DNA of 64,000 nucleotides from the IMG/VR virus record IMGVR_UViG_3300032282_004772; one strand, written 5' to 3'. The notes under the pieces were generated by a model. The model was not told where the DNA came from. It saw only the letters and a list, made by a program, of their open reading frames with translations, and did no database searches. Source of the stretch: a virus. Shown here in pieces: positions 1 through 64,000 of the stretch; the first letter of the stretch is position 1; each line of letters begins with the position of its first letter. Position numbers and translations under genes: made by a program.

Positions 1-1
1 G

Positions 2-148
2 AGTTATGAGCAGGCTATGTATTTTTTGGTGGAGGCGGTTCAATCGGCATACAGAAGAAACTCATTTACAATGGCCGAGTCAGAAGTGATTTCAAAATCA
101 ATAAGAACTCTGTCAAAACCTATTACACCAAAAGAACCCACTGAATAA
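2..148 (+). CDS. 3' end of hypothetical protein (truncated by window)
   Basis: Open frame SYEQAMYFLVEAVQSAYRRNSFTMAESEVISKSIRTL...TE* from the window edge to TAA at 146-148. Confidence 0.6.
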   Translation, partial: SYEQAMYFLVEAVQSAYRRNSFTMAESEVISKSIRTLSKPITPKEPTE

Positions 149-184
149 TTTTTTAAAAAAGTTTGTAGATTTAATTTTTATATG

Positions 185-192
185 TATCTTTG
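185..192 (+). promoter_or_regulatory. Bacteroidetes sigma-A type -7 element TAnnTTTG
   Basis: TATCTTTG with upstream TTTG, ~22 nt before ATG 215; same motif at 20852, 26069, 32581, 43652 (+) and 24949, ~29526, ~30545, ~31715, ~43612, ~45180, ~46913, ~55492, ~55630 (-). Confidence 0.75.
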
Positions 193-214
193 TAGAACAA
201 AATCAAATAAATCT

Positions 215-439
215 ATGAAAAATCTATTGTCTATCGTAATTGTAATTTGTTTTATGACCTCTTGTGCTCCAAAAGTAGTTCAACTAACCGATGGAAGAAT
301 GATTACAAAGAAAAAAGAGACAAGGATGATTCATAAAGCGATGAAAACCGCGTATAAAAGTTTGTCAAAAGACCAAAAACAACTTTTATTTGAAGATGTT
401 AATATTACTGTTGATACGCTTCATGTATCAGGAAATTAA
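215..439 (+). CDS. small lipoprotein
   Basis: MKNLLSIVIVICFMTSC lipobox signal; start moved to ATG 215, downstream of the promoter. Confidence 0.65.
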   Translation: MKNLLSIVIVICFMTSCAPKVVQLTDGRMITKKKETRMIHKAMKTAYKSLSKDQKQLLFEDVNITVDTLHVSGN

Positions 440-1662
440 ATTAATTTGAATATTTCGTCTTTCTTAACTCTAGTTGATTGTTTATTAAAGTAAAAGTCAA
501 TTGGCATTAAAGCTTTAAGAGACCCATCATTATTTTTTATTACTTTCTTTTTCTCAATAAGATAATTAATATATCCATCTAAAGTTCCTGTACCTGTTGT
601 AGAGTAGTATTTTATTTGTTTTATACTCCCTGTTGTTCCACTTGTGGTTCCACTTGTAGTTTGTCCTGCGGCATTTGGTTCTTCATCACCGGCATTCGCC
701 TTTTCTGTTCCTTTTAGTATTGGGTTTCCGCATGGGTCTAAAACTAAAATAACTTTAGGTCCGTGTTCACCTCTATCCGCTCTAATTTCAGGGGTACATC
801 CATCATATAAAACAGTACTTCCTTTTGATACTTTAACCCTTGGAGTACTAGAATGGCAATCACCTTCTTTATTTTGACAAACTGTTATTATTTCAATGTT
901 TCTTGGGGTTTCTCCTATAACTTGCTTTGCCAATTCATTACTAACTTGTAATGGACCACTTGTTCTTGCACCGCCATCTTTCTTGTTGTTTAAATTTGCG
1001 ATACCAATTTTTGTTTGATTTAAATATACATCAAATAGGGCCGCATCACAAATATGTCGTTTACCACAAAGTTGTTTTGGGTCATAATAAACCTCAATTG
1101 TTAGTCCAACAATACATTCTGCGGGCGCTTGTATTTTTAATTCGACCTTAACAAATCTTTCTGTACTATATTGTTGTGATTTTGTAGGGTCATTCAAATC
1201 TTGAGGTCCCTTATATTCTGTTTGTCCTATTACAATCTCAGGAGCTTCGAATATTGGCATCTTGTCAATGTTTTTATTTGTAATCAAAGTTTCAAAATAT
1301 TTTGACAAATATTGTTTCATAGTCTCAGCTCGTTTTTGAGACAAATATCCTTGACCTACTTGTACTTTTGGTGATACTTCAGTATCATAATTTGTAACCT
1401 GTGATTCTCCTGCGGTTATTTTAATATAAACCACACTACCTTTATTTGCAATTAAAAATCTTGCGGCATTTTCAAGTTGTGGATTTATTTCATTTAATCC
1501 TTGTTGTGATATACTTTTCCATTTACCATTATCAAAAAAAGTTTGTCCTTGTATGGTTATTTCTTGTCGAGCCCCAGTAGGTTCATCTTCTTTTAATAAC
1601 CCATACATAGAAAGAATATCATTTCTTTCCTCTTCAGTTATTAAAAATCTTTTATTTTTCAT
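436..1662 (-). CDS. probable virion protein with OmpA-C-like domain and N-terminal leader
   Basis: LITEEERNDILSMY leader; FFDNG...LSQKRAETMKQYL...ERFVKV resembles the OmpA-like peptidoglycan-binding fold. Confidence 0.55.
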   Translation of the reverse strand: MKNKRFLITEEERNDILSMYGLLKEDEPTGARQEITIQGQTFFDNGKWKSISQQGLNEINPQLENAARFLIANKGSVVYIKITAGESQVTNYDTEVSPKVQVGQGYLSQKRAETMKQYLSKYFETLITNKNIDKMPIFEAPEIVIGQTEYKGPQDLNDPTKSQQYSTERFVKVELKIQAPAECIVGLTIEVYYDPKQLCGKRHICDAALFDVYLNQTKIGIANLNNKKDGGARTSGPLQVSNELAKQVIGETPRNIEIITVCQNKEGDCHSSTPRVKVSKGSTVLYDGCTPEIRADRGEHGPKVILVLDPCGNPILKGTEKANAGDEEPNAAGQTTSGTTSGTTGSIKQIKYYSTTGTGTLDGYINYLIEKKKVIKNNDGSLKALMPIDFYFNKQSTRVKKDEIFKLI

Positions 1663-1671
1663 CACTTAATA

Positions 1672-1679
1672 TATAAATA
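1672..1679 (-). promoter_or_regulatory. putative phage late promoter TATTTATA
   Basis: Octamer recurs on the sense strand shortly upstream of >20 starts, e.g. 5249, 6441, 11551, 15562, 24171, 24464, 27918, 30171, 36937, 40152, 48730, 55179, 57248, 62311, 62655 (-) and 19714, 31855, 32663, 40791, 48993, 53125, 59189 (+). Confidence 0.75.
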
Positions 1680-1700
1680 TCAAGATTTATTAAAATACGT

Positions 1701-1733
1701 AAAAAAAAAAGGAGACAATTTCTTGTCTCCTTT
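1701..1733 (-). terminator. intrinsic terminator after the major capsid gene
   Basis: AAAGGAGACAA-tttc-TTGTCTCCTTT hairpin followed by a U tract on the minus strand. Confidence 0.85.
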
Positions 1734-1753
1734 GTTATGATTTTAAGAATTAA

Positions 1754-3574
1754 TTATCTTAACTCTCTTAAATCGAATGTACGAACACCGTCCACTTGAA
1801 TACGTCCATAGAACCTGTTGTTCACCATTTTCTTAGCGTATCTAGTCATGATACCTTTGATTGGTGTAAAGTTAAATGGATTGTACATTGTAGGTGTTAA
1901 TTGTAGAGGTACATACGGAGCGTAGATGTAACCTGTGTCTAACAATGACGTACCTTTGTGTCCCATTAACACTGTGTTAGGTGGGAAATAAGGGTCACGA
2001 TAAACTTGGTAACGACCAGCTAAAGTACCTACTCTCTCAATACCCATGTTGTATTGGTCTTGCTCAGGTGAAGCGTTAGAAACGTGGAAGTATTCTAAGT
2101 CATCAAAGATAGCACTAATTTCAGATGATACAACAATCCAGTTAGCTCCACCACGAAGTGTTGACTTGTGAATTTGAGCAGATACTTGGTTGATTGCAGT
2201 AATCAATGTCTGATTCCAATCCTTCTGAGTATAAGAAGTTGTTTGAGATAATCTCTTCCATCCGTTGTAATCCCAACGTAATGTCCAAGCTGCACCTTTA
2301 CGTAAGTCACGTAAAATTTCACGGTCGATTTCAGCCGCCACTTGTTCAGACAATAAAGCCGTTAATTCAGCCTCAGCGTCGATGTTGTGGAATGCCGCAA
2401 CGTCCTGTGCTAATTCAGGTGACCATTGTGCTCTAAGTTTTCTTTCTGTAACAGAAACTGTTACTGACTCAAGGTCAAAAGAAACCTCACCAATTTTATC
2501 TTCAAACTCAAGTTCTTCATAACGTCTGTAAACAGCCGTGAAAGAACCTGTAGTTGCTACCGATGTTACACTTGTTCCAGTGTATCCGTCTAAAGAATCT
2601 GCTCCACAAGAAGCACATACAGGACACTGTAAATCTACTTCAAGGTAGATACATCCATCAGCTCCACAGATGTCGTAGAATTTACCACCATTTCCTGTAG
2701 AAGCGAAGTTAGTTTGATTCCATTGTCCATACTGAACAATACCTTTACCATATTGTTGTGTAACAACACGGAAAGGAAGTGCCGATGCAGTAAGGTCAGT
2801 ACATCCTGTTGCTGCATCTAATCCTGATGCCGCAATGATATAAAGGTCAGAAAGAAAAGCTTCAGAATCCATTTCATTACCGTCAGGTCCGATTAATTTA
2901 CCAGCACCTGTGTCAGCAAATCCACACATTTTGATAAGGATTTTTCTTACGTTTTTACCATCATATTCACCATCAGCATCAACTAATGAACCACCACTCC
3001 AAACCATAACAGTTGTATCAGAAGTGATAGCTGACCAACGACCTTTTGAATAATCAAAAAGACCTGCTGGGTCTAATGTAGGTTCAGCACCTTCATAGAA
3101 TAAATCATAAAGATTTTTCTTGTAATAGTTAGAACCACCGCCTGCAGGATATCCAGCATCTGGGTCTCCAGGGTAGTTACCAGGAGAACCTACAGGAGCG
3201 TAATGTTCACCTGAATAGTAAGTGTCAGCACTTACATAACCTTGGATACGTGGAACGAAGTAGAACAATTTACCGATAGGTAAGTTCATAGCTTGTACCG
3301 ATACGATATCGTTAGCTAAAAGTTTAGAGAATACCCTTCTTACGATAGGGAAAACTACTGTTTCAAACGAACCAGATGAATCTGTCGCTGAAGCTTCGTT
3401 GATTAAGAACGATGCTTGGTTTTCATATAACTGAGCAATGTTCTCTTTTAAGTGACCTTTAAGACCCTCAAGGAATCCTAATCTGTCCCATTTGTTAATT
3501 GTGTCTTCTTTGATAACCTTAAGGTGTTTCAAACCTATATTACCAACAAGACCGCTTTCTAATAATGCACCCAT
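1754..3574 (-). CDS. major capsid protein, T4 gp23-like
   Basis: RKLRAQWSPELAQDV...DAEAELTALLSEQVAAEIDREI, YAPYVPL, GIMTRY motifs; VSVQAMNLPIG. Confidence 0.97.
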   Translation of the reverse strand: MGALLESGLVGNIGLKHLKVIKEDTINKWDRLGFLEGLKGHLKENIAQLYENQASFLINEASATDSSGSFETVVFPIVRRVFSKLLANDIVSVQAMNLPIGKLFYFVPRIQGYVSADTYYSGEHYAPVGSPGNYPGDPDAGYPAGGGSNYYKKNLYDLFYEGAEPTLDPAGLFDYSKGRWSAITSDTTVMVWSGGSLVDADGEYDGKNVRKILIKMCGFADTGAGKLIGPDGNEMDSEAFLSDLYIIAASGLDAATGCTDLTASALPFRVVTQQYGKGIVQYGQWNQTNFASTGNGGKFYDICGADGCIYLEVDLQCPVCASCGADSLDGYTGTSVTSVATTGSFTAVYRRYEELEFEDKIGEVSFDLESVTVSVTERKLRAQWSPELAQDVAAFHNIDAEAELTALLSEQVAAEIDREILRDLRKGAAWTLRWDYNGWKRLSQTTSYTQKDWNQTLITAINQVSAQIHKSTLRGGANWIVVSSEISAIFDDLEYFHVSNASPEQDQYNMGIERVGTLAGRYQVYRDPYFPPNTVLMGHKGTSLLDTGYIYAPYVPLQLTPTMYNPFNFTPIKGIMTRYAKKMVNNRFYGRIQVDGVRTFDLRELR

Positions 3575-3597
3575 TGTGTATTTTTTTTTAGTTTAGT

Positions 3598-5229
3598 TTA
3601 TTTAATCATTTTAGACATTAAGTCTTTCATTCTCATGAATTGAGGATTTTCGTATGTTTTTGACTCAATTAAATTAGCAGCTGAACCTGAAGATGGAGTT
3701 CTTTCCATTTTTTCTTGAAGTGACTCCTTCACTACAGTTGCACTGCCCTGAGATGATAACTCGTCTTTTATTGTTTTGTAAAGAGATTTAGACTCTTTTA
3801 AAGATTCAACCGAATCAAATCTTCTTAAGATGTTGATTTTTTCTTGCTTAGTTGTAGAATGTTCAGTAAACAATCTTGTTGCATATGCAAGATTTGAGTT
3901 AAATACCGCAACTTCAGTCAATTTATCTCTGAAAACATTTAATGCTTTTCTATATTCCTCATTTCTTTCTCTTAGAATATTTAATTCATTATCAACATTT
4001 TCAACACGTAAATGACGTGGAGCTGCTTTTGGTTTTGGTAAACCTTTCTTTCCAAAGAATTTGCCTGAACCTAGAGTTCTTGAAGCCTCAGCAGTTTCAC
4101 CACCTTTTTTAACTGGTTTCATTGTCATTTTCTTAACCTCTTTGTATTCGAATTTTGGTTTACCCATTCCAACACCTTTTGGTTTAATAGACTTCATTCC
4201 TTCTTTAGTTTCAATCTTTTTGGATTCTGTGGTTTCTTTTTCAGTAACTCCGTGTTTTAAAGTTTTAGGATATACCTTTTTAGGTTTACCCATTCCAACA
4301 CCTTTTGGTTTGAATCCTTCTTTTGTTTCAAATTTTATCGCTTCGGCGACCCTTGACCACGTTTCGTCCATGTCTTCATCCATTTCTTCGTCCATGTCTT
4401 CATCCATTTCTTCGTCCATGTCTTCATCCATTTCTTCGTCCATATCTTCGTCCATATCTTCACCTAATTCGATTTCATAAACGATTTCGTCATCGTCAAA
4501 CATTTCGTTATCATCATCGGATGTGAAAATATCAGAGAAATCAACTGTCTCTCTGCTCCAAGGTTTCATTTTTTTAGAGTCTTTGCCTAAAGGTTCGTCA
4601 CCATCTTCATAATATTGTTCATCCATGTCTTCTTCTAATTCAGAATTTTCCATGTACTCTTCTAAACCTTCTTCAGTTGGTTCAGAATCATTAGCAAGAC
4701 CACCCTCAGCAGAAGGTAGACTTTCGCCCAATGAAATTTTATAATGAACATCTTCATTTTCATCGTCTAAATCGATTGTGTCTCCGTCTTTTGTAACAAT
4801 GATTCCGTCCTCATCTTTCATTCGTTTGAAAACTTTTAATACTTCTTCAGGAGAAGCATTTCTCAAATCAACATAAGAATCGTCATCATCAGACATCATA
4901 CCCATATCTGACATATCCATGTCAGACATATCGGACAAATCATCTTCATCATCGGATGGTAATTCATCATCTGTATCCTCTAAATCAGTATCCTCTAAGT
5001 CTTCGTCACCGATTTCGGTTTCGTCCTCATCTTCTTCAAGAGAGTTATAAGAGTTATCCAATTCAAGGTCAGAATCTTCTTCAGTTTCAGTCAATGACTC
5101 TTTTACTAGTTCGCCGATTTCTTCCTTCATAGTTGAAGCAAGTATTCCTTTTGCATTTTCAGCAACTACTGTTTCCAAACTTTTCATTTGGATTAGTGCC
5201 TCTTCTACAAGATTTTGTTTTTCTGCCAT
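3598..5229 (-). CDS. prohead core scaffold protein, gp22-like
   Basis: Acidic and coiled-coil, many L/I-x-E sites, between protease and capsid genes as in T4. Confidence 0.8.
   Translation of the reverse strand: MAEKQNLVEEALIQMKSLETVVAENAKGILASTMKEEIGELVKESLTETEEDSDLELDNSYNSLEEDEDETEIGDEDLEDTDLEDTDDELPSDDEDDLSDMSDMDMSDMGMMSDDDDSYVDLRNASPEEVLKVFKRMKDEDGIIVTKDGDTIDLDDENEDVHYKISLGESLPSAEGGLANDSEPTEEGLEEYMENSELEEDMDEQYYEDGDEPLGKDSKKMKPWSRETVDFSDIFTSDDDNEMFDDDEIVYEIELGEDMDEDMDEEMDEDMDEEMDEDMDEEMDEDMDETWSRVAEAIKFETKEGFKPKGVGMGKPKKVYPKTLKHGVTEKETTESKKIETKEGMKSIKPKGVGMGKPKFEYKEVKKMTMKPVKKGGETAEASRTLGSGKFFGKKGLPKPKAAPRHLRVENVDNELNILRERNEEYRKALNVFRDKLTEVAVFNSNLAYATRLFTEHSTTKQEKINILRRFDSVESLKESKSLYKTIKDELSSQGSATVVKESLQEKMERTPSSGSAANLIESKTYENPQFMRMKDLMSKMIK
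4363..4461 (-). repeat. 24-bp tandem repeat encoding (DEEMDEDM)n in the scaffold
   Basis: ttcgtccatgtcttcatccatttc repeated three times plus degenerate 12-bp copies. Confidence 0.9.
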
Positions 5230-5395
5230 TTTTGGTTTTTATTTTTTATATAAATATTTCCAAATAACAAAAAAGTATGATTTTTGCATATTTGCAATCA
5301 AAACTTTTTTATTACCTCATTTATTTTGAAATTTTTGAACTTTTTATATATAAAAAAAATTCATAGTTTCTAATAGAATAAATATTACTGAAAAT

Positions 5396-5423
5396 AAAAA
5401 AGGAGGGTTATGACCCTCCTTTT
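5396..5423. terminator. intrinsic terminator (possibly bidirectional)
   Basis: AAAAGGAGGGT-tatg-ACCCTCCTTTT. Confidence 0.8.
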
Positions 5424-5443
5424 GTTAAAAAATATATAATTTT

Positions 5444-5653
5444 TTATTCTATGACCTCATCGATTTTACTTTCAGATACTGATGTTATTCTCCATTCTTG
5501 GGAGAACCCTTCATATCTTTTTGTGATTTTAGCCTCAACATCAGTTACAGAATATCCTTTAACTAATTTTTCTTCTCTAATTTTTTTTATTTTTCCAGAA
5601 TCTTCATCTGGCATGGTGTACATGATTTTTGCGATAAAATATTTTTCGTCCAT
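5444..5653 (-). CDS. DUF4494-like small protein
   Basis: YFIAKI...KKIREEKLV.GYSVTDVEAK...ITSVSESKIDEV pattern typical of Bacteroidetes DUF4494. Confidence 0.6.
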   Translation of the reverse strand: MDEKYFIAKIMYTMPDEDSGKIKKIREEKLVKGYSVTDVEAKITKRYEGFSQEWRITSVSESKIDEVIE

Positions 5654-5701
5654 AGTTTTTTATTTTAAATATAAAATAACCAAACTTAAAAGTCAAATAT
5701 C

Positions 5702-6430
5702 TTATTTACCTAAATAATCAGTTAATCTTTTCATTAAGTCAACGGACTTATCTATCGACTTAGATTCCATACCTGTTGTACGAGACATTTTAAATTTATT
5801 TTCTTCTTCTAAATTCTCATCATATTTTACTCTGTCATCAGGATTTAAAAACAAATAAGCACCAGGAGTAGACGGAGAAGAAACCAAGTCAAAACAAATT
5901 AACTCAAAATCATCCTGTACTTCATTTTGGTCGCCTTTTTTCGCTAAAGAACCAACACCTCTTGAAGATATACCTAATGTAACTCCTTGTCTTAAATAGT
6001 TCGCAGCCATATCACCTTTACATGATATAACACCTCTTTCATGAAACCCTGGTGAAGTTAAAAGTTTTAATTTTCCCATTAAAACATTTCCTTCCCACCA
6101 TACGTCTGTAATAACATGAGAAACTCTATCCAAATCAATCAATGAAGATTCAGGGTGATTTAATTCGGATAGAGCGGTTCCTTTCTTTATTGCATTTTTA
6201 TAATTTTCCGCCTCTCTTTTTAATATTTTTTCAGGGTATACCCTTCCATTTCTATTTGGAGTATTATATTTTTGTAGAACTGCGTAAAACTCAAATGGTT
6301 TTGAGTAATCTAAAAAATTTTTAGATTCTTTAATTACTTTAGAATTTAATTCATCGTTTGGTGATACATACCCTGCATCCCATTCAATTAACAAACCTTT
6401 TCCTATATCGTTTGGACCTAGTATATTCAT
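5702..6430 (-). CDS. prohead core protease, T4 gp21-like
   Basis: NRNGRVY, ALSELNHP, LGISSRGVGS, FDLVSSPSTPGA. Confidence 0.95.
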   Translation of the reverse strand: MNILGPNDIGKGLLIEWDAGYVSPNDELNSKVIKESKNFLDYSKPFEFYAVLQKYNTPNRNGRVYPEKILKREAENYKNAIKKGTALSELNHPESSLIDLDRVSHVITDVWWEGNVLMGKLKLLTSPGFHERGVISCKGDMAANYLRQGVTLGISSRGVGSLAKKGDQNEVQDDFELICFDLVSSPSTPGAYLFLNPDDRVKYDENLEEENKFKMSRTTGMESKSIDKSVDLMKRLTDYLGK

Positions 6431-6480
6431 TATTTTTCTTTATAAATAAATATACCTAATGTGGAGTATTGTAACTTATT

Positions 6481-6921
6481 TTAAACGATTTGTTTTTTTG
6501 TTAATGAAAATGTGAAATTTTGGTTTCCTCTAAATATATTTTTTACGACACCTGTGGTTATTTTTTTTATTGATGATTTAATTTCCTTTGACTTAAAATC
6601 TAATTTTGGATTCTTTACATAAAAATAGCATTCCAAATTTAAAAATGATTTTTTTCCTTTTTGTATCCCACTAGACCTTAAATCCAAATCTACTATAAAA
6701 TTTTCATCAAAAATTTCTTTATCTATATAATCTAAAATTGATATTTTTATTAATCTTGATAAATTATTTACAACTCTATTTGCGTTCTCTATTTCGTGTT
6801 TTGGCTCTGCCCAAGTTTGTATATTTAAATAAATTGATTTTAAATTTTTGGAATCGACTGTTCCATAATTAACTTTGTAAGTGCGATATCCTGATAGTTT
6901 CGAGCTCTTCCCTTTTTTCAT
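6481..6921 (-). CDS. hypothetical protein
   Basis: 146-aa ORF inside the head module. Confidence 0.7.
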   Translation of the reverse strand: MKKGKSSKLSGYRTYKVNYGTVDSKNLKSIYLNIQTWAEPKHEIENANRVVNNLSRLIKISILDYIDKEIFDENFIVDLDLRSSGIQKGKKSFLNLECYFYVKNPKLDFKSKEIKSSIKKITTGVVKNIFRGNQNFTFSLTKKQIV

Positions 6922-7019
6922 GCTTTTTCATATTGTTCACGTTTATTTTTTAAAAAAATAATCAATAAATGTTATCTTGTCAAAAAAATTTTGTAATATT
7001 GCCTATATAGGTATACAAT

Positions 7020-7208
7020 ATGTTAATAGTAAAAATAGAAAACAAACAGACTTTAGAAAAAGTCTTAAAAAATTTAAAAGGTAAGGTAATTAAAACTAAG
7101 CAAAATGAACAGCTTAAGGAAAGAAAAAATTATACTCCTAAATCCGTAAAAAAAAGAAACAATAAATTAAAATCGATTTATAGACAAAAATTTATAGATT
7201 TTCATTAA
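7020..7208 (+). CDS. rpsU: phage-encoded ribosomal protein bS21
   Basis: MLIVKI...LEKVLK..K.K..KT...QLKERKNY.PKSVKKR....KSIY54RQ; Bacteroidetes-type bS21 of 62 aa, antisense to the structural module. Confidence 0.85.
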   Translation: MLIVKIENKQTLEKVLKNLKGKVIKTKQNEQLKERKNYTPKSVKKRNNKLKSIYRQKFIDFH

Positions 7209-7902
7209 GTCCTTTTAATTTTAATAAAGATAATGAATCTACCTTATCAGATTTGATTTTAGTAACAGTTTCTTGAATTCTATTTTTAACTTCTAATTCA
7301 GATTCATTAGATATTTTTTCCAATTTTTCAATGACCATTTCACTTAAAAATTCATATCTTTGATTTAAATCATCTTGACTTAAAGTTGCATATTTTTGTA
7401 TCTCCTTTAATTCAGACTCATTAAGATTAGATAAATAATTTTTTAAAGTAGTATTTGCCACCTCAACCATTTTATTCAATGGAATTTTAATTGGTTCCGA
7501 TTTAGATTCTTTTTTTGTTAAATTTGAAATTATATTATTTTTTGCCGAAATAATATTTTCAACTATAAATGTATTCTTAGAAAACACTGTATCAATATCT
7601 TTATATTGGTTTTCACATTTAATTCCTTTTACCCAATTTTCAAGTCTTAATATTTTTTTTGGATTAACTTTAACTAAGTTATATAAACTTATTGATTCGT
7701 CTAAAAAGTCTTCAGCAAAAGATTCTTTAAATCCTTTTTCTTTGCTTAGCTCATTATAGAGATGATAAATTTTACTAATTTCTTTATCTTCTAAAACTAA
7801 CTTTTTAAAAGTTTTAATTTCTTTGTTGAAAGTTTTATTTTTATAAGATTCAACAAGTCTTGTCTCTATTTTTGATTTTAATAATCCGAATTCCATAGTC
7901 AT
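7192..7902 (-). CDS. hypothetical protein (head module)
   Basis: ORF downstream of portal, TATTTATT motif upstream. Confidence 0.7.
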   Translation of the reverse strand: MTMEFGLLKSKIETRLVESYKNKTFNKEIKTFKKLVLEDKEISKIYHLYNELSKEKGFKESFAEDFLDESISLYNLVKVNPKKILRLENWVKGIKCENQYKDIDTVFSKNTFIVENIISAKNNIISNLTKKESKSEPIKIPLNKMVEVANTTLKNYLSNLNESELKEIQKYATLSQDDLNQRYEFLSEMVIEKLEKISNESELEVKNRIQETVTKIKSDKVDSLSLLKLKGLNENL

Positions 7903-7919
7903 AAGTTTAATAATAAATA

Positions 7920-9743
7920 TCAACTTCTGAGTATTTTATTCAATTGTTCTTCCATATCGCCTAAAGAAGTTCTTGCTTTTGATAAATCGATATAAGAATC
8001 CTCTTCTAACATATCGTTAGACTCTAATAAAATATTCAAATCTCTCTTTGAAATTGACTCAGGGGTTACTCCCGCTTCACCTCCTGGAGGGGTTTCTCCT
8101 CCCGCTGGCGGGGTAGGACCTGAAGATGTTGGTGTTGCACCTGCAGGCTCACTTTCTCCTCCAACTGAGGTTTCTCCACCCGTTGTGCCTGATGTACTTC
8201 CATATAGTTTATCTATATTTGCAAATATTCCTGTTTTTTGAATAACATTAGGAGTATTCTCAAGTTCTTTAGCAACCGCTCTTTCTATTCTTTGTTGTTG
8301 TAAATCAAGTTTAATTTCTTCATCAGAAAATCCTAAAACATGTTTTTTAGCCCACGATGTAGATACAGGTGCGATTCCTTCAATTGCGGTAACTGCGTCT
8401 TTGTATAATAATATTTTTTCTTTCCAAACGTCAACTTTTAATAAATCTGCCTGAGTTGAAGGATTTGTTAATGATAATGTAAAGTTTGATAGTTCATCCT
8501 CAAATCCTAATAAGAATAAATGAATGATGGCAATCTTATTTAATTCTGCCAACATACTTTTTTGAATTCTATTTATAGTTCTTGCAAATCTAATATCTTG
8601 TAATGATAAATTTTTTCCATCTCCGGTTGTTTCTTCAAAACCTAAAAACGCCTTTGGTACTCTTAACGCGGTTAATAATTTCTTTTGAATGTATTCTATA
8701 TCGGCAATCTCAGATAAATTTTGAGCGCCAGGAAGAGTATCAATTGGGTTTGGTTGTGCCGGGTCTCTAACGGGAACAAAGTAGTCTTGGTCTACCGCCA
8801 TTTGATTAAACCTCAAATCAACATTACCTGTTTTATTGTCAACAACTTGGTCTCTCTTAAATTTATTTGCAACACGTTGTACATACGCTTCAACATCTTT
8901 GTCGTCCATATTTCCAACAAACACTTTAAAGATTCTTCTTTCAGGAGCTCTTGATGTTCTATAAATCAACATGGCGTCTTCCGAGAGTAACAATTGTTTC
9001 CAAATTCTTCTCGCCTTTTCTAGCATTGAAGTTCCATATGGAAGTTTTCTATCATCACCTAACAAACGGAAATGAGCGATTTCCCATGTGTTAAAATCCA
9101 TATCTCTATTTTTCCACGCAAATTTTAACGCCTTTTGTTCGGATTCATTTTTTTCCATATTGGTTTTACCCTTCATTCCTCTCTCAATCCTTTCTATCTC
9201 AATGTTAGGTAATTGCATACATCCGACAACACCTTTTTCAGGGTCTAATTTTAAGTAGACAAAGTTGTCACCATATTTACAAGTATTTCTTGTCCACATG
9301 GCTAAATTTGTATTAATATCTAATGAATTATTAAATAAGTCAGTTAAAACTGATTTAATACGTTTTGACTCTGAATATATCTGTAAAATATAACCATTTT
9401 GGTCTGCCGTTGTTGATTCCTCTGCGTATATATCCAAAGCAGCTGAAATCTCAGGAGTATATTCCATAGATTCATAATCATAATAAGATGCCAATCTTGT
9501 TGGCTCAAAATAAACACCTTGGGTATATAGATTATTTTCTACTTTAGTCCATTGATTCGCTAAATAAAAGGTTTGTTGAGCCTGTAATTTGGACTTTTCA
9601 TACTCTTGTTTGTTTGTGGTTTTAAGTAACTCTTTTCTATCGTATTTAAAAACAGGATAATCTTGTCCGAGTAAAGAATTTGGGCCAAAAGTTTGCGATA
9701 ACCTTTGCCAAATCGTTAAATTATTTTTATTATCTTCAGCCAT
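7920..9743 (-). CDS. portal protein, T4 gp20-like
   Basis: PEISAALDIYAEE, LSEDAMLIYRTSRAPERRIFKVFVGNM, DYFVPVR, IDTLPGAQNL. Confidence 0.95.
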   Translation of the reverse strand: MAEDNKNNLTIWQRLSQTFGPNSLLGQDYPVFKYDRKELLKTTNKQEYEKSKLQAQQTFYLANQWTKVENNLYTQGVYFEPTRLASYYDYESMEYTPEISAALDIYAEESTTADQNGYILQIYSESKRIKSVLTDLFNNSLDINTNLAMWTRNTCKYGDNFVYLKLDPEKGVVGCMQLPNIEIERIERGMKGKTNMEKNESEQKALKFAWKNRDMDFNTWEIAHFRLLGDDRKLPYGTSMLEKARRIWKQLLLSEDAMLIYRTSRAPERRIFKVFVGNMDDKDVEAYVQRVANKFKRDQVVDNKTGNVDLRFNQMAVDQDYFVPVRDPAQPNPIDTLPGAQNLSEIADIEYIQKKLLTALRVPKAFLGFEETTGDGKNLSLQDIRFARTINRIQKSMLAELNKIAIIHLFLLGFEDELSNFTLSLTNPSTQADLLKVDVWKEKILLYKDAVTAIEGIAPVSTSWAKKHVLGFSDEEIKLDLQQQRIERAVAKELENTPNVIQKTGIFANIDKLYGSTSGTTGGETSVGGESEPAGATPTSSGPTPPAGGETPPGGEAGVTPESISKRDLNILLESNDMLEEDSYIDLSKARTSLGDMEEQLNKILRS

Positions 9744-9779
9744 ATTGTAATTTTAATCAAATATTATTATTTATAAAGG

Positions 9780-11549
9780 TTATCTTGGTTTTCCGAATAA
9801 CCATAAATACTTTTGGTAATCACTTTTTGTTGATTCATTTTGTGTTGATATGTTTCTTGTTATTCCCGCTGGTAATACAGGGTTAAAACCTATATTTTTT
9901 GAAACATTTTCATTATTATTTACCTGCCAAGAATCAATCATTGCTTTAGTTTGTTCAGTGACTTTATTTAATTGAGTAAACGAATTTTCCCCAACATAAA
10001 TCGCCATACCAATCGCCATTATTAAATCATCATGATGTCCTTTTTGGTGGTCAGGTCTTCCATTAATATAAATAAAAGTATTCATCTCATTAAACAATCT
10101 ATTACTATAGATTTTAAATCCATGTCTCATTGCTTCTTCAAATGAAGAAATAATCTGAACTCTTTTATTATTAAAATTTATACCCGGTATTTTATCTAAC
10201 GCTTTTGCATCATATTTCCATTTATTTCCTAACTCAATTCCATCGACATATAAGTTTTTATACCCCATCTCTTGTAGTTTTCTTGATGTGGAAACCCCCA
10301 TTCCTCCTGTTATATCAACAACAATAAATGAATTATACATCATACCCCACTTGTATGCGACCTCTGCCGCAACATCAGGAGGGATTTTACCGACATATTC
10401 GGCAACCTGTTCTCTCTCATCAAAATCCACAATAATAAAAGACGTAAAGTCTTCAGAATCCCCTCTTGAAACATCGACTCCCATAATGTATTTGTGACCC
10501 GGTATTGGCTCTTTCCAAATCCATAATGAACCTCCCATCATTTTATTAACGGGTTCTTTTAACATATTATGATGTATAGACTGTAATTGTTTTGAATCAA
10601 AAACATTATCTCCCGAACCTAAAAAATTACACTCCAACTCTTGAGAAACTTTTCGTTTATCAAACTTTAATTTTTTAACCATCCCCTCAAACCAAGATGA
10701 AGTTGGTTTATATCCGTTTGCAATATGGTTTTTTATTTCATCAAAATTTCTTTCTCTTGGGTTAGTGTCGGCATAGTCTATGGTCTCAATGACACCATAA
10801 TCTTCTCGATTAAGATAATAATGAATCAAATCTTCAACTTTAATTAATTTTAAATCTTTTGTATATCTAGGGTCTTTAAACCAATAAAATTCAGATATTT
10901 TAAATTCATTCATACCTCTTAAGGCTTGGTCATATATTTCATAGTAGATTGGGTCGTATCCATTTGGAGTAGAAACAACAATAACTTTACCTCCTGTTGA
11001 TAATGATGCCATACATGCTGACCAAAAATCACTATCGGCCTCAATATAGGCAGCCTCATCAAAAATTAATATTGTTGGAGTATATCCTCGTAAAGCATCT
11101 TTAGATGTTGCAACGGCTTTTACTTCACATCCATTACTTAATTTATAATGTCTTTGTGAGTTTTTTTCTTTTGAAAATTCTACACCAGTCCAAGATGGCC
11201 ATTGTTCAGTAAATCCTCTTATTTTATTAGCCATCTCAACTGCCGTGTCTAATTTGTTGGCAATAATCAATATTTTTTCAGGTTTCTTTTTTGACGCAAA
11301 AACTATTTTCTTTGATGCCCAAGCCGCGGTTACGGTTGATACTCCCGCTTGTCGGTATTTCAATGCAATGTTTTCATTGTATTTTTCGTAATCTTCCAAT
11401 AGATTAATTTGGTCATCAAAAAGGTCTAACGGAACATATCTTGATACTAAGTTGTCATATGTTTGCAAGTATGTTCTAAGAGCATATGGCGTATTTAATA
11501 TACATTTTTTATACTCTAATATTAATTGTTCTTTAGTTAAGCTCATCAT
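9780..11549 (-). CDS. terL: terminase large subunit, T4 gp17-like
   Basis: KYRQAGVST Walker A, LIFDEAA Walker B, STPNG, GVDVSRG and HDDLIMA nuclease motifs. Confidence 0.95.
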   Translation of the reverse strand: MMSLTKEQLILEYKKCILNTPYALRTYLQTYDNLVSRYVPLDLFDDQINLLEDYEKYNENIALKYRQAGVSTVTAAWASKKIVFASKKKPEKILIIANKLDTAVEMANKIRGFTEQWPSWTGVEFSKEKNSQRHYKLSNGCEVKAVATSKDALRGYTPTILIFDEAAYIEADSDFWSACMASLSTGGKVIVVSTPNGYDPIYYEIYDQALRGMNEFKISEFYWFKDPRYTKDLKLIKVEDLIHYYLNREDYGVIETIDYADTNPRERNFDEIKNHIANGYKPTSSWFEGMVKKLKFDKRKVSQELECNFLGSGDNVFDSKQLQSIHHNMLKEPVNKMMGGSLWIWKEPIPGHKYIMGVDVSRGDSEDFTSFIIVDFDEREQVAEYVGKIPPDVAAEVAYKWGMMYNSFIVVDITGGMGVSTSRKLQEMGYKNLYVDGIELGNKWKYDAKALDKIPGINFNNKRVQIISSFEEAMRHGFKIYSNRLFNEMNTFIYINGRPDHQKGHHDDLIMAIGMAIYVGENSFTQLNKVTEQTKAMIDSWQVNNNENVSKNIGFNPVLPAGITRNISTQNESTKSDYQKYLWLFGKPR

Positions 11550-11560
11550 ATATAAATAGT

Positions 11561-11594
11561 AAACCCCTCCTGAATATTACTAAAGGAGGGGTTT
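11561..11594. terminator. intrinsic terminator
   Basis: AAACCCCTCCT...AGGAGGGGTTT hairpin. Confidence 0.7.
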
Positions 11595-11612
11595 AAGTAA
11601 ATAAGTTGTTTT

Positions 11613-12911
11613 TTATCTAGGTTTTTGTATACCTAATCTTGTAAAAAAGTCATCATCATCGTCATCGTCTCCTCCATCATCGCCACCACCATCATCCTCG
11701 TTCGGGTTAAAGTTTTCATAATCTTCCTTCATTTTTTTAGCTTCTTTCATAATAAGATTAAACTTAGACTTAACTCTATTTTCTTTCGATGCGTCACCAG
11801 ACATTAAATCACCCATAATTTCTAAAAATATTTTAGCCTCAGTCTTATAAAGAACCATTTCAAACCAATTAATTAAACCTTTATTTTCAGGTTCAAAAAT
11901 TTCATCAGGTAGTAACAATCTTAATTTCTCAACAATTTCAGGTCCAATTCTCAATTGCATTGGTTCATTTGATAATATATCAGTTTGTCCTAAAACTTTT
12001 TGCGCCATTTCTTCATCTTCAGGGTATCCATGTCTAGAATTTGCTTCTTTAACACCCTTAACTAATTCATGACATAGTATTGGAAAAATTAATCCGTATG
12101 CTTTAATTACAGTATCAGATTCTTCCGAACTAGGTTCATCTTCATCTTCTTCAGGGTCTTGTGTTGGATACTGGCCTAATTGTACTTTACCTGCAACACC
12201 GTTACCTGTTGCACTCATTTGTTCAATCATTTGTTCCATCGTAAAATAAAGAAAGTCATTTGTTGCCATTATTTTAAGATATGCAGGATATAAACGAGGG
12301 TCAATTGCGTCTAATTTAGACTTAATTTCAGGTTTTTGAAAAAGATAATGTGATTTTTTTGCAGAACCTTGTACAATCGCATTAATTAAATTTCTTTTAT
12401 GTTTTTCTAATTCAAACTGTTCTTCATCGGTTAAATCTTCAATATCAAAAGACATTTGTGGAGAGATTTTAGGTTGTTCTTTTTTTTCTTTTTCTGGTTT
12501 AAATTTAAAATTAGAAATATCTATTGGAGCTCTATTTAAGTAAGCCTCTAATTTAAACCAATTTTCAGGAACTTCAGTTTCTTCTAATGCCGCCTCAATT
12601 GCCAATTGTTCAAGTTCGTCTTTATGCCTTGATTCTATATTCACAATCGATGGAACCATTCCAAAACTTTCTTGCATTATCATAGATTGGACTTGTCTTG
12701 AACTTAAATTTTGAATTCCACTAACCTCTCTTAGTTTGTCCACAACTTTTTTAAATCTTGTTGAAACAAGTCTTTCGACATCCGCAGGACCTTTTCTCAT
12801 TGCAGGGTTCTTACCATACAAATTTTCAGGACTTCCTAATTTTCGTTCTAAATTAGGGTCCATCCTTTCTGGGTAATTACCGTAATCTATTTGTTCTCTA
12901 ATTTTTTTCAT
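11613..12911 (-). CDS. hypothetical protein, probable virion component
   Basis: 432 aa with an acidic C-tail, co-oriented with the head genes. Confidence 0.75.
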   Translation of the reverse strand: MKKIREQIDYGNYPERMDPNLERKLGSPENLYGKNPAMRKGPADVERLVSTRFKKVVDKLREVSGIQNLSSRQVQSMIMQESFGMVPSIVNIESRHKDELEQLAIEAALEETEVPENWFKLEAYLNRAPIDISNFKFKPEKEKKEQPKISPQMSFDIEDLTDEEQFELEKHKRNLINAIVQGSAKKSHYLFQKPEIKSKLDAIDPRLYPAYLKIMATNDFLYFTMEQMIEQMSATGNGVAGKVQLGQYPTQDPEEDEDEPSSEESDTVIKAYGLIFPILCHELVKGVKEANSRHGYPEDEEMAQKVLGQTDILSNEPMQLRIGPEIVEKLRLLLPDEIFEPENKGLINWFEMVLYKTEAKIFLEIMGDLMSGDASKENRVKSKFNLIMKEAKKMKEDYENFNPNEDDGGGDDGGDDDDDDDFFTRLGIQKPR

Positions 12912-13789
12912 TATTTATTATTTATAACATTCATTATTGATTTTATCATATCAGATTTCACATTTTCGGGAGATTTTGCTTTTGGAACAGGGTTTACTCC
13001 CGGATTCGGATTTTTACCTGGATGTGAGGGTCTTGTTTTTGGAGGAGTTTTTGTGCCCGGTTTTGTACCCGGTTTTGTTGTTGGAGCGTCAATAACATCT
13101 TCGTTTGCAACTCCAATAGAACCTAATTTACCAATAGGGTAATTCATTTTCTTTTTCCCAATTAAATCCATTAATTCTCCTTTTTTCATTTTTGGTTTTG
13201 TGTATTTTTCAACCAAAGATAAAATTTTATTTTCTAAAAGAACAGCGTAAGGGTTCTTTCCTTCTGAAATAGATTTTTTAACTTGTTTAACACATCTTTC
13301 AAATTTTGCGGTTTTTTTAGGTCCTAATTGTGAATGGCAAACCGCCCAAGGATTAACTTCAGTTTTTTTTGATTTCTTTTTTTCTTCTTTAACTTCTCCT
13401 GTGGTTAAATTCATTTTCCTTGTTGTAGGATTTATTTCGGCATTTAAACCTTTATCCATCATCGCCTTATTTGCCGCTTGAGCATCTGCAACGTTAGTTA
13501 AATCAAAAGTAGTTGTTGTAGATGTTTTTGTTACCGCTTCTTTTGTTTCTTCTTTCTTTTTTGCCTTTGCGGGGGCAGGACTTACTCCCGGATTCGGATT
13601 TTTACCTGGATGTGAGGGTCTTGTTTTTGGAGGTGTTTTTGTGCCCGGTTTAGTTTTTGGGGCAGTCTTTGTTTGTTCTCCCTCAATTAAATTTTTGTGT
13701 AAAACATTAATCTCAGACTCACTCAAAGATAGTAATGTTTTTTGACTTAATCCAAACTTAATTAAATCAGAATATTTATTAGTTTTCAT
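12911..13789 (-). CDS. hypothetical Pro/Lys-rich protein with duplicated TKPGTKTPPKTRPSHPGKNPNPGV motif
   Basis: Start moved to ATG 13789 to avoid a long overlap; near-identical DNA copies at ~12994-13062 and ~13582-13650. Confidence 0.7.
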   Translation of the reverse strand: MKTNKYSDLIKFGLSQKTLLSLSESEINVLHKNLIEGEQTKTAPKTKPGTKTPPKTRPSHPGKNPNPGVSPAPAKAKKKEETKEAVTKTSTTTTFDLTNVADAQAANKAMMDKGLNAEINPTTRKMNLTTGEVKEEKKKSKKTEVNPWAVCHSQLGPKKTAKFERCVKQVKKSISEGKNPYAVLLENKILSLVEKYTKPKMKKGELMDLIGKKKMNYPIGKLGSIGVANEDVIDAPTTKPGTKPGTKTPPKTRPSHPGKNPNPGVNPVPKAKSPENVKSDMIKSIMNVINNK

Positions 13790-14189
13790 ATATAACGTTT
13801 TTTTCAAATTCAAGAACGATATCTCGTTCATATAGTTTATCTTTAACTTGTTGTTCTGTTTCTCCAAATCTAAACACTAATCTTTTTGTTGTAGTAAAAT
13901 CAATGGTATCATTTTCTTTTTCCCATCCTAATGCGATGACATCATCCATACTATCCATAAAACTAAAAAAATCAGAGTTTTGAATTAGTTCCAACTCTAA
14001 CGAGGTGTTTTTCAATACTCCAACTTTTTTAATATACTCCAAACTAGGAGGTTTCGGATATCCGTTTGATGGTTTTGACTCCCAACTTTCATCCCATATG
14101 TCTTTTATGTCATCAGAGAAAATGAATTCATACATATTATCCCCTTTATAGTTAGGACCCAATCCATTTATAAAGACTAAATGGTTCAT
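13779..14189 (-). CDS. hypothetical protein
   Basis: 136-aa ORF coupled to both neighbours. Confidence 0.75.
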   Translation of the reverse strand: MNHLVFINGLGPNYKGDNMYEFIFSDDIKDIWDESWESKPSNGYPKPPSLEYIKKVGVLKNTSLELELIQNSDFFSFMDSMDDVIALGWEKENDTIDFTTTKRLVFRFGETEQQVKDKLYERDIVLEFEKNVIYEN

Positions 14190-15502
14190 AGAATACTTCC
14201 AAAAGGAGAAATTTTATATTGTTTATTTCCAACTTCAAACACTAAATTTTTCTTATTTGTTTTTCCAACAAATCTTGAATTTATGTTTTCTTTAAAGAAT
14301 TTTTTTGCGTTTACTTCTTGTTGAATTGATTCTGAAAGTCTTTTTATTTCAGAAAAAATTTCAGATTTTTTTATTTTTCTTTTATTTTCTCTCTCTTGAT
14401 TAATTTTTTGATTAAATTTTTTCTCATCTTCAGATACTATAAAATATTTTAATAAAACATCTTCAATTTTAGATTCTTTAAAAACAGAGTCAGCAATATT
14501 ACCTAAATGAGTCATATCATCATCTTCACTTTCTCCAAATCTAGCAGTAGTTGCTTTAAGAGCGGTTCTTTTAGCAATTTCATCTCCAAGTTCAGGCCAA
14601 GTACCTTCTCCTAATTCACTTTCTTTTGGTTCCATTTCAGGAGACATTTCTCCTTCTTCAGATGAAGTCTCATCTTCTTCTGATGGTGACTCTTCCTCAG
14701 AACCAAATGTTTCTTCAGGATTAAATTCTTCTTCAGTACCCTCAAGTTTATTCATTACATCTTCTCTATCATCTTCATCTAACAAATTTAAATCAAGTGC
14801 CGATAAGATTGAATTTATAACATACTTAACATCTTTTGAAGACATTTGTTCCTCTTCATTTGATTTTAACGCTCTTAATTTTTGACCTAATTTTCCTGTA
14901 AGTTTTTGAATGGTTTTGAAAGTAACAACTTCGTCTCTTTCTTCGTTTGAACCCATCTCATCTTCAGGAACCTCCATATCCCCTTCTTCAGAAGGCATTT
15001 CGCTTTCTTCTTCGTCTGATGGTGGAACAGGTGGTGGAGTTGGTTCTCCCCCCATCGGGGGTGCCGGTGGTGGAGGTACATTTTCTACCTCATCAGTCGG
15101 TTCAGGATTTTTTTTTTCTAAATTTGTGGTTTTTAAAACGAATTTTTTTTGTTCAGAAAATAAAGAAACTCCTTCTTTATTTTCAAAAAGTTCATTCATT
15201 TCTTTCGCCATTAAATTTAATCTTTTTAATGCTTGTGAATATGAACTATAATATTTTCTATCTTGCATAGGTGATATATAATCAACATTAGATTCTGAAA
15301 TTGTTTTTTTAATTACATATCCTGATTTTTCTCTAATGATTTGATACTCATTTCCATCAGCAAGAGTTAATTTATATTCGCTTTTTGAAGTTTCGTTAAT
15401 ATTTGAAGGAGTAGACTCTTTATATCTTGCAATTTCTAAAATTCTTGAAATTTTATCAACTCCTGTCAATTTTTCACTTCCTAGTGGGTTTAAATTGGCC
15501 AT
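14186..15502 (-). CDS. acidic/Pro-rich hypothetical, probable head internal protein
   Basis: Many x-x-E sites, poly-Pro linker, TATTTATA upstream. Confidence 0.7.
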   Translation of the reverse strand: MANLNPLGSEKLTGVDKISRILEIARYKESTPSNINETSKSEYKLTLADGNEYQIIREKSGYVIKKTISESNVDYISPMQDRKYYSSYSQALKRLNLMAKEMNELFENKEGVSLFSEQKKFVLKTTNLEKKNPEPTDEVENVPPPPAPPMGGEPTPPPVPPSDEEESEMPSEEGDMEVPEDEMGSNEERDEVVTFKTIQKLTGKLGQKLRALKSNEEEQMSSKDVKYVINSILSALDLNLLDEDDREDVMNKLEGTEEEFNPEETFGSEEESPSEEDETSSEEGEMSPEMEPKESELGEGTWPELGDEIAKRTALKATTARFGESEDDDMTHLGNIADSVFKESKIEDVLLKYFIVSEDEKKFNQKINQERENKRKIKKSEIFSEIKRLSESIQQEVNAKKFFKENINSRFVGKTNKKNLVFEVGNKQYKISPFGSIL

Positions 15503-15588
15503 TTTATATTTTATTTAATTTTTTTATTTTTAATGACAAAAATCCAATTAGATTTTTTCTTTATAAATATATCGAACTATTGATTATT

Positions 15589-16350
15589 TCAAGACAAACG
15601 GTTTAATTCCTTTAAAGAAAGAAGATTATCCATCATTTTATTTTCAAAATCATACAGTTTTTGGATATACCCGTTTCTTCTCAATACTTTAAACACAAGA
15701 TTTTCAATAGCGTATTCTCCCCCACTTTCTAATCCTGTCTTTCTAAATTTTTTTATTTTTTCTTTAAACTTACTTATTATTTTTTTTGCCTCATCTAAAT
15801 CTTCATCGGACGCATTTTTAATAACCTCATCAATCATATTCATCCAAGACTTGCTTTTCTTATCAACTTCTTTAAAATTAATATCAATATCTTCTTTTTT
15901 TGGTTTTTTAATCCATTCATCAAAAAGTACGGAATAAACACCTGAACTTTCATGAGGTTCACTTTCATCTTGAGCGTAAAGTTCAACCTCATAATTTTTT
16001 ATGGTAATATCATGATTAGAATTAAATAATAGTTTTTTTAAATTAAAAAGTTTTTGGTACAGTTCTAAAGTTTCTTTAGGAAACTGTCCATAATCAATAA
16101 TCAAGTGTAAATCAAAGTCAGAATATTTTGACCAGTTAAAATTAGATAAAGACCCTGTTAATACTATATCTTTTACAAAAACGGGTACATCTAAAAACTC
16201 AATAAATTCGTATGCAATCTCTAATAGTCTTTCTCGTATTTCAGGTTTAATTTTTTCATCACCATCTGATTTTTTTGGAGTGTACCAAACATCAGGGTTC
16301 AAATTATCCTGTAATGCAAAACTTTTTAGAATATCGATATTTTTATCCAT
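15589..16350 (-). CDS. nucleotidyltransferase (pol-beta superfamily)
   Basis: LTGSLSNFNWSKYSDFDLH (GS...DxD) plus a third acidic residue in EVELY. Confidence 0.8.
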   Translation of the reverse strand: MDKNIDILKSFALQDNLNPDVWYTPKKSDGDEKIKPEIRERLLEIAYEFIEFLDVPVFVKDIVLTGSLSNFNWSKYSDFDLHLIIDYGQFPKETLELYQKLFNLKKLLFNSNHDITIKNYEVELYAQDESEPHESSGVYSVLFDEWIKKPKKEDIDINFKEVDKKSKSWMNMIDEVIKNASDEDLDEAKKIISKFKEKIKKFRKTGLESGGEYAIENLVFKVLRRNGYIQKLYDFENKMMDNLLSLKELNRLS

Positions 16351-16380
16351 TATAGATAAATACTCGATAAATAAAGTTTT

Positions 16381-16623
16381 TTATACTTTTTTATATTTAA
16401 AAACTTTTGAAATGTTAGAATTAAAGTATTTTCCTTGGGATTCGGCCATCCTAAATTCTGTATAAGTCCTGTGAGGTACTTTTTCGTACTCATATTTAGA
16501 ACCATTTTTAAACTCAACAATTAAAGAATTGCTTTCAACATCGTATTCAGTTTTAACCAAATTTGATGAATCAATTTCATTTATTATTTTAGTCCCTTGT
16601 ATTGTTTCTTTTTTTATTCCCAT
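16381..16623 (-). CDS. KTSC domain protein
   Basis: SSNL..EYD....LIVEFKNGSKYEY..VP...Y..F..AESQGKYFN. Confidence 0.9.
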   Translation of the reverse strand: MGIKKETIQGTKIINEIDSSNLVKTEYDVESNSLIVEFKNGSKYEYEKVPHRTYTEFRMAESQGKYFNSNISKVFKYKKV

Positions 16624-16930
16624 TTTTTTTGTTATTTGTATTTAATGGAGTTTCGTCATTAATACGACTCATCTCTTTTCTAAGATAAACAACAAAATCA
16701 TTGTGGTCAATATCAAAAAAAGATTTAACTTCATTAAATAACTTACTATGTTCATTACTATACTCTTGGAAATATTTCATAATATCTTGTGGATAATATG
16801 GTGGATTTTCTAACTGTTCTTCAGTCCATCCTTCTCTTTGGAAACATTGCCTTAATTTACGATATATTGACATTAGATTCTTATCCGCGTCAAGTTGTTT
16901 AATAAATTTTTCAAATGGTTTCATATTCAT
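16589..16930 (-). CDS. hypothetical protein
   Basis: 113-aa ORF. Confidence 0.6.
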   Translation of the reverse strand: MNMKPFEKFIKQLDADKNLMSIYRKLRQCFQREGWTEEQLENPPYYPQDIMKYFQEYSNEHSKLFNEVKSFFDIDHNDFVVYLRKEMSRINDETPLNTNNKKNGNKKRNNTRD

Positions 16931-16945
16931 AAATACATCTTAAAT

Positions 16946-16975
16946 AAAAAACCCCCAATTAATGGGGGCCTTTTT
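16946..16975. terminator. intrinsic terminator
   Basis: CCCCCA-atta-ATGGGGG flanked by A/T tracts. Confidence 0.6.
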
Positions 16976-17424
16976 TAAGATTTTAATTTTTTAAGTTCGT
17001 CTCGAATCTCAATTGCTTTTTCAAAATTATGTTCTTTAATCGCCAATTTTAAATCACTCTCAAGTGAATCAATCTTTTCTTTGTTTTTTTCCAAACTTTT
17101 TATTTGGTCTCTTAGTTTAACAGCCGACTCAAAATCTTCATTTTCTATCGCCATTTCAAGTTGGTAATTTAACATGTCAATTTTATTACCACCTTTTTTA
17201 ATTCTTTGGTTTGGTTGTCGGTCATTAGTTCTAATAAAATTAGTTATGACGGTTTCACCATCTTCTGACTTATAGGTTTCTTTAATCCAATTACCTTGTT
17301 CGTCAGAACCTTCCTCAATTGTTCTGTTTAGGTTTAAATGATTGTTAAACATAGAGTCGAATTGATTGAACATCGCATCAAAATCTCTAAAAAAATCGTT
17401 AAAATTTCTTTTTCTTCCAAACAT
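16975..17424 (-). CDS. protein with two UVR (UvrB/UvrC) motifs, candidate Clp adaptor
   Basis: LEMAIENEDFESAVKLRDQI and LKLAIKEHNFEKAIEIRDEL. Confidence 0.8.
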   Translation of the reverse strand: MFGRKRNFNDFFRDFDAMFNQFDSMFNNHLNLNRTIEEGSDEQGNWIKETYKSEDGETVITNFIRTNDRQPNQRIKKGGNKIDMLNYQLEMAIENEDFESAVKLRDQIKSLEKNKEKIDSLESDLKLAIKEHNFEKAIEIRDELKKLKS

Positions 17425-17470
17425 AATGTTTTTTTTTATTTTAGTTTATTTATTTTTTTTTCGTTAAAGA

Positions 17471-17573
17471 ACGAATCCCGTGCCAAAGTAATAACATTAT
17501 AATTATTGTCATAATATAATAAATATTAATGACAAAAAGTCATTAACTTATTTTAAATATGTCATTTTGTCAA
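17471..17573 (-). promoter_or_regulatory. sigma-54-like promoter with upstream TGAC/GTCA repeats
   Basis: Minus strand TTGGCACGGGATTCGT (-24 box strong, -12 atypical); TGACAAAAAGTCA and TGTCATTTTGTCA upstream. Confidence 0.45.
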
Positions 17574-17621
17574 TATTGGATTTTTAATTTAATTTTTTTA
17601 TTATTATAAAAAAGTAATGTT

Positions 17622-19640
17622 ATGATTGAATCTATGGATAACGAAAACAGAAAAGAAAATAAAAAATCTACTGAGTCTACGACACCCGCATTGGATAATT
17701 TTAGTCGTGACTTGATTAAATTGGCCGAACAAGGAAAACTTGACCCTGTAATTGGTAGAGAAAAAGAAATTCTTCGCATCGCTCAAATTCTTTCAAGAAG
17801 AAAGAAAAATAATCCTATTATTATAGGTGAACCAGGTTGTGGTAAAACCGCTATTGTCGAAGGTCTTGCAATGAAAATTTTTAATGGAGAATGTCCAAGA
17901 AATTTAGTGGATAAAAGAATTCTTTCATTAGATATGACTTCTATTGTTGCGGGAACAAAGTATAGAGGCCAGTTTGAAGAAAGGATGAAAGTAATTATTG
18001 AAGAATTACAGGCTAATCCTGATATTATTGTGTTTATCGATGAAATACACACAATTGTTGGGGCAGGTAATTCATCGGGTTCATTGGATGCTTCTAATAT
18101 TTTTAAACCAGCATTGGCTCGTGGAGAAATACAATGTATTGGGGCCACTACATTAGACGAGTATCGTAAAAACTTTGAAAAGGATGGGGCTCTTGAGCGT
18201 AGATTCCAAAAAGTAATTGTTGATGGTGCAACGAAAGAAGAAACACTAGAAATTTTAAAAAATCTAAAAGATAGATATGAAGGATTTCATAAGGTGTCTT
18301 TTTCAGATGAAGTTTTAAACACATGTGTCACTTTGGCAGAAAGATACATTACTGATAGAGAGTTCCCTGATAAAGCAATTGATATTTTAGACGAGGTTGG
18401 AGCCAGATGTCAAGTTGATATGAAACTTCCTGAAATCATTGAGGAATTAAAACTAAAGGCTCAAGAAATTAAATTAAAAAAAGTTGAGGTGGTTAAAAGT
18501 CAAAAGTATGAGGAAGCAGCTGAACTTAGAGATAAAGAAAGAAAAATTTTATCCTCATTAGATGAAGAGAAGAAAAAATTTGAACAAGATTTAAACACAA
18601 AAAAGAAAGAGGTTGAGTTGGAATTAGTTTACGAAGTAGTTTCAAATATGACAAAAATACCTGTTAGTAAATTAACTTCTGATGATACAAAAGCGCTAAT
18701 TGATTTAGACGAGATATTAAATAAAAAAGTAATTGGTCAGTCAGACGCGGTTAAAAGAATTGTTAAATCAATAAGAAGAAATAGACTTGGGATAAAAGAC
18801 CCAAGTAGACCAATTGGTTCATTTATTTTCTTAGGGTCAACTGGTGTTGGTAAAACTTATTTAGCAAAACAATTGGCTAAAGAAGTTTTTGGTAGTGAGG
18901 AATCTTTAATTAGAGTTGATATGTCTGAATATCAAGAAAAACATTCGATATCAAGATTAATTGGAGCTCCTCCAGGATATGTCGGATATGATGAAGGAGG
19001 TCAATTAACTGAACAAGTTAAAAATAAACCTTATTCGGTGATTCTTTTTGATGAAATTGAAAAGGCAAATAAAGACATTTTTTCTTCTTTATTACAAGTT
19101 CTTGATGAAGGACACATGACCGATGGTTTAGGTAGAAAAATTAATTTTAAAAATTGTATTATAATAATGACATCTAATTTAGGTGTTAAAAAATTACAAG
19201 ACTTCGGAGTTGGAGTTGGATTTAGAACAAATAATGAGTACACCAATGAAGAAATAAGAAAAGAAACATTACAAAAAGAGCTTAAAAAGTTTTTTTCACC
19301 AGAATTTTTAAATCGTATTGATGATATTGTAGTCTTTAATTCTTTAAATAAAACCAATATTGAATCTATCGTTAAGATTGAGCTTAACAAACTTAAAGAT
19401 AGATTGGATGGTCTAAAATATAACATTTCATTTGATAAGAGTATTGAAGATATGATATCTAAAGTTGGATTTGATGAATTATATGGCGCCAGACCTCTTA
19501 AGAGGGCAATACAGGAAAAGATTGAAGATTATATTTCGGAAGAAGTATTAAAAGGAAACATTAAGGAAAATACGAAATATGTTATAAAGTCTGATGAGGA
19601 TGAAAAATTAACGATAGTTAAATCTAAAAAATCAAAATAA
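17622..19640 (+). CDS. clpC: ClpC-type AAA+ unfoldase lacking the N-terminal domain
   Basis: GKLDPVIGRE, GEPGCGKT, FIDEIH, UVR-like M domain QKYEEAAELRD, GSTGVGKT, VGF ClpP-docking loop, YGARPLKR. Confidence 0.92.
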   Translation: MIESMDNENRKENKKSTESTTPALDNFSRDLIKLAEQGKLDPVIGREKEILRIAQILSRRKKNNPIIIGEPGCGKTAIVEGLAMKIFNGECPRNLVDKRILSLDMTSIVAGTKYRGQFEERMKVIIEELQANPDIIVFIDEIHTIVGAGNSSGSLDASNIFKPALARGEIQCIGATTLDEYRKNFEKDGALERRFQKVIVDGATKEETLEILKNLKDRYEGFHKVSFSDEVLNTCVTLAERYITDREFPDKAIDILDEVGARCQVDMKLPEIIEELKLKAQEIKLKKVEVVKSQKYEEAAELRDKERKILSSLDEEKKKFEQDLNTKKKEVELELVYEVVSNMTKIPVSKLTSDDTKALIDLDEILNKKVIGQSDAVKRIVKSIRRNRLGIKDPSRPIGSFIFLGSTGVGKTYLAKQLAKEVFGSEESLIRVDMSEYQEKHSISRLIGAPPGYVGYDEGGQLTEQVKNKPYSVILFDEIEKANKDIFSSLLQVLDEGHMTDGLGRKINFKNCIIIMTSNLGVKKLQDFGVGVGFRTNNEYTNEEIRKETLQKELKKFFSPEFLNRIDDIVVFNSLNKTNIESIVKIELNKLKDRLDGLKYNISFDKSIEDMISKVGFDELYGARPLKRAIQEKIEDYISEEVLKGNIKENTKYVIKSDEDEKLTIVKSKKSK

Positions 19641-19642
19641 AT

Positions 19643-19669
19643 CAGGTGGGGAAACCCACCTTTTTTTTT
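19643..19669 (+). terminator. intrinsic terminator
   Basis: AGGTGGG-gaaa-CCCACCT followed by a T tract. Confidence 0.9.
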
Positions 19670-19738
19670 AAATTATTTTTACGTTAAGACTTCTTTATTT
19701 GACCATAAAAAACTATTTATAGGTAAATAGAAAATAAT

Positions 19739-20824
19739 ATGCAAAACGAAAAAAAATGTCCGTACAGTAAGCGTAAAACTAAAGTGTTATTCATTTGTAA
19801 AAAGAGAAAACATCCATATGAATATACTGAGATTGACGATAATTTAAAATCAAACGAAAATACTAAAATTCTAAAATCTTCAGGTCTATTAAACTCAGCG
19901 AAATTTGTTTCTAAAATGTTAAATAAAAATAATATAGAATCAAAAGTTGTTGATGTTATTGATAATAATAGTATTGATAAAGTAGTAAAAGAATTTAAAC
20001 CTGATTACGTAATAATTGAAGCTCTTTGGGTAGTACCTGAAAAATTTGAAGTATTGACTAAACTACATCCAAAGGTTAAATGGATAGTTAGATTACATAG
20101 TGAAATACCGTTTTTATCTAATGAAGGAATTGCGATTGAATGGTTATACAAATACATAAAATATAAAAATGTTTACATTGGTTCAAATAGTATTGAAGCA
20201 ACAGAAATACTTGAAAATATATTAAAAACAAAATTATTCTACTTACCAAATTACTACCCAATTAAATCCGAAGGAGGATGTCCTGTTGTGGAGACTCAAG
20301 AAAATACAATCAATATTGGATGTTTTGGTGCAATTAGACCAATGAAAAATCAACTACAACAAGCAATCGCCTCTATTGAATTTGGTGACTCATTAAACAA
20401 ATCAATTAGATTTCATATAAATTCTGAGAGAATTGAATCTAGAGGGGAACCTGTATTAAAAAATATACGAGAATTATTTAAAAACAATCCAAAACATACA
20501 TTGGTAGAACACCATTGGCATGACCATCATGATTTTATAAATTTAGTTAGAAAAATGGATATAGGACTACAAGTTAGTTTTTCTGAAACATTTAACATTG
20601 TTAGTGCCGATTTTGTTTCAAATGGAATACCCGTTATAGTTTCTCCGGAAATTAATTGGGCATCCCGTATATTCAAAGTAAATCCTAACTCAAACAAAGA
20701 AATAGTAAAAAAATTAAAATTTGTTTGGAAATATAAAAAATTCGGACTAAACTTGTTTAGTTTATTTGGACTAATCAAATACAATTGGAAATCTAAAAAC
20801 GAGTGGTTAAATTATTTTTTATAA
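19739..20824 (+). CDS. GT-B glycosyltransferase
   Basis: IGCFGAIRPMKN and SFSETFNIVSADFVSNGIPVI (GT4-like donor-binding motif). Confidence 0.75.
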   Translation: MQNEKKCPYSKRKTKVLFICKKRKHPYEYTEIDDNLKSNENTKILKSSGLLNSAKFVSKMLNKNNIESKVVDVIDNNSIDKVVKEFKPDYVIIEALWVVPEKFEVLTKLHPKVKWIVRLHSEIPFLSNEGIAIEWLYKYIKYKNVYIGSNSIEATEILENILKTKLFYLPNYYPIKSEGGCPVVETQENTINIGCFGAIRPMKNQLQQAIASIEFGDSLNKSIRFHINSERIESRGEPVLKNIRELFKNNPKHTLVEHHWHDHHDFINLVRKMDIGLQVSFSETFNIVSADFVSNGIPVIVSPEINWASRIFKVNPNSNKEIVKKLKFVWKYKKFGLNLFSLFGLIKYNWKSKNEWLNYFL

Positions 20825-20863
20825 AAATTTTGCCAGAATAGTAAAATTTCATATATTTGCAAT

Positions 20864-21367
20864 ATGAAAAATAATCTACCATATTGTAAAACTTCTTTGG
20901 CGATTAAAGGTTATGAAGATTCTTCTATTGCCAAATCAGAAAAAAATGATTGTGTTGTTAGAGCAATTGCATCGTCTTTTGATATTGATTATGATTCGTC
21001 TCATTTTTTTGTAAAAAAAATGTTTTATAGAAAACATAGACAAGGGACTAAAAATTTTGTCTCTAAGATGTATTCTTTAATTGAAAAAGGTATTGATATT
21101 GGTGGTAAAAAATTTGAAGCGGTTGGTAAAATTAAACATGATTTTACAAAAAGACATACATTAAAATACGAAGTTAAGGTTAATGGTTCTGTGGTTGAAA
21201 GAAAAATGACCGTTGGGACATTCACTAAAAAAAACCCTAAAGGTACTTATTTGGTTGTTGTTAGAGGTCATGCGTTTACCATAAAAAATGGTGTGGTTAT
21301 TGGAAATATAGAAGACTCAGAGAGAAGGAAAAAAATCATTAATTACGCTTGGAAAGTTATCAATTAA
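20864..21367 (+). CDS. hypothetical phage protein (possible Cys/His papain-like fold)
   Basis: NDCVVRAIA ... GHAFTIKNG pattern. Confidence 0.6.
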   Translation: MKNNLPYCKTSLAIKGYEDSSIAKSEKNDCVVRAIASSFDIDYDSSHFFVKKMFYRKHRQGTKNFVSKMYSLIEKGIDIGGKKFEAVGKIKHDFTKRHTLKYEVKVNGSVVERKMTVGTFTKKNPKGTYLVVVRGHAFTIKNGVVIGNIEDSERRKKIINYAWKVIN

Positions 21368-21372
21368 AAAAC

Positions 21373-21828
21373 ATGAAAAGAATATACCTCGATGATGTCA
21401 GAACTCCAATTGATAAGGATTGGATTGTTGTTAGGTCTTACGATGAATTTGTTTCTAAAATACAAGAAATCGGATTGTCTAAAATTGAAACAATTTCATT
21501 AGACCATGATTTAGGACGAGAAGCCATGAATGAGTACTTCAACAACGTGTCACCTAATTATACATTGGATTATAATAATTTAAAAGAAGAATTTACAGGA
21601 TACGATTGTGCAAAATGGTTAGTTAATCACTATTATGAAAAATATCACAATGACGAAACTTCATCAAAAGACAAAAAATCTTTGGGAATCTCTTTCCCTA
21701 AAGTTTATACTCATTCCGCCAACCCTATTGGAAGTGCAAATATTATGGGTTACATCAATAATTTCTTAATGAATGAACACCAATCTCAAACTTGTATAAG
21801 AGTTCAAATCGCACATAATGTTGATTAA
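21373..21828 (+). CDS. cyclic-phosphate processing receiver-like domain protein
   Basis: IYLDDVR, ISLDHDLG, TGYDCAKWL, HSANPIG. Confidence 0.8.
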   Translation: MKRIYLDDVRTPIDKDWIVVRSYDEFVSKIQEIGLSKIETISLDHDLGREAMNEYFNNVSPNYTLDYNNLKEEFTGYDCAKWLVNHYYEKYHNDETSSKDKKSLGISFPKVYTHSANPIGSANIMGYINNFLMNEHQSQTCIRVQIAHNVD

Positions 21829-21829
21829 T

Positions 21830-22066
21830 ATGGAAAATTTAAGAATTAAACTAAATTCTGTTTTAAAGGTAATAATGATGATATTAATTCCTTTGGTAAT
21901 TGCCGATTCATTTTTTTACCTGATAGGTTCGTTTATTGCTCAAGATTGGAATTATGAAAATTGGTGGATGTTTACTTCTACAATTGGAAGAATTTTATTA
22001 TCTTTGATTCAAATTATGATATTAGTTAACATACCTAAGTGGTACGAACAATTTAACCAAAAATGA
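21830..22066 (+). CDS. membrane protein
   Basis: Two hydrophobic helices. Confidence 0.65.
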   Translation: MENLRIKLNSVLKVIMMILIPLVIADSFFYLIGSFIAQDWNYENWWMFTSTIGRILLSLIQIMILVNIPKWYEQFNQK

Positions 22067-22548
22067 ACATATTCTTTTTAGACAAAGACCCAAGAAAATG
22101 TGCTGAATATCACTGTGACAAACATGTTGTTAAAATGATATTGGAAACCGCTCAACTTCTTTGTTCTGCACACCACATGACCCCTCAAGTCACCCCTCAA
22201 GTCCCATATAAACTTTCTCATAAAAATCACCCTTGTTCGATTTGGGTTAGAGAAAGTTTATCAAACTATCTTTATCTATGTGAACTTGGCTTAGAACTTT
22301 GTAAAGAATATACATATCGTTACGGTAAAAGACACAAATCACAAGATGTTATTGAGTGGTGTCTTGTAAATAAAGTAAAAATTTGTGATAAGGGATTCAC
22401 TGAACCGGCAAAAGCAATGCCTGAATATTTTAAAGTAACAGATGTTGTTGATTCTTATAGGAATTATTATATTGGCGCAAAATCAGGATTTGCACATTGG
22501 ACTAATAGGGATGTCCCTTATTGGTTTACTAAATCATCATTAAATTAG
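22063..22548 (+). CDS. pyrimidine-dimer DNA glycosylase (DenV-like family)
   Basis: MNIFFLD, HCDKHVVKMILETAQLL, HKNHPCSIW, YRNYY. Confidence 0.75.
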   Translation: MNIFFLDKDPRKCAEYHCDKHVVKMILETAQLLCSAHHMTPQVTPQVPYKLSHKNHPCSIWVRESLSNYLYLCELGLELCKEYTYRYGKRHKSQDVIEWCLVNKVKICDKGFTEPAKAMPEYFKVTDVVDSYRNYYIGAKSGFAHWTNRDVPYWFTKSSLN

Positions 22549-22649
22549 ACTATAATTTTGTAGATAAAATAAGACAAATCATAATTTTTATTTTTTTTGA
22601 TATTTATTATTAAAAATAATATAAACTTAAATTAAAATTATCGATTTAT

Positions 22650-23255
22650 ATGTCCAAAGAGGTTATTGTGGCATTTATTACTGGTGTTTTCGGACCGGTG
22701 CTTTTACTTTTCTTAAAATACAAATTCTCTAAATTAAAAAAGACTGATATGGTCATTGACACTTTAAAAGTTAGTGAAACAGTAATGACAAAACTTGAAC
22801 AGGTAAAAGATGAGTTTGAGTCGGATAGGGTTTGGATTTCACAATTTCATAATGGTGGCAATTTTTATCCTACAGGTAAATCTATGGCTAAGTTTAGTAT
22901 ACTATATGAAGTTGTTAATCCTGGAATACTATCAATACAAACAAATTTTCAAAATATTCCTGTAAATTTATTTAGCAGGCCAATAAACAAATTATATGAA
23001 TCTGATTTAATTGAAATTCCTGACTTTAAAGATGTCACAATTGCAACATATGGTTTAAAATATGTTGCGGAAGACAGTGGATGTAAATCAGGATATCTTT
23101 TTGCAATAAAAACTATTGATAACAAATTTATTGGTATTTTAGGGATAGATTTTGTTAAAAAGAAAGTTAAACTTAATCAAGAACAAATTACTCATTTACA
23201 AGTCCATTCGGCCACATTAGGTGGAGTAATGATGGATGGTTTAAAAAAGAGTTAA
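22650..23255 (+). CDS. N-terminal TM + GAF-like domain protein, candidate T4 gpT-type holin
   Basis: Single N-terminal TM; DRVWISQFHNGG...FIGILGIDF GAF-like pattern; late-type motif upstream. Confidence 0.5.
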   Translation: MSKEVIVAFITGVFGPVLLLFLKYKFSKLKKTDMVIDTLKVSETVMTKLEQVKDEFESDRVWISQFHNGGNFYPTGKSMAKFSILYEVVNPGILSIQTNFQNIPVNLFSRPINKLYESDLIEIPDFKDVTIATYGLKYVAEDSGCKSGYLFAIKTIDNKFIGILGIDFVKKKVKLNQEQITHLQVHSATLGGVMMDGLKKS

Positions 23256-24157
23256 GCGTAAAAATCTTGGATTTCCGCAGGAGTATCTTGAGTTATATTT
23301 TTATTTTTATATAATACTTCATCTATATCACCAGTAACTACATTAAGTAAAAAAACTCCATCTTCATGGGTTTGGTCAATTTCATCAGTATCCTCATCTC
23401 CAGCATTAACAGTAATAGTATTTAATAAAAATGTTTTTTTTGTTTTATTAAGTTCAAAATCTTTTCTTTCGACTGTATTAATAGTTGATAATACATTTTG
23501 GTCATATGATGCGTACTCATATACATCATAAGGAAGAAATTCGTTTGTATAAGTTACACCGTCCCCATTACAGTAATAACATTGTACGTTTCCGGTGCCG
23601 TCACAATTTTGACAAGTAACATCTTTTTCTCCCTTACAATCATCACAAGTAATTTCTTTGTTTCCTTCACAATAATCACAAGTAATTTTACCTCTTCCAT
23701 CACAATTACCACATTCATCCCCTTCCTCATCCACACCGTCTCCATTACAATCAGGACAATCGACAGTACCGTCTCCATCACATTCAGAACAATTGACAGT
23801 ACCTTCTCCACCACAGTTATCACAACTTACCAAGCCTCCACCATAACAATCCTCACACACCTCATTTCCACTTTCGTTACAAGAATTACACTCAATTGAA
23901 TTATTAATTTCTCCAAATTCAACTACTGAAAAAATAAAAAGATTACTATTTAATTCATTAATTAAAGACTCGACATCTTTTTCTTGGTAAACCGCATCAG
24001 CAATAAAAACTAATTTTATTATTTGGGATGGTTTCATCAGTTCTCTTATATCTTTAATATATGAATTAGACATAATTACACGATAAATTGATTCTAAACT
24101 CAAATTAGTGTCATCCATAAATGGTCTAATTGCTCTTGAAATGGAAATTAAATTCAT
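23252..24157 (-). CDS. protein with ten DnaJ-type CXXCXGXG zinc-finger repeats, no J domain
   Basis: CNSCNESG ... CYYCNGDG; no HPD motif. Confidence 0.8.
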   Translation of the reverse strand: MNLISISRAIRPFMDDTNLSLESIYRVIMSNSYIKDIRELMKPSQIIKLVFIADAVYQEKDVESLINELNSNLFIFSVVEFGEINNSIECNSCNESGNEVCEDCYGGGLVSCDNCGGEGTVNCSECDGDGTVDCPDCNGDGVDEEGDECGNCDGRGKITCDYCEGNKEITCDDCKGEKDVTCQNCDGTGNVQCYYCNGDGVTYTNEFLPYDVYEYASYDQNVLSTINTVERKDFELNKTKKTFLLNTITVNAGDEDTDEIDQTHEDGVFLLNVVTGDIDEVLYKNKNITQDTPAEIQDFYA

Positions 24158-24195
24158 AATAAATTTTATTTATAAATATCTTGAGTTTATTTAAT

Positions 24196-24227
24196 AAAAA
24201 ACCCCCTATAAAAATATAGGGGGTCTT
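24196..24227 (-). terminator. intrinsic terminator
   Basis: ACCCCCTATA-aaaa-TATAGGGGGT. Confidence 0.8.
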
Positions 24228-24246
24228 AACGACTACGTAGTATAAA

Positions 24247-24426
24247 TTACTTAACCACTACAGTTGTATCAACAACAGTTGTGTCCGCGGCAGTTGTGTC
24301 AACAGATAAAGAAACGGTATCAATTGAAACTGCAGTTGTATCTGTAGTTGATTCAGTTGAAGTTGTTTCAGTTCCGCAAGAAGATAACATTGTTACTACA
24401 CCGAGTGCTAAAATTACTTTTTTCAT
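24247..24426 (-). CDS. 59-aa Thr-rich lipoprotein (missed by the ORF track)
   Basis: MKKVILALGVVTMLSSCGTETTSTESTTDTTAVSIDTVSLSVDTTAADTTVVDTTVVVK*; own TATTTATA motif (24464) and terminator. Confidence 0.85.
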   Translation of the reverse strand: MKKVILALGVVTMLSSCGTETTSTESTTDTTAVSIDTVSLSVDTTAADTTVVDTTVVVK

Positions 24427-24507
24427 TTTTCTTTTTTTTGTTATTTAATTTTTTATTTTCACTTATAAATATACTACATTAACCAAAAATAGTCAAATAC
24501 TATTAAT

Positions 24508-24538
24508 AAAAAAAGGGGATATTAAATATCCCCTTTTT
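24508..24538 (-). terminator. terminator after tmRNA
   Basis: AAAAGGGGATATT-a-AATATCCCCTTTT. Confidence 0.85.
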
Positions 24539-24540
24539 GT

Positions 24541-24929
24541 TGGTGGAGGTAGAGGTATCGAAACCTCGTCTTGTTTATTTTGAATAACTATGACTACATG
24601 TTTAGGATAATATTCATTCTAAATATTCCAAAATATGAAGTTCAAATTTTGCCATCTGAGCTTCCAACGGTGGAAGGTTCACTTATACTGTGGTAGAACC
24701 TCTAACGAGACCAACAATCCACGGCTTCTGTTCCTGGGTTATACGCCTGCCGACCCGGACGAGGAAGTGCTTACGCTACTTCAACGAGCTCGTCTTGTTT
24801 AACAAGACCTAATAGAGCCATTTTGTTCAATACGTTGCCGATTGAGTTTTGAATCAGTTTTAACGAAGTTAATTCAGCTTCGACATGCCATTGATATACA
24901 ATAATACCAATCAATTCCAACTTACCCCC
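24541..24929 (-). ncRNA. ssrA: tmRNA
   Basis: 5' GGGGGTA pairs with TACCTCC-A-CCA including G3:U70; T arm GAGG-TTTCGATA-CCTC; internal tag frame 24839-24771. Confidence 0.93.
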
Positions 24930-25000
24930 ATATTTTCAAAGAACACTACAAAGATATAAATATATCTTCAAATAATCAAATTATTTGAATATTTATTGGT

Positions 25001-26056
25001 ATGAGATTAAAACTTTTTGAAGAAGTTAATGAAGATTGGCTCTATATGCAATTGCATATGTTTAAAAGAGGTATTGTTTCTGAAACACAAATTAAACGTG
25101 CGGATGATTTGATTTATGATATTAAAAAAAATGGAATCATAACTTTAAAATTTGATAATAATAATGACTATTTTAAATTATTTAAAAATAAACTTAGTAA
25201 TGATGACATTTTTATTATGGACCAAATTTTTAATTCATACTATGGAAGTATGGAATTTTTTGATAGTTATAGAGCAAATGAAGATTGGGAGTGTGGGTAC
25301 ATTGTAAGTACATTTAATGAATCTAACATGGATAAAGTAAAAGAAATTTCCATGATAATATCACCTGGAATAGATTTTGAAGATTACGCATCCACTCCAA
25401 GGGAAGATTTTTCTCAAAAATTAAATAATTTTTTTCCAAGAATTGTAGAAGATATAATTAATGAATATTCTTCATCCATAGATACCGCAATAAAAGACTA
25501 TATTTCAAATTACATAGAAAAAGATATTTGTGACGCTTTTTATAATTATGGAATTTATAATTCAAATTATTGTTTTTACAAATATCACACAACAGTTGAT
25601 AATCTTATAAAATTGTATGATACTTTTGGTGAAAAAAGTAAGCCTTTGGTGAACTTATTAAAAAAAATTGCCGATTTAACCGATATTGAAGGTAATTATT
25701 GGGAAGAATATATTGATGCAACAAGTAGCGTAAATTTTGATAGTGACTCTTTTAATAACTATGTTGGAAGAAAGTTAGATGATATTATAGAGCGATTAGA
25801 AGAGGATTCTGAAATGTTTTTATCTATTAATGAATACAAAAACATAGTAAAAAAATTATCAAAAAAATATAATTTTAATAGATGGTATGATTTACCAAAG
25901 GATAAAAAAATAATGTTTAAGATTACTCATATTGACCCCGGAACAAACAAGATTAATTTTGAAGTTAAAAACCAAAATGGTTTTTATCGTAACTCATTAA
26001 ACTTGGAAAATTTTAATTTATTTTTACATCATCCTGAAATAAAATTTGAGGATTAA
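25001..26056 (+). CDS. hypothetical protein with MRLKLFEEVNE leader
   Basis: 351-aa ORF, TATTTATT just upstream. Confidence 0.7.
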   Translation: MRLKLFEEVNEDWLYMQLHMFKRGIVSETQIKRADDLIYDIKKNGIITLKFDNNNDYFKLFKNKLSNDDIFIMDQIFNSYYGSMEFFDSYRANEDWECGYIVSTFNESNMDKVKEISMIISPGIDFEDYASTPREDFSQKLNNFFPRIVEDIINEYSSSIDTAIKDYISNYIEKDICDAFYNYGIYNSNYCFYKYHTTVDNLIKLYDTFGEKSKPLVNLLKKIADLTDIEGNYWEEYIDATSSVNFDSDSFNNYVGRKLDDIIERLEEDSEMFLSINEYKNIVKKLSKKYNFNRWYDLPKDKKIMFKITHIDPGTNKINFEVKNQNGFYRNSLNLENFNLFLHHPEIKFED

Positions 26057-26092
26057 AAAATTATTTATTATCTTTGTGTAAAAGATATAAAA

Positions 26093-26917
26093 ATGTCAAG
26101 AGACCTTAATTTATTAAAAGAAGTTCTTTCAGTTCCAACTCACACATATGAAGAGGATTTGATGGTTCAATTCATTTCTGATTGGTTGAGAAAAAATAAT
26201 ATAGACCATTACGTAGATGAACACTTAAATGTTTATGCGACCAAACAAACTGGTGTGTTATCAGACGATTTTATGTTTCCTTGTGTTGTATCTCATACCG
26301 ATACTGTACACAGACTTGACACTATCAATGTTGTAGAAGAAATGTTACCTAATTCACACGGTGAATTAAAATTATCACTTAAGGCGTATAATAATGATGG
26401 AGAACCGACAGGAATTGGTGGTGATGATAAATGCGGTGTATTTGCATGTTTAGAACTTTTAAAAGAATTACCTAATTTAAAAGCGGCATTTTTTGTTTCA
26501 GAAGAAACGGGGTGTCACGGCTCAAAAAAAGCAAACGAATCATTTTTTTCAAACGTAGGTTATGCAATTCAATTTGATGCACCAGAAAATTGGATGGTGA
26601 CTGAAACTTGTTTTGGAACAAGGTTGTTTGATAGAAAAAGTGAGTTTTTTGAGAAGTGTGATATCATTTTAAATGAAAACATGAATGATAAACTCAAGTA
26701 TATGACACATCCTTATACCGATGTTTATGCGCTTAAAAACAAATTTAATTTTTCATGTATTAACTTCTCAATCGGATATTATCGATATCATACAAGAAAT
26801 GAATATGTTGTTGTGGAAGATACATTTAATGGAATTGAGATGGGTAAAAAAATGATTGAGTCCTTGGGATATCAAAAATACGAGTACAAACAAACTAAGA
26901 AAGAATACTTTTTTTAA
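26093..26917 (+). CDS. M20/M28-family zinc peptidase
   Basis: SHTD, GGDDKCG, EETG, QFD, YHT zinc ligands. Confidence 0.85.
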   Translation: MSRDLNLLKEVLSVPTHTYEEDLMVQFISDWLRKNNIDHYVDEHLNVYATKQTGVLSDDFMFPCVVSHTDTVHRLDTINVVEEMLPNSHGELKLSLKAYNNDGEPTGIGGDDKCGVFACLELLKELPNLKAAFFVSEETGCHGSKKANESFFSNVGYAIQFDAPENWMVTETCFGTRLFDRKSEFFEKCDIILNENMNDKLKYMTHPYTDVYALKNKFNFSCINFSIGYYRYHTRNEYVVVEDTFNGIEMGKKMIESLGYQKYEYKQTKKEYFF

Positions 26918-26922
26918 CTCAA

Positions 26923-27903
26923 TTATTGTGGAGGTATTGCGTAATAACAATATCTTTTGGTGAACCATACAAATCCTTTAAGATTAATCCATTGTTTTTG
27001 GAATGTAGTCATTCCTCCATATATGTTGTTATACGCTTGTTGTTCAATATAAAAATATGGGTTGGGGTAGTTTATAGCTGACGCTAAAGCAGGACCTGTA
27101 AAAGTATTATTAGCTCCCCAGGCTGTATTCTCAACAGATATAATAATGTATAAATCAATTCTTCTATTATTTTGTCTCGCACCTTTTGCGATAATATCCA
27201 ATCTGCCACCGGTGGCACCAGCACTTTGAGCATTAGCATAACTATAAGTAGGAATCCCATTTTGATAACAATGTAATAATATTCTGTCAGAATATCGAAC
27301 TTGGTCTTTTGCTGCAATAGTATCTATTGTTGGAGACATGTTTTTATACCACCCTTCATAAAAATCATTGTCTTGTATTGATTCTCTTGATATTTGGGAA
27401 TTTATAGTATCCCAAGTAGTCCAAGAACAAGCATTATTCCACCATTCTAATTCTAAATTAGCTCTGTTTATTTTTTTTAAATTATCTGTTTGGGAATTAT
27501 TATACCTTGTAATATTACCTGTAGACTTAAATGTTGTTGCACTTCCTGATACAACGCCCTTATATATTACTCCACTATCATTTAACTGTTTTAAAAATAT
27601 TGAAAAATTAGTATAGTTACTTGTTGATGAAACTATACTTGAGGTACTATATAGGTACACGCCATTAAATCCGTACTTTTTTAAGTATTTTGATAATGTC
27701 GAACGACCATTTAAATTATTGTATATCGTATCTGTCTTATCGATATACATATATCTTTCCCAACTATATTCATAAGGTATTAATGGTCTTGATTTTTCGG
27801 TTTTTGAGTTTAAATCAAACTCAGTTACTTCCTCTTTTTTACAGTTAGTAATTAACAAGATTAACAAAAATAAAAAACCACTTAAGATAGATTTTATTTT
27901 CAT
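26923..27903 (-). CDS. secreted lipoprotein, possible TIM-barrel glycoside hydrolase-like
   Basis: Lipobox ITNC followed by KKEE; NGVYLY, NLELEWW, DRILLHCY, GFVWF strand pattern. Confidence 0.55.
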   Translation of the reverse strand: MKIKSILSGFLFLLILLITNCKKEEVTEFDLNSKTEKSRPLIPYEYSWERYMYIDKTDTIYNNLNGRSTLSKYLKKYGFNGVYLYSTSSIVSSTSNYTNFSIFLKQLNDSGVIYKGVVSGSATTFKSTGNITRYNNSQTDNLKKINRANLELEWWNNACSWTTWDTINSQISRESIQDNDFYEGWYKNMSPTIDTIAAKDQVRYSDRILLHCYQNGIPTYSYANAQSAGATGGRLDIIAKGARQNNRRIDLYIIISVENTAWGANNTFTGPALASAINYPNPYFYIEQQAYNNIYGGMTTFQKQWINLKGFVWFTKRYCYYAIPPQ

Positions 27904-27982
27904 ATTATATCTTTTTATATAAATATAAAAATAGATTACCTAAAGTGGCTAGTTAAAACCTAATTTCATTTTGTATCCAAAA

Positions 27983-28558
27983 TTAAGTTAAAAAAGAGAT
28001 GATTTTTTCTTTAATCCCTAATTGTTTAATCCCTTCATTTTCTTTAATAGTATGGACAAAATTATTTAAACCAAAACTTTCAAATCCTCTTTTATTAAAA
28101 AATTCCTCAGACATATTTAAATCATCAATTGCGACCCAATTAGTTACACTTTTATGTTCAGATAACCAATGAGATATCTCTTTCGCTCTTTCAAATTCTA
28201 ATTCGGCTCTAAACCTTAGAGATGACCATTCTTTAGGAAAAATATCCTTAAACATCTCTGTTGTTGCAATTGGTTTTTTGATTATACCTTGATTGGTGTA
28301 ATATTCCCTTAATTCTTCAAGAGTAGCGTGGTATCTCCAATCAGATGTGATTACAATTTCCGCATCAGTTTCAGAAATAATTTCGTTTAAAAGTTTAATC
28401 GCCTTTTTGTCAAAATCATCAAATCTAACATCAACAGGTACTTGTTCAATATCGGAAGAAGGATTTTTCTTTAAATATTTTTGGCGTTTTTTAGTTCTGT
28501 TTCCCCAATTATTGGACAAACAAATTACTCCATCATGGTCTAAAAAAATAATTTTCAT
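27983..28558 (-). CDS. HAD-family phosphatase (RNA-repair associated type)
   Basis: IIFLDHDGV, IVITSDWR, WVAIDD; true start at 28558 because the longer ORF overlaps tRNA-Cys. Confidence 0.85.
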   Translation of the reverse strand: MKIIFLDHDGVICLSNNWGNRTKKRQKYLKKNPSSDIEQVPVDVRFDDFDKKAIKLLNEIISETDAEIVITSDWRYHATLEELREYYTNQGIIKKPIATTEMFKDIFPKEWSSLRFRAELEFERAKEISHWLSEHKSVTNWVAIDDLNMSEEFFNKRGFESFGLNNFVHTIKENEGIKQLGIKEKIISFLT

Positions 28559-28574
28559 TTTAGTTTTTTTTTTG

Positions 28575-28645
28575 AGGTCAGAGGTGGATTCGAACCACCG
28601 TATATGGTTTTGCAGACCACCGCCTAACCACTCGGACATCTGACC
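28575..28645 (-). tRNA. tRNA-Cys(GCA)
   Basis: Cloverleaf; TGGT CT GCA AA ACCA anticodon arm; U73; CCA not encoded. Confidence 0.93.
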
Positions 28646-28662
28646 AATAATTATAAAAAATG

Positions 28663-28736
28663 TACTACCACCAGGACTCGAACCTGGAACCTTGACGATA
28701 TAAGCGTCCTGCTCTCACCTATTGAGCTATGGTAGC
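28663..28736 (-). tRNA. tRNA-Ile(UAU)
   Basis: GCTACCA/TGGTAGT acceptor, GACG CT TAT AT CGTC anticodon arm, A73. Confidence 0.88.
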
Positions 28737-28742
28737 GTGTCG

Positions 28743-28964
28743 TTACCAATGTACTATATCTCCTTGGTGATTATCCCACTCATCATCATTTTTAATCGAG
28801 TCTATAAACTCTTTAGAATTTTCCACATTCGCAGGATATACCTCACGTATAGTTTCAACATTATTTAGATTGTTTAGACCTAATTTAATGTTATCTGAAG
28901 CAGGTGCAGATGGAGACTCATCCATTAATGTAAATTTCTTGAAGTCATCAAATTGTTTGCTCAT
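28743..28964 (-). CDS. hypothetical protein
   Basis: 73-aa ORF coupled to the upstream gene. Confidence 0.55.
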   Translation of the reverse strand: MSKQFDDFKKFTLMDESPSAPASDNIKLGLNNLNNVETIREVYPANVENSKEFIDSIKNDDEWDNHQGDIVHW

Positions 28965-29251
28965 TTTTTTTGTTTTTTATATACGTAAGTTATAGTATCT
29001 CCTATTTTGTAAACATCATTCCTATTTGTTGTTATTCTATTTCCACAATCAGTTATATAAACATATGTTGGGTCTATTTGCAATGTAGACTCAGGTTGTT
29101 TTGAATATTGGCTATCAATCACACATTTTACAATCTTATCACCGTCTTCAATTGTGTGATTTTTACCATTACAACTTGTAATGAAAACCGAGAACAAAGT
29201 TATAAAAATAAACCATAAGACAATACCAATAATTGTAGAATTTTTTTTCAT
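28961..29251 (-). CDS. small lipoprotein/membrane protein
   Basis: MKKNSTIIGIVLW...FITSC; start moved to 29251. Confidence 0.65.
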   Translation of the reverse strand: MKKNSTIIGIVLWFIFITLFSVFITSCNGKNHTIEDGDKIVKCVIDSQYSKQPESTLQIDPTYVYITDCGNRITTNRNDVYKIGDTITYVYKKQKK

Positions 29252-29252
29252 A

Positions 29253-29510
29253 TTAATAATTATTTTTTTTACAGTATGTTTTTGATTGCGATTCAATCCA
29301 ATTTTCATCATTTTTAAATTCCTTCCAAGTATCAAAATCTTTCAATGATTCCAAAACTTCTGTTGGAATTAAAATAAATCCATCAGGCGCAATTCCCGAA
29401 TATTTGTAATAGTGGGAATTTTCCAATTTTTCTTTCATCATTTGACAAAATAACTCGTCTTTGATGAATTCATTATGTTCATCTTCTAAATAATTGTCTT
29501 GACTTCCCAT
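29253..29510 (-). CDS. hypothetical protein
   Basis: 85-aa ORF behind a TAnnTTTG promoter. Confidence 0.65.
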   Translation of the reverse strand: MGSQDNYLEDEHNEFIKDELFCQMMKEKLENSHYYKYSGIAPDGFILIPTEVLESLKDFDTWKEFKNDENWIESQSKTYCKKNNY

Positions 29511-29566
29511 ATTGATAATCTTTTTACAAATATAGAATATTTTTTTATTAATAAAAAGTAAAAAAA

Positions 29567-30157
29567 TTAATTTTTTTGTTTTAAATATCTATTTTTTCTT
29601 GCGGAATTTTTATTACGAGATTTGAAAGTACTTAATTGAGAATCACAATTAGGACAAACCAATCTTAAATTATTTCTATTGTTATTGGACGCATCTCCAT
29701 CTATATGGTCTAGAACAAATACTAGAATTTTTCCCATCCATTCATCATCCATATTACAAATAGCACATTTATGATTTTGTTCTTCTAAAAATTTTTTTTT
29801 AAAACTTCTTGGATTAAAATTTTCTCTACAATATTCTTGATTATTGTTGAGGAAATGTTCATATTTTTTTTTACTTAAATCTTTATGTTGACAATCTAAA
29901 GAACAATATTTTTTAGAAAAAAGATTACATTCTTTTTCACAATACACACATTTAATTATTTCGTATTTTTTACATTTACCATAATTGTGAGGCTTATATC
30001 CTTCAGGTATTTTTTTTCTGATTTTTAATTCAATTCCTAATTTTTTTGCAATTTTTTTTATGTAAGTATCAGAAACATTATATTTTTTTGCAATTTCAGT
30101 ATAAGGTAAATTTTTATTAAAGATTAAATCTTCTAAATCTTCTTTTATATATTTCAT
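29567..30157 (-). CDS. free-standing HNH homing endonuclease
   Basis: N-terminal HTH-like region, CxxC, LDHIDGDASNNNRNNLRLVCPNC. Confidence 0.9.
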   Translation of the reverse strand: MKYIKEDLEDLIFNKNLPYTEIAKKYNVSDTYIKKIAKKLGIELKIRKKIPEGYKPHNYGKCKKYEIIKCVYCEKECNLFSKKYCSLDCQHKDLSKKKYEHFLNNNQEYCRENFNPRSFKKKFLEEQNHKCAICNMDDEWMGKILVFVLDHIDGDASNNNRNNLRLVCPNCDSQLSTFKSRNKNSARKNRYLKQKN

Positions 30158-30194
30158 ATCTATATTTTACTATAAATATTACTATCGAACTGAA

Positions 30195-30238
30195 AATCAA
30201 AACGAACTACAATTTTTATTTTATAGTTCGTTTTGATT
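30195..30238. other. 15-bp inverted repeat between tRNA-Arg and the HNH promoter
   Basis: AATCAAAACGAACTA ... TAGTTCGTTTTGATT. Confidence 0.8.
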
Positions 30239-30521
30239 TGGTGGTCCCGGGGCGATTCGAACGCCCGACCGACTGCTTAGACATACCACTATGACTTTCG
30301 TCACCCTTTTGGTTTGTGGTCTGGACTATATCATCATCCATTTTTAGGATGCTTCCCCCTTAGTCTCTACACACTTTCCTATTTGATAGGAGTTGGCTCG
30401 GTATTACCATCAGCATTATCTGTTAAGGTTTCACCGAATTCGAGAAGTTCTATATATGAATTACTTCATATACGCCCCCTTTACTTGAGGCAGTTGCTCT
30501 ATCCAGCTGAGCTACAGGACC
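30239..30521 (-). tRNA. tRNA-Arg(UCU) interrupted by a group I intron (exons 30488-30521 and 30239-30281)
   Basis: Joined exons give ACTGC CT TCT AA GCAGT and an ACCA end. Confidence 0.9.
30282..30487 (-). mobile_element. 206-nt group I intron (IC3-like), inserted after U33
   Basis: P1 GCCU/GGGC with U.G at the splice site; core AATTCGGTGAA, CCGAGCCAA, GTAGAGACTA, ATAGTCCAGAC; terminal G. Confidence 0.9.
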
Positions 30522-30526
30522 ATTTT

Positions 30527-30670
30527 TTAAATAATTTTATAACACAAATATACTAAAAGAAATATTAAAAATCCAATAAAACTTATTACCCAATAACCAA
30601 CAATTTTATTTGTCGTTTTAACGTTTTCTTCTGAACGTCCTTGCCACTTATCAGGATTCCAATTATCCAT
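30527..30670 (-). CDS. 47-aa membrane peptide
   Basis: MDNWNPDKWQGRSEENVK plus C-terminal TM; directly follows the 30672 gene. Confidence 0.55.
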   Translation of the reverse strand: MDNWNPDKWQGRSEENVKTTNKIVGYWVISFIGFLIFLLVYLCYKII

Positions 30671-30671
30671 T

Positions 30672-30929
30672 TTATTTATATTTTTTTACAATGTTACTAA
30701 TGATTTGTTCCTCTTCAGCAGAAATTCGATAATAATTTTCAATTAGAAATATACAATTATCTCTATGATTTTCTTCATGCAAAGACATACGGTCATTTTT
30801 TTTAAATTTGTCCAAATGACCCTCTTCATCAAGAGTATGAATAATTTCTTTTATATCATCAGATTCACACATTGATATAAATTCATTTACTGAAATGTAT
30901 TCTTCTGTTTCTATTGTTATGTATGGCAT
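30672..30929 (-). CDS. hypothetical protein
   Basis: 85-aa ORF. Confidence 0.65.
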   Translation of the reverse strand: MPYITIETEEYISVNEFISMCESDDIKEIIHTLDEEGHLDKFKKNDRMSLHEENHRDNCIFLIENYYRISAEEEQIISNIVKKYK

Positions 30930-30948
30930 TGTTTTATTTATTTTATTG

Positions 30949-31021
30949 TAGTCCGTACGGGAATCGAACCCGTGTTTCCTCCGTGAAAGGGAGATGTCCT
31001 AGACCCCTAGACGAACGGACC
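30949..31021 (-). tRNA. tRNA-Glu(UUC)
   Basis: CTCC CT TTC AC GGAG anticodon arm, cloverleaf. Confidence 0.93.
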
Positions 31022-31026
31022 ATTAA

Positions 31027-31191
31027 AAAATTCGTCTCTAACCTGTCGGTTTAATTTACTTTTTCACCACCAATCGCGATAAAGATGGCCGAAACCGAAA
31101 AACTTATAGGATACATTACCTACCTAAGTTGAGCTAAACCCTCATACCCCATTTTAGACTCGTGCACAAGATTGGAGTTGGGACCGAATTT
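31027..31191 (-). ncRNA. candidate structured ncRNA between tRNA-Gly and tRNA-Glu
   Basis: GC-richer than background; closing stem AAATTCGGTCCCAAC/GTTAGAGACGAATTT; internal stems AACTTA.TAGG/CCTA.TAAGTT and TCGGTTT/AAACCGA. Confidence 0.5.
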
Positions 31192-31193
31192 AG

Positions 31194-31265
31194 AGCGGAT
31201 AGTCAGAATCGAACTGACATCTTCAGATTGGAAGTCTGAAGTAATGGCCGTTATACGATACCCGC
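31194..31265 (-). tRNA. tRNA-Gly(UCC)
   Basis: TCAGA CT TCC AA TCTGA anticodon arm; U73. Confidence 0.93.
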
Positions 31266-31272
31266 ACCTTAC

Positions 31273-31605
31273 TTATTCATCATCGTCTTCGTCATCTTCT
31301 TTGGATTCGTGGAACTCAAGTTCATACGTCTCATCAAGAACTTTGTCCTTACCATAATCGGCATCCATAAGTTGGTCCCACAGATTATCGTAATACTCAG
31401 TATCTACCGAAGCCATAGTCTGAGCATTCTCTTTAACATAATTCTCAATCTCTTCTTTAGACATTCCTTTTAGTTCAGGATGTGTATCTTCATTTACTGT
31501 AATCGGACCCCTCCAACAAACGTAGTAATGACCATCGGCCATATAAACATCAAGAGATACTTTTTCGTCTTTAACTGCACTCATTTTTTTGACTTTTTTT
31601 GACAT
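31273..31605 (-). CDS. acidic hypothetical protein
   Basis: 110-aa ORF within the tRNA cluster. Confidence 0.7.
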   Translation of the reverse strand: MSKKVKKMSAVKDEKVSLDVYMADGHYYVCWRGPITVNEDTHPELKGMSKEEIENYVKENAQTMASVDTEYYDNLWDQLMDADYGKDKVLDETYELEFHESKEDDEDDDE

Positions 31606-31630
31606 GACTTTTAAGGTTTAAGGTTTTTAG

Positions 31631-31703
31631 TAGCGGGAGAAGGAATCGAACCTCCGACCTCCAGGTTATGAGCCTGGCGAGCTACCTCTGCTACCATCCC
31701 GCG
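31631..31703 (-). tRNA. tRNA-Met(CAU), initiator-like
   Basis: C1xU72 mismatch, CCAGG CT CAT AA CCTGG anticodon arm. Confidence 0.9.
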
Positions 31704-31883
31704 ATTTTGTTACACAAAGATAATATGTTTTATCTTAACTATCAAATAAAAAAAATATTTTTTTTCTATTAGATTAAATATACTTTAGGATGAATTTATC
31801 TTATTTTTTAGTATAAAAACAATCTAAAGTAGACTTCATTTGACTATTTTAAGATATTTATAGAATAGAAAAACCGTAAAATT

Positions 31884-31988
31884 ATGAAAACAACAGATAA
31901 TATGATAGGTCTTTTGGTACAGGATATTCTATTGGCATCATTACGTGTTCATAAACTGACCTTACGAAGTTTAGATAAACAAAATTAA
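31884..31988 (+). CDS. 34-aa Leu-rich small ORF / candidate leader peptide
   Basis: MKTTDNMIGLLVQDILLASLRVHKLTLRSLDKQN*; TATTTATA at 31855 upstream, terminator downstream. Confidence 0.55.
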   Translation: MKTTDNMIGLLVQDILLASLRVHKLTLRSLDKQN

Positions 31989-32002
31989 ATCAACTAATTT
32001 AT

Positions 32003-32032
32003 AAAAGGTCACAAGAAATTGTGACCTTTTTT
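32003..32032 (+). terminator. intrinsic terminator / candidate attenuator
   Basis: AAAAGGTCACAA-gaaa-TTGTGACCTTTTTT. Confidence 0.85.
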
Positions 32033-32066
32033 GATTTTATATAATAAAAATTATATATTTAACCCC

Positions 32067-32561
32067 ATGAACAAAGTATTAGTTTTAAATTATGATTATA
32101 CCCCACTCAATGTGACCTCTTTTACAAAAGGTTTTAAATTGGTTTATAAGGGTAAAGCAGAGGTTCTGAAAGAGTCTGACACTCCCATATATACTGAGTA
32201 TCAAAAATTTGTAAGACCTCTTATAATTCGTTTATTAAAGTATGTGAAGTTTCGTATTAAAAGTATTAAAGTTAATCGTTATAGAATTTACAGAAGAGAT
32301 GGAGGAAAATGTGTTTATTGTGGGTCTCAAAAACAATTAACCATTGACCACGTAATTCCTAAATCAAGGGGAGGTAAAAATAGTTGGACAAATCTTGTTA
32401 CTTGTTGTCATAAGTGTAATCTTAATAAAGCAGATAGGACACCATCCGAAGCTAATATGTCATTTATAATTAATCCGTATGAACCTGATATTTTTTCAGA
32501 TATTCTAAATAATTCCATTGAGACTATATGGAAAGAATATAAATTATCGATAGGGATTTGA
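32067..32561 (+). CDS. HNH endonuclease (McrA/HNH_5-like)
   Basis: VLVLNYDY.PL, RDGGKCVYCG, LTIDHVIPKSRGG..SWTNLVTCC..CN..K.DRTP.EA.M. Confidence 0.9.
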   Translation: MNKVLVLNYDYTPLNVTSFTKGFKLVYKGKAEVLKESDTPIYTEYQKFVRPLIIRLLKYVKFRIKSIKVNRYRIYRRDGGKCVYCGSQKQLTIDHVIPKSRGGKNSWTNLVTCCHKCNLNKADRTPSEANMSFIINPYEPDIFSDILNNSIETIWKEYKLSIGI

Positions 32562-32646
32562 TTATATATAAAAAATTATATATATTTGTATTGTTGTTCT
32601 TTGAAAGAAATGCTCGGGTGATGAAATTGGTATACATGAGAGACTT

Positions 32647-33332
32647 TATTCTGTTTCGTTTGTATTTATAAGTATGAATACAAAATATACGAAAGAATCT
32701 CTTGAACCTATAGTTAAAAGATGTGGCTCAATTAGACAAGTTTTAAAAGAACTTGGACTAAAAGAATCAGGTGGTAACTACAAAAATATCAAAACAAGAA
32801 TTAAATTGTTAGATATTGACACATCTCACTTCCACGGCATGTTATGGAATAAAGGTAAAACTTGGTCAAAAACTAAAGACCTTTCGTCCAAATTAGTTGA
32901 GTATTCAACATATAGTACAGGATTACCTGTATCAACTTATGTGTTGAAAAATCAACTATTAAAACTTGGTTATAAGGTGCACATTTGTGAAATGTGTAAT
33001 AATACCAAATGGATGGAAAAAAAGATACCTTTAGAACTTCATCATGTAAATGGAAATAGATTCGACAATAGGATTGAAAATATTCAATTATTATGTCCTA
33101 ATTGTCACGCTTTGACTGATAACTATAGGGGAAAGAATATGAGTGCTAGATAAGAAATTATCTAAGTAGAATTCCGTAAATTCGGTGAACCCTTTAGACT
33201 GGGAACGCCGAGCCAAGCCTTACAATAAGGAAGGTGTAGAGACTAGACACGGAACATCTAAGTCGAAAGATATGATGAAGGCATAGTCCAGACTACAAAC
33301 TCAAATGAGGTGGTGAAAACCATAGTAGTAAG
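32647..33332 (+). mobile_element. 686-nt group I intron with homing endonuclease ORF in the P1 loop
   Basis: ACTT|TATTCT pairs with AGAATA.GAGT at ~33134-33144; core AATTCGGTGAA, CCGAGCCAA, GTAGAGACTA, ATAGTCCAGAC lies after the ORF; terminal G 33332. Confidence 0.9.
32674..33153 (+). CDS. intron-encoded HNH homing endonuclease
   Basis: CEMC, LELHHVNGNRFDNRIENIQLLCPNCH. Confidence 0.92.
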   Translation: MNTKYTKESLEPIVKRCGSIRQVLKELGLKESGGNYKNIKTRIKLLDIDTSHFHGMLWNKGKTWSKTKDLSSKLVEYSTYSTGLPVSTYVLKNQLLKLGYKVHICEMCNNTKWMEKKIPLELHHVNGNRFDNRIENIQLLCPNCHALTDNYRGKNMSAR

Positions 33333-33392
33333 AAAATCTCTTGGTCATTGCGACCGTGCGGGTTCGACCCCCGCCCCGAGTACCAAAAAAAT

Positions 33393-33471
33393 ACCACAGT
33401 GGTGAAATGGTAGACACGTCAGTTTTAGGAACTGATGCTTTGGCGTAAAGGTTCGAGTCCTTTCTGTGGTA
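33393..33471 (+). tRNA. tRNA-Leu(UAG)
   Basis: TCAGT TT TAG GA ACTGA anticodon arm, variable arm, A73. Confidence 0.92.
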
Positions 33472-33480
33472 CAAAAAGAA

Positions 33481-33502
33481 AAAGAGGTCAAAAGACCTCT
33501 TT
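33481..33502. terminator. terminator hairpin between convergent units
   Basis: AAAGAGGTC-aaaa-GACCTCTTT. Confidence 0.75.
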
Positions 33503-33551
33503 CCACGGGAAAATTACCCTCCTTTTTTTATTATTTATAATAAACAAGCAT

Positions 33552-34241
33552 CTACGCTTGAATATTCATTGGATTTGAAATCAATGAGGTTTTCATTGAA
33601 TTTAAATGGTTGTCGAATTTACCTGACATTTTTTCCACTAAAGGACAAATAATTCCTGAGATTCTTCCTTCAACCTTTTCTGCAAAATCACTATTTCTAA
33701 TTACATCGTATAATGAACCTCTAACAACATCCATAAAATCACCACCCATACCTTTTTCGTATTCTAATTGTCTAAGATACGCTTCGGGAATTGATTCCGC
33801 AATCTTTTTTGTTAAAAATTCACAATCCGAAAATAAACTTGGTACATCTCTTAAATCTGTATTACCCAAAGCGGTAATTAAAAAATTCTTTAAGAAATTA
33901 TTATCTTCAATACCTAATTGTTCTAATATCCATTTAACCCCTTTTTCTTTAAAGAGTTCAATCACAATGTTTGTTGTTCCACCAAATAAATTTCCTAATA
34001 CAGTGAAAACACTTGACACATTTTCTTCAATTATTCTTTTATCAAACCCTTGTTTGTGTAAATAAACCATTTCTGACAATATATTGATAAACACATTGTC
34101 CAAATGTTTTTTTGTCTTCAAAGGAGATGATTCCAAAATAATTCCAAATCTACTTTTTACAATATTATTTTCTTGTAAAAGTTTATCTTTTTTTGTTTTG
34201 GTTTCAATAAGTTTTACTTTTATTCTATTTTCAAGTTTCAT
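33552..34241 (-). CDS. hypothetical protein, probable virion protein
   Basis: LIE/LQE/ILE leader; last gene of a late-type operon. Confidence 0.7.
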   Translation of the reverse strand: MKLENRIKVKLIETKTKKDKLLQENNIVKSRFGIILESSPLKTKKHLDNVFINILSEMVYLHKQGFDKRIIEENVSSVFTVLGNLFGGTTNIVIELFKEKGVKWILEQLGIEDNNFLKNFLITALGNTDLRDVPSLFSDCEFLTKKIAESIPEAYLRQLEYEKGMGGDFMDVVRGSLYDVIRNSDFAEKVEGRISGIICPLVEKMSGKFDNHLNSMKTSLISNPMNIQA

Positions 34242-34245
34242 AGTA

Positions 34246-35505
34246 TTATCCAGTTTGGTCTGTAGTGTTATCAGTTGAGAAATTAATGTAATACTTTTTA
34301 GTCTTACTTCCCGGTGAACCTAAATCATCTAAAATCTCTTGATATTTTTTGTAAAAAGGTCTCTTTGGGAATTTTTGGTCATTTTTTAATTTTCCGTCTT
34401 TAGATTTTCTTGAACAGAATACAATTGCTTGTTTAAGAGATTTTATCTTATTAGCGTTAAATCTACCTTGTGCGTTTCTATATGCGTCAATATCATTCAT
34501 GAATTTTTCACATTTAGCATAATCAATGTCTTGTCCTTGTAAGAAAGACGCCAATATATTGTCATACGCAGTCATTTCCGCCTCACTTGTCCCTTCTGCC
34601 GCCAATCTATATAAAGTAATCTTTTCTGTAAATGTAGGTGGATATGAAACAGTTTCCACATCATAAGTACTCTTATCAACAGGGTCTAAAAACGAATTCC
34701 ATTCAAGGTCACCAACAGTTCGAGCTTTTTCATTTTTAACCTCGGTTGCATTAGTATTTAAAGCGTCATATTGACTTTTTATTATTGCGTAATCATCATC
34801 ATAATCTTTTCCTTTTTTACTATAGTATGAACCTAAATAATATAAAAAGTATTTTAAATTTGAGAAGAAACTACCTCTATATTTGTCTTTAACTTTTGTT
34901 ATTAAAATATTAACCGCATTAGACGCTTCTGTCCCATTTATGTGGTCATAATTAACAAATATATTACCAATACCATATGGCTTAAGATAATTTATTGCAG
35001 TTTGAAGTTCTGTTGCCAATTGACCTGATTGTTGATTCTGATTTTGGTTTTGATTCTGATTTTGGTTTTGATTCTGATTTTGGTTTTGATTTTGGTTTTG
35101 ATTCTGTGTTTTAGGAGCAACTAATACTGTTTTTGAAACATCGTTCCCTTGACATTTCCAAGTTCCTGATTCTCCGTTTGATATTGAATATTGCCCATTA
35201 GCATTGAAATTATATGTTAGACCATTAGATACAAATGTTGCAGTGTCTCCAACTATTTGTACCCCCCCAAAACTTGAAAGACAAGGTGTAAACGCGGCAT
35301 TAACTCCGCTTTGATTTCCACCACCTTGATTTCCGCCACCTTGATTTCCACCACCTTGATTTCCGCCACCTTGATTTCCACCACCTTGATTTCCACCACC
35401 TTGATTTCCACCACCTTGAGCCGGAGGTAATCCGCCACCTTGAGCCGGAGGTAATCCACCTGCGGGAGGTAAATCTTCTTTCAGTATTCTTATATTTTTT
35501 TTCAT
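34246..35505 (-). CDS. low-complexity hypothetical protein (GGGNQ and QN repeats)
   Basis: Start moved to MKKNIRILKE at 35505. Confidence 0.7.
   Translation of the reverse strand: MKKNIRILKEDLPPAGGLPPAQGGGLPPAQGGGNQGGGNQGGGNQGGGNQGGGNQGGGNQGGGNQSGVNAAFTPCLSSFGGVQIVGDTATFVSNGLTYNFNANGQYSISNGESGTWKCQGNDVSKTVLVAPKTQNQNQNQNQNQNQNQNQNQNQNQNQQSGQLATELQTAINYLKPYGIGNIFVNYDHINGTEASNAVNILITKVKDKYRGSFFSNLKYFLYYLGSYYSKKGKDYDDDYAIIKSQYDALNTNATEVKNEKARTVGDLEWNSFLDPVDKSTYDVETVSYPPTFTEKITLYRLAAEGTSEAEMTAYDNILASFLQGQDIDYAKCEKFMNDIDAYRNAQGRFNANKIKSLKQAIVFCSRKSKDGKLKNDQKFPKRPFYKKYQEILDDLGSPGSKTKKYYINFSTDNTTDQTG
35033..35105 (-). repeat. 6-bp tandem repeat encoding (QN)n
   Basis: ttctga/ttttgg/ttttga units. 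Confidence 0.9.
35311..35460 (-). repeat. 15-bp (GGGNQ)x7 and 24-bp (GGGLPPAQ) coding tandem repeats
   Basis: ttgatttcc[a/g]ccacc repeated with no spacers. Confidence 0.9.
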
Positions 35506-35524
35506 ATTAATTTTTTTATCAAAA

Positions 35525-36919
35525 TTATTCTCTCCAAAATCCATCAGATTCTTTTTTAATTGTTCCTGTCGAGGAACCATTATCGTAATCGTATTTTACT
35601 GTTTTATTTGCCGAATCATAATCTGTAAATTTCAGCTTATCAAGTTGACTCTGACTGAATTTTAAATCTCTTCCATTTGAATCTTTTTGTCTTAAATTTC
35701 TTCTAATATCATCCGTAACATCTTGTGGGACAGGATTAACTACACCTCCAGGGGACTGAGTTGTGGTAGTAGTTGTTGCACCTCCAGACGACTGAGTTGT
35801 GGTAGTAGTTGTTGAAGGCTCATCATTTACTTCACCTCTAAATTTTTCAACGGATTGTTTTATAGTCTTTATTGATGCACCGACTCTAAATCCTAAAAAT
35901 TGGAAAATTGCATATACCGTAGGGAATACCGTATCTAAAGTAGTTGCCCACATAAGAAATTGTACAGTACTTGATATTAATAAATCTATACCAATCCACC
36001 AAAGCGCTTTACCGGCAAATCCTAAATTTTCAAACATAAAATCTTTAATATTTGATATTCTATCAGTAATCTTTGTAATTTGAGCATCTGTTGCACCTTC
36101 TTTTTTTAACGATGTACGAACCGCTTGTGCTAAAGCTGTTTTCATTTCTGCCGGAGTTGTTAGATTTGCCTTTTCCATCAATCTAACAATTTTTCTTGCC
36201 TTGCTACCTTTAACACCATTTAACTCTAATTGAGCTAAAATTTCTTTTTTATTAAAAACAAATTTTCCGTTATTTTTTGATTCGTTTTCTCTGACTGCGT
36301 TTTGTATTATATTACCTATCTCATTTGCTTCTTCAGTGGAATTAACCGAAAGTTCGTCACCAATTTTTTCACCTATCTCACTAGATGTTGGTTTACCAAT
36401 CTGTTCCAAATCTCTTTCAACTCCTTTTTCAACAGTAAGACCGTATTCTCTCATAGCCAACGCTTCTTCTCTACTTATAAGGTCAGGAACAATTCCTCTA
36501 TCCTCTAAGGCAGTAATAACTTCTTCTGTTGATTTATTTGAATTACTAATAAATCCTTTTATTTTATCATAAAGACCCGGTTTTGATTCTAATTTACTTT
36601 GTAAAAACATGAATCCTTCTTCCGCGGTCGCTTTCATTTCACTAGGGAAAAGTTTATTGAAAATTTGGGTAATAAATTCGGATTCTTTAGTTGTTAACGA
36701 TTCGGCTCCTTTTGATGCTATTTCGCTCATTTTTTCCGCCAATTCATCTGCGTTTCTTACACCAGTGGCTCTCAATTTCTCTAAAACATCATCTAAAGAT
36801 GTTCCTGTTTTTTCTAAAAATTCAGTAACTTGTTCAGAGATTAATGGTTTAAATTGGATACCCATTATCTCAGATAATCTAGATAACTCTTCATTAATTA
36901 TTTTATGATTTTTTTTCAT
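35525..36919 (-). CDS. helical protein with TM segments and leader, probable internal/ejection protein
   Basis: IINEELSRLSEIMG...LISE leader, hydrophobic hairpin, Thr-rich linker. Confidence 0.65.
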   Translation of the reverse strand: MKKNHKIINEELSRLSEIMGIQFKPLISEQVTEFLEKTGTSLDDVLEKLRATGVRNADELAEKMSEIASKGAESLTTKESEFITQIFNKLFPSEMKATAEEGFMFLQSKLESKPGLYDKIKGFISNSNKSTEEVITALEDRGIVPDLISREEALAMREYGLTVEKGVERDLEQIGKPTSSEIGEKIGDELSVNSTEEANEIGNIIQNAVRENESKNNGKFVFNKKEILAQLELNGVKGSKARKIVRLMEKANLTTPAEMKTALAQAVRTSLKKEGATDAQITKITDRISNIKDFMFENLGFAGKALWWIGIDLLISSTVQFLMWATTLDTVFPTVYAIFQFLGFRVGASIKTIKQSVEKFRGEVNDEPSTTTTTTQSSGGATTTTTTQSPGGVVNPVPQDVTDDIRRNLRQKDSNGRDLKFSQSQLDKLKFTDYDSANKTVKYDYDNGSSTGTIKKESDGFWRE

Positions 36920-36986
36920 TTTTTTAATTGTTTTTATATAAATACATCTAAACTATAAAATAGTTTGATATTTTTTTTATGTTGAT

Positions 36987-46963: not shown

Positions 46964-48061
46964 ATGGATAAATTATTAAAAGAAATTCATAAGATAAGAG
47001 GTATTATTACTTCTTCTGTGTTAACTGAGTCATCTACTGATGATTATATAAAAACAATTAAAGATATTTTAAATTTTAATAACATGTATACGCCTAATAT
47101 TGAAAAAAATTTAGGTGATATTATTAAAATGTCTGAAAGAAAAATTATAGATTTTGATTTGTTAACAAGAGGACTAAAAAAAGTGTTATTAAAAAAAGGT
47201 AATAAAAAGAAGAATGTTGAATCTTATTTTGATTCTGTAATTAATTCTTTGAGAAAAAGAGAAGAGGGGGATTATAATGTGGAACCGGAAAGTGATGATT
47301 ATAGTTTTGAACCTGAAGAACCTTCTATTGTACCAAAAAAAGTTTTTAGAAAAGAACTTTATGGGTTACAAATTGAATTATTAAAATTAGAAGAATGGTT
47401 AATGAAAACAGGAAAAACTGTTATAATTGTTTTTGAAGGAAGGGATAGTGCCGGAAAAGGAAGTACCATTAAAAAATTCACAGAAAATATGAATCCAAGA
47501 GGTTACAAGGTCATAGCTTTAGGTGTCCCAACTCCTGAAGAAAGACAAAATTGGTGGAAAAGATACCAATCGCAAATAGAACCTGGTAAGATTAACCTTT
47601 TTGATAGAAGTTGGTATAATAGAGGTTTAGTTGAGCCTGTTATGGGATATGGTTCAGAAGAAGAATACAATGATTTCATGGAAAATGTTGAGAATTTCGA
47701 AAACTCTTTAGTAGAAAATGGCGATTTCTTATTTAAACTTTGGTTTTCAATAGACAAAGAAACTCAAGCAAAAAGATTTGAGATGAGACAAAAATCACCA
47801 TTAAAATATTGGAAATATTCTCCAAATGACGCTAAAATGCAAGACCTTTGGGATAGGTTTACCGAATTTAAAGAAAAGTTGTTTGATAAAACGTCAACTT
47901 TAAATCATCCTTGGGTAATAATAGACGCTGTAGATAAAAGAGTATCAGGATTAAATGCAATAAGATATATCTTACAAAGGATACCTTATGAAAATAAGAA
48001 TGAATCTTTTTTAAATAGAGATTATCCTGAAGCAATAACAGTATTAAAACCTGAAAAATAA
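46964..48061 (+). CDS. ppk2: polyphosphate kinase 2 with N-terminal extension
   Basis: FEGRDSAGKGSTI, FDRSWYNR, WKYSPND. Confidence 0.92.
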   Translation: MDKLLKEIHKIRGIITSSVLTESSTDDYIKTIKDILNFNNMYTPNIEKNLGDIIKMSERKIIDFDLLTRGLKKVLLKKGNKKKNVESYFDSVINSLRKREEGDYNVEPESDDYSFEPEEPSIVPKKVFRKELYGLQIELLKLEEWLMKTGKTVIIVFEGRDSAGKGSTIKKFTENMNPRGYKVIALGVPTPEERQNWWKRYQSQIEPGKINLFDRSWYNRGLVEPVMGYGSEEEYNDFMENVENFENSLVENGDFLFKLWFSIDKETQAKRFEMRQKSPLKYWKYSPNDAKMQDLWDRFTEFKEKLFDKTSTLNHPWVIIDAVDKRVSGLNAIRYILQRIPYENKNESFLNRDYPEAITVLKPEK

Positions 48062-48718
48062 TTAAGCAGTTTCTATTTTTGGAGGATTTGGTGTCGCCCC
48101 TTTTTCGTACGAGTCAACAACTTTAGCCACAAGTCTTCCAGTTCCCCATGTTTCTAATTCACTAAAATTACTAGCAATAGTACTTGCGGGTACATCTCCT
48201 TTTCTTAATTGACTTAATATTGTTGAATAGTATTGTAATTTTAATGTCTCACATGTGGCATCAATACCATCTTGTCTTGAATTATAATTTCTAACACCTG
48301 AAACACAATTACCGCTTGAATCTCTTTTTAAACAATTATAAAATGTTGTATTATCTTTTAATTTTGTAGTATTAAATGGATTGTATTTTGCTTTAGCCCC
48401 TTCAGATTGTCTCCAAGCATAAAAAAACTCCATATTACTTTTAGTTTTTGGCGCACCTATGCAACTTAAGATATCTTCATAAAACTCATCGTCTGTAGTT
48501 GAGATACCTTTGATTTCTTTTTTATCTCCATCGTGTTTTTCATCATCCCCCGACATTATCCCCTTAAAAAAATCTTTAACTTTTTCAACAGGCTTACTTT
48601 TCCAAGCTGATTTTAAATAATCAGTAATGTCATCAATAATGCCTTCATTTAAATTTTGTTTGGAAACTTCTTTAAATCTTTTTATTTCTTCCAAAATTTC
48701 TTTTTCTTTATTATTCAT
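48062..48718 (-). CDS. lysozyme-like virion-associated lysin
   Basis: W.Q.EG....YNPFNTT...GVRNY....G..AT...L; ILEEIKRF...LNE leader. Confidence 0.6.
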   Translation of the reverse strand: MNNKEKEILEEIKRFKEVSKQNLNEGIIDDITDYLKSAWKSKPVEKVKDFFKGIMSGDDEKHDGDKKEIKGISTTDDEFYEDILSCIGAPKTKSNMEFFYAWRQSEGAKAKYNPFNTTKLKDNTTFYNCLKRDSSGNCVSGVRNYNSRQDGIDATCETLKLQYYSTILSQLRKGDVPASTIASNFSELETWGTGRLVAKVVDSYEKGATPNPPKIETA

Positions 48719-48743
48719 AGTAGTATTTTTATAAATAAATACT

Positions 48744-48941
48744 CTATTCTTCTTCTTTGTTAGAAATTCGAGAGCAATAAAAATCTAAAATCATGGCATA
48801 AATATACCAATTAATATTACTTAGTGGATTTGAATCGGGATACTTATGATTTAGATATAACCCCATAATAACATTCAATATTAGAAATAATCTGAAAAGT
48901 AAGACTGCTAATACTAACGTGAATTTTAATAAGTTTACCAT
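48744..48941 (-). CDS. small membrane protein
   Basis: Hydrophobic 65-aa ORF. Confidence 0.6.
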   Translation of the reverse strand: MVNLLKFTLVLAVLLFRLFLILNVIMGLYLNHKYPDSNPLSNINWYIYAMILDFYCSRISNKEEE

Positions 48942-49012
48942 ATATTACAAAAGTAAAAAAAATATAACTACTAATCAATTATCAGTAATATTTATTTATA
49001 AAATATAGTTAC

Positions 49013-49636
49013 ATGACACATATTAAAAATTTAATTAGAGATATCTTACGTGAAGAAACTTCTAAAAACATGTTATTAAATAAAAAAGTTGATGTTTCAG
49101 AATCATTAAAATACCATTTGGATAATGGTTTATCACTAACTGAAAATATTTTCAGGATATACTCAAAATCATATTTTAACTTAGTAAATGAAGTAAGAGA
49201 ATTATATCAAAATGGTTTAATATCCTTAAATGATGATGATAAAGCTCTTGTTGAGTCTGATTTGGGTAGAACCGCAGAATTATCAGATGGGACTATAGTT
49301 TATTTAGACGCTCCAATATATGAACAAGACCAAGATGAATTGATGCTTGAGGCAAAACATCATGGTAAAAATGTAAAGTTAAATAGTCCCTTTAGAACAC
49401 CAGGAGGTCCTAAAAAATTTGCAGTATATGTTAAAACTCCAAGAGGTAGTATTAAAAAAGTCACATTTGGTGACCCAAATCTTAGAGTTAGAAACGCAAA
49501 TAAAGCCAGAGCTAAATCATTCCGAGCTCGTCACAAATGTGACCAAAAAACCGATAGGACCACCGCAGGATATTGGAGTTGTAATGTTGCAAGATATGCT
49601 AAAAAGTTAGGACTTAAATCTTCAAGAACTTGGTAA
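49013..49636 (+). CDS. hypothetical protein with basic C-terminal domain (DUF6321-like)
   Basis: RTPGGPKKFAVYVK...FGDPN...SFRARHKC...AGYWSC. Confidence 0.65.
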   Translation: MTHIKNLIRDILREETSKNMLLNKKVDVSESLKYHLDNGLSLTENIFRIYSKSYFNLVNEVRELYQNGLISLNDDDKALVESDLGRTAELSDGTIVYLDAPIYEQDQDELMLEAKHHGKNVKLNSPFRTPGGPKKFAVYVKTPRGSIKKVTFGDPNLRVRNANKARAKSFRARHKCDQKTDRTTAGYWSCNVARYAKKLGLKSSRTW

Positions 49637-50188
49637 ATGAGATTAAAGAAATTTATTAATTTATATTTAGAAAAAATAACAAACCCAAAACTTTTAGAAT
49701 TTGGTATAAATGATGTGTACGTTAAAGGATTATTACACCCTGGTAATAAATTAGGTGCGGTTTTTATTTTTACAGAACCAAACGCTCCTGAATATTACGA
49801 AAATTATAAAAAGATTAAAAAAATTATTGAGTTGGATGTTTGGGATTCAATATCTCTTTTTAGTGAATCTCCCGAAGATTGGGCGATTTATTTAAATAAA
49901 TTACCTTTAAAACCATTAGACGAATCACTCCCTTTTAAAGAAGTAATTAATCATAATGAAAGAATTAGGACTTTTTTAGAATCAACTAATGACGAAGAAT
50001 TTAAATGGCATCAAGACAATGAAGATAGATTAGTTTCGACAATACATGAAACAGATTGGATGATTCAATTAGATGATGAATTACCAATAAAATTAGAAGT
50101 AGGTAAACAAATATTAATACCTGAAGGCGTTTGGCATAGAATTATAAAAGGTACTGGAGATTTACAGGTAAAAGTTGTTTTTATATAA
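49637..50188 (+). CDS. protein with C-terminal cupin-like domain
   Basis: WHQDNEDR...W.IQLD...IPEGVWHRIIKG. Confidence 0.7.
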   Translation: MRLKKFINLYLEKITNPKLLEFGINDVYVKGLLHPGNKLGAVFIFTEPNAPEYYENYKKIKKIIELDVWDSISLFSESPEDWAIYLNKLPLKPLDESLPFKEVINHNERIRTFLESTNDEEFKWHQDNEDRLVSTIHETDWMIQLDDELPIKLEVGKQILIPEGVWHRIIKGTGDLQVKVVFI

Positions 50189-50194
50189 AATCGC

Positions 50195-50359
50195 CTATTC
50201 TTTTTTGTTATTAAAAAATTCCACAATAACGCCAAAAAAAGACATCAATAAGATTATCGATAAAATAATACTCATTGTAATTGGGAATGATACCCAAAAT
50301 GCGATTGCCGACATTATTAATAACATTATTACAATGATGTTTTGAATTTTATTTTTCAT
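50195..50359 (-). CDS. 54-aa membrane protein
   Basis: MKNKIQNIIVIMLL...; two TM helices, coupled to the upstream gene. Confidence 0.55.
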   Translation of the reverse strand: MKNKIQNIIVIMLLIMSAIAFWVSFPITMSIILSIILLMSFFGVIVEFFNNKKE

Positions 50360-50361
50360 GT

Positions 50362-51294
50362 TTACGCTATATTAGTTGTATTAATATCATATGTTGGTTG
50401 GTTCGGAGATTCTTCAACCATCGGAGCAGGGTCAGTTAGTCTAATCATACGAACAGGTTCGTCTAACATAATTTTATCTCTTTCCGATTGTTCCCAAATA
50501 AATTGTTTTCTTTTTTCTTCTTCGCTAACTAACTCCCAATTTGTTTGTAAACAATTATTAAATTCTTTTCGAATCACATTTAATGCAATTTCATCTAAAC
50601 CACTCTCCATGGAATCAATTCTATTATCAATCACATCCCAAAATGAGATTTCTTTTTTCTCATATGATATATCTAAGTTTTTAAACGCAGCGACTTTGTT
50701 ACCCGTTAATTTATTTATAGTATAAATAATAATACCTCTTTTTGAATAATTATAAAATTGTTCCGGGGTATGTTTTGATGCGGTACACCATCTCGTATTT
50801 GCACCATATTTTCTAGAAGATTCAAGAGACAAAGGTTTTAGTATTAACCACTCATTATTCTCAAATAATTTAATAACTTGATTTTCAATTTCTTTACCCA
50901 TTAATTTAATTTCAGATAAAGAAATTTGTGAAATAACATCATCAAAATCTTTATATGTCGTTAAATCATTTTTTTCTATTAATTTTCTTTCGTTGAGTTC
51001 AATAAACTTAACAAATGTATCTAAATTGTTTTCTCCAACAAAATCAACAATACTCCTGTGCAAATGTAATAAATCCAAAGTACTTAATTCTTGTAAAAAC
51101 TCTTCATCAAAATATCTTGTTAGGTCGGCAATAAGATGAAATCTGTGATTTTCATCATAGTTGGACAGTTTGTTTTTTGCTAAATTAATTATTAATTCGG
51201 TATATTTTGATTTTTTTGTCAAAAGATTAAAAATATCAATCAAGCTCATTGATAGTATTTCATTTTGTTTTTTTAATTCAGTTATTCTTGACAT
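50362..51294 (-). CDS. hypothetical protein (YGANTRWCTAS domain)
   Basis: 310-aa ORF. Confidence 0.7.
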   Translation of the reverse strand: MSRITELKKQNEILSMSLIDIFNLLTKKSKYTELIINLAKNKLSNYDENHRFHLIADLTRYFDEEFLQELSTLDLLHLHRSIVDFVGENNLDTFVKFIELNERKLIEKNDLTTYKDFDDVISQISLSEIKLMGKEIENQVIKLFENNEWLILKPLSLESSRKYGANTRWCTASKHTPEQFYNYSKRGIIIYTINKLTGNKVAAFKNLDISYEKKEISFWDVIDNRIDSMESGLDEIALNVIRKEFNNCLQTNWELVSEEEKRKQFIWEQSERDKIMLDEPVRMIRLTDPAPMVEESPNQPTYDINTTNIA

Positions 51295-51299
51295 AAAAT

Positions 51300-52331
51300 T
51301 TATTTATTAAATCTGTTTAATGCGTTTTGTGTTATGAATATAAAATTTGATTCTTTAAATTGTTGTAGATTATATGAGTTTGTATATGACATTGCCGATT
51401 TTAAATAATCAACAAAATTATCCGACCATTGATTTAAAGTATACTCAATTTTATTTAGTTTGGAAATACCCTCGGACGTTTTTAATTTACCTTTTTTCCA
51501 TTTTTTTTGAACTTCTTTTGTACTCATTCCTCTGAATGATTTGTACATATGTTTTCTAATTTTTGGATAGTTATCCCAAATATAGTTAGATGTATTTTCA
51601 GATAATGTTATTTTTTTAAACAACTTTGTTTCTCCACAAGATTCTAAAGTTTTATTTAAGATACCCCCCAACATTACGTAATCCGCCCCCAACATTATTG
51701 CCTTAATAACATCATCATAGTTTTTAAATCCCCCATCCGCAACAATGTTTGTTTTATATCCGTTAGATTGTTTTATCAAGTAACATTCGTGAATTAGAGA
51801 TGCCATAGGATAATGAACTCCAATATTTGCAGAAGTCAAACATCCACTACCCCCTCCAATACCTACTCGAATATAATCAACTCCAATATTAGCAAACAAT
51901 TGATATGTTTTAGGATTTGCAATATTCCCAATCATTAGTACATGTTTTTCAGAATGCCTATTCTTATAAAAAGAATCTACAAGGTCATACAATCTCTTCA
52001 TATGGCCATTTGCAATGTCAATCAAAATTTTGATATTTAAATCTTCATTATGAATCGTCTTGTATATTTCGAGATACTCCTCAAATTCGTCTAATGACAT
52101 TGATGAAAAAACATCATCATCATTAGTTATTACACCTCTAGGTGTGCAAACAACATATCCCGCATCTTTGAATTTTTTATAGTTGTTTTCACTAACCACG
52201 GTGTCCATTGGAGATACCATCAAGGGTAAGTTTCCTTCTTCATTGAAAGGGTTTACCATATGTCTATGGGAAATATCACTCAATGGTTCGGGCACAATAG
52301 TAATGTCTTTAAAATCGAATTTTTTTTCCAT
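51300..52331 (-). CDS. guaC: GMP reductase / IMPDH-family protein
   Basis: SPMDTV, DIANGH, GIGGGSGCLT, ADGG, FRGMST, SEG. Confidence 0.8.
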   Translation of the reverse strand: MEKKFDFKDITIVPEPLSDISHRHMVNPFNEEGNLPLMVSPMDTVVSENNYKKFKDAGYVVCTPRGVITNDDDVFSSMSLDEFEEYLEIYKTIHNEDLNIKILIDIANGHMKRLYDLVDSFYKNRHSEKHVLMIGNIANPKTYQLFANIGVDYIRVGIGGGSGCLTSANIGVHYPMASLIHECYLIKQSNGYKTNIVADGGFKNYDDVIKAIMLGADYVMLGGILNKTLESCGETKLFKKITLSENTSNYIWDNYPKIRKHMYKSFRGMSTKEVQKKWKKGKLKTSEGISKLNKIEYTLNQWSDNFVDYLKSAMSYTNSYNLQQFKESNFIFITQNALNRFNK

Positions 52332-52334
52332 GAT

Positions 52335-52859
52335 TTAAATTAGCGTATATGAATATTCTTTAGTGTTATAATCACCGTACTCTTTATATGTGTTTAGAGA
52401 AAAATCTTCGTAAGTTATGTCTGAAATTACTTGAACTTTTCCTCCAATATCTGTAACAATTACTGATAACTTTTCTTCTTCAAACTCTCCTTCAAGTTCA
52501 ATAGCATAATCATAAAAAAACCCTTTTGATTTTCCATCTACAATTAATGTGTTTTTTGAATTACACATTAATTCAATACATTCTTCAGGAATATTCCAAT
52601 TATTTGGACTTCTCCATATTTTTTTACCATTTTCGTCCTTCACTGTTATTGTGAAACTGTTGGTGGTTGTATGTGGTCCAACATAAAAATGACCACAATC
52701 GTATAAGGAATCTTCCTCTACTAAATCCAAGATATCATCAACATCTAAGGTATTGATGTCTTTGTTCATATTAGTTAATTTTTCTCGTTGGTTATCAGTA
52801 ATGTCAAAAACAAAACATTCTGAGCCATTTCCGCTAACTTCGATAAAGTACTTACGCAT
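52335..52859 (-). CDS. acidic hypothetical protein
   Basis: 174-aa ORF. Confidence 0.7.
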   Translation of the reverse strand: MRKYFIEVSGNGSECFVFDITDNQREKLTNMNKDINTLDVDDILDLVEEDSLYDCGHFYVGPHTTTNSFTITVKDENGKKIWRSPNNWNIPEECIELMCNSKNTLIVDGKSKGFFYDYAIELEGEFEEEKLSVIVTDIGGKVQVISDITYEDFSLNTYKEYGDYNTKEYSYTLI

Positions 52860-53135
52860 TTTTATTTAATTTAAATAGTTTTTCCAAAGAGTTTCTAATT
52901 TTGTTTTGGGGTTAAAATGTCGGTCTATTGTGAGATGTTCTATTTAGGAAGAAAAAATAAAACTATCTTTCAATAATTGAAATATCTTCTCTAAGTTTTT
53001 CTTTAAACTCTTTTCTAATATCATTGGCATAGAGTGTAAGGTCACACTTTCTTTTGAGTTTTTGGAATAATTTTTCATCTAATAGTACTTTATAAAGTGA
53101 ATTAATAATTTAATTATAGTAAACTATTTATAATA

Positions 53136-53226
53136 AAACAAGCCACCCCAATATGGGGACGTTTAGGACCGTTCCAGTTATGGGACACAGAATAGGGGAA
53201 TTCGCTACTCCCCTTTTCTTTTTTTT
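53136..53226 (+). ncRNA. candidate ~85-nt three-hairpin small RNA
   Basis: TATTTATA at 53125; CCCCA/TGGGG, GTTCCA/TGGGAC and AGGGGA/TCCCCT hairpins plus U tract; no credible ORF. Confidence 0.6.
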
Positions 53227-53371
53227 AGAAGAATATTCCCCATACTTTTAAAAATATCCATTTTGCAATGTAGAAACAACACATCATTGTTACAATGGAA
53301 AGTCCTACTATTAGACCTATGACGCTTAACCCAAGCGTAGTCAAACCGATTTTCATTAATGTTGAATTCAT
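53225..53371 (-). CDS. 48-aa membrane peptide
   Basis: MNSTLMKIGLTTLGLSVIGLIVGLSIVTMMCCFYIAKWIFLKVWGIFF*. Confidence 0.5.
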   Translation of the reverse strand: MNSTLMKIGLTTLGLSVIGLIVGLSIVTMMCCFYIAKWIFLKVWGIFF

Positions 53372-53391
53372 ACCGCTAAGATATGAAAAAA

Positions 53392-53808
53392 TTATGTTTC
53401 GACCAAATTATTTTCGTCAATAAGTTTACTAACTCTATTTTTTCCTTTCTCTCCAATAGGTATTGGATTTCCTTCTTCATCAATATGAACAAATCTAATA
53501 TGTGTTTTTAAAATCAAAGTTTGATTCCCTGTATATACATTATGGGCTCTTGCCTCCATATAAATTGTGATAGAAGTTGTTCCAATTTTACTTGGAGTTC
53601 CGTATATTTTTAAAATTTGCCCTTCTTTTGCGGGTTTTTCAAAATGACATTTATCTATTGAGACGGTAACCATTCTTGGGGAATCACAAAGTTGCATAGC
53701 ATATCCCGCGGCCGCAGAATCTATAAACTTTAATAAAGTTCCTCCAAATAAATTACCATGAAATCCCAAATCGGATTTTTTAATCGGATGAGTAGAAATT
53801 AGTTCCAT
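53392..53808 (-). CDS. acyl-CoA thioesterase (hotdog fold)
   Basis: DLGFHGNLFGG.LL..ID, VTVSID, IGTTSI, FVHIDEEG.P. Confidence 0.9.
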   Translation of the reverse strand: MELISTHPIKKSDLGFHGNLFGGTLLKFIDSAAAGYAMQLCDSPRMVTVSIDKCHFEKPAKEGQILKIYGTPSKIGTTSITIYMEARAHNVYTGNQTLILKTHIRFVHIDEEGNPIPIGEKGKNRVSKLIDENNLVET

Positions 53809-53846
53809 ATAAAAAAGATAACAAAAAAAACCTAATAGTGAAAGTA

Positions 53847-55142
53847 TCACTTATTAATTAAATCAACAAATCGATTAAATCCATCATTTGTTTTATGTAG
53901 TTGATATAATTTTGCACTAGGGTTTACATTATAAAAAATAGAAAGTCTTGGTCTTTTTGCATACCCAATTGTGTTCCAATAAAATACAATATCCTCTTTC
54001 CTTACAAATATGTTGTCTTTAAATATCATTCCTGACATGTCTTTTATAAGATGATTTATAATATTTTTACCATCACCTTTATTCATAGTATGATATAAAT
54101 TCATAACCATGGCTTCCAAAAAGAGTTTTAAAGTTTCTGAAGGATTTACAACATTGGGTATTTTTGATATTGCGTCTAATAATAAGTTATAATTTTTATC
54201 AGTACTATCTATTTTAAAAAACTCGGATATAAAGTCAGGTGTTTTATATAGTTTGTGTTTAACTTCAACGTATGAATTGACACTTCCAATATAATTTACT
54301 TTTTTTGTTGCTCTATCTTCATAAACTAAAGCTTCTTTTAATTTTAAGTCCGCCTTTATATTATCTTCAGAATAATTAAAATATATGTCAAAATTTAAAT
54401 TTAACATTACGTTTTTTATGAAATCATTGGCGGAAGAATAAAACTTTGCCTTTGACATTGTTTGTATCAGATACAATACTTTTGATATATCAGATTTTTG
54501 TGAATTAAATTCATCTTTAGATATTGTCATCTTGTTATAGATAAAATCACTAGCCAATGACACTGATATTTCAGGTATTGTTTGGTGAACTAAAAATGGA
54601 CTAAGAGGACCTTCGGCAAAAGATTTTTGATATTCATCATAAACCTTTTTAGTTTCTCTATAAAAAGAATCTAAGTCAATAGGAGCAACCCCTGTCAAAA
54701 TACTTATTAACTTTTTTTTGTATTTTTCTTCAAATCTCTTGTCTTCAAAAATAGAAATAATTTGTTCTATTTGTTCTTTTGCGACATTAATATCTTTTTT
54801 AACTAAATTATCTATTATTTGGGATAGTTTTTTTAATGAAAATGACCCCTTTTTGTAGATGGAAATTAGTTCCGCAATCTTTATAAAATATTTTTCAAAG
54901 ACATCTTTATCTTCTAACTTTTCAATGTCAGATAATAAACCTGAAATATCTTTTCCTAATTTTCTAGATTTGCTGGTTTCAGAGTGCTGATAACCAATAG
55001 TTTTTACTTTATTTTTAAAATCTTTTAAAGAATCCACACTAGAAAGATTAACATCTTGGTCTAATCTAATTTCAGAATCATCTTCAAATAGTAATTTTGA
55101 GAGTATGTTTTTATATTGTTCTAGTGTTAAAACTAATTTCAT
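53847..55142 (-). CDS. hypothetical protein with leader (possible PD-(D/E)xK fold)
   Basis: LVLTLEQY...LLFE leader; KADL...VEVK. Confidence 0.65.
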   Translation of the reverse strand: MKLVLTLEQYKNILSKLLFEDDSEIRLDQDVNLSSVDSLKDFKNKVKTIGYQHSETSKSRKLGKDISGLLSDIEKLEDKDVFEKYFIKIAELISIYKKGSFSLKKLSQIIDNLVKKDINVAKEQIEQIISIFEDKRFEEKYKKKLISILTGVAPIDLDSFYRETKKVYDEYQKSFAEGPLSPFLVHQTIPEISVSLASDFIYNKMTISKDEFNSQKSDISKVLYLIQTMSKAKFYSSANDFIKNVMLNLNFDIYFNYSEDNIKADLKLKEALVYEDRATKKVNYIGSVNSYVEVKHKLYKTPDFISEFFKIDSTDKNYNLLLDAISKIPNVVNPSETLKLFLEAMVMNLYHTMNKGDGKNIINHLIKDMSGMIFKDNIFVRKEDIVFYWNTIGYAKRPRLSIFYNVNPSAKLYQLHKTNDGFNRFVDLINK

Positions 55143-55194
55143 TATTTAATTATAACCCATATCTAATTAAAGGTTTTATATAAATATACTGAAA

Positions 55195-55485
55195 ATAAAA
55201 AAGGGAAGCCGTCGCTTCCCTTTAAACACCCCGTCAGGGCTTTTGTACCATACTTTAAGGATTGGCTAGGTGTACCGTAGAGTGGGACTTCCTCTCGTTT
55301 TTTTTTAGATAAAACGTCCAAAATCTAGGTCTGTTTACAGTTATCAAAGGTGACTGTGGGATACCAATACCCATAAAACCTTCCAAATTTATTATTTGTT
55401 TGATTCGTTATTTAAAGAGGGGGAACAATTTCAGACGAATAATTGGTAACGCCTACTAAACAACCCTCTGTCCTTCTTTCTTTCT
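55195..55485 (-). ncRNA. candidate ~280-nt structured ncRNA
   Basis: TAAATTTG promoter at ~55492, terminator AAAGGGAAGC/GCTTCCCTTT at 55200-55223, several stems, only a weak 39-codon ORF. Confidence 0.5.
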
Positions 55486-55544
55486 ACTCTACAAATTTAA
55501 GAAACTTTTTTTGTTTCGTCAAATCTTTTTTAAACTTTTTTTTG

Positions 55545-55618
55545 TGGTTGGGACCGGAATCGAACCAATGACTCACCGTTCTTCAAACGGACGCTCTACC
55601 TTCTGAGCTACCTCAACC
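55545..55618 (-). tRNA. tRNA-Phe(GAA) with bulged acceptor stem
   Basis: CCGT TT GAA GA ACGG anticodon arm; GGTTG(A)GG/CCCAACC; own TAnnTTTG promoter. Confidence 0.8.
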
Positions 55619-55676
55619 ATTATTCTATACAAATATAAGATTTATTTTTATTACAGTCAAAAAAAAAGGAAGATTT

Positions 55677-55829
55677 TCATCTTCCTTGTCCTTTATATTT
55701 TTTTCTATAGTTTTTACTACGTTTTGAAGTCGAGTTTTTCTTTTTTGATATTACACCCGGTCTTTTTCTTTTTCGTCCAAACGATACTTTTTTGTTTTGG
55801 CTTATTGAGCCACCTTTTGTTTTTGCCAT
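55677..55829 (-). CDS. 50-aa highly basic protein
   Basis: MAKTKGGSISQNKKVSFGRKRKRPGVISKKKNSTSKRSKNYRKKYKGQGR*. Confidence 0.75.
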   Translation of the reverse strand: MAKTKGGSISQNKKVSFGRKRKRPGVISKKKNSTSKRSKNYRKKYKGQGR

Positions 55830-55877
55830 TATTTTAGGTTATTTAAAATTTTATTAAATTGGTGTTAGTGTTGGTGT

Positions 55878-56213
55878 TTAAGTAGGAGTTGCAGTAGGAG
55901 TTGCAGTAGGGGTTTCAGTAGGGGTTTCAGTAGGGGTTGGAGTTGCTGAAGATGGGGTTGCGGTTGGGGTTACAGGTGCGATTGTTGTTGTAGTGGTAGT
56001 TCCAGTTGGGGGGAAAAATACCGTAATTTCAGAAATATTGGGATTCGGTGTATCAATAACCAAAGAGCCTTCAGAATGCCAAATTCTTTTAGTTTGTTGA
56101 GGTAAAAGAGGTACTTCATCAAAGTACATACCATCAGATAATCTTCTGTAATTGAAATATATTACAGTATTTCCATTATTAGTAAGTGTTGTTTTAAATC
56201 CTTGTGTTGCCAT
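55878..56213 (-). CDS. small beta protein with Pro/Thr tail
   Basis: TPTATP repeats; the repeat pattern continues past the stop codon. Confidence 0.7.
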   Translation of the reverse strand: MATQGFKTTLTNNGNTVIYFNYRRLSDGMYFDEVPLLPQQTKRIWHSEGSLVIDTPNPNISEITVFFPPTGTTTTTTIAPVTPTATPSSATPTPTETPTETPTATPTATPT

Positions 56214-56218
56214 TTTTA

Positions 56219-57232
56219 TTATTCAAATTTAATATGTACATATTCCCCCAAAGGACCTGCGGCCTTTAAAATATAAGGAGCACTCGCCAATTCAGGAATT
56301 GCATTTTTTAGTTCATTATATGTATTAACCGCCTTGGCTTTACATAGTTGTAAATTACCTGTACCGTCATCGTTATTTCCTATTACCATATCATCATAAT
56401 CTAAAACTTCAGACCATTTAGATTTGTTTGAATCATTATCAACATATCCTGCCGGCATTTTAGAAGTGGAGGAGTTTACAGTAAACTTATTTATTTTACC
56501 CCCATCTGAGATAAACTTTTTTATTGTATCGATAAAAGATGCCTGATGTACATTGTGTGGAATAGCACTATTTTCAGCAAAAAAATCACCAATATTATAA
56601 GTCTTTGGTAATTTTAACATGTTTTGTGAGATTCCAAAATCTTTCAATGATATTGGTTGTCCGTGCATTGCAACTTCTAACCTTATACCATATTCTTTTC
56701 CCATCTTAAATGCCGACTGTTGGAAATATATTTTATTTCCCGGCTTTGCATCAATAACATTTATTTTACCTTCAACTCCGTCAGGGAATTCTGTTCCAAC
56801 AACAAATCCACCAAGAGTTGGTGCCATATATTTTTGTGAATAAAATATTATTGGCATCATACTACCAAAATTAACTATGGCTTCATTTTTTCCATATATG
56901 TGTTTACCATAATTTATGGCGTTTTTCATTTTTGGGTCAAAATTAAGTCCTGAAAGTTCTGTTCCTTTAATATTTTCATCATCAACTTCTTGAGTTTTTT
57001 GTGTCCATTCTGCAGATATCTCTTTTGTTGATGGAAATTCTACTGACATATTTGGGCTAAGTTCTCCTGTTGATTTGTCGGCCAAACACATTCTACCATT
57101 ATCAACATAAAAATAAAATCCACCAAGAGCAAAATATTCACCAGTGTGAGTCACCGGTTCTTCACTTTCAACGACAACTCGTTTTATAATTCTTCTTAAA
57201 TCAGACTCGTTTAATTTTATAATTTTTTTCAT
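56219..57232 (-). CDS. probable virion protein with leader and OmpA-C-like C-terminus
   Basis: IIKLNESDLRRIIKRVVVE; FFAENS...GNLQLCKAKA. Confidence 0.6.
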   Translation of the reverse strand: MKKIIKLNESDLRRIIKRVVVESEEPVTHTGEYFALGGFYFYVDNGRMCLADKSTGELSPNMSVEFPSTKEISAEWTQKTQEVDDENIKGTELSGLNFDPKMKNAINYGKHIYGKNEAIVNFGSMMPIIFYSQKYMAPTLGGFVVGTEFPDGVEGKINVIDAKPGNKIYFQQSAFKMGKEYGIRLEVAMHGQPISLKDFGISQNMLKLPKTYNIGDFFAENSAIPHNVHQASFIDTIKKFISDGGKINKFTVNSSTSKMPAGYVDNDSNKSKWSEVLDYDDMVIGNNDDGTGNLQLCKAKAVNTYNELKNAIPELASAPYILKAAGPLGEYVHIKFE

Positions 57233-57274
57233 ATTTAATATCTTAACTATAAATACACAGGTGATTATAAATGT

Positions 57275-58036
57275 TTAAAATAATTCGTCTTTTAGTTCTT
57301 TATTATTAAAAACATATCTTTTAACTAAAATACCGGCCATGGCATTTGCGTGATTTTCTGACCATCCTCCAACTTCTTTAGTTCTTGAGTTATCAGTAAT
57401 TTTCATATATTCGTGTTGATACTCATGGACCCACTCATGAGCGATTGTTCTTAAAACATCAATTAACATTCTATTTTTACATAATACTTTTATATGATGA
57501 TGAGCTTCTCTTACTCCGGTTGTCATATCAAAATCTTTTTTATCTTGTAAATCAATTAAAACGTTTCCATTTAAAGTTAATTTTTTATTTATGAATTTTA
57601 TAAAATCTTTAATAATTTCAAATTTTTTATTATCAAGTTTAGTCTTTTTATTAATTTTTAATTTCAATTTTTTTATATGTGATTCATTGACTGAGTCTTT
57701 TTTTATTGACTTTATATTGTATGAGAAAAAATATGAAGTATCAGATAATAAAATATTTTTGGTAAAAGACGCAAAACTGTATATCATATTTACCATATTT
57801 TTCATATTTTTGTCTACTGTTTCGTCATAAGGTCTATAATCCATATTATAACCAATATCAAATGTTACTATGACCATACCAAAATTAGGGTTAGATAAAC
57901 CATATGACTTAAATTCGACATTGGTGTCTAGTAATACCAGTAATTCCAAATTACAATTTTTCTTAATTAATTTTAGATAATTTTTAAAAGAGTTTGTAAT
58001 TGTTTGAATCTCTTCTTTGTTAATATTTTGTTCCAT
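57275..58036 (-). CDS. protein with C-terminal zincin (HExxH) domain
   Basis: LRTIAHEWVHEYQ...ENHANA.AG. Confidence 0.75.
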   Translation of the reverse strand: MEQNINKEEIQTITNSFKNYLKLIKKNCNLELLVLLDTNVEFKSYGLSNPNFGMVIVTFDIGYNMDYRPYDETVDKNMKNMVNMIYSFASFTKNILLSDTSYFFSYNIKSIKKDSVNESHIKKLKLKINKKTKLDNKKFEIIKDFIKFINKKLTLNGNVLIDLQDKKDFDMTTGVREAHHHIKVLCKNRMLIDVLRTIAHEWVHEYQHEYMKITDNSRTKEVGGWSENHANAMAGILVKRYVFNNKELKDELF

Positions 58037-58064
58037 TATTAATAAATATAATATTTATTAATAT

Positions 58065-58649
58065 ATGGAAGAAAAAAAATATACTGAAGTAATAAATTTC
58101 ATAAAAAAACAAAATAGTGTTTTTGAAGCTGCAAAATATTTTGGAGGAATGGATGAACTAAAAAATTTAGCAAAATCAAATTCAGAATTAAAAAAACATA
58201 TAGAGAACTCATTACGTGGGTATTTGACCCTAAAATACCAAAACATAACATATTCTTTTGATTTTGAAATTAATGCGGTTGATTTTGATAATGTAGAAGA
58301 TGACGTAACATTTTTAAGCCCTACTCTTAATCTATTAATAAAGTCTAATTATTTAAGTGATTCAGGATATGAAGTGATTGCTAAATGGGTTAGTAGTTTT
58401 TGTGAGGATGCGTCCGTTGATTACCATTTTAATGACATATTTTTATCAAAGTATAATCAGGTTTTAGGTTATGTTGATTCGGTTAATGGAAAAAAATTAG
58501 ATTGGGGTAAAAGTCCGTTATATAAAGACATAGTAACAATAGAATATGATTCTATTGTGGTTGGATTGATAAAATCTTTAATTAAAGAACAAAGTGATAA
58601 TATAAAAATTTCATTATTAGAATTAAAAAATTTACTTCGTGAAATTTAG
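58065..58649 (+). CDS. hypothetical protein
   Basis: 194-aa ORF, late-type motif upstream. Confidence 0.65.
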   Translation: MEEKKYTEVINFIKKQNSVFEAAKYFGGMDELKNLAKSNSELKKHIENSLRGYLTLKYQNITYSFDFEINAVDFDNVEDDVTFLSPTLNLLIKSNYLSDSGYEVIAKWVSSFCEDASVDYHFNDIFLSKYNQVLGYVDSVNGKKLDWGKSPLYKDIVTIEYDSIVVGLIKSLIKEQSDNIKISLLELKNLLREI

Positions 58650-58883
58650 TACTTTTCTTTTTAGATTTACCAAACCTCTTTTAGATGCTGGAGACAATAA
58701 AAAATATAACCCAAAGAAAAATCCCGAAAGGCAATAAAAAATTAAATCCGTAATCCAATAAGACCCTGTCCAATTCATAATCAAACGGAATAGAGCGTCG
58801 AACCCTAAAGGATTGAAAAATGTCGCCAGAATTAGAGACGCGACCGCTAATTTTCTTTTTATTTTTCTTTCTTTTACTATCAC
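58632..58883 (-). CDS. membrane protein
   Basis: ATFFNPLGFDALF...WITD.IFY; two TM helices. Confidence 0.6.
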   Translation of the reverse strand: MIVKERKIKRKLAVASLILATFFNPLGFDALFRLIMNWTGSYWITDLIFYCLSGFFFGLYFLLSPASKRGLVNLKRKVLNFTK

Positions 58884-58967
58884 TTTCCATGTTTGTTTAT
58901 TTAGAAATTTATCTGTACAACAGTTTGTTTTACTATGAAAACTTATTTTACTATAATTATTTAAATT

Positions 58968-59171
58968 ATGAAAAAAACAAAAAAAATAGAAAGTTATTCG
59001 GTGAATAACGATTTTGTTATCACAAATTTCACAACAAATAATGATTATGCTTGTTTTGAATTTTTAGGATTAGTTAATCTAAGTGAAGTTTTGGTTAATT
59101 GTGTAATATGTAATTACAAAAAGGAAAACAAAAATCATAATTACTGCCCGAACTGCGGAAAAGCGTATTAG
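58968..59171 (+). CDS. small zinc-ribbon protein
   Basis: CVIC...YCPNCG. Confidence 0.55.
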   Translation: MKKTKKIESYSVNNDFVITNFTTNNDYACFEFLGLVNLSEVLVNCVICNYKKENKNHNYCPNCGKAY

Positions 59172-59219
59172 TTTTGTTTAAGGACAACTATTTATAGAAA
59201 ACCTTAAAATTTTTGTAAA

Positions 59220-59777
59220 ATGAAACATTTTATCATCTTAGTATCAATATTTACGCTTTTTAGTGTAAATGTTAAGTCACAAAATACTTTAGAAAGTATT
59301 GGATTACCTGGGTCAGGATTATTCAGAGGATTATTTTTAAATTCAGAAAGATATAATCTAATAAGAACTGACGAATTTGGTGATATTAAATCAATCTCGG
59401 ATATTTCTAATTCTAAACTTGATTCTTCTGATTTAAATGAATCTTCTTTTATAATCTATGGATATACCACAATAAAAAACGGTAAAATAACATCAAAATC
59501 ATCCGACTATGATTATTGGTTGGTGTTAAAAGAAGAATCCATAAATAGTTATATTTTTCCAAACCCGACTTCAAGTAAACTATACGTCTTTTTAAATGGA
59601 CAATTAGAAAACTCCGAAATATCCATATATGATATTAGAGGAAGATTGGTTGTAGATTATTCTTTAAACGATAATTTAACTGAATTATCTGTAAATGGAT
59701 TGCAACCGGGTTATTATATCTGTAAAATTTACAATAATAAAACTTTAATAAAAACAGAAAAATTATGCATTATTTAA
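59220..59777 (+). CDS. secreted protein with T9SS type-A C-terminal sorting domain
   Basis: Signal peptide ending VKS-Q; IFPNPTS...ISIYDIRGRLV...L.PGYYICKI......TEKL. Confidence 0.88.
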   Translation: MKHFIILVSIFTLFSVNVKSQNTLESIGLPGSGLFRGLFLNSERYNLIRTDEFGDIKSISDISNSKLDSSDLNESSFIIYGYTTIKNGKITSKSSDYDYWLVLKEESINSYIFPNPTSSKLYVFLNGQLENSEISIYDIRGRLVVDYSLNDNLTELSVNGLQPGYYICKIYNNKTLIKTEKLCII

Positions 59778-61165
59778 AAAAATTAATTTTATCATGTTTA
59801 CTAACATTAGTTAGTTTGTCAGTTTTTAGTCAAAACACAATAACATGGTATAGGGTTACATCAGATTCATCGAATCTAAATTATAATCCATTTGTGGGTA
59901 ACACAATAAAAACTAGTTACTATAACATAAACCCAAAAACAGGAGAACAAAAAAGATATATCGGCAATTCTATTTGGGTGGTAGATTCTTTGTTCGCACA
60001 AAAATCAACTCCTGTAACATCAAACTCAATATCTCTTGATTATAGTCCTGAACAATTTGGGGCGGTAAATTCAAATATCACATTTGCTCAAAAAGGGATT
60101 GACCAAACAACAGTAGATTTGACCTATCCAGGTATTGGTGCGAATACTTCTGATAACATAGATTGGGCAGCTTGGCAAATGGCCGTTAAAATGGCAACAA
60201 CTAATGGAGGTAGTGTCAAAGCTAAAGGTGGAATATATTATATAGGCTCTAAACCAATTTATATCGAAAAGTACGCAAAGAATTTTCAAATAGATGGAAA
60301 TTACTGTAAGGTAATCTCAACAAGTCCGTCTTCAATTTTTACAAGAATATCACCATCAAGTAACAGTGATGCTCAAACGATGGTTGAATTAAAACTAACA
60401 TTCAAAAATATTACATTGAGAGGGAACTCTTCTCAAATCGGTATTGATTTTGGGCCTTCTTATGGTGCGGTATATGAAAATATTATAGGAGAAAATTTAA
60501 TGGAGTGTATTCATTTAAGATTTGCTTTAAGAACCATAATTAGTAATTGTTTTTCAACTAACTCCAATATAGGTTGGGTTGCAGATAAAGGTAATTGGTC
60601 AGGAGCGTCTAATAGTAACTCACAATCAAATCACACTACTTTCACAAGTTGTAGATATTTTGGTGCCGGTGATTGTGCTTTTAAAATAATTGCATCATCA
60701 GGATGTGTTGTTGAAAACTGTATCATTGAAGGCCAGTCTGTTAGAGCGGGTATAGATTTTGATGGGAATGGGTCAACTGTGGTTAAAGATTTTTCAGTTA
60801 GAAATATTCACTTTGAATGTACTGGCGGAGCATCGGAATCAATTATAAAAATAAGAATGCACAGTGGTATTGCAACAGTGGATAAAGTTTATGCAATTTA
60901 CTCATCTATTTTAGTTGACGCTGGAGCAACCACAGGGTATCTAACTATGAGAGTTTCAAACGTTTCATATTGTGTTTTGAAAAATGGTAAAGCTTTCAAT
61001 AATGCAGGTAACGTTGGGTGGATATTAGAATACAATGAAAACCCTTTAACTACTAATTCAGCATCTACTACAGTCCCTACATGGTTTAACGGAACTGCGG
61101 TATCTTTATGTAATGGGAGTGGTTGTGGTTCAAATAGATTTTATTATATTGGTATTCCAAGATAA
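59765..61165 (+). CDS. secreted right-handed beta-helix protein (pectin-lyase-like fold)
   Basis: Signal peptide; PEQFGA...DWAAWQMAV, KNITLRG, ISNC, VENCII repeats. Confidence 0.75.
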   Translation: MHYLKKLILSCLLTLVSLSVFSQNTITWYRVTSDSSNLNYNPFVGNTIKTSYYNINPKTGEQKRYIGNSIWVVDSLFAQKSTPVTSNSISLDYSPEQFGAVNSNITFAQKGIDQTTVDLTYPGIGANTSDNIDWAAWQMAVKMATTNGGSVKAKGGIYYIGSKPIYIEKYAKNFQIDGNYCKVISTSPSSIFTRISPSSNSDAQTMVELKLTFKNITLRGNSSQIGIDFGPSYGAVYENIIGENLMECIHLRFALRTIISNCFSTNSNIGWVADKGNWSGASNSNSQSNHTTFTSCRYFGAGDCAFKIIASSGCVVENCIIEGQSVRAGIDFDGNGSTVVKDFSVRNIHFECTGGASESIIKIRMHSGIATVDKVYAIYSSILVDAGATTGYLTMRVSNVSYCVLKNGKAFNNAGNVGWILEYNENPLTTNSASTTVPTWFNGTAVSLCNGSGCGSNRFYYIGIPR

Positions 61166-61188
61166 AAAAAATACTCTAATTTTTAACA

Positions 61189-61215
61189 AAAAACCCCTAT
61201 TTTAGGGGTTTTTTT
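61189..61215. terminator. bidirectional terminator
   Basis: AAAAACCCCTA-ttt-TAGGGGTTTTT between convergent genes. Confidence 0.85.
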
Positions 61216-61433
61216 TATCTATTATTCAAAGTCTTGAATAAATTTCCAATAAGTTTCATAGAATCTTCCATTTGTTTTGAGTCATTAATTACAGGGTATT
61301 TACCCATAAATGGATTATTTTGAGATAATTTTATTATATTTTTACCATATTTTTTCCAAAAAAGTATAATACATACTAAAAAAGATAATAAAATTAAACA
61401 AAGAACCGTTAGAATAAAATTTAAATAAATCAT
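61215..61433 (-). CDS. small membrane-anchored protein
   Basis: N-terminal TM. Confidence 0.65.
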   Translation of the reverse strand: MIYLNFILTVLCLILLSFLVCIILFWKKYGKNIIKLSQNNPFMGKYPVINDSKQMEDSMKLIGNLFKTLNNR

Positions 61434-61503
61434 TTTTTTTATTTTAAAATTAAAATAAAAAATTTAAATAATCAATATTATACTATTAATTTCCTGACGA
61501 ACC

Positions 61504-62301
61504 TCACTGTCCTGCAACTCCACTTTGTCCCGCAATTCCACTTTGTCCATAATAAGTGCTCGAATTAATTATATTAGGGAACGCACTTTTTACTTGGGCT
61601 TGTCGTTCAGGATTTCTATTTGCATATATAAATCCTTGTCCGTATTTTTCCCAAGCGTCTTTAACATCTTGTGTGAATTTATTAGTTGCATCTGAAAAAG
61701 TTATGTTTCCACCCAATCCTATGACATAGTCTTTAAATTTTTTTATAATTTCAGGGGTGGATAATTCTGCAGGTGATTGACCTGTTAACTCTGAGCCAGG
61801 TAAATTAGGAACCACTGGTGGCAATGTATTTATGATACTTAATAATTGCGTAACTTCTGACGCTTTTTTCCATGCACCTTGTGTTGCTGCCGGACTAAAT
61901 ACGAGTACGTTTCTATCTGATTCAATATAAGGTTTTAAATCATCTATCTTATCTACTTTTTTATACCCACTAGTTTCGTTCTTATCAACGACATACCATA
62001 AATCAGATGTTCCCGACTGTAAAGTCTTTAAATAAGTGTCTTTGTTTGCATTCCAAGCTGCAGTAGTTTTAGGTCCAAAATTACCATACCCTTTTCCTGT
62101 TTTATTTAATTTTTTACCGCCACCTAACCAATCTGTATTAGCATCTAGCCAATCTTGAAATTTTTTAACACCTTCTCTATCTTTAAGTTCTGTAGGTATT
62201 GTTGCTTCAGATAATAATGATTTATCTTTTTCATAAAGATTTCTAATGTGATTCACATCTTCTTCTGTTATAACTAATGCTAAACTATTTTTCATATTCA
62301 T
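61504..62301 (-). CDS. probable virion protein: leader, PG-binding-like repeats, GYF_2-like domain
   Basis: VITEEDVNHIRNLY; VKKFQDWL...G.FGPKT..AW; WY...LVF....W.KASEV..L...PP. Confidence 0.6.
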   Translation of the reverse strand: MNMKNSLALVITEEDVNHIRNLYEKDKSLLSEATIPTELKDREGVKKFQDWLDANTDWLGGGKKLNKTGKGYGNFGPKTTAAWNANKDTYLKTLQSGTSDLWYVVDKNETSGYKKVDKIDDLKPYIESDRNVLVFSPAATQGAWKKASEVTQLLSIINTLPPVVPNLPGSELTGQSPAELSTPEIIKKFKDYVIGLGGNITFSDATNKFTQDVKDAWEKYGQGFIYANRNPERQAQVKSAFPNIINSSTYYGQSGIAGQSGVAGQ

Positions 62302-62330
62302 TTTTATTTATATAAATATTATTGTTTTGA

Positions 62331-62651
62331 TTAATATTCTACTCGACATATGTCTAAGTATTTTTTTATAGTCCTTCTAATAACTTCTTTATCAACATCT
62401 TTAAATTCATCCTCCATACAATTAAAAATGGCTCCAACCAAATATTTTTTACTATCATCTAAATTTTTAGATTTTCCGCAAATAAATATATGTCTAAATT
62501 TAAGTTGAGGTAAATTCCCAAAATCCATGTCAGTGACATATGTACTAACAGGAAAATGTCTTTTAAGATAATTTAATACCCTGTTATCCGTATTTCCTGA
62601 ATACTTGTTAAATAACTCTTCCTTTTGTTGTTCAGTTATTATTATTTTCAT
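62331..62651 (-). CDS. hypothetical protein with MKIIITEQQ leader
   Basis: 106-aa ORF, TATTTATA upstream. Confidence 0.7.
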   Translation of the reverse strand: MKIIITEQQKEELFNKYSGNTDNRVLNYLKRHFPVSTYVTDMDFGNLPQLKFRHIFICGKSKNLDDSKKYLVGAIFNCMEDEFKDVDKEVIRRTIKKYLDICRVEY

Positions 62652-62696
62652 AACTATAAATACCTTTTAATTAAAAAATAACTATAATTATTATAA

Positions 62697-62966
62697 ATGA
62701 AAAGAATGTTAGAACATTTAATTAATGTTGTTCAAAAAGATGACGTTGAGCTAATGTTTGGAATTGGTAGTAAAGTAATTATAGAAGGGATATCTTACTC
62801 TACTAATTCTAAAACATATGTAATCCACACCAAGGTTATGGCCACAAATATAGATGATTCTTTAGATATTTTTCCAACAGGTCTCAATATGTTGATTACT
62901 GAAGGATGGAAATACACAGGAATCGATAGTGAAATTACTATGATTAATTCAATTGATGTTCTTTAA
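62697..62966 (+). CDS. hypothetical protein
   Basis: 89-aa ORF. Confidence 0.65.
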   Translation: MKRMLEHLINVVQKDDVELMFGIGSKVIIEGISYSTNSKTYVIHTKVMATNIDDSLDIFPTGLNMLITEGWKYTGIDSEITMINSIDVL

Positions 62967-64000
62967 AATACTTTACTATAAAAAGGACTTCCTCCTTCAG
63001 ACTGGAAATGTTTTTCAAATCCTTCCGGTAATTTTGGATTAGAGTTTTTAAGATTAATGAACATTAATGCCGGCAACTCTAAAATAGAACTTGGTAATTC
63101 AATAAGATTAGAATTGTCAGGTAAAGATAAGAATGTTAAGTTTTTTAACTGTCCCATCTCATCAGGTAAAGTTCTAACACAATTCATTAATAATAACGCC
63201 TCTAAATTTTTAAATTTACTAATATCTGAAGGAATATCTAAATTAAGACTATCGTTTGATTTATTGCTAAAAACAAAACTTTTTAAGTTGTTAGGTAATG
63301 AACTAAAGAAACTATTAAACCCATACAATGCAATTATTTTCGCCTCACTACTATTTGGAAATTCAATTTCAAGTTTTTCTCCTCCCGAGCTTGTAACCTG
63401 AGACATGAAAGTTGGACGTAACTCTTCTCTTAATTGTTTTAACATCGGAGTTCTTAATAATGCAATATCAGCTTGTGATAGATTTCTAACATTAGTTGTC
63501 TTTAAAGAATCAATTTTCTTAGATATATAATATTTTAAAACTTCAGGTTCTGAATTTTGTACCATACCACTACTCAAATCTAAACCTAAAGCAATATATT
63601 TCTTTTTTAGATTTGGTGTTAGGTTAGAATATTGAGTATCATTTAATCTTGGACTAGTTACTTCTAACCATAATTCAGTCATATCAACATCATCATTAAA
63701 TGATTTGATTGGGTCGTCTCCGACTCTAACACTTTTTACTCTTCTAATTAAATCTTTTTCTTCTGAGGTTAAAGGTTTTGGAACAAAAATATGTTCTAGT
63801 CCTTTTAATTTTGGAACTTTACTAACAATGTCATTCCAAGGGATATTAGAGTGTCCGCTATATTTTCCTGAGTTAGAACCATCTGCTAAAGACATTCCAC
63901 CTCTAGGGTCAACTAAAACAACCACCGCAAAATTTAAATCATCAAATGGTTTATCTTCATCAATCACATAATACAGAGTTCTTTCATTATCTAATCTGTA
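62963..64000 (-). CDS. 3' part of a leucine-rich-repeat protein (start outside window)
   Basis: IPSDISKFKNLEALLL, LPDEMGQLKNLTFLSL, LPSSILELPALMFINL; frame is open to the window edge. Confidence 0.8.
   Translation of the reverse strand, partial: YRLDNERTLYYVIDEDKPFDDLNFAVVVLVDPRGGMSLADGSNSGKYSGHSNIPWNDIVSKVPKLKGLEHIFVPKPLTSEEKDLIRRVKSVRVGDDPIKSFNDDVDMTELWLEVTSPRLNDTQYSNLTPNLKKKYIALGLDLSSGMVQNSEPEVLKYYISKKIDSLKTTNVRNLSQADIALLRTPMLKQLREELRPTFMSQVTSSGGEKLEIEFPNSSEAKIIALYGFNSFFSSLPNNLKSFVFSNKSNDSLNLDIPSDISKFKNLEALLLMNCVRTLPDEMGQLKNLTFLSLPDNSNLIELPSSILELPALMFINLKNSNPKLPEGFEKHFQSEGGSPFYSKVF

Follow-up and report, generated by a model that had tools for sequence, protein, structure and literature searches.

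Head genes and leader-bearing genes of the window

The window, i.e. the whole 64,000-nucleotide stretch of IMG/VR record IMGVR_UViG_3300032282_004772, contains a T4-type head module and a number of genes whose products begin with recurring short leaders (Table 1; genes are designated by their start positions). The head module encodes a portal protein, a prohead protease, a probable scaffold or core protein and a major capsid protein. The product of the probable scaffold gene matched no family in Pfam or PHROG. The S77 protease, which carries an L-I-E near its own N-terminus that is conserved in four relatives, is present in six of the seven near-complete genomes bearing leaders and is presumed to be the enzyme that cuts them. 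In the capsid protein, the junction between the Glu of I-N-E, at residue 60, and the following Ala is likely the site at which the propeptide is removed. It lies at the same distance from the N-terminus as the cut of the T4 capsid propeptide, which is 65 residues long (PMC5694885). Precedents from T4 for such sites are described in PMC9026906 and PMC5694885.

Table 1. Head genes and leaders located in the window
Feature	Coordinates	Strand	Evidence or remark
T4-type portal protein	7920..9743	-	Pfam Portal_T4 1.2e-78
T4 gp21-type prohead protease (Peptidase_S77)	5702..6430	-	Pfam 2e-23, PHROG 1.2e-43, orthologue alignment
Probable scaffold/core protein, long poly-acidic tract, gp22 position	3598..5229	-	Gene order and orthologues
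Major capsid protein (Gp23 family)	1754..3574	-	Pfam 1.1e-73
Capsid I58-N59-E60, preceding Ala and a variable region	3395..3403	-	Invariant in window and four relatives
LTESDL-type leader, residues 1-22 of gene 56219-57232	57167..57232	-	45 bits against HMM from other contigs
ITEEEK-type leader, residues 1-25 of gene 436-1662, end L-K-E	1588..1662	-	E = 7.6e-10, foreign-only HMM
ITEEEK-type leader, residues 1-24 of gene 61504-62301	62230..62301	-	E = 5e-6, foreign model
Diverged ITEEEK/MKIIITE-type leader of gene 62331-62651	62595..62651	-	L001 and L012 orthologues canonical (1.4e-5)
Degenerate MKIIITE-type leader, residues 1-16 of gene 40803-41423, end L-T-E	40803..40850	+	Via orthologue
Half leader (second, helical half of LTESDL type, end L-R-E) of gene 49013-49636	49013..49054	+	
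ITEEEK-like N-terminus of gene 39630-40136, without [IL]-x-E	40071..40136	-	Probable diverged member
MKIIITE-like N-terminus of gene 53847-55142, end L-F-E	55083..55142	-	Weak
Private leader of PPK2 gene 46964-48061	46964..47029	+	Common only to gene 48062-48718
Leader of gene 48062-48718, resembling the PPK2 leader	48644..48718	-	Orthologues close with [VI]-N-E

The leader of 57232 has two sites, L-x-E closing at residue 9 and V-x-E, replaced by I-x-E in orthologues, closing at residue 22. All 22 residues of the leader are retained in thirteen orthologues, in which a variable linker comes next. An AlphaFold model of this protein (pLDDT 55) was too poor to place the leader. Gene 1662 lies immediately downstream of the capsid gene with TATTTATA 9 nt upstream of it, and a search of IMG/VR and of the head regions of four relatives returned no relatives of this gene. 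The leader of 62301 contains the sites I-T-E, L-Y-E and L-S-E and is kept by the orthologue in relative L001. For two further genes the assignment comes through orthologues: the window copy of 62651 itself scored 1e-3 against the foreign MKIIITE model, and that of 40803 alone was not significant, its L007 orthologue being canonical (26.9 bits, 3e-6). The half leader of 49013 is kept by orthologues, and a homologous body in L073 carries the full leader; the same alternation of full and half LTESDL leaders was observed on another body family. The N-terminus of 40136 has a pairwise score of 37 with that of 1662 and was not significant with the foreign model, and that of 55142 was significant only in a self-seeded model and not against the foreign one. 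In the PPK2 protein, the enzymatic domain (Pfam PPK2, 2.9e-72) begins at residue 125, and the leader preceding it is conserved in three orthologues; a model search with it recovered orthologues only.

Membership of the predicted family

The original prediction grouped the products of 15 genes in five leader types. All 15 start positions are present and their translations match the description given, and three of the types, LTESDL, ITEEEK and MKIIITE, proved to be real, strictly N-terminal and portable. A single family of 15 members did not emerge. When the N-termini of the window were compared all against all, their similarity was not above that of shuffled or internal controls, so that the set of 15, taken as a whole, reflects no more than a composition rich in K, E, I and L. 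Genes 57232, 1662, 62301, 62651 and 40803 are well supported as leader genes, 49013, 40136 and 55142 are probably diverged members, and about a third of the members listed are unsupported. Of the proposed EIKRI type, the PPK2 gene (46964) and 48718 were retained together with their orthologues; 36919 (gene 35525..36919, minus strand), 38489 and 15502 matched no leader model and fall outside. No homologue of the protein of 36987-38489 was found in five relatives, and the type-4 leader alignment was weakly conserved. The short K-L-F-E/I-L-K-E type (25001 and 35505) likewise matched no leader model and was not upheld. As to the cargo identities put forward, PPK2 is confirmed by Pfam, and "lysin" and "OmpA-like" were left unconfirmed for genes of the window.

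For 36919, 38489, 15502, 25001 and 35505, and perhaps also 40136 and 55142, the resemblance is fairly probably a matter of chance composition, since N-termini encoded at 30% G+C and rich in K, I, L, N and E would yield amphipathic helices containing [IL]-x-E. The control-level similarity of N-termini in bulk and the failure of these genes to match any leader model are in line with this, as are the different N-terminus found in the homologue of 25001 in relative L020 and the finding that composition alone produces [IL]-x-E in 39% of late N-termini. Against it, [IL]-x-E is more frequent in late N-termini than composition would give (P = 0.009), and the adjacent genes 35505 and 36919 are alike over their first ten residues.

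Leader families outside the window

The LTESDL tag matched 7,871 protein clusters, and nearly all of the best 150 of these 7,871 library matches begin at residue 1. Similarly, 343 of 348 hits of the LTESDL HMM were at a Met start, and the leader was located at or within nine residues of Met1 in 244 of 244 unique LTESDL ORFs and in 56 of 56 ITEEEK hits. Behind the tag, 232 LTESDL ORFs fell into at least 154 unrelated body families, with 34 body families for ITEEEK and 23 for MKIIITE; paralogy of the tagged bodies was rejected. Leaders of different types occur on homologous bodies, which align with one another from directly behind [IL]-x-E onwards. It is these swaps, rather than profile similarity, that link the leader types to one another: the LTESDL HMM did not recruit the other leaders of the window, even when iterated.

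LTESDL leaders were found in at least 496 IMG/VR stretches, at 8-16 copies per genome of 200-322 kb, and among 185,579 cellular species genomes in five MAG contigs; the tag is virus-specific. No match to the leaders was obtained by tblastn against 50,697 cultured phage records, and LTESDL leaders are absent from Flavobacterium phage immuto, the closest relative in culture. Literature searched with the motif strings, mostly without subscription journals, contained nothing relevant. Conservation of the leaders spans thousands of proteins from freshwater and marine contigs. At the invariant columns of LTESDL synonymous codons vary freely; selection acts at the level of the peptide, and a DNA-level element, such as a recombination site or an RNA element, was rejected because of this codon freedom.

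The leaders measure 22-27 residues and combine a short hydrophobic strand with an amphipathic helix capped by Thr; in LTESDL this helix has a basic face. Tagged proteins have a median length of 134 residues and a maximum of 466, and some contain folded domains. Recognisable bodies are few, namely PG_binding_1, LysM and thioredoxin-like modules and one protein with Sigma70_r4. Many bodies are Cys-rich. The genes are arranged in tandem arrays of small, mostly orphan genes, and some of their products contain a second, internal copy of the leader.

The closing motif and upstream motifs

Leaders close with [IL]-x-E in 90% of cases for LTESDL, 86% for ITEEEK, a family defined without the closing site, and 41% for MKIIITE, compared to 25% in shuffles. 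At this site Glu is invariant at P1, P2 is variable and P1' is mostly Gln. In the window, [IL]-x-E closes the leaders of 57232, 1662, 62301, 40803, 49013 and 55142, and not those of 40136 and 62651. The predicted association of the motif with genes behind TATTTATA was borne out, a Glu completing [IL]-x-E at residues 4-16 being found in 12 of 18 such genes versus 11 of 53 others (Fisher p = 0.0008; composition-shuffle P = 0.009); control motifs were not enriched. Within the bodies of LTESDL-tagged proteins [IL]-x-E was depleted to 0.85 of expectation (z = -2.7), with values of 1.08 for untagged genes and 1.1-1.25 for control motifs. It was not depleted in the bodies of ITEEEK (1.05) or MKIIITE (1.14) proteins, for which the sets are small.

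Also as predicted, TATTTATA precedes each of the eight leader genes rated as supported or probable, as well as 48718, at a distance of 3-36 nt, and it is found ahead of the scaffold, protease and terminase genes too. One of the claimed leader genes, 35505, is located behind a TAnnTTTG match instead. The late-promoter-like sequence TATTTAT was present upstream of 70% of tagged genes versus 31% of others, with a peak at 15-19 nt from the ATG, and is found upstream of head genes in the window too.

Candidate capsid-targeting propeptides

From these sequence comparisons we lean, by a little, towards reading the LTESDL, ITEEEK and MKIIITE leaders as cleaved capsid-targeting propeptides in a clade of uncultured T4-like jumbo phages. 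This is based on the presence of the S77 protease together with a tag that is strictly N-terminal and portable, on the invariance of the terminal Glu behind a variable residue, and on the occurrence of the same motif at the expected cut of the capsid protein. The lowered frequency of [IL]-x-E in LTESDL bodies, the late-promoter-like motif, peptide-level selection, the virus specificity of the tag and the tandem arrays, which resemble T4 internal-protein loci, point the same way. The modular tag originally proposed is upheld as regards its N-terminal position, its occurrence on at least 154 unrelated bodies, the protease motif at its end and the accompanying S77 protease; the full list of members is not.

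In the mechanism envisaged, freshly synthesised late proteins would be docked by their leaders onto the scaffolding core during prohead assembly. The basic face of the LTESDL helix may contact the scaffold protein, whose poly-acidic tract possibly docks such basic helices. Cleavage by the S77 protease, of gp21 type, would follow directly behind the closing [IL]-x-E, with a possible further cut behind the earlier [IL]-T-E; the freed body would stay in the head until its ejection together with the DNA.

Several observations count against capsid targeting. The motif ends only 41% of MKIIITE leaders and shows no depletion in ITEEEK or MKIIITE bodies, and 40136 and 62651 lack a second site. With 22-27 residues, the leaders are conserved far beyond the need of a bare protease site, and their Thr and acidic residues could merely cap a helix. 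Bodies of the PG_binding_1, LysM and thioredoxin-like kinds are typically found in extracytoplasmic proteins, a cargo of 20-40 tagged proteins per genome would be unusually large, and no cultured phage carrying the leaders was found.

Some of these observations would be accommodated if the leaders were uncleaved docking peptides that attach small modules to a common virion site (capsid surface, neck or hub) or to a shared phage partner, in the manner of the conserved N-termini that anchor exchangeable tail fibres, with the conserved Glu serving helix capping and salt bridges rather than proteolysis. We consider this unlikely. In its favour are the strand, Thr cap and amphipathic helix, conserved so far beyond a protease site, the cell-envelope-type binding modules among the bodies, the internal second leader copies and the undepleted ITEEEK and MKIIITE bodies. 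However, uncleaved docking does not predict an invariant Glu behind a variable residue at the boundary of leader and body in two independently defined families, nor that LTESDL bodies are poor in [IL]-x-E, nor the variable linker behind the leader.

Somewhat less likely again is a role outside the virion, as a module common to late proteins that mediates interaction or localisation in the infected cell, for example by binding a phage or host factor, chaperone, membrane or compartment. Membranes or nucleic acid are possible targets of an amphipathic basic helix; in addition, Sigma70_r4 occurs in one tagged body, and PPK2 acts in the cytoplasm. Such a role is at odds with the co-occurrence of the tags with a T4-type protease, the match of the closing site to the protease motif, the location of one tagged gene directly behind the capsid gene and the promoter-like motif common to tagged and head genes. 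Nor is the leader an export signal. Sec signals have a hydrophobic core of 10 or more residues and Tat signals a twin-arginine motif; a signal peptide of either kind was rejected, the leader being too charged and having no long hydrophobic run, its column profile alternating charged and hydrophobic positions and the true signal peptides of the window being different. That the tags are leaders of ribosomally made, post-translationally modified peptides with hypervariable cores is very improbable: small genes in tandem, a constant leader before a variable rest, and Cys-rich bodies recall such systems, but bodies reach 466 residues and include folded domains, no modifying enzyme was seen beside the arrays (in the course of a non-systematic inspection), and the closing site is a head-protease motif and not of the Gly-Gly type.

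Returning to capsid targeting, a wider version of it appears to us evenly balanced between right and wrong: in this freshwater and marine clade of T4-like jumbo phages, a few interconvertible address peptides of 22-27 residues would load dozens of orphan proteins per genome, belonging to thousands of families and sometimes forming two-module chains, into the capsid for injection, the head protease freeing them at [IL]-x-E. If so, the injected proteins of an entire clade of uncultured giant phages could be listed by sequence search alone, a single tag already giving a list of 7,871 protein clusters, and the tag would be a sequence-only marker of a very large, unexplored repertoire of injected effectors. 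Since injected proteins are the first to meet host defences, this repertoire would be an obvious place to look for functions in anti-defence and host takeover. The capsid-targeting trick of T4, hitherto known from only a few proteins, would moreover have been enlarged and diversified into a set of interchangeable address codes, which might offer new packaging tags for phage engineering.

Comparison with known systems

The capsid-targeting sequence (CTS) of T4 was reportedly described by Mullaney and Black in 1996. In T4, the CTS of IPI, IPII, IPIII and Alt is removed by the prohead protease gp21 (PMC9026906, PMC3012670, PMC5694885); it is 10-20 residues long (PMC5694885), and the internal-protein loci are variable (PMC3012670). 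The leaders described here are similarly N-terminal, short and portable, belong to late genes in variable loci that encode unrelated, mostly small and rapidly evolving proteins, and end in [IL]-x-E in phages that have a gp21-type S77 protease, a gp23-type capsid protein and a gp20-type portal. They differ from the T4 CTS in being longer, in comprising at least three distinct, interconvertible families in one genome, in their extreme conservation over thousands of proteins from freshwater and marine contigs, in the 8-16 copies of one type per genome and in occasional internal second copies. To our knowledge, there is no evident sequence similarity between the leaders and the T4 CTS, and what is claimed is therefore functional analogy and not homology.

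In phiKZ-like giant phages many head proteins are cut after Glu in a three-residue motif by proteases such as phiKZ gp175 and SPN3US gp245, propeptides hold several cut sites, and the paralogues gp53 and gp54 of SPN3US have identical N-termini (PMC5694885). Processing after Glu, several sites per propeptide and common N-termini of paralogues are thus likenesses to the leaders. The motifs there are, however, S/A-x-E or A-x-E, propeptides often exceed 100 residues, a portable consensus tag has not been described, and these phages are not close relatives of the clade considered here. Anchors of tail fibres and tailspikes also combine a conserved N-terminus with variable C-terminal modules that are swapped between phages. 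Each such anchor is a folded domain of at least 100 residues, borne by one of a few large proteins and not closed by a protease motif, whereas the leaders reported here are 22-residue peptides on dozens of small orphan proteins.

Leader peptides shared by unrelated proteins

Gene 56219-57232 encodes a 22-residue leader (LTESDL type) that is kept in 13 orthologues with Glu9 and Glu22 invariant. Between it and the conserved body lies a variable linker. Scanning metagenomes with a leader pattern gave more than 600 stretches, of which 80 loci were kept; in 67 of these the match was confined to the leader, which always began at the first Met of its ORF and was joined to a different body. The 1.75 Mb of fetched loci contained 244 unique LTESDL leader ORFs, all 244 beginning at Met, and 343 of 348 matches to an iterated HMM lay at a Met start. 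The 232 complete ORFs fell into 154 body families lacking any BLASTP link. All synonymous codon families were used in the Leu, Ser and Arg columns of the leader, indicating that selection acts on the peptide and not on the DNA. No Pfam family covered the leader in 80 representative tagged proteins, and only a few of these contained a Pfam domain; domains found on tagged bodies were PG_binding_1, LysM, thioredoxin-like, Sigma70_r4 and DUF6576.

At least 496 LTESDL stretches were confirmed in IMG/VR, with 8-16 canonical copies per genome of 200-322 kb; tagged genes stand in tandem arrays, the longest with eight or nine members. Searched with the profile, 1.84 billion cluster representatives yielded 7,871 matches at E ≤ 0.001 (840 at E ≤ 1e-10), starting at residue 1 in nearly all of the best 150 of the 7,871. 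No LTESDL leader was found in cultured phages. Among prokaryotes (one genome per species, 185,579 species) there were five matches, all on MAG contigs (L164-L168) labelled Bacteroidota, Prevotella, Alphaproteobacteria and Bacilli, which are probably phage contigs binned into MAGs.

The gene starting at 49013 has only the second, helical half of the leader, and a homologous body carries the full leader in another contig (L073); full and half leaders likewise alternate in another body family. Some library proteins (P0018, P0020, P0023, P0027) contain a second, internal LTESDL copy without a preceding Met and therefore read as leader-body-leader-body chains, which the head protease could split into separate modules.

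An HMM of a second type, ITEEEK, seeded with the ITEEE group of the original prediction and run on the same foreign loci, detected dozens of ORFs with different bodies; all 56 significant matches had a Met at most nine residues upstream. A third type, with the N-terminus MKIIITE followed by E/S-Q, behaved similarly. When both models were remade from foreign sequences only, against circularity, significant scores were obtained for genes 436-1662 (E = 7.6e-10) and 61504-62301 (E = 5e-6), for orthologues of 62331-62651 (E = 1.4e-5) and for an orthologue of 40803-41423 (E = 3e-6), the window's own copies of the last two being diverged. Starts 40136 and 55142 were not significant against these models. 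No profile link was found between leader types. Homologous bodies, however, carry an LTESDL-type leader in some contigs and a MKIIITE- or ITEEEK-type leader in others, and in such pairs the body alignment begins directly after the closing [IL]-x-E. The types thus interchange at the same position and act as equivalent modules.

Leader genes and a late-promoter-like motif in the window

Fifteen starts had been proposed to form one leader family ending in [ILF]-x-E. All 15 translate as written, but a single family did not hold: the best local scores among all N-termini equalled those of shuffled N-termini and internal segments. No paralogy was found among the bodies of the leader genes. The observation is partly confirmed, with good support for five members, probable status for three, a private leader shared by two and no support for the remaining five. 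In the 'EIKRI' type, the polyphosphate kinase PPK2 (46964-48061) and gene 48062-48718 stood, with orthologues, and the other three fell away. The PPK2 Pfam domain is preceded by an N-terminal extension of 124 residues, kept in three relatives. The two 'short' leaders found no support, and the motif preceding start 35505 is TAnnTTTG and not TATTTATA. In protein 34246-35505 the first ten residues run directly into a long low-complexity region made up of Gly/Asn/Gln and Pro-Pro-Ala repeats.

The late-promoter-like motif TATTTATA lies in sense orientation 1-59 nt upstream of 22 genes, scaffold, protease and terminase included. As predicted, these 22 include every one of the eight leader genes rated supported or probable (chance probability ca. 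3e-6 by our own hypergeometric estimate). Among non-membrane genes, [IL]-x-E ending at residues 4-16 was present in 12 of 18 with TATTTATA at most 70 nt upstream versus 11 of 53 others (Fisher p = 0.0008), bearing out the claimed site at late N-termini; in composition-preserving shuffles of these N-termini the count was reached with P = 0.009. No such enrichment was seen for E-x-[IL], [IL]-x-D/K/Q or [AS]-x-E, which served as controls. TATTTAT occurred within 60 nt upstream of 70% of LTESDL genes versus 31% of other genes, peaking at 15-19 nt.

The head module

The 64 kb window (G+C ca. 30%) contains a T4-type head module. Among cultured phages the closest relative is Flavobacterium phage vB_FspM_immuto (42% capsid identity), and the capsid gene is shared, at 74-76% nucleotide identity, with complete IMG/VR genomes of 281-322 kb.

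Head genes of the window and their domain matches
Product	Coordinates	Strand	Match
Major capsid protein	1754-3574	minus	Gp23, 1.1e-73
Probable scaffold, long acidic tract	3598-5229	minus	
Prohead protease	5702-6430	minus	Peptidase_S77, 2e-23
Portal	7920-9743	minus	Portal_T4, 1.2e-78
Large terminase	9780-11549	minus	

The 606-residue capsid protein aligns to the Gp23 model as two separate pieces, pointing to an insertion of ca. 200 residues relative to T4-size capsid proteins. The slot directly after its gene, the place of gp24 in T4, is variable in content: a tagged orphan protein (436-1662) in the window and different genes, several with signal peptides, in four relatives (L160-L163). No gp24-like capsid paralogue was seen downstream of the capsid gene in these five. 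Between the portal and protease genes, 6481-6921 and 7192-7902 are weak paralogues (E = 8e-5) in the position of the T4 small core proteins gp67 and gp68. The portal of one relative (G003, L162:2958-5735) is ca. 320 residues longer than that of the window, the extra part beginning with a Cys-led segment directly after a conserved portal motif; from its sequence, this insertion looks like an intein.

Are the leaders capsid-targeting peptides?

The cleavage motif of gp21 is (L/I)-x-E. A prohead protease is encoded in the window and in six of seven near-complete leader-bearing genomes. The window's protease keeps L-I-E near its own N-terminus. The first 60 residues of the capsid protein are invariant in the window and four relatives and end in I-N-E, followed by Ala and a variable stretch. 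[IL]-x-E ending at residues 18-32 was found in 90% of leaders of the LTESDL type and 86% of those of the ITEEEK type, versus 25% in local shuffles; since the ITEEEK family was defined without this site, its value is an independent confirmation. The MKIIITE type ended in it in 41%. The middle residue is variable, and the residue after the Glu is most often Gln. Within LTESDL-tagged bodies the motif was depleted (173 observed, 204 expected by composition; ratio 0.85, z = -2.7), versus ratios of 1.08 in untagged genes of the same loci and 1.1-1.27 for control motifs in the tagged bodies; the smaller sets showed no depletion (ITEEEK bodies 1.05, MKIIITE bodies 1.14). Judged by sequence, the leaders share position, motif, protease and portability with the class of T4 capsid targeting sequences (CTS).

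The proposed packaging of tagged enzymes for injection is partly supported. The leaders are longer than a cleavage site needs and conserved to a much greater degree, and their Thr with the acidic residues behind it resembles a helix cap; the 'site' may thus be structural in part. An uncleaved docking peptide, to be set against the site frequencies and the depletion in LTESDL bodies, is improbable. Those few bodies that can be recognised are binding or redox modules of the envelope type, which would also suit display on the virion or action outside the cytoplasm; a non-virion interaction module, to be set against the head protease and the shared late-promoter-like motif, seems slightly less probable still. 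AlphaFold modelled the 56219 protein poorly (pLDDT 55), giving no more than a hint of a helix over residues 9-20 and of a disordered linker behind it. The excess in length and conservation, the possible helix cap, the envelope-type bodies and the poor model lead us to put a T4-like 'load and cut' mechanism at only a little better than even.

Comparison with T4

The CTS of T4 internal proteins and Alt is N-terminal, 10-20 residues long, binds the scaffolding core, is removed by gp21, and is the sole conserved part of the diverse T-even internal proteins (PMC9026906, PMC3012670, PMC5694885). Its processing is governed by residues 8 and 10, the latter being the Glu, and the published 'LIE-9' site and cleavage logo agree with (L/I)-x-E as the gp21 motif; T4 gp21 has L-I-E near its N-terminus, as does the protease here (PMC9026906). 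The 65-residue propeptide of T4 gp23 matches the position of I-N-E at residue 60 here (PMC5694885). No description of leaders of this scale and form was found in the searchable literature. The concept is the same as that of the T4 CTS, but the leaders reported here comprise several interconvertible families of 22-27 residues, tag thousands of protein clusters, recur many times within a genome and occasionally lie internally.
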